35,615 nucleotides of DNA from Actinomycetes bacterium (GCA_030612085.1 JAUWOM010000002.1:1-35615), one strand, 5' to 3'. Counted from the first letter of the stretch, positions 1 through 35,615 are shown. Program-made: numbers and translations. Notes: generated by a model not told the origin, from the letters alone.

Positions 1-45
1 GGTCATACTGTTGGAGCTGGTACTATAACAAAGATAGTTAAGTAA
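1..45 (+). CDS. tuf: elongation factor Tu, C-terminal end (5' part lies outside the window)
   Basis: Frame 1 reads GHTVGAGTITKIVK then TAA, which resembles the conserved EF-Tu C-terminus. It lies directly upstream of rpsJ, as in most bacteria. Confidence 0.7.
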   Translation, partial: GHTVGAGTITKIVK

Positions 46-67
46 TTAAAAATAAATAGCTATTAAA

Positions 68-122
68 AGCTTTGGGCATAGTTTCTCGACTGAAAATGTC
101 TTCGAAACCATGCCACAAATCT
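68..122 (+). repeat. family-A palindromic element, copy 1 (tuf-rpsJ spacer)
   Basis: AGCTTTGGGCATAGTTTCTCGACTGAAAATGTCTTCGAAACCATGCCACAAATCT. Confidence 0.9.
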
Positions 123-132
123 AATAAAAAAA

Positions 133-160
133 GTAGGGCAAAGCTTTAGCCTTGCATATA
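133..160. repeat. family-B hairpin element, copy 1
   Basis: GTAGGGCAAAGCTTTAGCCTTGCATATA. The core GCAAAGCT/AGCCTTGC pairs at 7 of 8 positions. Confidence 0.75.
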
Positions 161-174
161 ATGAGTTCTATTAT

Positions 175-209
175 TGTAAATATAAGCAACCCTAAAGGGT
201 TGCCTTACA
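175..209. repeat. family-B-like hairpin element, copy 2
   Basis: TGTAAATATAAGCAACCCTAAAGGGTTGCCTTACA. The core GCAACCC/GGGTTGC is 7 bp, with an outer TGTAA/TTACA clamp. Confidence 0.7.
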
Positions 210-293
210 TATCAATATGTATTTAAAAATATTTTATAAAGTTTTTAATAGAAATAAAATTTAAGTGTTATATAAATTGATAGGGAGGTATTG

Positions 294-608
294 TTGGTAA
301 AAACTGGTCAGAAAATACGCATTTCATTAAAAGCGTTTGACCATCAGATTGTGGATCGATCGGCAAAAAAGATTGTAGAAACAGTTCTTGAGTCAGGAGC
401 GAGAGTAGCAGGACCTGTTCCACTTCCTACAAAAAGAAATCTTTTTTGTGTGATTAGATCACCACATATCGATAAGGATTCTCGAGAGCACTTTGAGATA
501 AAGACTCATAAGAGATTAATAGATGTATATAATCTGACACCAAAGACAGTTGATTCTCTTATGAGACTAAGTCTTCCGGCTGGTGTTTATATTGAAATAA
601 AGCTATAG
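294..608 (+). CDS. rpsJ: 30S ribosomal protein S10
   Basis: [12 protein letters not shown]...PLPTKR...[13 protein letters not shown] are S10 hallmarks. SD AGGGAGG is at 282-288. TTG occurs at both 291 and 294, and 294 has the better spacing. Confidence 0.93.
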
Positions 609-625
609 AATTATAGAATTGTTTT

Positions 626-639
626 AAGCTTTGGGTGTA
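626..639 (+). repeat. solo 5' half-site of the family-A element (degenerate remnant)
   Basis: AAGCTTTGGGTGTA against the A consensus AAGCTTTGGGCATA (12 of 14). No matching 3' arm lies nearby. Confidence 0.5.
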
Positions 640-743
640 TTTTTTTGTTAATATGACCTCTCAACATGTGGAGAATTTATTTCTCTCTCTATATGTGGGG
701 CTATAAAATCCAGTGTGAAGAGGAAAATTTAAAAGCTTTTAAA

Positions 744-796
744 AACTTTGGGCATAGTTTCTTGACTAAATGTCTTCGAAACCATGCCACAAAGCT
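744..796 (+). repeat. family-A palindromic element, copy 2 (rpsJ-rplC spacer)
   Basis: AACTTTGGGCATAGTTTCTTGACTAAATGTCTTCGAAACCATGCCACAAAGCT. Confidence 0.9.
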
Positions 797-860
797 ATAA
801 TAAAAATTGAATTTAAAGATGGGAATTTTAATTAATTGAATATTTAAGATGAGGTAAATT

Positions 861-1505
861 TTGATTAAAGCCATTATAGGAAAAAAAATAGGAATGACAA
901 GCATATATGATGAACAGGGGAACGTTGTTCCTGTAACAGCGGTTAAGGCTGGTCCTTGCACTATTACTCAAGTAAAGTCAGATAAAACAGATGGTTATAA
1001 TGCGATTCAGATAGGTTTTGGCGATATTAAATTAAGTAGAGTAAACAAACCTTATGAGCAACATTTTAAAAAGAAGAAATTAGAGCCAAAAAAACATTTA
1101 TTAGAAGTAAGAGTGGATGAACCCAAGAATTTTAAGGTGGGAGATGTCATTAAAGCTTCTGTATTTGAGAAGGGAGATATAGTTAAGGTAACAGGTAAAT
1201 CTAAAGGAAAAGGATTTACTGGAGGTATGAAGAGACATGGGTTTAGTGGTCAAGGAGCTTCTCATGGTTCACAATACCATCGCGCTATTGGTTCAACTGG
1301 TCAGAGAATCTCAAGAGTTTTTAAAGGTAAGAAGATGCCAGGTCGCCACGGATATAAAAATATAACAACATTGGGATTAGAAGTAGTAGAAGTAGATTCT
1401 GAATCAAACATAATACTTATAAAAGGATCTGTACCAGGATCGAAAGGAAGAATGGTACTTATACAAGACCATAGAAGGAAGGAGAAGGGCTTAAATGGAG
1501 CTTAA
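861..1505 (+). CDS. rplC: 50S ribosomal protein L3
   Basis: N-terminus MIKAIIGKKIGMTSIYDEQG and FKGKKMPGRHG match L3. TTG start follows GAGGT at 851-855. Confidence 0.95.
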   Translation: MIKAIIGKKIGMTSIYDEQGNVVPVTAVKAGPCTITQVKSDKTDGYNAIQIGFGDIKLSRVNKPYEQHFKKKKLEPKKHLLEVRVDEPKNFKVGDVIKASVFEKGDIVKVTGKSKGKGFTGGMKRHGFSGQGASHGSQYHRAIGSTGQRISRVFKGKKMPGRHGYKNITTLGLEVVEVDSESNIILIKGSVPGSKGRMVLIQDHRRKEKGLNGA

Positions 1506-2124
1506 AGCGAATGTTGTAAATATCAGTGGTGATAAAATATCGACCGTTACTTTAAACAAGAAAGTATTTTTTTCAGAGAGTGATGTAAATATTTTACATA
1601 GGGTTGTTAAAACCTATCTTGCTTCAAGGAGATCAGGAACTGCATCAACAAAAACCAGAGATGAGGTAAGAGGTGGTGGAAGAAAACCATGGCGCCAGAA
1701 AGGTACGGGAAGAGCTAGAGCTGGAAGTATTCGATCTCCAATATGGAGGGGTGGAGGAGTTACATTTGGACCAAAACCGAGGGATTACTCAATGAGGTTA
1801 CCTAAGAAGATTAGGTATGAAGCAAGAAAATTAGCTTTGTATATAAAAGCAAAGGATAAAGAGATATTAGTTGCTGAAGATTTTAATTTTAAAGAACCGA
1901 GTACCAAGAATGCTGCTAAATTTCTAAAATATTTTGGAGATGAGAAGAAAAACTTAATTATTCTGGAAAAGGATAAAGAAATAGTTGAAAAATCTTTTAG
2001 AAATATTCCAACTGTTAATGTAATAGGAGTGGATAGACTAAGTGTTTATAACATATTAAACGCTGAAAGACTAATATTTACGAAAAAATCATTGGAAGAA
2101 ACAGTGGAGGTATATGGAAGATGA
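1495..2124 (+). CDS. rplD: 50S ribosomal protein L4
   Basis: GGGRKPWRQKGTGRARAGSIRSPIWRGGGVTFGP is the L4 signature. The gene overlaps the rplC end by 11 nt. Confidence 0.95.
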   Translation: MELKANVVNISGDKISTVTLNKKVFFSESDVNILHRVVKTYLASRRSGTASTKTRDEVRGGGRKPWRQKGTGRARAGSIRSPIWRGGGVTFGPKPRDYSMRLPKKIRYEARKLALYIKAKDKEILVAEDFNFKEPSTKNAAKFLKYFGDEKKNLIILEKDKEIVEKSFRNIPTVNVIGVDRLSVYNILNAERLIFTKKSLEETVEVYGR

Positions 2125-2408
2125 AAGGATCAAGAGATGTGATAATTAAACCAGTCATATCTGAAAAAAGTTACTCATTAGTTGAGCAAAATAGATATAC
2201 ATTTATTGTGCATCCTAAATCAAAAAAGATTGAGATTAAGAAAGCAATTGAAGAAATTTTTAATGTTAAAGTTATTTCAGTTAATACCATTAAAATAGCT
2301 CCAAAACTCAGGAGGTTGGGAGCTTCAATGGGTTATAAGTCTGGATATAAGAAAGCAATTGTTACCTTAAAGCAAGGTGATAGTATACCAATATTTGAAA
2401 GTAAATAA
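2121..2408 (+). CDS. rplW: 50S ribosomal protein L23
   Basis: IIKPVISEKS...YTFIV...KKAIVTL matches L23. ATGA overlap with rplD. Confidence 0.93.
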   Translation: MKGSRDVIIKPVISEKSYSLVEQNRYTFIVHPKSKKIEIKKAIEEIFNVKVISVNTIKIAPKLRRLGASMGYKSGYKKAIVTLKQGDSIPIFESK

Positions 2409-2469
2409 AAATATTAAAAGCTTTAATTGAAGTGAATCTAATTAAGAAATAAATTAAATAACTGTTAAA

Positions 2470-2523
2470 AGCTTTGGGCATAGTTTCTTGACTAAAATGT
2501 CTTCGAAACCATGCCACAAAGCT
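2470..2523 (+). repeat. family-A palindromic element, copy 3 (rplW-rplB spacer)
   Basis: AGCTTTGGGCATAGTTTCTTGACTAAAATGTCTTCGAAACCATGCCACAAAGCT. Confidence 0.9.
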
Positions 2524-2560
2524 AATAATTAAAATATATTGTCATATAAAGGGAGTTAAT

Positions 2561-3385
2561 TTGCCAGTAAAAAAATATAAACCTACAACACCTGGTAGAA
2601 GATTTTTAGTAGGAATTGATTATTCAAAATTGACAAAAAAGAAACCCGAAAAAATGTTGACTAAGCCACTTAAGAAAAAAGCTGGTAGAAACGTTAGTGG
2701 TAAGATTACCGTTCGACACAAGGGTGGTGGACATAAAAGACAATATAGAGTTATAGATTTTAAAAGAAAAAAAGATGATATTATAGCAAGAGTTAATTCA
2801 ATTGAGTATGATCCAAACAGATCATGTAATATTGCTTTAATTACTTATAATGATGGAGAAAAGAATTATATATTAGCACCCAGAGGTATAAAGGTGGGAG
2901 ATTCTGTTATTTCTGGTGATAATGTGGATATTAAAATTGGAAATACTCTTCCATTAAGGAAGATTCCTACTGGAACATTTGTACATAATATTGAGATGCA
3001 AATTGGCAGGGGAGGTCAATTAGTAAGATCAGCTGGTTCAAGTGCTCAATTGATGGCCAAAGAGGGAGATTATGGAAATTTAAAGCTTCCATCTGGTGAA
3101 ATAAGACTTATTAACTTGAATTGTAGAGCAACAATTGGTCAAGTTGGTAATGTAGAACATGGTATTACGATAAAAGGAAAAGCCGGAAGAAGTAGATGGT
3201 TAGGAATTAGACCAACTACAAGAGGTACAGCAATGAATCCAGTGGATCACCCTCATGGTGGTGGTGAAGGAAGGGGAAAATCAGGAAGACCACCTTCATC
3301 CCCTACTGGAGTAAAAGCTATTGGGTATAAAACAAGAAAGAAGAGAAAACCATCAGATAAAATGATAATTAAGCGTAGGAAATAA
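2561..3385 (+). CDS. rplB: 50S ribosomal protein L2
   Basis: [23 protein letters not shown] and [13 protein letters not shown] match L2. TTG start follows GGGAG. Confidence 0.97.
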
Positions 3386-3407
3386 AAAAAATTAAGAGGG
3401 AGGTAAA

Positions 3408-3692
3408 TTGCCTAGATCTCTAAAAAAAGGTCCTTATATTGATGAAAAACTTTATAAGAAGATCTCTAAGTTAAACACTAATAATGAAAAGAAAATGATA
3501 AAGACTTGGGCTAGAAGTTGTACTATAATTCCTGAAATGGTTGGTCATACAATTGCTGTACATAATGGGAGAAAACATGTTCCAATTTTTATAACTGAGA
3601 ATATGGTTGGGCATAAATTGGGTGAATTTGCTCCTACTAGAACATTTAGACTACATGGTGGTCACACAGAAAGATCAACATCATTGAAGTAA
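3408..3692 (+). CDS. rpsS: 30S ribosomal protein S19
   Basis: [15 protein letters not shown] and [23 protein letters not shown] match S19. TTG start follows GGGAGG. Confidence 0.96.
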
Positions 3693-3719
3693 TAGGAAAA
3701 ACTATTATAGGAGAATAAA

Positions 3720-4061
3720 TTGGAAGTAAAGGCAGTTTTAAGATATGTAAGGATAAGTCCTCGAAAAGCTAGATTAGTTATAGATATGATAAGAGGAATG
3801 GATGTTTCTAAAGCAAAAGTAGTTTTAGGTTTTACTCCTAAAAAAGCAGCTAAGATGGTAAAAAAGGTGCTTTCTAGTGCTGTGGCAAATGCTATTGAGA
3901 ATCATGGTATGAAAGATGAAGATTTATATATATCCAAAATAAATGTTGACCAAGGTCCAACTTTAAAAAGGATGAAACCGAGAGCAAGGGGAAGAGCGGA
4001 TAGAATTAAAAAGAGGACAAGTCATATAACTATTTATATTTCTCAAAGAGAGGAGAGTTAA
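3720..4061 (+). CDS. rplV: 50S ribosomal protein L22
   Basis: RYVRISPRKARLVIDMIRG and PRARGRADRIKKRTSHI match L22. TTG start follows GGAGA. Confidence 0.95.
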   Translation: MEVKAVLRYVRISPRKARLVIDMIRGMDVSKAKVVLGFTPKKAAKMVKKVLSSAVANAIENHGMKDEDLYISKINVDQGPTLKRMKPRARGRADRIKKRTSHITIYISQREES

Positions 4062-4062
4062 T

Positions 4063-4722
4063 ATGGGACAAAAAGTAAATCCTGTCGGTTTCAGAACAGG
4101 AATTAATAGAGATTGGAAAACTCATTGGTTTGCGACTAAAGAGTATTCCAAGTTTCTTTGTGAGGATATAAAGATAAGAGAATATTTAAGGGACCAATTA
4201 CCAAATGCTGCTGTTTCAGGAATAGAGATTGAAAGAACAGCAGGGATAATGACAATGAATGTTTGTACAGCACGTCCAGGTATAGTTATAGGAAGAAAAG
4301 GATCAAATATAAATATTTTAAAAAAAGAAATAGAGAAGATGACAGATCACCAGGTTATTGTAAATATTGTTGAAGTTGTAAAACCTGAATTAGATGCGGT
4401 TTTAGTTGCTGAGAATGTAGCTCAACAGATAGAGGGAAGAACTGGCTATAGAAGAGCGATGAAAAAAGCAATATTTATAACAATGAAAACTGGAGCAAAA
4501 GGAATAAAGATTTCATGTTCAGGAAGACTTGGAGGGGCTGAGATGGCAAGAACAGTGTGGTTTAAGGAGGGAAGAATACCTCTTCATACTCTAAAAGCAG
4601 ATATTGATTATGGACAAAAAGACGCAATTACAAAATTTGGAGTTATTGGGGTAAAAGTGTGGATAAACAGAGGAGAGTTTATTAGTAAGGAGGAGCAGTT
4701 TAAGAGCTCTCATGATAAATAA
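4063..4722 (+). CDS. rpsC: 30S ribosomal protein S3
   Basis: MGQKVNPVGFR and the KH-type GRKGSNI match S3, as does the conserved C-terminal domain. Confidence 0.96.
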   Translation: MGQKVNPVGFRTGINRDWKTHWFATKEYSKFLCEDIKIREYLRDQLPNAAVSGIEIERTAGIMTMNVCTARPGIVIGRKGSNINILKKEIEKMTDHQVIVNIVEVVKPELDAVLVAENVAQQIEGRTGYRRAMKKAIFITMKTGAKGIKISCSGRLGGAEMARTVWFKEGRIPLHTLKADIDYGQKDAITKFGVIGVKVWINRGEFISKEEQFKSSHDK

Positions 4723-4826
4723 ACTAAGTCAATTAAAAAGTCATAAAAATATTAAATCATAAGATTTATACCAATTTAAATTTAAAGAATTGTTTTATAA
4801 GTAAGAAAAAATTTTAAGGAGAAGAA

Positions 4827-5249
4827 ATGTTACTTCCCAAAAGGGTAAAACATAGAAAAGAATTTAGAGGAAGATTGAAAGGTAAGTCAATAAGAGGATC
4901 AAAATTGTCTTTTGGTCAGTATGGGCTTCAAGCACTAGAACCATCCTGGATAACAAATAGACAAATAGAAGCTGCAAGAATAGCAATTACACGATGTATA
5001 AAAAGGGGAGGTAAAATCTGGATAAATATATTTCCTCATAAACCAGTTACTAAAAAACCCGCAGAAACCAGAATGGGAAGTGGAAAAGGTGCGCCTGATG
5101 GATGGGTAGCGGTTGTTAAACCAGGTCGTATTATGTTTGAAATTTCGGGTGTATCTGAGGAATTAGCAAAAGATGCAATGAGAAGAGCTTCTCATAAACT
5201 TCCTATAAAATGTAAATTTGTTACATTTAGAGAAGGAGGAGGCGAGTAA
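4827..5249 (+). CDS. rplP: 50S ribosomal protein L16
   Basis: [19 protein letters not shown] and [26 protein letters not shown] match L16. Confidence 0.96.
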
Positions 5250-5250
5250 T

Positions 5251-5457
5251 TTGAAAGCAACTCAAATCAGAGAATTGACTTTTAATCAGTTAGATAAGAA
5301 ATTAGCTAAGGCTAAACAAGATCTTTTTAATCTTAGATTTCAATTATCAATCAGTAAACTTAAAAACACAGCAAAAATAAAAGAAATAAAAAGAGAAATT
5401 GCGAGGATAATGACTGTGAAATACGAGAAGGAGAGAGAGGTAATTAATGAGAAGTAG
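5251..5457 (+). CDS. rpmC: 50S ribosomal protein L29
   Basis: A TTG at 5251, just after the rplP stop, gives [10 protein letters not shown]...DLFNLRFQ, a typical L29 N-terminus. The ORF-track start at 5218 lies inside rplP and is unlikely. Confidence 0.9.
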
Positions 5458-5698
5458 AAGAAAAGTCAAATCAGGCAAGGTTATAAGTGATAAAATGGAT
5501 AAAACTGTAGTTGTTGAAGTAATGACAACTTCTCATCACCCTGTTTATAAAAAGACCATGATAAAAGCAAAGAAATATAAGGTTCATGATGAAAAGGGTG
5601 AATGCAAAGTAGGTGATCTTGTATCTATTATGGAGACTAAACCAATTAGCAAGACAAAGAGGTGGAGAGTCTTTAAAGTAGTTGAGCAAAGTAAGTGA
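5447..5698 (+). CDS. rpsQ: 30S ribosomal protein S17
   Basis: [16 protein letters not shown]...HPVYKK...KYKVHDE...PISKTKRW matches S17. Overlaps the rpmC end. Confidence 0.94.
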
Positions 5699-5708
5699 GG
5701 TTTTTAAA

Positions 5709-6077
5709 ATGATACAATCATTTAGTAGATTAAAAGTAGCAGATAATACTGGAGCAAAAGTAATAATGTGTATTAGAGTATTGGGTGGAACAAGAAGGAG
5801 GTATGCGCGTGTTGGTGATGTAATAGTAGCTACTGTAAAATCTGCATCACCAGATGGAGTTGTTAAAAAAAGTGAAATAGTTAAAGCAGTTGTAGTGCGA
5901 ACTAAAAAAGGTTATAGAAGAAATGATGGAACATATATAAAATTCGATGAAAATGCTGCCGTTATAATAGATAACCAAAATAACCCCAGGGGAACAAGAA
6001 TATTTGGTCCTGTAGCAAGGGAATTAAGAGATAAAGAATATATGAAAATAGTATCTCTATCACCAGAGGTTTTATAG
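5709..6077 (+). CDS. rplN: 50S ribosomal protein L14
   Basis: The ATG at 5709 gives [17 protein letters not shown], the canonical L14 N-terminus. The ORF-track start at 5682 adds 9 non-conserved residues. Confidence 0.95.
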
Positions 6078-6086
6078 GAGGAAAAA

Positions 6087-6422
6087 TTGGTAAAATTAAA
6101 GATAAAAAAGGGAGATACAGTAGTTATCATAAAAGGTAAAGATTCAAGTAAATCATTTAAAAAAAAGACTGGTAAAGTTCTAAGAATTGAACCAGAAAAA
6201 GAAAGAGTTTATGTTAAAGGGAAAAATATTATAAAAAGACACACACGAAAAAAGAGTGAGCAGGAACCGGGTGGAGTAATTGAGAAAGAGGGACCAATTT
6301 ATATAAGTAATGTAATGCTTGTTTGCCCTTCTTGTGGAAAGCCAACTAGAGTGAAAATGCAGATTTTAAAAAATAATGAGAAAGTTAGAGTTTGTAAGAG
6401 ATGCGGGGAACAAATTCCTTAA
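6087..6422 (+). CDS. rplX: 50S ribosomal protein L24 (KOW domain; Cys4-containing C-terminal part)
   Basis: KIKKGDTVVIIKGKD is the KOW motif. TTG start follows GGAGG. CPSC...CKRC lies in the C-terminal third. Confidence 0.93.
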   Translation: MVKLKIKKGDTVVIIKGKDSSKSFKKKTGKVLRIEPEKERVYVKGKNIIKRHTRKKSEQEPGGVIEKEGPIYISNVMLVCPSCGKPTRVKMQILKNNEKVRVCKRCGEQIP

Positions 6423-6461
6423 AGTATTTCTTTAATATTCATTAGGAAGTAGGAGAAATTA

Positions 6462-7010
6462 ATGTACAAACCAAGATTAAAAGAAAAATTTGAAAAAGAA
6501 ATAATACCCAATATGGTGAAGCAGTTCTCATATAAGAATAAGATGCAAGTTCCTAAACTTGAAAAAATAATTGTTAATATGGGTATAGGTTCTGCAATGC
6601 AAAATCCTAATGAGTTAGAAGGTGCTATTAACAATTTAAAAGCTATAACAGGTCAGATGCCAATAGTTACAAAAGCTAAGAAATCTATTGCAGGATTTAA
6701 ACTAAGAGCTGGTATGAAGATAGGTCTTAAAGTTACATTAAGAGGAAATAGAATGTATGAGTTTTTAGATAGATTCTTATCTGTCGCTTTACCAAGAACT
6801 CGAGATTTTAGGGGAATTTCTCCAAAATCAATGGATAAAAAAGGAAATTTAACAGTGGGAGTTACTGAACAAATTGTGTTTTCAGAAATCGACAGTGATA
6901 AGATAGACCGTACACGAGGAATGAATGTAACTATAGTAACCTCATCAAATGGAAATGAAGAAGGTTTTTCTCTACTAAAATATTTTGGAGTACCTTTTAG
7001 AGAAAAATAA
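6462..7010 (+). CDS. rplE: 50S ribosomal protein L5
   Basis: [20 protein letters not shown] and PRTRDFRG match L5. Confidence 0.95.
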
Positions 7011-7024
7011 CAATATTAATTTTA

Positions 7025-7085
7025 TTTGTCATCCCTTCTCCTTCGTTGCACTCGAGGGTCAGGGGAAGAGTCTGAATGAAACAAA
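7025..7085. repeat. family-C MITE-like element, copy 1 (rplE-rpsN spacer)
   Basis: TTTGTCATCC...CCTTCGTTGCACTCGAGGGTCAGG...GAATGAAACAAA shares its termini and the CCTTCGTTxCACTCGAGGGTCA core with 32734-32799. Confidence 0.75.
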
Positions 7086-7119
7086 ATAAAGTGAAGAATA
7101 TCAATATCAGGAGGTCTTA

Positions 7120-7305
7120 TTGGCTAAAAAATCTTTAATTATAAAAGCAAAAAGGAAACAAAAATATAAAGTGAGACAGTATAATCGATGCAACCGATGT
7201 GGAAGGTCAAGAGGATATTATAGAAAGTTTGGTTTATGTCGAATTTGTCTTAGGGAATTAGCCCATAAAGGACAAATTCCAGGATTAAAAAAAGCTAGTT
7301 GGTAG
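7120..7305 (+). CDS. rpsN: 30S ribosomal protein S14, short zinc-binding type Z (61 aa)
   Basis: [16 protein letters not shown]...[20 protein letters not shown]...PGLKKASW matches S14 type Z. TTG start follows AGGAGG. Confidence 0.95.
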
Positions 7306-7320
7306 GTTAAGGGGGAATAA

Positions 7321-7719
7321 ATGAGTGTATCAGATACTATTGGAGATATGTTAACTAACATAAGAAATGCTAATTCTGCAAATCATTTGGTAACGGAAGT
7401 ACCCTCCTCAAAAATGATATGTGAAATGATCAAAATTCTTTTAGAAGAGGGTTATATAAAAGATTATAAAATTGAGAGGAATCCAATACAGGATAGGATA
7501 AAGATTTATTTAAAATATGGTCCGAACAAAGAAAAGATAATTACAGGTATAAGACGTATTAGTAAACCTGGACTTAGAGTATATGCAAGGAAAGATGAAA
7601 TACCAAGGGTTTTAGGCGGTTTGGGAATTTCAATTATATCAACTTCTAATGGTATTTTAACTGGAAGAAAGGCAAGAAAATTAGGAGTTAGTGGAGAAGT
7701 AATCTGTTATGTTTGGTAG
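7321..7719 (+). CDS. rpsH: 30S ribosomal protein S8
   Basis: [13 protein letters not shown] and the C-terminal GEVICYVW match S8. Confidence 0.95.
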
Positions 7720-7743
7720 TATATAAATTTAAAAATTACTATA

Positions 7744-7796
7744 AGATTTGGGCAAAGTTTCTTGACTAAATGTCTTCGAAACCATGCCACGAATCT
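7744..7796 (+). repeat. family-A palindromic element, copy 4 (rpsH-rplF spacer)
   Basis: AGATTTGGGCAAAGTTTCTTGACTAAATGTCTTCGAAACCATGCCACGAATCT. Confidence 0.9.
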
Positions 7797-7827
7797 ATTG
7801 ATAAAATCGAAATAAAGGAGAAGCAAA

Positions 7828-8376
7828 TTGTCTCGAGTTGGTAAAATGCCAATTTCTCTAACAGAGAATGTTAAAGTTAAAATTGAAGAAAATGAAATAA
7901 TTGTGATAGGTCCGATGGGAGAGTTAAGACAGGAATTAAAATCTGAAATTAATGTTGATTTATCAGAAAATGAGATTATTGTGAAAAGGGAGTCAGATTC
8001 TAAATATCATAAATCACTTCACGGTTTATATCGGACATTGATAGCAAATATGGTTAAGGGTGTAACTGAAGGATATACAAAAACTCTTGAGATAATTGGT
8101 GTTGGATATAAGGCAGTTAAAAAAGGTAAAACACTGGAACTCTCTCTTGGATATTCGCACCAAATAAAGATGGAGGATCCATTGGGCATTGAAACAGTAG
8201 TACCCAATCCAACAACGATAATAGTAAAAGGCATTGATAAGCAATTAGTTGGAGAAATAGCTGCAAGAATAAGATCAAAGAGACCCCCCGAGCCTTATAA
8301 GGGAAAAGGAATAAGGTATAGAGGAGAAAAGGTTAGAAAGAAAGTTGGAAAAGCAGGTGTTTCAGCTGCATTTTAA
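7828..8376 (+). CDS. rplF: 50S ribosomal protein L6
   Basis: MSRVGKMPISL and PEPYKGKGIRYRGE match L6. TTG start follows AGGAGA. Confidence 0.95.
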   Translation: MSRVGKMPISLTENVKVKIEENEIIVIGPMGELRQELKSEINVDLSENEIIVKRESDSKYHKSLHGLYRTLIANMVKGVTEGYTKTLEIIGVGYKAVKKGKTLELSLGYSHQIKMEDPLGIETVVPNPTTIIVKGIDKQLVGEIAARIRSKRPPEPYKGKGIRYRGEKVRKKVGKAGVSAAF

Positions 8377-8401
8377 AAAATTAAATTAAATAAACTTTGA
8401 A

Positions 8402-8455
8402 AGATTTGGGCAAAGTTTCTTGACTAAAATGTCTTCGAAACTATGCCACAAATCT
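8402..8455 (+). repeat. family-A palindromic element, copy 5 (rplF-rplR spacer)
   Basis: AGATTTGGGCAAAGTTTCTTGACTAAAATGTCTTCGAAACTATGCCACAAATCT. Confidence 0.9.
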
Positions 8456-8542
8456 ATAAATAGATTCAAATTCAAAAAGTATTAATTTATGATTAAAAAT
8501 TTATAAATATAATTTTTAATTCTTGAAGTTGGAGTAATTAAT

Positions 8543-8899
8543 TTGGTAAAGTCAAAAAAAGTTTTAGATAGAGAAAAAAGACATAGAAGGGTTAGAGTAA
8601 AGGTTTTTGGTATCAAGAAAAGACCAAGATTAAGTGTTTTTAGAAGCAACAAGGATATCTATGCCCAGTTAATAGATGACACAAGAGGTTATACTTTATG
8701 TAGTTACTCTTCCCTGAAACTTAAAGAAAAAGAAGGTAAAAATAAGGTTGAAATTGCTTACTTGGTAGGCAATGAGATTGGAAAAATAGCTAAGAGAAAG
8801 CGTATCAAAGAAATTGTATTTGATAGGGGTGGTTACAAATTTCATGGTAGAGTAAAAGCCTTAGCTGATGGTGCGAGAGAAGCTGGACTATCTTTTTAG
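8543..8899 (+). CDS. rplR: 50S ribosomal protein L18
   Basis: [20 protein letters not shown] and [24 protein letters not shown] match L18. TTG start. Confidence 0.95.
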
Positions 8900-8917
8900 A
8901 ATTATAGGAGGTAAATA

Positions 8918-9493
8918 TTGACAGAAAGTCAACAACAAAAAATTTCAATAAAAAATAAAGAGCAAGAGATAGAGTTTGAAGAAAAGGTAATAAATATAAA
9001 TAGAGTTGCTAAAGTTGTAAAAGGTGGAAGAAGATTTAGTTTTTCTGCCCTTGTAGTTGTTGGAGACAAAGATAGTCACGTGGGGATAGGTTTTGGAAAA
9101 GCAAAAGAAGTTCCAATTGCTATTTCAAAGGCTATTTCAATTGCTAAAAAAGAAGTTTTCAAGGTACCAGTAGTTGGAGATAAAACATTACCACATCATA
9201 TAATTGGTAGACATGGATCAAGTAAGGTATTAATTAAACCAGCCGCTCCGGGTACGGGTATTAAAGCAGGAGGAGCTGTTAGGATGATAATGGAACTTGC
9301 TGGAATAAAGAATGTTCTTACAAAATCTTTGGGAAGTACAAATGTAATTAATGTTGTTAGAGCAACGGAAAATGGATTAAAAAGAATAAAATCACCATCT
9401 CAAATAGCTGAGTTAAGAGGAAAAAGCTTAAAGGATTTTTTTTCAAGCCCGGAAGGGTCGAAAGAAAGTAAAATTAAAAATAAAAGTAAATAA
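8918..9493 (+). CDS. rpsE: 30S ribosomal protein S5
   Basis: [24 protein letters not shown] and [11 protein letters not shown] match S5. TTG start follows GGAGG. Confidence 0.95.
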
Positions 9494-9539
9494 AATATCA
9501 TTCTTGTATATAAATATAAATTTTTAAAGGAAAAAGGTA

Positions 9540-9995
9540 ATGAGAATTCATAATTTAAAACCATCTCCTAAATCAACTAAAAAAAGAAAGAGAGTTGGAA
9601 GAGGGGAAGGCTCTGGTCACGGAAAGACCTCAGGAAGAGGTCATAAGGGACAAAAAGCAAGATCCGGATCAAGTATTAAACCTGGGTTTGAAGGTGGGCA
9701 GATGCCACTGGCTAGAAGGATTCCGAAACTGAGAGGATATGGAAATAGAAGTCTTCATAGAATAACTTATCAAATAGTAAATGTTGAGTCTTTAAATTTA
9801 TTTAAGAATAGGCAAACAATTACAAATAAGTTGCTTTATGAAGAAGGACTCATAAAGAAATTAGATAGACCAATAAAGATATTAGGAAATGGAAATTTGG
9901 ATAAGAAATTAACAGTTAAAGCTCAAGCTTTTTCGAAAAGTGCGAGAGAAAAGATAGAAAATAAAGAAGGAAAAGTTGAGGTACTAAATGTTTAG
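9540..9995 (+). CDS. rplO: 50S ribosomal protein L15
   Basis: GRGEGSGHGKTSGRGHKGQKARSG...FEGGQMPL matches L15. Confidence 0.94.
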   Translation: MRIHNLKPSPKSTKKRKRVGRGEGSGHGKTSGRGHKGQKARSGSSIKPGFEGGQMPLARRIPKLRGYGNRSLHRITYQIVNVESLNLFKNRQTITNKLLYEEGLIKKLDRPIKILGNGNLDKKLTVKAQAFSKSAREKIENKEGKVEVLNV

Positions 9996-11256
9996 AGCGC
10001 TACGTGATGCTTTCAGGATACCTGATTTAAGAAAAAAGCTGCTTTTTACAATGGCAATTTTGGCTATTTATAGATTTGGAGCAAACATCTCTGTTCCAGG
10101 TGTTAGATTAGAAGGGATTGAGAAAGTTTTTGAGGGGGGAATTTTTGAGATGCTTGACCTTTTCTCAGGTGGTGCTTTATCAAATTTTGCAGTCTTTTCT
10201 TTAGGTATAATGCCATATATTACTGCGACAATTATTTTACAGTTGCTTCAGATAATTTTTCCAAAATTAGAAAAAATTGCTAAAGAGGGAGAGACAGGTC
10301 GTAGAAAGATAAATCAGATAGCAAGATATATAACAATAGGATTAGCTATATTTCAATCCACAGCTATGTTCTTTTATTTTAAAGGACAAGGTTTTATTGT
10401 AGGTGAAATTTGGCCTATGTTATTTGTAGTGGTAATCACTTTAACAACAGGAACTGCTTTAATAATGTGGATAGGTGAGTTAATAACTCAAAAGGGAATT
10501 GGGAATGGAATGAGCCTTATCATTTTTGCAAATATTATTTCAAGGTTTCCAGGCTACATAATTAATTCAGTTAATCAATGGTGGCCAAATGATATTTATA
10601 TCATTGCTATTGTGCTACTGATTGCAATAGCTGTGATAATATTTATTATTGTAATTCAACAGGGTGAGAGAAAAATACCCATACAATATGCAAAACAGAT
10701 AAGGGGAAGAAGAGTTTATGGTGGAAGGGGAACATATATTCCCATAAAGGTTAATCAGTCTGGAGTTATTCCGGTAATATTTGCTTCTTCACTATTGGCT
10801 TTTCCAGCAACTATAGCACAATTTATACAAGTTCCCTGGGTTCAAAAACTCGCAATTATAATTGGTCCTCCAGCTAAAAGAGGAGAAATAAAACCATGGT
10901 ATCTTACTTTGTATGCCTTATTAATTTTGGGATTTACATATTTTTATGCTGCAATAGCATTTAATCCTGAGGATATGGCAGACAATTTTAGGAAATATGG
11001 AGGTTTTATTCCCGGAATAAGACCTGGTAAATCAACTGTAAGTTACTTAAAGAATATATTAAACAGGGTAAATCTACCTGGAGCAATATTTTTAGCCATA
11101 GTTGCACTATTACCAACTGCTCTCTGGGCGTTCTTTAATGCACCATTTCAATTTGGAGGAACTTCTATTTTGATTGCAGTTGGTGTTGCTTTAGAGTTTA
11201 TGAAACAGCTTGAAGCTCAACTGATTATGAGAAACTACGAGGGCTTTTTAAAATAA
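9988..11256 (+). CDS. secY: preprotein translocase subunit SecY
   Basis: 422-aa polytopic membrane protein with GIMPYITATIILQLL and GELITQKGIGNGMSLIIF. It sits at the canonical position after rplO. Confidence 0.96.
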   Translation: MFRALRDAFRIPDLRKKLLFTMAILAIYRFGANISVPGVRLEGIEKVFEGGIFEMLDLFSGGALSNFAVFSLGIMPYITATIILQLLQIIFPKLEKIAKEGETGRRKINQIARYITIGLAIFQSTAMFFYFKGQGFIVGEIWPMLFVVVITLTTGTALIMWIGELITQKGIGNGMSLIIFANIISRFPGYIINSVNQWWPNDIYIIAIVLLIAIAVIIFIIVIQQGERKIPIQYAKQIRGRRVYGGRGTYIPIKVNQSGVIPVIFASSLLAFPATIAQFIQVPWVQKLAIIIGPPAKRGEIKPWYLTLYALLILGFTYFYAAIAFNPEDMADNFRKYGGFIPGIRPGKSTVSYLKNILNRVNLPGAIFLAIVALLPTALWAFFNAPFQFGGTSILIAVGVALEFMKQLEAQLIMRNYEGFLK

Positions 11257-11276
11257 ATTTTATTTTTATAGATAAT

Positions 11277-11933
11277 ATGAATCTAATAATTTTTGGTCCA
11301 CCTGGGTCAGGTAAGGGAACACAGGCTAAGAAAATTAGCAAATATTTCTATATACCACATATCTCAACTGGAGATATGTTAAGAGAAGCGATAAAAGAAA
11401 AGACGTGTTTGGGAAAAAAAGCTCAAAAGTTTATGTCAAATGGAGATTTAGTTCCCGATGAATTGGTGGTAAAGATATTAAAAGAGAGGATTAAAAAAGA
11501 GGACTGCAAAACAGGTTTTATTTTGGATGGTTTTCCGAGAAATCTTGAGCAGGTTGAACTTCTGTCCAATATATTAAAAGAGATAGAAAAACCGATAGAT
11601 TTAGTCATTAATATGATCGTACCTGAGAAGGAATTGACAAAACGTCTATTGGGAAGAAGAGTTTGTAGTAGTTGTAACAAAAATTTTAATATTTATCAGC
11701 AAAGTTTAAAAACATTTAAATGTCCTGTTTGTAATGGAGAGTTAATAATAAGAGATGATGATAATATGCAAACTGTAAGAAATAGATTTAAAGTTTATAA
11801 GGAACAGACAGAGCTATCAATACAACCTTATTATGAAAAGGATTTAGTTATTGAAGTGGATGGAGAGGATACTGTTGAAAATATTTTTGAGAATATAAAA
11901 ATAATTTTGGAGGATATATTTGATAAAGATTAA
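11277..11933 (+). CDS. adk: adenylate kinase (Cys4 zinc lid)
   Basis: P-loop GPPGSGKGTQ and lid CSSC...CPVC. Canonical position after secY. Confidence 0.95.
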   Translation: MNLIIFGPPGSGKGTQAKKISKYFYIPHISTGDMLREAIKEKTCLGKKAQKFMSNGDLVPDELVVKILKERIKKEDCKTGFILDGFPRNLEQVELLSNILKEIEKPIDLVINMIVPEKELTKRLLGRRVCSSCNKNFNIYQQSLKTFKCPVCNGELIIRDDDNMQTVRNRFKVYKEQTELSIQPYYEKDLVIEVDGEDTVENIFENIKIILEDIFDKD

Positions 11934-12684
11934 ATCTGCCGTTGAAATTGATAAAATTAGAAAATCTTGTGAGATAGTTGCAGAAACGCTTAAGCTGCTC
12001 AAGAGGCATATACAACCAGGCGTAACTACAATAGAGCTGGATAAAATTGCTTATGATTTCATTATAAAAAAAGGAGCTATACCAGCGTTTCTTGGATATA
12101 GAGGATATCCAGCAACGATTTGTGTAGCTATTAATGAGATTGTTGTTCATGGAATTCCAGATAATGGGAAACTAAAAGAGGGTGATATTATTGGAGTCGA
12201 TATGGGTGTGAAGTTTAATGGGTATTATGGAGATGCAGCTATAACAGTTGGTGTTGGTGAGATATCCAAAAAGGCAAAAGAAATAATGGATATTACAGAG
12301 AGAGCACTTTATAAAGGAATAAAAAAATGTTTTGAGGGGAATCATCTGTCAGATATATCCCATGCAATTCAAACTAATGCTGAAGAGAACGGATTTTCTG
12401 TTGTAAGAAGATTTGTGGGGCATGGAATTGGAACTGAACTTCATGAGGAACCTTCAATTTTAAATTATGGACCTCCCAACATGGGACCAGTTTTAAAAAA
12501 TGGTATGGTTTTTGCGATAGAACCGATGGTTAATCAAGGTACTCATGAGGTTGAGGTTTTAGATGACAAATGGACTGTTGTAACCAAAGATAGAAAACTA
12601 TCAGCTCATTTTGAGCATACAGTTGCTATTACCGAAAATGGACCATTAATATTAACACAAATAGAAATATTGAAAAATAAATAA
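11920..12684 (+). CDS. map: type I methionine aminopeptidase
   Basis: The metal-ligand context VHGIP, DMG, GHGIG, EPM and EHT matches MetAP. TTG start overlaps the adk end. Confidence 0.94.
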
Positions 12685-12695
12685 GGAGAACTATT

Positions 12696-12917
12696 ATAGC
12701 AAAGAAAGAAGAAAAAATTGAGGTAGAAGGAAAAGTACTGGAGGCTTTACCAAATGCTATGTTCAGGGTAGAGTTGGACAGTGGTCATAAGGTATTAGCT
12801 CATATATCTGGTAAGATAAGGATGCACTATATTCGTATTCTTCCAGGTGATAGAGTTATAGTTGAACTTTCACCCTATGATCTTACTAAGGGAAGAATAA
12901 TTTATAGATTCAGGTAA
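12696..12917 (+). CDS. infA: translation initiation factor IF-1 (non-canonical start: ATA at 12696 or ATT at 12693)
   Basis: Absent from the ORF track. Frame reads (I)(I)[72 protein letters not shown] then TAA, a full-length IF-1 S1 fold. In-frame TAA at 12678-12680. No ATG, GTG or TTG lies before the conserved N-terminus. SD AAGGAG at 12683-12688. Confidence 0.88.
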
Positions 12918-12954
12918 AAAATATTAAAAATTGATAAATATAAGTGTGATTTTT

Positions 12955-13068
12955 ATGAAAGTAAAAACATCTGTTAAAAAAATTTGTAAAAAATGTAAAA
13001 TAATTAAAAGAAAAGGAAAAGTAAGAGTTCTTTGTGATAACCCTCGTCATAAACAAAGACAGGGTTAA
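12955..13068 (+). CDS. rpmJ: 50S ribosomal protein L36 (zinc-binding form)
   Basis: Below the ORF-track size cutoff. [37 protein letters not shown] is a canonical 37-aa L36. Confidence 0.93.
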
Positions 13069-13099
13069 ATAAAAAATTTAGATAGGAGGTTTATTAATC

Positions 13100-13474
13100 T
13101 TGGCAAGAATAGCAGGTATAGACTTACAAAAAGATAAACAGATAGATATTGCATTAACTAAAATACACGGGATTGGTAGGTCATTGGCAAAAGCGATACT
13201 TAAAGAAACTAAAATTGACTCTGCACATAAAGTAAAAGATTTAACTGAGAAGGAGATTTCTGTTATAGCAAACTATATTGAAGAGAATATTAAAGTAGAG
13301 GGTAGTTTAAAAAGAGAGGTTTCGCAAAATATAAGGAGATTAATTGAGGTAGGGTGCTATAGAGGAATAAGGCATAGGAGAGGCCTTCCTGTTAGAGGGC
13401 AAAGAACTCACACTAATGCCAGAACAAGAAAAGGTCCAAGAAAGACCGTTGCAGTAAAACGTAAAAAAATTTAA
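13100..13474 (+). CDS. rpsM: 30S ribosomal protein S13
   Basis: MARIAGIDL and [26 protein letters not shown] match S13. TTG start follows AGGAGG. Confidence 0.96.
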
Positions 13475-13489
13475 TAAGGAGAAATCTTT

Positions 13490-13888
13490 ATGGTTATAAA
13501 AAGAGGGAAAAAGGGAAAAGCTCGGAGAAAGGCAAAGAAGAACATACCGCATGGTGCTGTTCACATTCAATCAACATTTAATAATACAATTATCACCTTT
13601 ACTGATTTAAAAGGAAATACAATTGCGTGGGCATCTTCTGGAACAGCAGGATTTAAAGGTTCACGAAAGGGTACACCTTTTGCAGCACAGTTAGCAACTG
13701 AATTAGCTACAAAGAAAGCCCAGGAACATGGAGTAAAACAGGTTGATGTTTATATTAAAGGAGCAGGTTCTGGAAGAGAAACTGCTGTTAGATCACTTCA
13801 AGCATTAGGTCTTCAGGTTTTAAATATAAAGGATGTAACTCCAATTCCGCATAATGGTTGTAGAGCTAAGAAGCAAAGGAGAGTTTAG
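13490..13888 (+). CDS. rpsK: 30S ribosomal protein S11
   Basis: [16 protein letters not shown] and [11 protein letters not shown] match S11. Confidence 0.96.
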
Positions 13889-13897
13889 GAGGATAAT

Positions 13898-14530
13898 ATG
13901 GCTAGATATATTAATGCAGTTTGTAAACTATGTAGAAGGGAAGGCGAAAAGTTATTTATAAAAGGGTCTAAATGTAATACAGAGAAATGTGCTGTTGAGA
14001 AAAAACCTTATCCACCAGGAGAGAGAGGAAGAGGAGGAGCAAGAACAAGGGAGACTGACTATCTAATTCAATTAAGAGAAAAGCAGAAGGTAAAGAGGAT
14101 ATATGGGATTTTAGAGAAGCAGTTTAAGAACTATTTTAAAAGAGCCTTAAAAATGAAGGGTATAACAGGTACAAATCTATTAGTTTTTTTAGAAACTCGT
14201 TTGGATAATATAGTCTATTTATTAGGATTCGCTGAATCTCGACCTCAAGCCCGACAGCTTGTAAATCATGGACATATTTTAGTTAATGAAAAGAAGATGA
14301 AGGTACCTTCATACCAGGTCAAAGCAGGACAAGAAATAGAGATTGTTAAAAAATCCAAGAAAATACAGGCAGTGGCTCAATCAATAGCTCAATCATCTGA
14401 AACAGAGATTCCAAGATGGCTTCAGGTTGATCATAAAGAACTTAAAGGTAAGGTTATTTCTCTACCTGAAAGGGAGGACATAGACCAAAGCATTAAGGAA
14501 CAAATAATTGTTGAGCTATATTCAAGATAA
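13898..14530 (+). CDS. rpsD: 30S ribosomal protein S4 (N-terminal Cys4 cluster)
   Basis: MARYINAVCKLCRREGEKLFIKGSKCNTEKC plus a C-terminal S4 RNA-binding domain. Confidence 0.95.
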   Translation: MARYINAVCKLCRREGEKLFIKGSKCNTEKCAVEKKPYPPGERGRGGARTRETDYLIQLREKQKVKRIYGILEKQFKNYFKRALKMKGITGTNLLVFLETRLDNIVYLLGFAESRPQARQLVNHGHILVNEKKMKVPSYQVKAGQEIEIVKKSKKIQAVAQSIAQSSETEIPRWLQVDHKELKGKVISLPEREDIDQSIKEQIIVELYSR

Positions 14531-14569
14531 CTTAACATAAAATTACATATATATTGGAGGTAGTATCAA

Positions 14570-15499
14570 TTGTTAGAAATGCAAAAACCAAAAATAGAAA
14601 TTATAAAAAATACACCAACTGAAGGTGTTTTTGTTATTGAACCCTTAGAGAGAGGATATGGTTATACTTTGGGAAATACTTTAAGGAGGATTTTAATTTC
14701 CTCTATTCCAGGTGCTGCAGCAACATCTATAAAAATAGATGATGTATATCATGAGTTCTCAACAATTCCTGGAGTAAGGGAGGATACAACTGAACTAATT
14801 TTAAATCTAAAAAAATTGGTACTTAAGTCTTCGTCTGAAGAACCAATTACCATAAGAATAGAAAAAAAGGGAAAATGTGATATTTATGCTAAAAACATAA
14901 TAGCTCCAAGTGAAGTAGAAATAGTGAATAAAGACTTATATATAGCAAATTTAAATAAAGATGGAAAACTGAAAATGGAAATAAATGTGGAGAGAGGTAG
15001 GGGGTATGTAGCAGCTGAAGAGCATAAAAAAGGTAAGGAGATAATTGGTTTGATTAATATAGATTCAATATTTACTCCAGTAATTAATGTAAGTTATGAT
15101 GTTGATTCAACCAGAGTAGGTCATAAAACCAATTATGATAAATTAACTCTAAAAATTAAGACAAATGGAGCTGTAACTCCTGATTTTGCTTTAAGTCAAA
15201 CTGCAAAGATACTCTCTGATCATTTGAAGGTTCTTATAGATGTCACGGAAATTGCTTTATTTGAGAGTTTTATAAAGGAGGAGGAGAAACCAAAGGAAAA
15301 AGAGGAGATATCAATAGAGGAACTGAATCTGTCAGTGAGATCATCTAATTGTTTAAAGAAAGAAAGTATTGTTTATATCTCAAATCTTTGTGATTATACA
15401 GAACAGCAGCTTTTAAGTATCCGTAATCTGGGTATGAAATCATTAAATGAAATCAAGAAGAAATTAGAGGAAAGGAAATTAACACTTAAGAAGGTCTAA
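14570..15499 (+). CDS. rpoA: DNA-directed RNA polymerase subunit alpha
   Basis: GYGYTLGNTLRRILISSIPGAA in the N-terminal domain and LSVRSSNCLKK...NLGMKSLNEIK in the C-terminal domain. TTG is 9 nt after GGAGG. An ATG at 14579 is an alternative start. Confidence 0.94.
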   Translation: MLEMQKPKIEIIKNTPTEGVFVIEPLERGYGYTLGNTLRRILISSIPGAAATSIKIDDVYHEFSTIPGVREDTTELILNLKKLVLKSSSEEPITIRIEKKGKCDIYAKNIIAPSEVEIVNKDLYIANLNKDGKLKMEINVERGRGYVAAEEHKKGKEIIGLINIDSIFTPVINVSYDVDSTRVGHKTNYDKLTLKIKTNGAVTPDFALSQTAKILSDHLKVLIDVTEIALFESFIKEEEKPKEKEEISIEELNLSVRSSNCLKKESIVYISNLCDYTEQQLLSIRNLGMKSLNEIKKKLEERKLTLKKV

Positions 15500-15503
15500 A
15501 AAT

Positions 15504-15857
15504 ATGGTTAAACCAAAGAAAGGAAAAAGAATAGGTGGTAGCGCTAGTCATCAAAAAGCAATAATGTCGAATTTAGCAATAGCGCTATTAGAACATAATA
15601 GGATTAAAACTACTCATGCAAAAGCAAAAAGGTTAAAAGCGGTCATTGATAAATTGATAGGTTTGGGTAAAAAGGATGACCTAAGTTCCAAACGTAAGGC
15701 ATTATCAATGCTTAGACACAATAGAAAAGCAGTGAAAAAACTTTTTGATGAGGTAGCTCCTCGTTATCATCAAAAAGACTCAGGTTTTTCAAGGATAATT
15801 AAAATTGGAGAAAGACCTGGTGACGCATCTTTAATGGTATTTATAGAATTAACTTAA
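15504..15857 (+). CDS. rplQ: 50S ribosomal protein L17
   Basis: LLEHNRIKTTHAKAKRLK and GFSRIIKIGERPGD match L17. Confidence 0.94.
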   Translation: MVKPKKGKRIGGSASHQKAIMSNLAIALLEHNRIKTTHAKAKRLKAVIDKLIGLGKKDDLSSKRKALSMLRHNRKAVKKLFDEVAPRYHQKDSGFSRIIKIGERPGDASLMVFIELT

Positions 15858-15900
15858 AAATAAAATAGTTAGCGCAATCTCATAATAAATAACTTTTGGA

Positions 15901-16001
15901 AGATTTGGACATAGTTTCTTGACTAATTATCCTCTCCCCTGGTGGGAGAGGGAAAGGGAGAGGGGGAATTTAAAATCTCTTCAAAACCATGCCACAAATC
16001 T
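15901..16001 (+). repeat. family-A element, copy 6 (rplQ-truA spacer), split by a nested family-D insertion
   Basis: The 5' arm AGATTTGGACATAGTTTCTTGACTAA and the 3' arm AAAATCTCTTCAAAACCATGCCACAAATCT are separated by about 46 nt of foreign sequence. Confidence 0.85.
15931..15966 (+). repeat. family-D GC-rich hairpin element nested in A copy 6
   Basis: CCTCTCCCCTGGTGGGAGAGGGAAAGGGAGAGGGGG. CCTCTCCC pairs with GGGAGAGG (8 bp), and a second GGGAGAGGG arm follows. Confidence 0.85.
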
Positions 16002-16023
16002 CTGAATAAAGAAAAGCTTTAAG

Positions 16024-16059
16024 TGTCATTGCGAGGGACAAAGTCCCGAAGCAATCTCA
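16024..16059. repeat. family-E short hairpin element (GTCATTGCGAG...GAAGCAATC type)
   Basis: TGTCATTGCGAGGGACAAAGTCCCGAAGCAATCTCA. ATTGC/GCAAT and GGGAC/GTCCC form nested stems. There is one copy in the window. Confidence 0.6.
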
Positions 16060-16110
16060 TTAAAAATAGATTATAAAAATTTAATAATATTTGATACTTG
16101 TGGAGAGTAG

Positions 16111-16845
16111 TTGTTACACAATATAAAGATAATTTTGGAATACGATGGGACTAGATATAAAGGATTTCAGATTCAGAAAGATTTAGATACAATACAGGGA
16201 AGATTGGAGGATTGCCTAAATACTATATTAAGAGAAAAGATAAAAATAAAATATTCAAGTAGAACAGATACAGGAGTTCATGCTAAGGAACAAGTCATTA
16301 ACTTTATAACAGAGAACAAGATAGATCATGTTAAGCTTCAAAGGTCTATGAATGCAATATTACCGAGTGATGTAGTTGTAAAGCACATAGAGGAGGGTGA
16401 AACTGATTTTGACTCAAGAAGATATGCTAAAAGTAGGGAATATGAATATTATATTTTAAATAGAAAATATCCATCTGCATTTGATAAAAATTTTATGTTG
16501 ATTGACAAAGAACTTGATATTGAATCAATGATTTTAGCTTCTAAATATCTTATTGGAAAAAAAGATTTTAAAGCATTTTGCAAAGATTCATCAGAAGTTA
16601 AAAATACAGTTCGCAATGTAAATGAGGTTGAAATTAGAAAAGAGGGAGATTTCATAGTAATAAAGATAATAGCAAATTCCTTTATTCATCAAATGGTAAG
16701 AATAATTGTAGGAACATTGATAGAAGTAGGACTCTCTAAAAGAGAGTCTTATGAAATTTTACAAATTTTAGAAAAAAAACAGAGAATATTTGCAGGAAAG
16801 GTAGCGGAAGCAAAAGGTCTTTATTTAACCAAAATTAATTATTAA
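16111..16845 (+). CDS. truA: tRNA pseudouridine(38-40) synthase TruA
   Basis: LEYDGTRYKGFQIQ and SRTDTGVHA (catalytic Asp). TTG start. Sits between rplQ and rplM. Confidence 0.9.
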   Translation: MLHNIKIILEYDGTRYKGFQIQKDLDTIQGRLEDCLNTILREKIKIKYSSRTDTGVHAKEQVINFITENKIDHVKLQRSMNAILPSDVVVKHIEEGETDFDSRRYAKSREYEYYILNRKYPSAFDKNFMLIDKELDIESMILASKYLIGKKDFKAFCKDSSEVKNTVRNVNEVEIRKEGDFIVIKIIANSFIHQMVRIIVGTLIEVGLSKRESYEILQILEKKQRIFAGKVAEAKGLYLTKINY

Positions 16846-16871
16846 AAAAATAAAATTAAATAACCTTTGAA

Positions 16872-16959
16872 AGATTTGGGCATAGTTTCTGTCTTCCTCT
16901 CCCTTGATGGGAGAGGGTAGGGAGAGGGTAAAATGTCTTCGAAACCATGCCACAAATCT
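16872..16959 (+). repeat. family-A element, copy 7 (truA-rplM spacer), split by a nested family-D insertion
   Basis: The 5' arm AGATTTGGGCATAGTTTC and the 3' arm TAAAATGTCTTCGAAACCATGCCACAAATCT flank an insertion that replaces the TTGAC of the apical region. Confidence 0.85.
16896..16928 (+). repeat. family-D GC-rich hairpin element nested in A copy 7
   Basis: CCTCTCCCTTGATGGGAGAGGGTAGGGAGAGGG has the same architecture as 15931-15966. Confidence 0.85.
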
Positions 16960-17020
16960 ATTAATGAAAATTAAATTTAAAAAAATATAGTATTGTTATT
17001 GAAAGGGAGACGAAATTAGA

Positions 17021-17449
17021 TTGAAAACAACAATCATAAAGGAAAAAGATATAAAGAAAGATTGGTATGTCATTGATGCAACTGGAAAGACATTAGGAAG
17101 ACTTGCCAGCAAAGTTGCTCATATTCTTATGGGAAAACATAAAGTTAACTATGTACAACATTTAGATGTTGGGGACTATATAGTAGTAATAAATGTTGAT
17201 AAGATAGTTTTAACTGGTAAGAAGTTATCTACAAAAAAATATTATAAACATTCAGGTTATCCCGGTGGATTAAAAGAGAAGGTCTATAAAGAGCTGATGA
17301 AGGAAAAACCTGAATTTGTATTTAAAAAAGCTGTAAAGGGAATGCTTCGAAAAAATAAGTTAGGTAGAAAGATGTTTAAGAAGTTGAAAGTATATTCAGA
17401 CTCCAAGCATCCCCATCAAGCTCAGAATCTAAAGATTATTGATATCTAA
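17021..17449 (+). CDS. rplM: 50S ribosomal protein L13
   Basis: [17 protein letters not shown] and [12 protein letters not shown] match L13. TTG start. Confidence 0.95.
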
Positions 17450-17472
17450 AAGTAAGTAGGAGGATTATTATT

Positions 17473-17865
17473 TTGAACAAACTAGTATATGTAGCTACAG
17501 GTAGGAGAAAAACATCTGTTGCAAGGGTGAGAATAATACCAGGTGAGGGTAAATTCAATATAAATGGAAGAAGTTTAGATGAGTATTTTCCACAAAAAGC
17601 TTTTAAAGAAACAGCATTAAAACCTTTAATTCTTACCCAGACAGAATTTCAATTCGATATCATGGTAAATGTTAATGGAGGGGGAATATCGAGTCAATCA
17701 GGTGCAATTGCTCATGGAATATCAAGAGCATTGCTTGAAGCTAATGCGGATTACAGACAATTACTTAAAAAAGAAGGACTATTAACCAGAGATCCAAGGA
17801 TGAAAGAAAGAAAAAAATATGGTTTAAAGAAAGCAAGGAAAGCACCTCAATTTTCTAAGAGATAA
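17473..17865 (+). CDS. rpsI: 30S ribosomal protein S9
   Basis: [33 protein letters not shown] and the C-terminal KAPQFSKR match S9. TTG start follows AGGAGG. Confidence 0.95.
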
Positions 17866-17915
17866 TAATATCTGTATTAAATAAACTGAACTAATTAATT
17901 TTTTAATAAATTAAA

Positions 17916-17952
17916 ATAAGCGTCTATATAAAAAATGACGCTTATTTATTTT
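17916..17952 (+). terminator. candidate intrinsic terminator closing the ribosomal supercluster
   Basis: ATAAGCGTC (17916-17924) pairs with GACGCTTAT (17937-17945) across a 12-nt loop, followed by TTATTTT. It is 50 nt after the rpsI stop. Confidence 0.6.
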
Positions 17953-17973
17953 AAATATTAAAAGGAGATTTAT

Positions 17974-19344
17974 TTGCCAAAACTTTTTGGAACAGATGGG
18001 GTAAGAGGTATAGTAAATACAGAGCTAACACGTGAACTTGCTACAAAAATTGGATTTGCAGGAGCACAAGAGTTAGCCAAATTAGGAGAATATTTAGTAA
18101 TAGGTAAGGATAATCGTCCTTCTTCTGATATGATTGAAACAGCTGTAACTGCTGGAATATGTTCAGCAGGTGTTAATGTTATAAAACTTGGAATAATCCC
18201 TACTTCTGCAATACCTTTCTTTATAAAAAAAGTATCTTCATCTGGTGGTGTGATGATATCAGCCTCTCACAATCCTCCTGAATATAATGGAATTAAGTTT
18301 TTCTCCAGTAGTGGTTTTAAGTTAGATGAAAAAACAGAAGAAAAAATTGAAAAAAGGATAGACAAAATAGATAAAATCAAACGAATGAAATTTGGAGAGA
18401 ATGCAGAAATAATTAGCTATAAACCATCTGATAATGATATAGGAAGAGTAATTGATAGAAGTGATTTAATAGATAGTTATATAGATTTCTTAGTTGAACA
18501 ATATCCACTAAATCTAAGGGGTATAAAAATTGCTATAGATTGTGCAAATGGTGTTACTACTTTTATAGCTCCTAAAATATATGGACAATTGGGAGCAACC
18601 TTATCAATTAATAATAATGAAAGATCAGGTAAGAATATAAATTGTATGTGTGGCTCAACATTTCCTAAAAATATTTGCAGTATAGTCAAAAAGACTAAAT
18701 CAGATGTTGGTTTTGCTTTTGATGGAGACGGGGATAGATTGATAGTTGCTGATGAAAAAGGAAATATATTAGATGGTGAATATATTATGGCAATTATTGC
18801 TAATTTCCTGAAATCTGAGAAGAAACTTAAGAAAAATATACTTATCACAACTACAATGGCTAATTTAGGATTTATTCAAGCCATGAATGATATAGAAATT
18901 GAAGTCTTAACTACAGATGTTGGTGATAGGTTTATATTGCAGGAAATGTTAAAAAGTGATGTTTCAATTGGTGGAGAACAATCAGGGCATATAATATTGC
19001 TGGATAAATATACAACTGGAGATGGAATATTAACTTCTTTAGCCCTACTTAATGTTTTAGTTAAGCAAAAACAACCACTTTCAGAGCTTTCCAGAATAAT
19101 GAAAAAGTATCCACAGGTTTTGATAAATGTTAATGTAAAGGATAAATCAAAATTATCTCAAGCTAAACATTTCTGGGAGAAGGTAAAGGAGTTTGAAAAG
19201 GTGCTTGATAAAGATGAAAACAAAGGAAGAATATTGGTAAGACCATCAGGTACAGAATCAGTTATAAGGATAATGGTTGAAAGCACATCAGAAAAATTAA
19301 CAAATTCCATTGCAAAACAACTTGCCTCCCTTATTAACTTTTAA
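17974..19344 (+). CDS. glmM: phosphoglucosamine mutase
   Basis: MPKLFGTDGVRG, the phosphoserine loop SASHNPPEYNGIKFF and the metal loop DGDGDR. TTG start follows AAGGAG. Confidence 0.92.
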   Translation: MPKLFGTDGVRGIVNTELTRELATKIGFAGAQELAKLGEYLVIGKDNRPSSDMIETAVTAGICSAGVNVIKLGIIPTSAIPFFIKKVSSSGGVMISASHNPPEYNGIKFFSSSGFKLDEKTEEKIEKRIDKIDKIKRMKFGENAEIISYKPSDNDIGRVIDRSDLIDSYIDFLVEQYPLNLRGIKIAIDCANGVTTFIAPKIYGQLGATLSINNNERSGKNINCMCGSTFPKNICSIVKKTKSDVGFAFDGDGDRLIVADEKGNILDGEYIMAIIANFLKSEKKLKKNILITTTMANLGFIQAMNDIEIEVLTTDVGDRFILQEMLKSDVSIGGEQSGHIILLDKYTTGDGILTSLALLNVLVKQKQPLSELSRIMKKYPQVLINVNVKDKSKLSQAKHFWEKVKEFEKVLDKDENKGRILVRPSGTESVIRIMVESTSEKLTNSIAKQLASLINF

Positions 19345-19443
19345 AATTTTTATACCATAGAATAATTATCTCTACTAGAAGATTTATGAGTATTTATAAT
19401 TTTAAAGGAGAATCTCATAAATAAATGAATATAAGAATTGTAT

Positions 19444-19472
19444 TTGACATTACGATAATTGATTGATATATT
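19444..19472 (+). promoter_or_regulatory. candidate sigma-70-type promoter (TTGACA, 17-nt spacer, TATATT) about 420 nt upstream of glnA
   Basis: TTGACA at 19444-19449, an exact 17-nt spacer, then TATATT at 19467-19472. The AT-rich background raises the chance of a false hit. Confidence 0.45.
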
Positions 19473-19892
19473 TTGAGATATGTAAAATTTATTAATATTA
19501 ATGGGAGGCGATGTATTTAGAGTTAGAAGAAAGATAAAGGGAAGAAAGCGCATGGACTGAGATTTTAATAATTAATATTATTTATATTTCAGTTGACGAG
19601 GAGGAGGTTTACTGTTGCAAAACAGTATTAACTGATAAATAAAAAAAATATTTATCAGGAAAATCGAGAGATCAGCGGAAGCCTCTTAGGGATATTAGCA
19701 TCTCTAATCTTTCCCCAAAAAGTAATCTCACAAAACCAGTAGGTGACTATTGGGACAAAAAGATCTATAGTTATCAATAAGTAACATAGTACTTAAAACA
19801 TATGTAGAAAAACCTTTTATACAACGATTCCATAAAAAATTCACTTTTTCTATATATCTATTAAAAAATAATAAATAGTCAGGAGAGTAAAA

Positions 19893-21224
19893 ATGGTTAT
19901 AAAAGATAAAAAATATGTTCTTAAGAAGGTAAAAGAGGAAGATGTAAGATTTATCAGATTATGGTTTACAGATATTCTTGGATTTCTAAAAAGTGTAACT
20001 ATAACTACCAATGAATTGGAAAAATCATTAGAAGAAGGCACTGGATTTGATGGCTCATCAATTCATGGGTTTACAAGAATTGATGAAAGCGATATGATCG
20101 CCATGCCTGACCCTCAAACTTTTCAGATTCTTCCATGGAAGACAAAAGATAAACTTGTTGCAAGGATGTTTTGTGATATTTTAGAACCAGATAAATCTTT
20201 TCATAAAGGTGACCCGAGATGGGTTTTAAAAAAGAACCTAAAATATGCAAAAGATATGGGTTATACATTCTTTGTCGGACCGGAACTTGAATATTTTTAT
20301 TTTAAAAACTCTGATAGTGAACCTCAAGGTCTGGATGATGGAGGATATTTTGATTTAACACCCCCAGATGTTGCAACAGATCTATGTAAAGAGACAATAT
20401 TATCACTTCAAGCGTTACAAATTGAGGTGGAGTCGAGTCATCATGAAGGAGCTCCTAGCCAACATGAAATAGACCTTAAGTTTACTGAAGCTTTAACTAT
20501 GGCAGATAATACTATGACCTCTAGATTAGTAGTAAAGGAGGTAGCAGTTCAAAATGGTGTTTACGCAACTTTTATGCCTAAACCTGTATTTGGAATAAAT
20601 GGAAGTGGTATGCACACTCATATGTCTATTTATAAAGATGGTAAGAATATTTTCTTTGATCCAGATGATAAATACAAGCTTTCAATTGAAGCTAAAATAT
20701 TTATAGCAGGACTCCTTAGACATGCTCCTGAAATAACCTTAGTAACCAATCAATGGGTTAATTCATATAAGAGATTAACTCCAGGATACGAAGCTCCAGT
20801 TTATCTGTCCTGGGCTTTGCGCAATAGATCTGATTTGATTAGAGTTCCTGTTTACAGGTATGGTCAGGAACAGGCAACTCGGGTAGAATATCGAGCACCT
20901 GATCCTGCTTGTAATCCATATTTAGCATTTTCAGTAATGTTGGCTGCAGGACTTAAAGGTATTGAAGAAGAATATGACTTAATTCCACCAGTAGAGAGAA
21001 ATGTTTATGAGATGACTGATGAAGAAAGGGAAAAAGAGGGGATAGGTTCTCTTCCAGAAAATCTTTTTGAAGCAATTGAATTTGCTGAAAAAAGTGAACT
21101 TGTTAGAGAAGCTTTGGGAGATCATGTCTTTGATAAATTTATTGAGAATAAAAAAATTGAATGGAATAATTATAGAACCCAGGTGACAGATTATGAGGTA
21201 AAGCGATACCTTCCTATACTTTAA
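19893..21224 (+). CDS. glnA: glutamine synthetase, type I (443 aa)
   Basis: FTDILG...FDGSSI, MHTHMS and NRSDLIRVP..RVEYRAPDP.CNPYL are GSI motifs. SD AGGAGA precedes the ATG. Confidence 0.93.
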   Translation: MVIKDKKYVLKKVKEEDVRFIRLWFTDILGFLKSVTITTNELEKSLEEGTGFDGSSIHGFTRIDESDMIAMPDPQTFQILPWKTKDKLVARMFCDILEPDKSFHKGDPRWVLKKNLKYAKDMGYTFFVGPELEYFYFKNSDSEPQGLDDGGYFDLTPPDVATDLCKETILSLQALQIEVESSHHEGAPSQHEIDLKFTEALTMADNTMTSRLVVKEVAVQNGVYATFMPKPVFGINGSGMHTHMSIYKDGKNIFFDPDDKYKLSIEAKIFIAGLLRHAPEITLVTNQWVNSYKRLTPGYEAPVYLSWALRNRSDLIRVPVYRYGQEQATRVEYRAPDPACNPYLAFSVMLAAGLKGIEEEYDLIPPVERNVYEMTDEEREKEGIGSLPENLFEAIEFAEKSELVREALGDHVFDKFIENKKIEWNNYRTQVTDYEVKRYLPIL

Positions 21225-21277
21225 AGGAACAGTCAATTTTTAAAAATTTGTTTGTTATTTAGCTAAAGGAGAAAAAT

Positions 21278-23113
21278 ATGTGTGGAATAATTGGATATGT
21301 TGGAGAAAAAGACTGTGCTTCAATATTGCTAAATGGATTAAAAAGACTTGAATATAGAGGCTATGACTCATCAGGAATAGCTGTATTAAATAGTGTCAAT
21401 GATAAAAATGAAATTTCCATGATCAGGAGAGTAGGTAATTTGAAAAAATTAGAAAAAGCCTTATCAGAAGTTGAAATGAAAGGTAGTTTGGGAATTGGTC
21501 ATACGAGATGGGCTACTCACGGGAAACCTCACAGACTTAATGCACATCCTCATTCAGACTGTAAAAATGAGATCCTTTTGGTTCATAATGGAATTATTGA
21601 GAATTATGAACCACTCAGGAAGGAGTTAGTTTTGAAAGGACATAAATTTGTCTCAGAAACAGATACTGAGGTGCTTGTTCATTTAGTTGAGGAGTTATAT
21701 AAAGATGATTTGGTAGAAGCTGTTAAAGAGACATTAAAAAGAGTGGAAGGTTCTTATGCGATAGTAGTGATGAGTATCAAATGTCCTAATCAACTGGTTG
21801 GAGCAAGATATGACAGCCCATTGGTTGTGGGATTAGGTGATGATGAGAATTTCCTTGTATCAGATATGCCAGCAGTTCTTGAACATACAAATAAATTTCT
21901 AATAATTGATCAGGGAGAGATAGTAAATGTTACTAAAGGTAAAGTAGAAATATATGATAGGAATGGTAATAAAATCAATAAAAAACCATATAAGACTAAT
22001 TGGGATATATCTTTGGCTGAAAAGGAGGGTTATGAGGATTTCATGTTAAAGGAGATTATGGAGCAACCTGTAGCTGTAAGGGAAACATATAGAGCTCACG
22101 TTTATAAACATAAAATAAGTTTAGATGAGAGTAGTTTACCACTTGAAATTATAAAAAAAGCAAAGAAAATCTTTGTCATTGCTTGTGGAACATCTCTATT
22201 TGCAGGTTTTGTAGCAAAGGGAGTTATTGAAAAATTTGCTAAAATTACTGTTGACGTTGTAACTGCTTCAGAGTTTAGATATATGAATCCTATAATTCCT
22301 GATCCAAGCATTATAATAGCTATATCACAATCTGGTGAAACATTAGATACAATTGCTGGAATCAGGGAAGCAAAAAAGAAAAAAGCATGGGTTTTAGTTG
22401 TATCAAATGTGATGGAGAGTTCCGCAGTTAGAGAATCTGATGGAGCTATGTATACTTTTGCTGGTCCTGAAATAGGAGTAGCTGCTAGTAAAACACACAC
22501 ATCACAGATTATGGTAAGTTATTTATTAGCCCTTTATTTAGCCAAGATTAGAGGTACAATTACTGAGGATGAGATTGCTTTTCACTTAGAAACATTAAAA
22601 GGAGTTCCAGATAAGATAAAATCAGTGTTAGATAATCATGATAAGATAAAAGAGCTTGCAGATATATATCATAAATTTCCAAATTTTATATTTATTGGAA
22701 GGAAATTTGGTTTACCTGCCGTTATGGAAGGTGCATTAAAATTAAAAGAGATATCATATATACACGCCGAGGCATATCCAGCAGGAGAGATGAAACATGG
22801 TCCTATTGCCCTTGTAGGAGAGAATTGTCCAGTAGTAGCTATTGTTAATAAGTCAAGCATATATAGCAAGATAATTAGTAACATTAATGAGGTGAAAGCA
22901 AGGGGCGCTTCTGTTCTAGCGTTAGCTACAATTGGTGATAGCAAAATAAAGAATTTAGCAGATCATGTTATAGAAGTTCCTGAGATACCTGAGGAATTCT
23001 CTGCTATTATAAATGTAGTACCACTACAACTTTTTGCTTATGAAGTAGCAAAGAAACTTGGGTGTAATGTGGATCAACCAAGAAACTTAGCAAAAACAGT
23101 TACAGTAGAGTAA
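21278..23113 (+). CDS. glmS: glutamine--fructose-6-phosphate aminotransferase (isomerizing)
   Basis: N-terminal nucleophile MCGIIGYVG, two SIS domains and the C-terminus NLAKTVTVE. Confidence 0.96.
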   Translation: MCGIIGYVGEKDCASILLNGLKRLEYRGYDSSGIAVLNSVNDKNEISMIRRVGNLKKLEKALSEVEMKGSLGIGHTRWATHGKPHRLNAHPHSDCKNEILLVHNGIIENYEPLRKELVLKGHKFVSETDTEVLVHLVEELYKDDLVEAVKETLKRVEGSYAIVVMSIKCPNQLVGARYDSPLVVGLGDDENFLVSDMPAVLEHTNKFLIIDQGEIVNVTKGKVEIYDRNGNKINKKPYKTNWDISLAEKEGYEDFMLKEIMEQPVAVRETYRAHVYKHKISLDESSLPLEIIKKAKKIFVIACGTSLFAGFVAKGVIEKFAKITVDVVTASEFRYMNPIIPDPSIIIAISQSGETLDTIAGIREAKKKKAWVLVVSNVMESSAVRESDGAMYTFAGPEIGVAASKTHTSQIMVSYLLALYLAKIRGTITEDEIAFHLETLKGVPDKIKSVLDNHDKIKELADIYHKFPNFIFIGRKFGLPAVMEGALKLKEISYIHAEAYPAGEMKHGPIALVGENCPVVAIVNKSSIYSKIISNINEVKARGASVLALATIGDSKIKNLADHVIEVPEIPEEFSAIINVVPLQLFAYEVAKKLGCNVDQPRNLAKTVTVE

Positions 23114-23117
23114 TATA

Positions 23118-23522
23118 ATGAAAGATAATTTTAATATATTAGGAATAGGAATAGATTTAGTTGAAGTTGATAGGATTAAAAGGTTAATAAATAAGTACCC
23201 CAAATTTTTAAATAGATTTTTTACTAAAAACGAAATCAATTATTGTAATGACAAAAAAAACAGATATATTCATTTTGCTGGAAGATTTGCAGCTAAGGAA
23301 GCAGTTATTAAATCCATAGGAGTAGGAAATAAATCCTTAAAATTAAAAGAGATTGAGATTAATAATATGAGTAATACTAATAATAATTCGATTCCAAAAG
23401 TTATACTACACGGTTCTGCTCTTAGCCTTGCTAATAAAAGGGATATAGAAGAAATTTTAATTAGTATTACTCATACAAAAGAATATGCTATTGCTATAGC
23501 TTATGCAAGAGGTATAAGATGA
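23118..23522 (+). CDS. acpS: holo-[acyl-carrier-protein] synthase
   Basis: GIGIDLVEVDRI and FAAKEAVIKS match AcpS. It carries an N-rich insertion (NNMSNTNNNS). Confidence 0.88.
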   Translation: MKDNFNILGIGIDLVEVDRIKRLINKYPKFLNRFFTKNEINYCNDKKNRYIHFAGRFAAKEAVIKSIGVGNKSLKLKEIEINNMSNTNNNSIPKVILHGSALSLANKRDIEEILISITHTKEYAIAIAYARGIR

Positions 23523-23655
23523 GTAAAAATAATTATTTTATTATTGCTGCAATAATTCTAAATGTTTTAAACTTATTAAAAAATAATATCTCGGACTTCT
23601 AATTGTTTTAAGATTTTACTAAATAAATTATTAAAATTTATATGAAAGGTATTAA

Positions 23656-25218
23656 ATGAGTATAAACAAGGTTCTAACTGGTTATGAGATGGTTGAAATT
23701 GATAAGATTGCAGTTAAAAGAGGAATAAAAGCATTGGATTTAATGGAAAAAGCTGGGCAGAAGGTTGCCAATATTGCAAAAAAGGAATTAGAAGATTTTG
23801 GGAAAAAAAATGTTTTAGCTGTTTGTGGTAAAGGAAATAATGGAGGAGATGGTTTTGTAGCATCCTCTATACTTCATAGTAAAGGTTTAAATGTTATAAC
23901 TTACTATATTGGTGAGCCAGAAGAGCTAAGGGAACCTTCAAAGACAAGCTTTAAAAAAGTGAAGTTATCTGGACTTACTATAAAGAAAATAGAAAAAGAT
24001 TTAATCTCATTTAAGAAAGACTTAAAAAATTGTGATTTTGTTATTGATGCAATTTTTGGAACTGGCTTAAAAAGACCTGTTAAAGGAATATATTTAGATA
24101 TAATAAATCTTATAAATAATGCTAATAAACATGTTTTATCAATAGATATTCCATCTGGAATAAACGGAGATACTGGTGAGGTTTTCAAAGTAGCAATAAA
24201 AGCAAATACTACAGTTACATTGCAGACTTATAAATTTGGACTTTTAAACTATCCAGGAGCAAGTTATGTAGGAGATATAAAATGTGTAGACATAGGAATA
24301 CCTCAAGGTTTGGTAGATAAATATTGTAAGATTTTTTTCATTGATGATGAGTGGGTTTTAAAAAGACTTCCAAAAAGAAAAGCATATGCTCACAAAGGTG
24401 ACGCGGGAAAGCTTTTTGTTATAGCAGGCTCACCTGGTTTTACAGGAGCAGCTTATATGTGTTCTATGTCAGCTCTTATAGGTGGAGCTGGTGTTGTAAC
24501 AATAGCAATTCCTGAGGGATTAAATACAGTAATGGAAACCAAATTAACCGAGGTAATGACATTACCACTTCCTCAAACAAAAGATGGAACCTTAGCTATT
24601 TCAGCTCTACCAATAATAATGGATGCAATTAAAGGATTTGATTGTATTGCAATAGGACCAGGTATTTCATTAAATGAAGAAACCTCAGTGTTAGTTAAAT
24701 CTTTAGTAAAAGATTTGAGGATTCCAATAGTAATAGACGCTGATGCTCTTACAATATTATCTGAAAATATAGAAATCTTAAAAGATTCAAAAGCTCCAAT
24801 AATAATTACTCCTCATCCAGGGGAATTGTCCAGACTATTGCATATTACTAAAGTAAACTTAAAGGATAGATTAGAGTTAAATCGAGAGATCTCAAAGAAT
24901 ATTGGAAAAATCTCTGTTTTAAAAGGAGCCAGAACATTGGTTTCTAATCCTGAAGGTGAAACATTTATTAACTTAACTGGTAGTCCTGCTATGGCAACTG
25001 CTGGTTCTGGGGATATCTTGGTAGGATTAATTGCTTCACTTATAGTTCAAGGTGTCGGTCCCTATGATGCTGCTATAATGGGAACATATTTACATGGTCT
25101 TGCTGGAGATATGGCTGTGGAAGAGATTGGTCAGCGCTCTCTTATTGCAACAGATATAATGAACAAAATTCCAAAAACATTTTTAAGAATTGAAGGAACC
25201 TTCCCATTTACCGAATAA
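23656..25218 (+). CDS. nnr: bifunctional NAD(P)H-hydrate repair enzyme (epimerase / ADP-dependent dehydratase)
   Basis: N-terminal YjeF_N with CGKGNNGGDG. C-terminal carbohydrate-kinase-like domain with HKGD.G...GSGDIL.G. Confidence 0.88.
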   Translation: MSINKVLTGYEMVEIDKIAVKRGIKALDLMEKAGQKVANIAKKELEDFGKKNVLAVCGKGNNGGDGFVASSILHSKGLNVITYYIGEPEELREPSKTSFKKVKLSGLTIKKIEKDLISFKKDLKNCDFVIDAIFGTGLKRPVKGIYLDIINLINNANKHVLSIDIPSGINGDTGEVFKVAIKANTTVTLQTYKFGLLNYPGASYVGDIKCVDIGIPQGLVDKYCKIFFIDDEWVLKRLPKRKAYAHKGDAGKLFVIAGSPGFTGAAYMCSMSALIGGAGVVTIAIPEGLNTVMETKLTEVMTLPLPQTKDGTLAISALPIIMDAIKGFDCIAIGPGISLNEETSVLVKSLVKDLRIPIVIDADALTILSENIEILKDSKAPIIITPHPGELSRLLHITKVNLKDRLELNREISKNIGKISVLKGARTLVSNPEGETFINLTGSPAMATAGSGDILVGLIASLIVQGVGPYDAAIMGTYLHGLAGDMAVEEIGQRSLIATDIMNKIPKTFLRIEGTFPFTE

Positions 25219-25247
25219 TTTAATTTTTTGATTTAGAAAGAGGAAAT

Positions 25248-26381
25248 TTGGATTTTTATAGGCCTGTTTGGGCTGAGGTAAATGCAAATAATATTAAAGA
25301 TAACCTTAGGTTTATTAGAACCTTAATATCTAAAAGCACAAAAATAATGGCTGTTGTTAAAGCCAATGGGTACGGTCACGGTGTATTAAAAGTAGCTAAA
25401 GCAGCAATTGAAGCAGGGGTTGAAAGATTAGGTGTAGCATCAGTTGAAGAAGCATTAGAGCTTATAAATTATGATATTAAAGTTCCTATACAGTTATTAA
25501 GCCAACCACCTATATCATCTGTTAAGATAATAGTTGAAAATTCAACAATAAAAAAATCAATGATTAGCACTGTATATACTAAAAATTTTGTAAAAGCACT
25601 ATCAGAGGAAGCACATAATCAAAATAAAAAATGTTTAGTTCATGTAAAAGTTGATACTGGAATGCACAGAGTTGGAGCAAACATTAAAAATGTTTTAAAT
25701 TTGGTTAAATATATATCTACACTCTCAAATATAGAAATTGAGGGATTGTTTACCCATTTTGCCTGCGCTGATGATCCTGAAAATCCATATACATTATTAC
25801 AATTAAAGAGATTTATAGAATTAAAAGAAACTCTAAAAAAGAACAATTTTAAATTTAAAATATATCACTGCGCTAACTCAGCAGCTACATTAAATTTTTC
25901 ACAAACTCATATGGATATGATTAGGATAGGGATAGCAATGTATGGATTAAGGTCTTCAGAAAAGACTTTCTCATTACAAGTAAAGCCAGCACTCTCCTTA
26001 AAGGCAAAGATATCCTATTTAAAAACAGTGAAAAATGGAGAGGGAATTTCCTATGGATTAACATTTAAAACAAATAAAAAAAGTTTGATAGCTACTATAC
26101 CAATTGGTTATAGAGATGGATATTCCAGACAATTATCCAATAAGGGAGTGGTTTTGGTTAAAGGGAAAAGGGTTCCTGTAATTGGAAATGTCACAATGGA
26201 TCAGATAATGATAGATGTAACTGATATAGGTGAAGTTAAAATTGGAGATGAAGTGGTTATAATAGGAAATCAGGGAGAAGAAAAAATAGAAGTAAATGAG
26301 CTGTCAAAGATTTTAAATACAATTGATTATGAAATTGTATGTGGTATAACAAACAGAGTCCCCAGAATATACATAGAATAA
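25248..26381 (+). CDS. alr: alanine racemase
   Basis: PLP-lysine motif AVVKANGYGHG and the C-terminal IDYEIVCGI..RVPRIY. TTG start follows AGAGGA. Confidence 0.92.
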   Translation: MDFYRPVWAEVNANNIKDNLRFIRTLISKSTKIMAVVKANGYGHGVLKVAKAAIEAGVERLGVASVEEALELINYDIKVPIQLLSQPPISSVKIIVENSTIKKSMISTVYTKNFVKALSEEAHNQNKKCLVHVKVDTGMHRVGANIKNVLNLVKYISTLSNIEIEGLFTHFACADDPENPYTLLQLKRFIELKETLKKNNFKFKIYHCANSAATLNFSQTHMDMIRIGIAMYGLRSSEKTFSLQVKPALSLKAKISYLKTVKNGEGISYGLTFKTNKKSLIATIPIGYRDGYSRQLSNKGVVLVKGKRVPVIGNVTMDQIMIDVTDIGEVKIGDEVVIIGNQGEEKIEVNELSKILNTIDYEIVCGITNRVPRIYIE

Positions 26382-26470
26382 AAAAATTTTCCTCTTCATT
26401 AATTTAGTAAGATTAATTATATTTTTATATTTAGTTTTGGCAATTAAACATCTGGAAGAAAGGAAGCTTT

Positions 26471-27508
26471 ATGAAATGTGCAAGGTTGTATAGTCCTGGT
26501 AAGTTAAAAATTGAAGAGGTTGAAATCCCTGCTATAAAAAAGGGAGAGGTTTTAGTTGAAGTAAGAGCAGCCCTTACATGTGGAACAGATATAAAGACCT
26601 ATCTGAGGGGACATCCGGTATTAATAAAGAAATATCCCTCACCTTTTGGTCACGAATTTTCAGGTGTAATCTCAAAGGTAGGAACTGATGTAAATGGATT
26701 TGTTCCTGGAATGAGAGTAGTAGCTGCAAATTCTGCTCCCTGTGGTCAATGTTATTTTTGTAAAAGAGAATATTTTGGCTTATGTGAGGATTTAAGACTA
26801 TTAAATGGAGCATATTCACAATTTATAGTTGTACCTGAATTAATTGTCAATAAAAATCTTTTAGAGATTCCAGATAATGTTTCCTTTGAGAAAGCAGCAT
26901 TATCTGAGCCACTTGCATGTTGCTTAAATGCTGTTGAACGAAGCAATATTTCATCTAATGATACAGTTGTAGTAATTGGATTAGGCCCCATTGGTCTATT
27001 TTTAACTCATCTATATCATTTAAGTGGAGCAAAAGTAATAGCATGTGGAAGGGGAAAAAAAAGACTTGAACTTGCTAAGATTTTAGGAGCTAACTTTACA
27101 ATTGATGCAGGAGAAATTGAAAATGAGATAGAGGAAGTTAAAAGTTTATCAAATAATGGAAGAGGAGCTGATGTAGTTATAGAAGCAGTTGGAAAACCTG
27201 ATATTTGGGAAATGTCAGTAAAAATGGTGAGAAGAGGAGGACTTGTAATTTTATTTGGAGGTTGTCCATCAGGAACCTCATTTTCTATAGATACAACTCT
27301 GTTTCATTATGAACAAATAACTATAAAAGGAATTTTTCATCATACTCCCCAACTTTTTAAAAAAGCTCTGGATTTAATAGCAAGTGGGAAAATAAATACT
27401 AAAGCTTTTATAAGTGGAAGGCTGCCACTTGAAAAGTTGAAGAATGCATTTTCCTTAGTTAGGGAGAGAGTTGGTGTAAAATACTTTATAGACCCTTTTT
27501 ATAAATAA
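26471..27508 (+). CDS. zinc-dependent medium-chain dehydrogenase/reductase (threonine/sorbitol dehydrogenase-like; substrate unknown)
   Basis: GHEFSGVI and the structural-zinc Cys cluster CGQCYFCKREYFGLC. Rossmann motif GLGPIGL. Confidence 0.85.
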   Translation: MKCARLYSPGKLKIEEVEIPAIKKGEVLVEVRAALTCGTDIKTYLRGHPVLIKKYPSPFGHEFSGVISKVGTDVNGFVPGMRVVAANSAPCGQCYFCKREYFGLCEDLRLLNGAYSQFIVVPELIVNKNLLEIPDNVSFEKAALSEPLACCLNAVERSNISSNDTVVVIGLGPIGLFLTHLYHLSGAKVIACGRGKKRLELAKILGANFTIDAGEIENEIEEVKSLSNNGRGADVVIEAVGKPDIWEMSVKMVRRGGLVILFGGCPSGTSFSIDTTLFHYEQITIKGIFHHTPQLFKKALDLIASGKINTKAFISGRLPLEKLKNAFSLVRERVGVKYFIDPFYK

Positions 27509-27520
27509 TTTTTAAATTTA

Positions 27521-29137
27521 ATGGATAGAAAAGATATTATTTTAAAATTAAAGAAGAAAATATTAAAAGATTCCACTCTTAAGAAAGTAGTTAATGAAAT
27601 AGGTTCTAGTTTTCCTGATAGTTATTTAGTGGGTGGTTTTATAAGAGATGTTGCGTTAGGTGTGGATTCAAGAAATTTAGACATAGTTGCTCAATTTTCC
27701 CCAGAGAAAATAGCCAAGTTTGTTTCAAGCATTAAGGGCGCTAAACTTTTCCCTTTAGACATTAAAAGAAAAATTTTTAGAATGATAATAAAAAATGATA
27801 GTGAGAAAAAAGATAATAGTAAAATAAAAAATGATAGCGATATAACAACAGTTGATTTTTCATTCTACGATATTATCAAAATCAAGGATGAACTTACAGG
27901 TAGAGATTTCACTATAAACGCAATAGCAGTTCCCACAATTATTTTTTCAGAAGATTATGAATCACTTTTTAAATTACCTTTAGATGTGATAAAAGATTAT
28001 GAATTAAAGATGAAGAATGAATTATTTGAAAAGAATGAATTACCTGATAATTTAACATTTGAACTAATAGACCCATTCAATGGCTTAAAGGATTTGACAG
28101 AAGGAAGGCTTAGACTTGTAAGTGAAAAAGCATTACAAGATGATCCAGTTAGGATATTAAGAGCTTTTAGGTTTAAACTGTCTCAAAATTTCTCAATCTC
28201 AGAGGAACTTGAGCGAAAAATTAAGTCAGATTCGAATATGTTAAGATTTGTTTCTGGTGAAAGAATAGCAGATGAAGTTCTTAAGATATTTTCATATGAC
28301 AATATATCTTCTACTTTAAGAGAAATGCAGAAGTTAAATGTTTTAAAACACATATTTTTATCAATTGAAGATAATGTCGGAATATCTCAGTTCGGATATC
28401 ACTCTGAGGATGTTTTTGGTCACTTATTAAAATGTGTTGATAAAATGGATAATATAGAGGAGTTTATAAAACTATATTTGACTGATTATAGTAAACAGAT
28501 ATTCTCTCATCTAAATAAACTAATACAGGGAGATTATAAAAAATTTACTTTCCTAAAACTCGCAACTTTTTTTCATGATATAAGTAAATCAGAAACTAAA
28601 GTCGTTGATAATAATGGCAGAATTAAATTTTATAACCACCAGAATGTTGGAGCAGAAAAAATAGAAAATATTTGTAAAAATCTTAGACTCAGTAATAAAG
28701 CTACAAATTACTTAGTCAAAATGGTAGAGAAACATATGAAGATACCAAATCTATTGGGTTTAGAAAAAATTACAGATAGAGCAACGTATAGATTAATCAG
28801 GGAAGCTGGCGATGAATTAATAGATTTAATTTTATTATGTTATGTGGATAGAGTAGCTGATCCAGGACCATTAGTAGAAGTAGATTTTAAAAAGAAGATG
28901 ATTAAATATTTTAATAAAATACTATATTTAAGAGAAAAGATTAAAAAGCAGACTAAAAAGCCTTTAATTAGGGGAGATGAAATAATAGAAAAATTTGAGC
29001 TAACTCCTGGACCAAAAATTGGAGAAATTTTAAAATTAGTTGAAAAAGAAAGAGCTTTAGGTAATATATCAAATAAAAGACAAGCTTTAAGTATAATAAA
29101 GGAAGAAGTGAAATTAAATGGGAAAAAAAAGATTTAA
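27521..29137 (+). CDS. cca: CCA-adding enzyme / poly(A) polymerase-family tRNA nucleotidyltransferase with C-terminal HD domain
   Basis: Head domain GGFIRD..LG...DLD, RDFTINA, and HD motif FFHDISK. A low-complexity insertion is present. Confidence 0.8.
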   Translation: MDRKDIILKLKKKILKDSTLKKVVNEIGSSFPDSYLVGGFIRDVALGVDSRNLDIVAQFSPEKIAKFVSSIKGAKLFPLDIKRKIFRMIIKNDSEKKDNSKIKNDSDITTVDFSFYDIIKIKDELTGRDFTINAIAVPTIIFSEDYESLFKLPLDVIKDYELKMKNELFEKNELPDNLTFELIDPFNGLKDLTEGRLRLVSEKALQDDPVRILRAFRFKLSQNFSISEELERKIKSDSNMLRFVSGERIADEVLKIFSYDNISSTLREMQKLNVLKHIFLSIEDNVGISQFGYHSEDVFGHLLKCVDKMDNIEEFIKLYLTDYSKQIFSHLNKLIQGDYKKFTFLKLATFFHDISKSETKVVDNNGRIKFYNHQNVGAEKIENICKNLRLSNKATNYLVKMVEKHMKIPNLLGLEKITDRATYRLIREAGDELIDLILLCYVDRVADPGPLVEVDFKKKMIKYFNKILYLREKIKKQTKKPLIRGDEIIEKFELTPGPKIGEILKLVEKERALGNISNKRQALSIIKEEVKLNGKKKI

Positions 29138-29206
29138 GTAGGTTATTAATAAAAGTAACCCTTTAAGTCATTTAATAAAGGACTAAAATATAATAAGGTG
29201 AAAAAA

Positions 29207-30106
29207 ATGCTTTATTTTTGCTATAGTGATAAATATACAGGAGAACTACCTGGACATGTTTTTCCTATTGAAAAGTATAAGATGGTTTATGAAAGGTTAA
29301 AATCAGAGAAAATAATTACAGATAAGAATTTAATTGAACCGATAAAACCTTTAAGAAAAGAATTATCACTTGTTCATACTAATAATTATTTGGATGATCT
29401 CTTTAATTTAAGATTTACTCATAGAACTTACCCATCAGAACTTCCTTTAAATCAAAAAATTTTAGATTTTTTTCTTATAACAACTGGTGGAACAATAAGT
29501 GCTGCCAAAATGGCATGTAAATATAATGTAGCAATAAATTTAGCTGGTGGGTATCACCATGCTTTTCCAGACAGAGCAGAGGGATTCTGTTACTTAAATG
29601 ATATTGCAATCTCAATTAGGATAGTACAAACAGATAAATTGGCAAGTAAGGTTTTGATCGTTGATTGTGATTTACACCAGGGAAATGGTAATGCATATAT
29701 TTTTAGAGATGACCCAACTGTATTTACTTTCTCGATGCATCAGGAGAATAATTATCCGATAAAACAGAAAGGAGATTTGGACATTGGATTAGATGATGGT
29801 ACTACAGATATTCAGTATCTTGAATATCTGCAAAAAATTTTACCAGGACTTATTGAAAAGCAAAAACCAGATTTAATCTTCTATTTAGCAGGAGCAGATC
29901 CCTACTATAGAGATTTAATTGGTGGACTTTCGCTAACAAATGAAGGTTTAAAAAAAAGAGATGAGTTTGTTATAAATAAAGCTCAGGAAAAAAATATTCC
30001 AATTTGTATTGTTCTTGCGGGGGGTTATGCAGAAAATACAAATGATATTGTGGATATTCACTGCAATACATGTTATATTGCAAAAAAATATAGTGAAAAA
30101 TATTAA
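29207..30106 (+). CDS. histone deacetylase-family (arginase fold) deacetylase
   Basis: GGYHHAFPDRAEGFCYLND, DCDLHQGNG and AGADPY match the HDAC family. The ATG at 29207 is 6 nt after AAGGTG. The ORF-track GTG at 29198 is an alternative start. Confidence 0.85.
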   Translation: MLYFCYSDKYTGELPGHVFPIEKYKMVYERLKSEKIITDKNLIEPIKPLRKELSLVHTNNYLDDLFNLRFTHRTYPSELPLNQKILDFFLITTGGTISAAKMACKYNVAINLAGGYHHAFPDRAEGFCYLNDIAISIRIVQTDKLASKVLIVDCDLHQGNGNAYIFRDDPTVFTFSMHQENNYPIKQKGDLDIGLDDGTTDIQYLEYLQKILPGLIEKQKPDLIFYLAGADPYYRDLIGGLSLTNEGLKKRDEFVINKAQEKNIPICIVLAGGYAENTNDIVDIHCNTCYIAKKYSEKY

Positions 30107-30120
30107 TAGAAAGGGTTGGT

Positions 30121-30432
30121 ATGAAAATTTTTAAAAGATTTTTATCTAAAATTAAAGAAAAAGAAGAAGAGCAAAATGTCATGTTTCTATATGTTAAGTG
30201 CAATAGATGTGGTGAGAAAATTAAAGTTAGGATAGTAAAGAGTACTGATCTTTTGTACAACTATAACAAACCCCAGGGAGATGTAGGTTATACTTTGAGA
30301 AAGGAAATATTAGGGAATAAATGTCCCAATTTGATTTATGCTTATGCTGAATTTGATAAAAATAAGAAGATGTTAAGCCTGGATGTAAATGGTGGTATTT
30401 CCATAAAACCAGAGGAATATAAAAAGGAATAA
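30121..30432 (+). CDS. hypothetical protein, 103 aa, with a CxxC motif
   Basis: Open frame with a plausible SD (AAGGG). CNRCGEK plus a distal Cys (NKCPN). I recognise no family. Confidence 0.55.
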   Translation: MKIFKRFLSKIKEKEEEQNVMFLYVKCNRCGEKIKVRIVKSTDLLYNYNKPQGDVGYTLRKEILGNKCPNLIYAYAEFDKNKKMLSLDVNGGISIKPEEYKKE

Positions 30433-30455
30433 AATTTATTTTAAAAATATTTTAA

Positions 30456-30484
30456 TGTAGGGCAAGGCTTTAGCCTTGCTTACA
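30456..30484. repeat. family-B hairpin element, copy 3 (after the 103-aa ORF; may act as a transcript-end hairpin)
   Basis: TGTAGGGCAAGGCTTTAGCCTTGCTTACA. The core GCAAGGCT/AGCCTTGC is a perfect 8 bp, with an outer TGTAG/TTACA. Confidence 0.8.
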
Positions 30485-30578
30485 TAATTCAATATAAAAA
30501 GGTTGTTTTTTATTAAAAAAAATATCCGAATTCATGATAGTTGTGGTATATTAAAGGTTAAATTAAAGGAGTATTAAA

Positions 30579-31139
30579 GTGAATATAATATGGCGTGAAA
30601 GATATAAACCTTTATTAGAGAAAATAGTTAATCGTAAAGATCAGGTTAATAAATTTTTAGATTTTTTAGAGGACAAAACTAATTGGATAACAGCACCTGC
30701 CAGTACAAAGTACCATTTAGATAGAGATGGTGGATTAATTGATCACAGTGTTGGTGTTACACATACTCTATTAAAATTGAAAAATATTTTAATTCCTGAA
30801 ATACCTGATGAGAGCTGTGTTGTTATTGGACTATTTCATGATGTTGGGAAAGTTGGGATGGCGGGAAAACCATACTATATAAAGTTGAAAACTCCAGCAA
30901 AGGATGGAAAAAAATATATTATAAATAAAGATTTAGCAGCTATGGGGATTGCTGCGAGAAGTCTTATGCTTATTTCTAAATTCATAAGTTTAAGTGATAA
31001 TGAAGCACAGGCTATTGCATATCATGATGGTCAATATATTCCCGAAGGAAAGATAGTAGCGCATAGAGAAAGTGCACTAACACTACTTCTTCATTACGCA
31101 GATTATTGGACTTCACATATTTTAGAGAGAGGTGAATAA
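30579..31139 (+). CDS. HD-domain metal-dependent phosphohydrolase (YhaM-like HD module)
   Basis: APASTKYHLDRDGGLIDHSVGV and GLFHDVGK match an HD domain. GTG start is 7 nt after AAGGAG. Confidence 0.75.
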   Translation: MNIIWRERYKPLLEKIVNRKDQVNKFLDFLEDKTNWITAPASTKYHLDRDGGLIDHSVGVTHTLLKLKNILIPEIPDESCVVIGLFHDVGKVGMAGKPYYIKLKTPAKDGKKYIINKDLAAMGIAARSLMLISKFISLSDNEAQAIAYHDGQYIPEGKIVAHRESALTLLLHYADYWTSHILERGE

Positions 31140-31141
31140 TA

Positions 31142-32065
31142 TTGGAATATTTTGAAAATATAAACTGTTTATGTATAATTTTTCAACAATCAGAACAGGC
31201 TCCAGGAATTAATCTCTTTGGTTATCTATCATACATTTTCTGGATTGTTATGATTTTGTTGTTAGTAATTCCATATATCAAACAAAAAAAGTTAGCCATT
31301 GATCGCTTTCGTCAAATAAAAAAGATAGAACGTATTAGAGGAACAAGAGTAATTACAATGATCCATAGACAGGAAAATTTTTTTGGATTACCATTTTTTA
31401 AATACATAGATATACAAGATTCAGAACAGGTTTTAAGAGCAGTTCGAATGACTCCAAATAATATGCCTATTGATTTTATAATTCATACTCCGGGAGGATT
31501 ACAGTTAGCATCTGAACAAATCGCATTGGCTTTAGCCAATCATAAAGCAAAGGTTACAATATTTATACCTCATTATTCTATGTCCGGAGGAACTCTTCTG
31601 GCACTAGGTGCTGATGAAATTTATATGGATGAGAATGCTGTAATTGGTCCACTCGATCCACAACTTGGTCAATTTCCCATGGTTTATCCCGCAACTTCAA
31701 TTTTGAAAGCTGTTAAAAAGAAATCATTAGATGAGATTGATGATAGAACTTTAATTTTAGCAGATATAGCAACTAAAGCTATAAAACAGATGAAGCAGAG
31801 GATAGTTGAAATCATTGGCAATAGGATGGATTCAAAAAAGGCAAATAAATTAGCTAGTGTGTTGACAGATGGACGATGGACTCATGATTATCCAATAACC
31901 TTTAAGGAAGCAGAAGAGTTAGGATTTAATGTAAAGAGAGAAATTCCAAAAGAGATATATAAATTAATGGATTTATATCCTCAATCAGCAATTGGCAGAC
32001 CATCTGTCCAATATATTCCTGTACCATATCCCAAGGAAGGGGGACAAAGAAGAAGAAAAAGTTAA
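31142..32065 (+). CDS. membrane-anchored ClpP-fold serine protease (SDH/'serine dehydrogenase proteinase' family, SppA-like)
   Basis: N-terminal TM helix, then RVITMIHRQE, IHTPGGL..ASEQIA, and MSGGTLLALGADEIYMDENAVIGPLDPQ. TTG start is 7 nt after GAGGTG. Confidence 0.72.
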   Translation: MEYFENINCLCIIFQQSEQAPGINLFGYLSYIFWIVMILLLVIPYIKQKKLAIDRFRQIKKIERIRGTRVITMIHRQENFFGLPFFKYIDIQDSEQVLRAVRMTPNNMPIDFIIHTPGGLQLASEQIALALANHKAKVTIFIPHYSMSGGTLLALGADEIYMDENAVIGPLDPQLGQFPMVYPATSILKAVKKKSLDEIDDRTLILADIATKAIKQMKQRIVEIIGNRMDSKKANKLASVLTDGRWTHDYPITFKEAEELGFNVKREIPKEIYKLMDLYPQSAIGRPSVQYIPVPYPKEGGQRRRKS

Positions 32066-32188
32066 AAATAAATTAAACACAGGTAAATCCAGAAATAGAA
32101 CTTTTTTAGTAAAAAGTATGAATAAATAGTAAAATGTAAAAATAAATTTAATTTACTTAAAAATTATTATTTTTTGAAAGGAGAGAAA

Positions 32189-32425
32189 ATGGCTGCTAAT
32201 GCATATGTACTTATCAATGCAACTCCCCAGAAGATTGCTGATGTATTAACAAATATAAAAAAATCCCCTGCAGTTAAGAGAGCTAATGCTGTAACTGGAC
32301 CATACGATATTATTGCTTACATTGAAGCAGAGGATATAAATGAAATTGGAAAGACAGTTGTTTTCAAGATTCAGGGAGTTCAGGGAGTTACAAAAACTCT
32401 AACATGTATGGTCGTTGAAGTGTAA
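32189..32425 (+). CDS. stand-alone Lrp/AsnC-type ligand-binding (RAM) domain protein, 78 aa
   Basis: AYVLINA...V.GPYDIIAYIEAED matches the AsnC_trans_reg domain, and no HTH is present. ATG follows AAAGGAGAG. The ORF-track TTG at 32174 is unlikely. Confidence 0.75.
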   Translation: MAANAYVLINATPQKIADVLTNIKKSPAVKRANAVTGPYDIIAYIEAEDINEIGKTVVFKIQGVQGVTKTLTCMVVEV

Positions 32426-32733
32426 AAAATTTTCCATTTTTTAACAAAAAGACAATAAGTTGGTATTCTGATTTGTTTCTTATATTTAAGAAACTCAAAA
32501 AATCTTGATATTTATTTATCTTAATAATCTTTACCAACTGATTTTCCCACGTTCAAATTTTGTTAATAGATTCAGCTTTTTTTAATTTCTATAAATAAAA
32601 TTAGTAATTTCAGTCTACATATTTTTTTTCAATTTTAAGCTGAGCTCTATTGAATGTTTATTATTATTTGTACTATTAACAAGATAGGTTAACAGTTTGC
32701 TATTCGAAAAATTAATATAATGTAATAAAAGTA

Positions 32734-32799
32734 TTTGTCATTCCTTCGTTTCACTCGAGGGTCAAGGACAGGCTTAACACTCAGGGTCAGAATGACAAA
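32734..32799. repeat. family-C MITE-like element, copy 2 (upstream of the ThiF-like gene)
   Basis: The 10-bp terminal inverted repeats TTTGTCATTC and GAATGACAAA flank CCTTCGTTTCACTCGAGGGTCAAGG. Confidence 0.8.
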
Positions 32800-32853
32800 A
32801 TAATATTAAGTTTTTAAAAATAATATTAAATTTTAAAAAGTGTAAGGAAATTG

Positions 32854-33591
32854 ATGAAATTAACAGAACAAGATTTACAAAGATATAGTAGACAAATTCT
32901 AATAGATGGATTTGGAAAAGAAGGTCAATTAAAACTAAAAAACTCTACTGTTGGTATGTTAGGATGTGGAGGCCTAGGAACAGCAACATCAATTTATTTA
33001 GCAGCAGCTGGCGTAGGTAGATTAATATTAGCTGATAGTGATAAACCTGATATAACTAATCTTAATAGACAGATAACTCATTATGAATATGATATTAAAA
33101 ATAAAAGAAATAAAGCAGATTCTACAAAAGAAAAACTTTCAGAGTTTAACTCTGACATAGAAATAGAAACTTATACGAAAAATGTAAATGAAGAAAACAT
33201 AGAAAAGGTTTTTGAAAAAGCAGATTTGATTGTAGATTGTCTTGATAATTTTGAGGATAGATATATGTTAAATTCATACTGTGTAAGAACTAACAAACCT
33301 TTAATACATGCTGCAGTTTATGGTTTTTATGGTCAACTAACAACTATAGTTCCAGAAAAAACAGCATGTTTAAAATGCATTTTTCCTTCTCCCCCACCCC
33401 AAATCAAAATATTTCCCATAATTGGTGTCACCGCTGGACTTTTTGGTATATTGGAAGCAAATGAAGTGATAAAGTATATAACTGGTGTTGGGAAATCTCT
33501 ATTTAATAAGATGATGTTAATTGATCTTTCTGAAAATGAAGTGAATATGATAAAGACAGAAAGAAATAAAAACTGTCCTGTCTGTTCATAA
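32854..33591 (+). CDS. ThiF/MoeB/HesA-family E1-like adenylyltransferase
   Basis: RYSRQIL, nucleotide loop GCGGLG, NLNRQ, and the zinc motifs CLKC...CPVC. ATG is 5 nt after AAGGA, with an alternative TTG at 32851. Confidence 0.85.
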   Translation: MKLTEQDLQRYSRQILIDGFGKEGQLKLKNSTVGMLGCGGLGTATSIYLAAAGVGRLILADSDKPDITNLNRQITHYEYDIKNKRNKADSTKEKLSEFNSDIEIETYTKNVNEENIEKVFEKADLIVDCLDNFEDRYMLNSYCVRTNKPLIHAAVYGFYGQLTTIVPEKTACLKCIFPSPPPQIKIFPIIGVTAGLFGILEANEVIKYITGVGKSLFNKMMLIDLSENEVNMIKTERNKNCPVCS

Positions 33592-33619
33592 ACAAGTACT
33601 ATCTCTTTTAATTTCAAGA

Positions 33620-35230
33620 ATGAAAATGAAACTTATAAAATTATTGAAGACTAAATTTATAGAATTATTTAAAATGAATATTATGAAGCTATTTTTTCTC
33701 ATAATATTAATAGCTCTATTTTTGAACTTGTTCCAAACTACTGGATTTGGTCAAGAGGCAGTGGCAAGATTCTATGTTTTTTCATCTCCAGATTGTAATT
33801 ATTGTGATGAGTTTAAAAACGAGCATTTACCAAAGCTTTATGAAAAATATGGGGAACAAATAGAGGTAAAGATATTAGATGTATATGATGCAGAGAACTA
33901 TGAACTATGGTATAAATTTTGCGAAAAATTTAACATCTCAGAAGCACTTTTACCAACTGTTGTTATTGATGATGTTTTTTTATCAGGGTTAGATGAAGTT
34001 GAAGCTAAGCTTGATGCAGAAATAGATAGGATTATAAAAGAAGGGGGTTGTGAATTTCCCGAGGTTGGAACCGTAAAAGAACCAACTGAAGTTACAGAAG
34101 CAACAACGGAAACAACAGAAGAACCCACTGAAGTTACCGAAGAGGTGGAAACTAAAGAGATTTTTATAGCATATTTTTATCAAGCAGGATGCAAGAATTG
34201 TGATAATGTTTTTTACTTACTTAATTATCTTAAAAACAGATATCCTAATCTAATTGTTAAAGAGTATGATAGTTTAGATGGTAAAAATATTAAACTATTT
34301 GAATCATTATGTGAAAGAAGCAAAGTTGAAAAGGAAGATTGGCTTAAAACCCCAACAATTTTCATAGGTGATGATTATTTAATAGATGAAGAAATAAATA
34401 AAGTTAATTTTGAAGAGTTAATTGAAAGATACTCATCTAAAGGAACTATTTCGCCAGAAGAATTGGTTCAAGGTTATATTGAAGGAGCACATAAAAATAT
34501 AGTTGAAAGATTTAAAGAGTATACTATTTTTCCAATTATATTGGCAGGAATTATTGACGGATTTAACCCTTGTGCATTTGCTACACTAATTTTCTTTATA
34601 TCATATTTAACCTATGTTGGCAGAAGTAAAAGAGAAATAATTTTGATAGGTATATCATTTAGTTTAGCAGTTTTTCTAGCATATCTACTTCTTGGCGTTG
34701 GATTTTTAAGGATAATTACAAGCTTAAAAGCGTTTTCAGTAATTTCAAAAATTGTCTATGTAATAACAGCTTGTATTGCATTGGTTTTAGGAATTCTGAA
34801 TCTTATTGATTTCTTTAGAGCAAAAAAAGGACAGATGAATAAAACAATTTTACAACTTCCCATGTTTTTAAAACGTGAAATACACAAAACTATTAGAAAA
34901 GGAAGTAAAACAAGATTGTTTTTTATATCAGCTTTTGTAATAGGATTGGTGATTTCTATATTAGAACTTGCTTGTACTGGACAAATTTATCTTCCAACAA
35001 TTGTTTATGTATCTACAATTCCCAATTTAAAATTTAAAGCGTATCTTTATCTGATTTTATATAATTTGATGTTCATTCTGCCTTTAGTGGTTATTTTTCT
35101 CCTTTATTATATTGGAGCAACTTCAAAAAAGATTGAATATTTTATGAAAAATAATATCGCTAATGTAAAGCTGATTACTGGTTTATTTTTTATAATACTA
35201 TCAATATTTTTAATAATCTATACTATTTAG
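33620..35230 (+). CDS. membrane thiol-disulfide oxidoreductase: signal/TM, two thioredoxin-like CxxC domains, acidic linker, CcdA/DsbD-like polytopic domain
   Basis: CNYC and CKNC lie in two Trx-like modules. The membrane domain has GFNPCAF and ELACTGQIYLP, the two conserved Cys of CcdA/DsbD-type electron transporters. Start uncertain (ATG at 33620, 33674 or 33683). Confidence 0.7.
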   Translation: MKMKLIKLLKTKFIELFKMNIMKLFFLIILIALFLNLFQTTGFGQEAVARFYVFSSPDCNYCDEFKNEHLPKLYEKYGEQIEVKILDVYDAENYELWYKFCEKFNISEALLPTVVIDDVFLSGLDEVEAKLDAEIDRIIKEGGCEFPEVGTVKEPTEVTEATTETTEEPTEVTEEVETKEIFIAYFYQAGCKNCDNVFYLLNYLKNRYPNLIVKEYDSLDGKNIKLFESLCERSKVEKEDWLKTPTIFIGDDYLIDEEINKVNFEELIERYSSKGTISPEELVQGYIEGAHKNIVERFKEYTIFPIILAGIIDGFNPCAFATLIFFISYLTYVGRSKREIILIGISFSLAVFLAYLLLGVGFLRIITSLKAFSVISKIVYVITACIALVLGILNLIDFFRAKKGQMNKTILQLPMFLKREIHKTIRKGSKTRLFFISAFVIGLVISILELACTGQIYLPTIVYVSTIPNLKFKAYLYLILYNLMFILPLVVIFLLYYIGATSKKIEYFMKNNIANVKLITGLFFIILSIFLIIYTI

Positions 35231-35348
35231 TTGGTAGTTTTAAGATTACCAGATTAATGCATTAAATAAATTATAGAGTTGGTGAGACTTTCCCTTGGTG
35301 TACTGTGCTTTTATCTCTCAGTTTTTATGAGGTGAAGGTTTTTGACTT

Positions 35349-35615
35349 TTAGGTTAAATTTGAGTAAGAGTATGACAATATAAAATTAATAAATTTATTT
35401 AAAAGTGGAGTTATTTCTATCTTTTTATTTCTAACTAAGTACAACTTTCTTTTGACTATTAAGTTTTTGAATTTTATCTCTGATATCTCTTCACATTGAA
35501 GTGCTCTCCAAGCAGCAAATTTTGAAACTATTGTGATTCCTAAATTTGCTTGAGCTGCATTTATTACTGCTTGAGAGCTTCCCAATACTAACGCAATATT
35601 TAAATCATCTATTGA
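35349..35615 (-). CDS. LysR-family regulator, C-terminal substrate-binding part (N-terminus lies outside the window)
   Basis: The minus-strand frame is open to the window edge and reads SIDDLNIALVLGSSQAVINAAQANLGITIVSKFAAWRAL..., which resembles a LysR effector domain. Stop TAA (TTA on the + strand) at 35349-35351. Confidence 0.55.
   Translation of the reverse strand, partial: SIDDLNIALVLGSSQAVINAAQANLGITIVSKFAAWRALQCEEISEIKFKNLIVKRKLYLVRNKKIEITPLLNKFINFILSYSYSNLT

Follow-up and report, generated by a model that had tools for sequence, protein, structure and literature searches.

The window analysed here is a stretch of 35,615 nucleotides (35.6 kb) from an Actinomycetes bacterium that carries a ribosomal-protein supercluster, in the spacers of which lie seven copies of an imperfect palindrome of 53-55 nt. 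All seven are on the + strand, and the original prediction had placed them, in one shared orientation, at the same coordinates. Its flanking genes are also borne out, with Pfam matches to S10, L3, L23, L2, S8, L6, L18, L17, TruA and L13; tuf was identified from its C-terminal fragment together with L095. Copy 1 (68-122; 55 nt) occupies the tuf/rpsJ spacer and has a mixed lower stem, AGC...TCT. It is followed by copy 2 (744-796; 53 nt) in the rpsJ/rplC spacer, copy 3 (2470-2523; 54 nt), with lower stem AGCTTT/AAAGCT, in the rplW/rplB spacer, copy 4 (7744-7796; 53 nt) in the rpsH/rplF spacer and copy 5 (8402-8455; 54 nt) in the rplF/rplR spacer. The remaining two are the same element with a G-rich insertion in the apical loop. 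Copy 6 (15901-16001; 101 nt), in the rplQ/truA spacer, has arms at 15901-15925 and 15972-16001 around 46 inserted nucleotides, and copy 7 (16872-16959; 88 nt), in the truA/rplM spacer, has arms at 16872-16890 and 16930-16959 around 39. The module nested in copy 6 (15926-15971, + strand) consists of a C-tract (CCTCTCCC) and a G-quadruplex motif, GGGAGAGGGAAAGGGAGAGGGGG; that of copy 7 (16891-16929, + strand) consists of CCTCTCCC followed by GGGAGAGGGTAGGGAGAGGG. An eighth copy lies immediately upstream of the window in the fusA/tuf spacer.

Several smaller features accompany these copies on the + strand. A companion hairpin motif, B (GTCATTGCGAGGGACAAAGTCCCGAAGCAATCTC; 16025-16058), lies 23 nt 3' of copy 6 as part of its composite module, and is represented by 29 copies in the loci collected (17 sense and 1 antisense). 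Two possible remnants are proposed with low confidence. The first (627-657, AGCTTTGGGTGTATTTTTTTG...) may be, from its alignment, what remains of the 5' half of an earlier copy after decay; it is common to the related sequence L007 and falls below detection by the covariance model described below. The second (2419-2439, AGCTTT..GAAGTGAATCT), located 5' of copy 3, may be an internally deleted unit and likewise has no covariance-model match. A different hairpin at 133-155 starts with GTAG.

The 19-nt right arm matches the window seven times with at most one mismatch (0.00 expected from 100 dinucleotide shuffles) and the 20-nt left arm six times (0.00 expected). Since chance predicts none of the seven copies, the repeat is non-random. 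With a covariance model trained on 63 distinct copies, the + strand scores of the five short copies are 74-86 bits (80.1, 76.4, 85.7, 74.4 and 81.8 bits for copies 1 to 5) and those of their palindromic echo on the - strand 25-35 bits only; a search with this model finds no further copy in the window. The element begins 23-26 nt past the preceding stop codon in copies 1, 4, 5 and 7, within the 22-26 nt predicted for four copies. Upstream, the flank has the consensus ..AAATAAc.tTTgaA leading into the AG of the element. Intrinsic terminators were considered and rejected: as predicted, no copy is followed by a U-tract, the 3' flank reads CTAWTAAT, and a scan for terminators picks out none of the copies, whichever strand is read. 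Sigma-70 promoters (-35/-10 hexamers, 16-18 nt apart) were rejected as well, with a single weak 9-of-12 match overlapping the copies, at copy 3, and fewer matches in total than the shuffle mean.

Hairpin architecture and covariation

Alignment and folding support the original description of the element as a long rod with a lower stem, bulge, mismatch and cap. Its consensus, the bulged A, the A.C mismatch, the GAC/GTC cap and the paired change between AGCTTT/AAAGCT and AGATTT/AAATCT were all read correctly. The stem comprises 21 pairs with 92.9% of cells paired, and at its base the pairing ends exactly at AG...CT. The fold of copy 3 as sense RNA reaches -25.9 kcal/mol (z = -8.1), that of copy 5 -23.9 kcal/mol, and that of copy 7, with its insertion, -44 kcal/mol. 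In copy 5, an A-U pair stands at the position of the A.C mismatch.

The covariation analysis proposed with the original prediction finds compensatory change, with both sides altered, at six stem pairs (73 cells), and none of 500 shuffles reaches the observed covariation score. These compensatory changes divide the element into three or more co-evolving subfamilies (A, B and C), with coordinated changes in both arms. Between subfamilies the cap shifts from GAC/GTC to GGC/GCC, and the apical 17 nt stay constant while the stem covaries. In a potential short ORF within the unit, the amino acids change with each compensatory change. At covarying pairs, G.U intermediates occur about as often as A.C ones, and the slight case for antisense or DNA-level function, originally drawn from the A.C mismatch, does not hold up.

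The apical loop accepts further nested modules, and insertions of 35-85 nt leave both arms intact. This tolerance favors a folded hairpin over an operator in duplex DNA, where the palindrome would serve as the site for a dimeric regulator of the flanking genes. Symmetric protein recognition could also yield parallel changes in the two half-sites; however, insertions of this length would destroy the spacing of a dimer, and the bulge and mismatch make the halves unequal. Since the copies also lie inside operons past stop codons rather than at promoters and are dispensable in close relatives, an operator is close to excluded.

Lineage, orientation and gene context

The element is limited to Candidatus Humimicrobiia, an uncultured, AT-rich lineage of Actinomycetota (~31% GC). 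It occurs in three of the 185,579 species genomes searched, each a Humimicrobiia-type metagenome-assembled genome (MAG), and in none of the plasmids and phages searched. From these three MAGs and 82 metagenome contigs, ~135 copies at ~85 distinct sites were recovered, all copies but one outside ORFs. Against Rfam 15, ribosomal-protein leaders included, the window has no match that reaches the gathering threshold, and three loci rich in copies have none at E<=1. The original prediction had likewise recognised no named family.

By raw count, 87 copies are sense and 6 antisense. At unique sites between co-directional genes the ratio is 65:5 (~93% sense), with a typical start ~10-30 nt past the upstream stop codon. 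The ribosomal-protein supercluster holds 10 of 81 sites, a roughly eight-fold excess, with eight copies within ~27 kb; elsewhere the copies sit in a variety of housekeeping operons (nusG/rplK, groEL/pcrA, ispG/aaRS, ispH/der and glycosyltransferases). In these contigs, 89% of adjacent genes are co-directional and the majority strand carries 92% of coding bases, so that transcription and replication polarity are not separable and an element oriented by replication would look ~90% sense, near the observed value. Since other, unrelated small motifs have the same sense bias, the bias is not specific to this RNA. Nor does orientation strictly follow the replication fork, since contigs with antisense copies also hold sense copies with gene direction the same.

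One reading of this pattern is that the element is primarily a selected cis-acting RNA, serving as an intercistronic processing site, 3'-end stabilizer or translational uncoupler in polycistronic mRNAs, with repeat-like spread as a secondary matter. A transcribed hairpin of this kind had been one of two hypotheses in the original prediction, and the strong sense bias at the 70 unique sites speaks for it. The bias, the invariant apical sequence and the supercluster excess go beyond what a neutral selfish repeat predicts and leave room for a selected role at the RNA level. The position past the stop codon, the stem kept by covariation and the enrichment in highly expressed ribosomal operons are also in line with such a role, and the stem length of ~21 bp would suit RNase III-type recognition. 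The hypothesis falters on close relatives, which often lack the copy at orthologous ribosomal-protein spacers with nothing in its place. Further against it, single spacers hold different subfamilies or a decayed and a fresh copy, unrelated motifs share the sense bias, the balance of G.U and A.C intermediates gives no sign that the sense RNA is the strand that folds, and Rfam holds no relative. Selection for an RNA function as the primary explanation is therefore considered unlikely.

Turnover, junctions and likeness to known repeats

Comparison of orthologous spacers reveals considerable variation. L007, 96% identical, has the copy 1 site filled (as do L093 and L095), lacks copies 2 and 3 of the S10 operon, and carries at 7621-7722 an orthologue of copy 4 with a loop insertion that copy 4 does not have. 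Copy 2 is present in L093-L096, and the more distant L066 has a type-B copy in the rplW/rplB spacer occupied here by copy 3. In L024, the rplF/rplR spacer with the same 3' flank contains a B motif and then a type-C copy instead of copy 5. L001 lacks the whole copy 6 module, which L024 has with no loop insertion; the copy 7 orthologue of L001 has identical flanks and no insertion. Although the flanks of L024 and L001 are 99-100% identical, two whole modules differ between them. Across all comparisons, filled and empty orthologous sites number 34 and 4 at flank identity >=98% and stand at ~1:1 below 95%; below 90%, about half are still filled, a figure inflated by ascertainment. One spacer may carry different subfamilies, or a decayed copy next to a fresh one. 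These alignments show that copies are gained, lost and replaced within orthologous spacers over times as short as those that separate strains. Presence/absence between genomes 96-99% identical upholds the other original hypothesis, that of a REP/MITE-like hairpin repeat, in its broad form. Some empty sites may be deletions and not pre-insertion states; that at rplQ/truA resembles a deletion between GCAATCTCAT repeats.

Alignment of filled and empty sites reveals untidy junctions and no fixed target duplication. At some junctions there are direct repeats (10 or 15 nt) that do not abut the hairpin; at others there are none. The inserted blocks have variable, composite boundaries and take in 10-60 nt of conserved flanking sequence beyond the element. 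The element is carried along with other small motifs in composite blocks (M-A, A-B and B-A-B) and forms direct tandem arrays (units repeat every ~146 nt in L050 and every 88 nt in L037, all of them direct), giving a BIME-like mosaic. Opposite-strand pairs are few, and in them 1-3 kb of sequence with genes of housekeeping size separates the two copies. For a classical MITE, which is an insertion sequence with an internal deletion moved by a cut-and-paste DDE transposase, the arms would be terminal inverted repeats; they do extend to the element ends, and a few junctions have AT-rich direct repeats. However, the variation of these repeats (none, 10 nt or 15 nt) and their position, the extra flank within the blocks, a strong orientation bias unexpected for cut-and-paste, and the lack of a transposase gene adjoining copies with annotated neighbours make a MITE origin highly improbable.

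Among known repeats, Correia/NEMIS of Neisseria and ERIC/IRU of Enterobacteria are co-transcribed small inverted repeats that form long RNA hairpins and may serve as substrates for processing. They occur in both orientations, are polymorphic between strains, carry promoter or IHF sites, and measure 100-150 bp, with a TA duplication in Correia. The present element, in contrast, is 54 nt long and ~93% sense, with no fixed duplication and no promoter consensus. Mycobacterial MIRUs are direct tandem units of 40-100 bp, not hairpins, that lie in operon spacers oriented with transcription and contain short ORFs, which overlap stop and start codons of the adjacent genes. As actinobacterial repeats set in operon spacers along transcription, they resemble the element; the unit here, however, is a palindrome. 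The REP/BIME sequences of Enterobacteria are alike in being short imperfect palindromes, intergenic and transcribed, arranged in mosaics and tandem clusters with small motifs, forming stable mRNA hairpins past stop codons and varying between strains. REPs have a conserved GTAG-type tetranucleotide 5' of the palindrome, which is absent here. Further differences are longer, AT-rich arms (21 pairs), no RAYT in the sequence around the copies, units that are all direct and sense where REPs within BIMEs alternate in orientation, and a copy number that looks low (one to five contigs matched in each MAG).

The REPIN-RAYT systems of Pseudomonas share with the element non-autonomous hairpin repeats, subfamilies within a genome and the lack of a classical target duplication (PMC3116915, PMC3337134). 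A REPIN, however, consists of two REPs as an inverted doublet (PMC3337134), and its single-copy RAYT is flanked by REPINs; around the copies here neither is seen, all being singlets or direct tandems. Palindrome-associated elements of the IS200/IS605 group are similar in their asymmetric imperfect palindromes, lack of target duplication and strand bias, but have distinct left and right subterminal hairpins with guide and cleavage sequences (PMC5027513, PMC6006769), where the element has a single hairpin. Movement as single-stranded DNA at the fork by a Y1/HUH transposase of either type (RAYT or TnpA), with orientation reflecting replication polarity, could account for the strand-specific asymmetries of the palindrome (an invariant bulged A and the A.C mismatch), the lack of fixed duplications and, given the gene co-directionality, the share of sense copies; lagging-strand targeting is documented for IS608-type elements (PMC5027513, PMC6006769). 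Yet in the 787 kb around ~120 copies, there is no RAYT-like ORF (HUH/Y-motif regex), no E. coli RayT homologue (phmmer, E<=10), and no TnpA or TnpB; no transposase was seen beside copies where neighbours were annotated. Together with the singlet and direct-tandem arrangement, the missing 5' GTAG, antisense and sense copies in contigs of the same gene direction, and the variable block boundaries, this makes the HUH/RAYT mechanism of the original prediction improbable. Since no mobilizing enzyme was found near the copies, mobility is deduced solely from presence/absence comparisons.

A lineage-specific hairpin repeat

The element is probably an interspersed, non-coding hairpin repeat specific to one lineage, of the same kind as REPs, BIMEs and MITEs, that colonizes the intergenic spacers of Candidatus Humimicrobiia. 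It is a new family within a familiar class of small interspersed bacterial repeats and not a conserved regulator of ribosomal-protein operons. Spread that leaves no fixed target duplication could proceed by single-stranded or hairpin-dependent transposition in trans, or by hairpin-provoked template switching or recombination via short flanking homologies, and removal could occur by hairpin-stimulated slippage between flanking direct repeats. Since nearly all copies are sense between co-directional genes, they would be co-transcribed and form in the mRNA a stable 21-bp stem-loop of ~-24 to -26 kcal/mol. By analogy with REP in enterobacterial operons, the RNA role is most likely, at most, that of an incidental 3'-protective or processing hairpin.

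A more speculative reading, given little credence here, takes the sense bias and the concentration in highly transcribed operons as the product of transcription-oriented insertion, with the resulting RNA stem-loops then tuning cistron stoichiometry. Under such a scheme, the hairpin and the nested G-quadruplex and C-tract modules would integrate into the non-template single strand exposed by transcription, or be copied there by template switching. If true, this would be a mode of spread undescribed for bacterial small repeats, and the stem-loops, some of them with a hairpin-versus-quadruplex switch, would adjust the stoichiometry of cistrons in ribosomal-protein mRNAs.

Structure and occurrence of the hairpin element

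The plus strand of the window carries seven copies of a 53-55-nt imperfect palindrome in its ribosomal-protein spacers: copy 1 at 68-122 (tuf/rpsJ), copy 2 at 744-796 (rpsJ/rplC), copy 3 at 2470-2523 (rplW/rplB), copy 4 at 7744-7796 (rpsH/rplF), copy 5 at 8402-8455 (rplF/rplR), copy 6 at 15901-16001 (rplQ/truA) and copy 7 at 16872-16959 (truA/rplM). By Pfam, the flanking genes encode S10, L3, L23, L2, S8, L6, L18, L17, TruA and L13. The window has seven matches to the right arm and six to the left, where shuffled sequence is expected to give none. The five short copies score 74-86 bits with a covariance model and their reverse strand only 25-35 bits; the model finds no further copies in the 35.6-kb window. 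Copies 6 and 7 are the same element with G-rich loop insertions of 46 and 39 nt, respectively. Upstream of the window, an eighth sense copy of the same genome type occupies the fusA/tuf spacer of locus L095 (7225-7277), a contig encoding an identical L4 protein. Contigs from four metagenome samples that encode this identical L4 protein have the same copies at every covered site. The haplotype is present in ENA ERZ27251113 and JGI 3300028822, 3300009150 and 3300024263.

Folding energies are -24 to -26 kcal/mol for the sense RNA (z = -6 to -8) and -24 to -31 kcal/mol for the antisense strand. Among 63 distinct short copies, pairing holds in 92.9% of the cells at stem positions, and changes on both sides occur at six of the 21 pairs (73 cells). 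The observed covariation score was reached by none of 500 shuffles, and the signal was abolished when the partner columns were slid. The original description of the seven same-strand copies and of their stem is correct. Coordinated arm changes define three subfamilies, type A (GGGCATAGTTTC / GAAACCATGCCAC), type B (GGGTATACTTTC / GAAAGTATACCAC) and type C (GGGTATATTTTC / GAAAACATACCAC). The cap varies as well, from GAC/GTC to GGC/GCC, and pair 7-49 occurs as A-U in further copies, while neither the apical sequence nor the bulged A varies. Stem pairing stops exactly at the AG...CT base; an extension into the AT-rich, partly conserved flanks was rejected since these lack covariation. As G.U and A.C intermediates are equally frequent, the covariation data do not indicate which strand folds. 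Loop insertions of 35-85 nt leave the arms intact, a tolerance that favors a hairpin and argues against a duplex operator.

Several other readings were examined. A consensus scan found no promoter-like or terminator-like sequence at the copies on either strand, and manual checks showed the wrong spacing for the loop TTGACT and the TAWTAAT 3' flank. A small ORF from the loop ATG (MSSKPCHKS...) was rejected because its residues (PC, VY, TY) change with the compensatory substitutions in the arms and its stop is not at a fixed position. The extrahelical base and variable loop raised the possibility of an integron attC site, which was rejected on inspection alone for its want of RYYYAAC/GTTRRRY cores and for the housekeeping context.

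Pattern and covariance-model searches, as originally proposed, show the family to be narrowly distributed. A tolerant pattern for the two arms, run against 185,579 species-representative genomes, matched only three MAGs, one labelled Candidatus Humimicrobiia, a class of Actinomycetota, and two labelled Actinomycetes bacterium; all three have about 29-33% GC. The same kind of pattern matched 82 metagenome contigs. With the window included, the two-arm search yields 123 copies and the model about 135, at about 85 distinct sites. Rfam has no match to the element at the gathering threshold or at E<=1, plasmid and phage collections gave none, and a literature search on Humimicrobiia turned up no mention of repeats. 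Although Actinomycetota is normally a high-GC phylum, the genome records closest to the window, which has 31% GC, are assigned to it.

Turnover and composite organization

Copies come and go between close relatives. In locus L007, which shares 96% identity with the window over the S10 operon, copies 1 and 4 are present and copies 2 and 3 absent; the L007 copy 4 has a loop insertion that the window's copy 4 does not. At 92-95% identity, L001 is missing the whole copy-6 module and has copy 7 without its loop insertion. Two complete modules differ between L024 and L001 despite 99-100% identical flanks, and an 84-nt loop insertion differs between L010 and L008, which are 99% identical. Among orthologous site pairs, the ratio of filled to empty spacers is 34:4 at flank identity of at least 98%, 22:10 at 95-98%, 18:17 at 90-95% and 22:19 below 90%, counts that overstate retention because the contigs were selected for having a copy. 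The subfamily can also differ at one site: where the window has type A, L024 carries type C in the rplF/rplR spacer and L066 carries type B in the rplW/rplB spacer. The window sequences at 627-657 and 2419-2439, a short way upstream of intact copies 2 and 3, look like decayed or internally deleted older copies. The former is shared with L007, which is without an intact copy 2. Such apparent remnants beside fresh copies suggest that the same spacers have been colonized repeatedly.

In no alignment of a filled against an empty spacer is the 54-nt hairpin inserted cleanly. The blocks that differ measure 130-175 nt and contain further recurring motifs, namely a 5' flank motif (AAATTAAATAACyTTTGAA), a linear motif M (about AATATTAAATTCTCATTAAAG) and a hairpin B (GTCATTGCGAGGGACAAAGTCCCGAAGCAATCTC, window 16025-16058). 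Direct repeats of 10 or 15 nt bound some blocks, and others replace a few bases of the empty allele. No clean target-site duplication was found in these alignments, the junctions being AT-rich and composite. The hairpin and a companion motif also form direct tandem arrays, with four units of about 146-nt period in L050 (6692-7186) and two units 88 nt apart in L037 (3783-3924). The organization is a mosaic of small repeats, not a cut-and-paste transposon.

The companion motifs form families of their own. Hairpin B has 29 copies in the loci (e.g. L024, L064 and L081) and, like its variant B' (GTCATTCTGAAGGAGCGATAGCGACTGAAGAATCT), often flanks the main element. Relative to the hairpin, motif M is found 8-12 nt upstream or about 25 nt downstream, and in some cases in both places (L027 3540-3720, L072 10370-10500, L033 4000-4100, L095 7290-7320); it could serve as a target or as a promoter-like sequence. 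A third small hairpin, GTAGGGCAA(A/G)GCTTTAGCCTTGC, at window 133-155 and 30457-30479, consists of GTAG followed by a palindrome and resembles a classical REP more closely in its layout than the main element does. It has 21 copies in the loci (11 sense, 3 antisense), the first of which receives a terminator-like call on the minus strand.

Some loops contain nested modules, in which a canonical G-quadruplex motif such as GGGAGAGGGAAAGGGAGAGGG comes after a C-tract (CCTCTCCC) (window 15926-15971 and 16891-16929; L007 7640-7693; L010 1622-1736 and 5209-5346). Eight of the 15 canonical G-quadruplex motifs in 787 kb of 31%-GC DNA are inside element loops, and the modules are polymorphic between strains of 99% identity. 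Since a complementary C-rich tract lies no more than 30 nt upstream of all 15 motifs, a hairpin-versus-quadruplex alternative is suggested.

Orientation and genomic context

Between co-directional genes, copies are strongly biased toward the sense orientation, at 87:6 in the raw count and 65:5 at unique sites, and additional copies found only by the model are sense as well. The companion motifs are biased in the same way (B 17:1, B' 9:1, M 13:0, R 11:3). This tabulation against transcription had been called for originally; the bias cannot, however, be assigned to transcription, because 89% of adjacent gene pairs are co-directional, one strand per contig holds 92% of coding bases and no copy lies within the minority-strand gene blocks that would split transcription from replication polarity. 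In the window itself all genes are on one strand. The contigs that carry antisense copies have sense copies too, with genes running in the same direction, so neither polarity rule holds without exception. Antisense copies are not decayed relics, as the four detected by the model score 67-78 bits, within the normal range.

The main rival reading, which corresponds to the second of the original hypotheses, is that selection acts on the RNA: the hairpin may have been exapted for a secondary function in processing or in protecting 3' ends. A single-stranded DNA, replication-oriented mechanism (PMC5027513, PMC6006769) is compatible with the orientation bias, but no enzyme for it was found near the copies: the mobilizing RAYT/HUH transposase that had been envisaged was detected neither by motif search nor by phmmer with E. 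coli RayT in the 787 kb around them, though one may be encoded elsewhere in the genome.

Outside the ribosomal cluster, the contexts are ordinary housekeeping pairs (nusG/rplK, groEL/pcrA, ispG/class-II aaRS, ispH/der, tmk, glycosyltransferases and M50 protease/lipid kinase/DeoC). The S10-spc-alpha-truA-rplM cluster holds 10 of 81 non-window sites, an estimated excess of roughly eight-fold in which orthologous sites in different lineages are not independent.

The window also contains a glmS ribozyme at 19536-19778 on the plus strand (Rfam RF00234, 62 bits), as does L024 (12189-12433). A phosphoglucosamine-mutase-like gene lies upstream, and glutamine synthetase precedes glmS (GATase and SIS domains) on the 3' side (ORFs 17974-19344, 19893-21224 and 21278-23113); the ribozyme therefore stands at the head of a glnA-glmS pair, not immediately before glmS.

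A lineage-restricted repeat family

The best-supported reading is a new, lineage-restricted repeat of the REP/BIME/MITE class, structured and non-coding, that spreads and is lost rapidly, is carried in composite blocks and is transcribed with its neighbors, in the sense direction, as a stable stem-loop. The general form of the earlier proposal, a REP/MITE-like hairpin repeat, holds. The element differs from REPINs in having no inverted doublet, which is their defining feature (PMC3337134).

The element does not reveal a new kind of system. With its three covarying subfamilies, nested modules and 13:1 excess of sense copies, the family offers a clean test case for whether small repeats owe their strand bias to replication, transcription or selection. 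It can also serve to mark strains in an uncultured class of Actinomycetota that is unusually rich in AT. Few parts of bacterial genomes are as compact and conserved as the ribosomal-protein superoperons. In this case, a repeat that differs between near-identical strains has enlarged at least eight of the spacers within them, a natural experiment in how much secondary structure polycistronic ribosomal-protein mRNAs tolerate.
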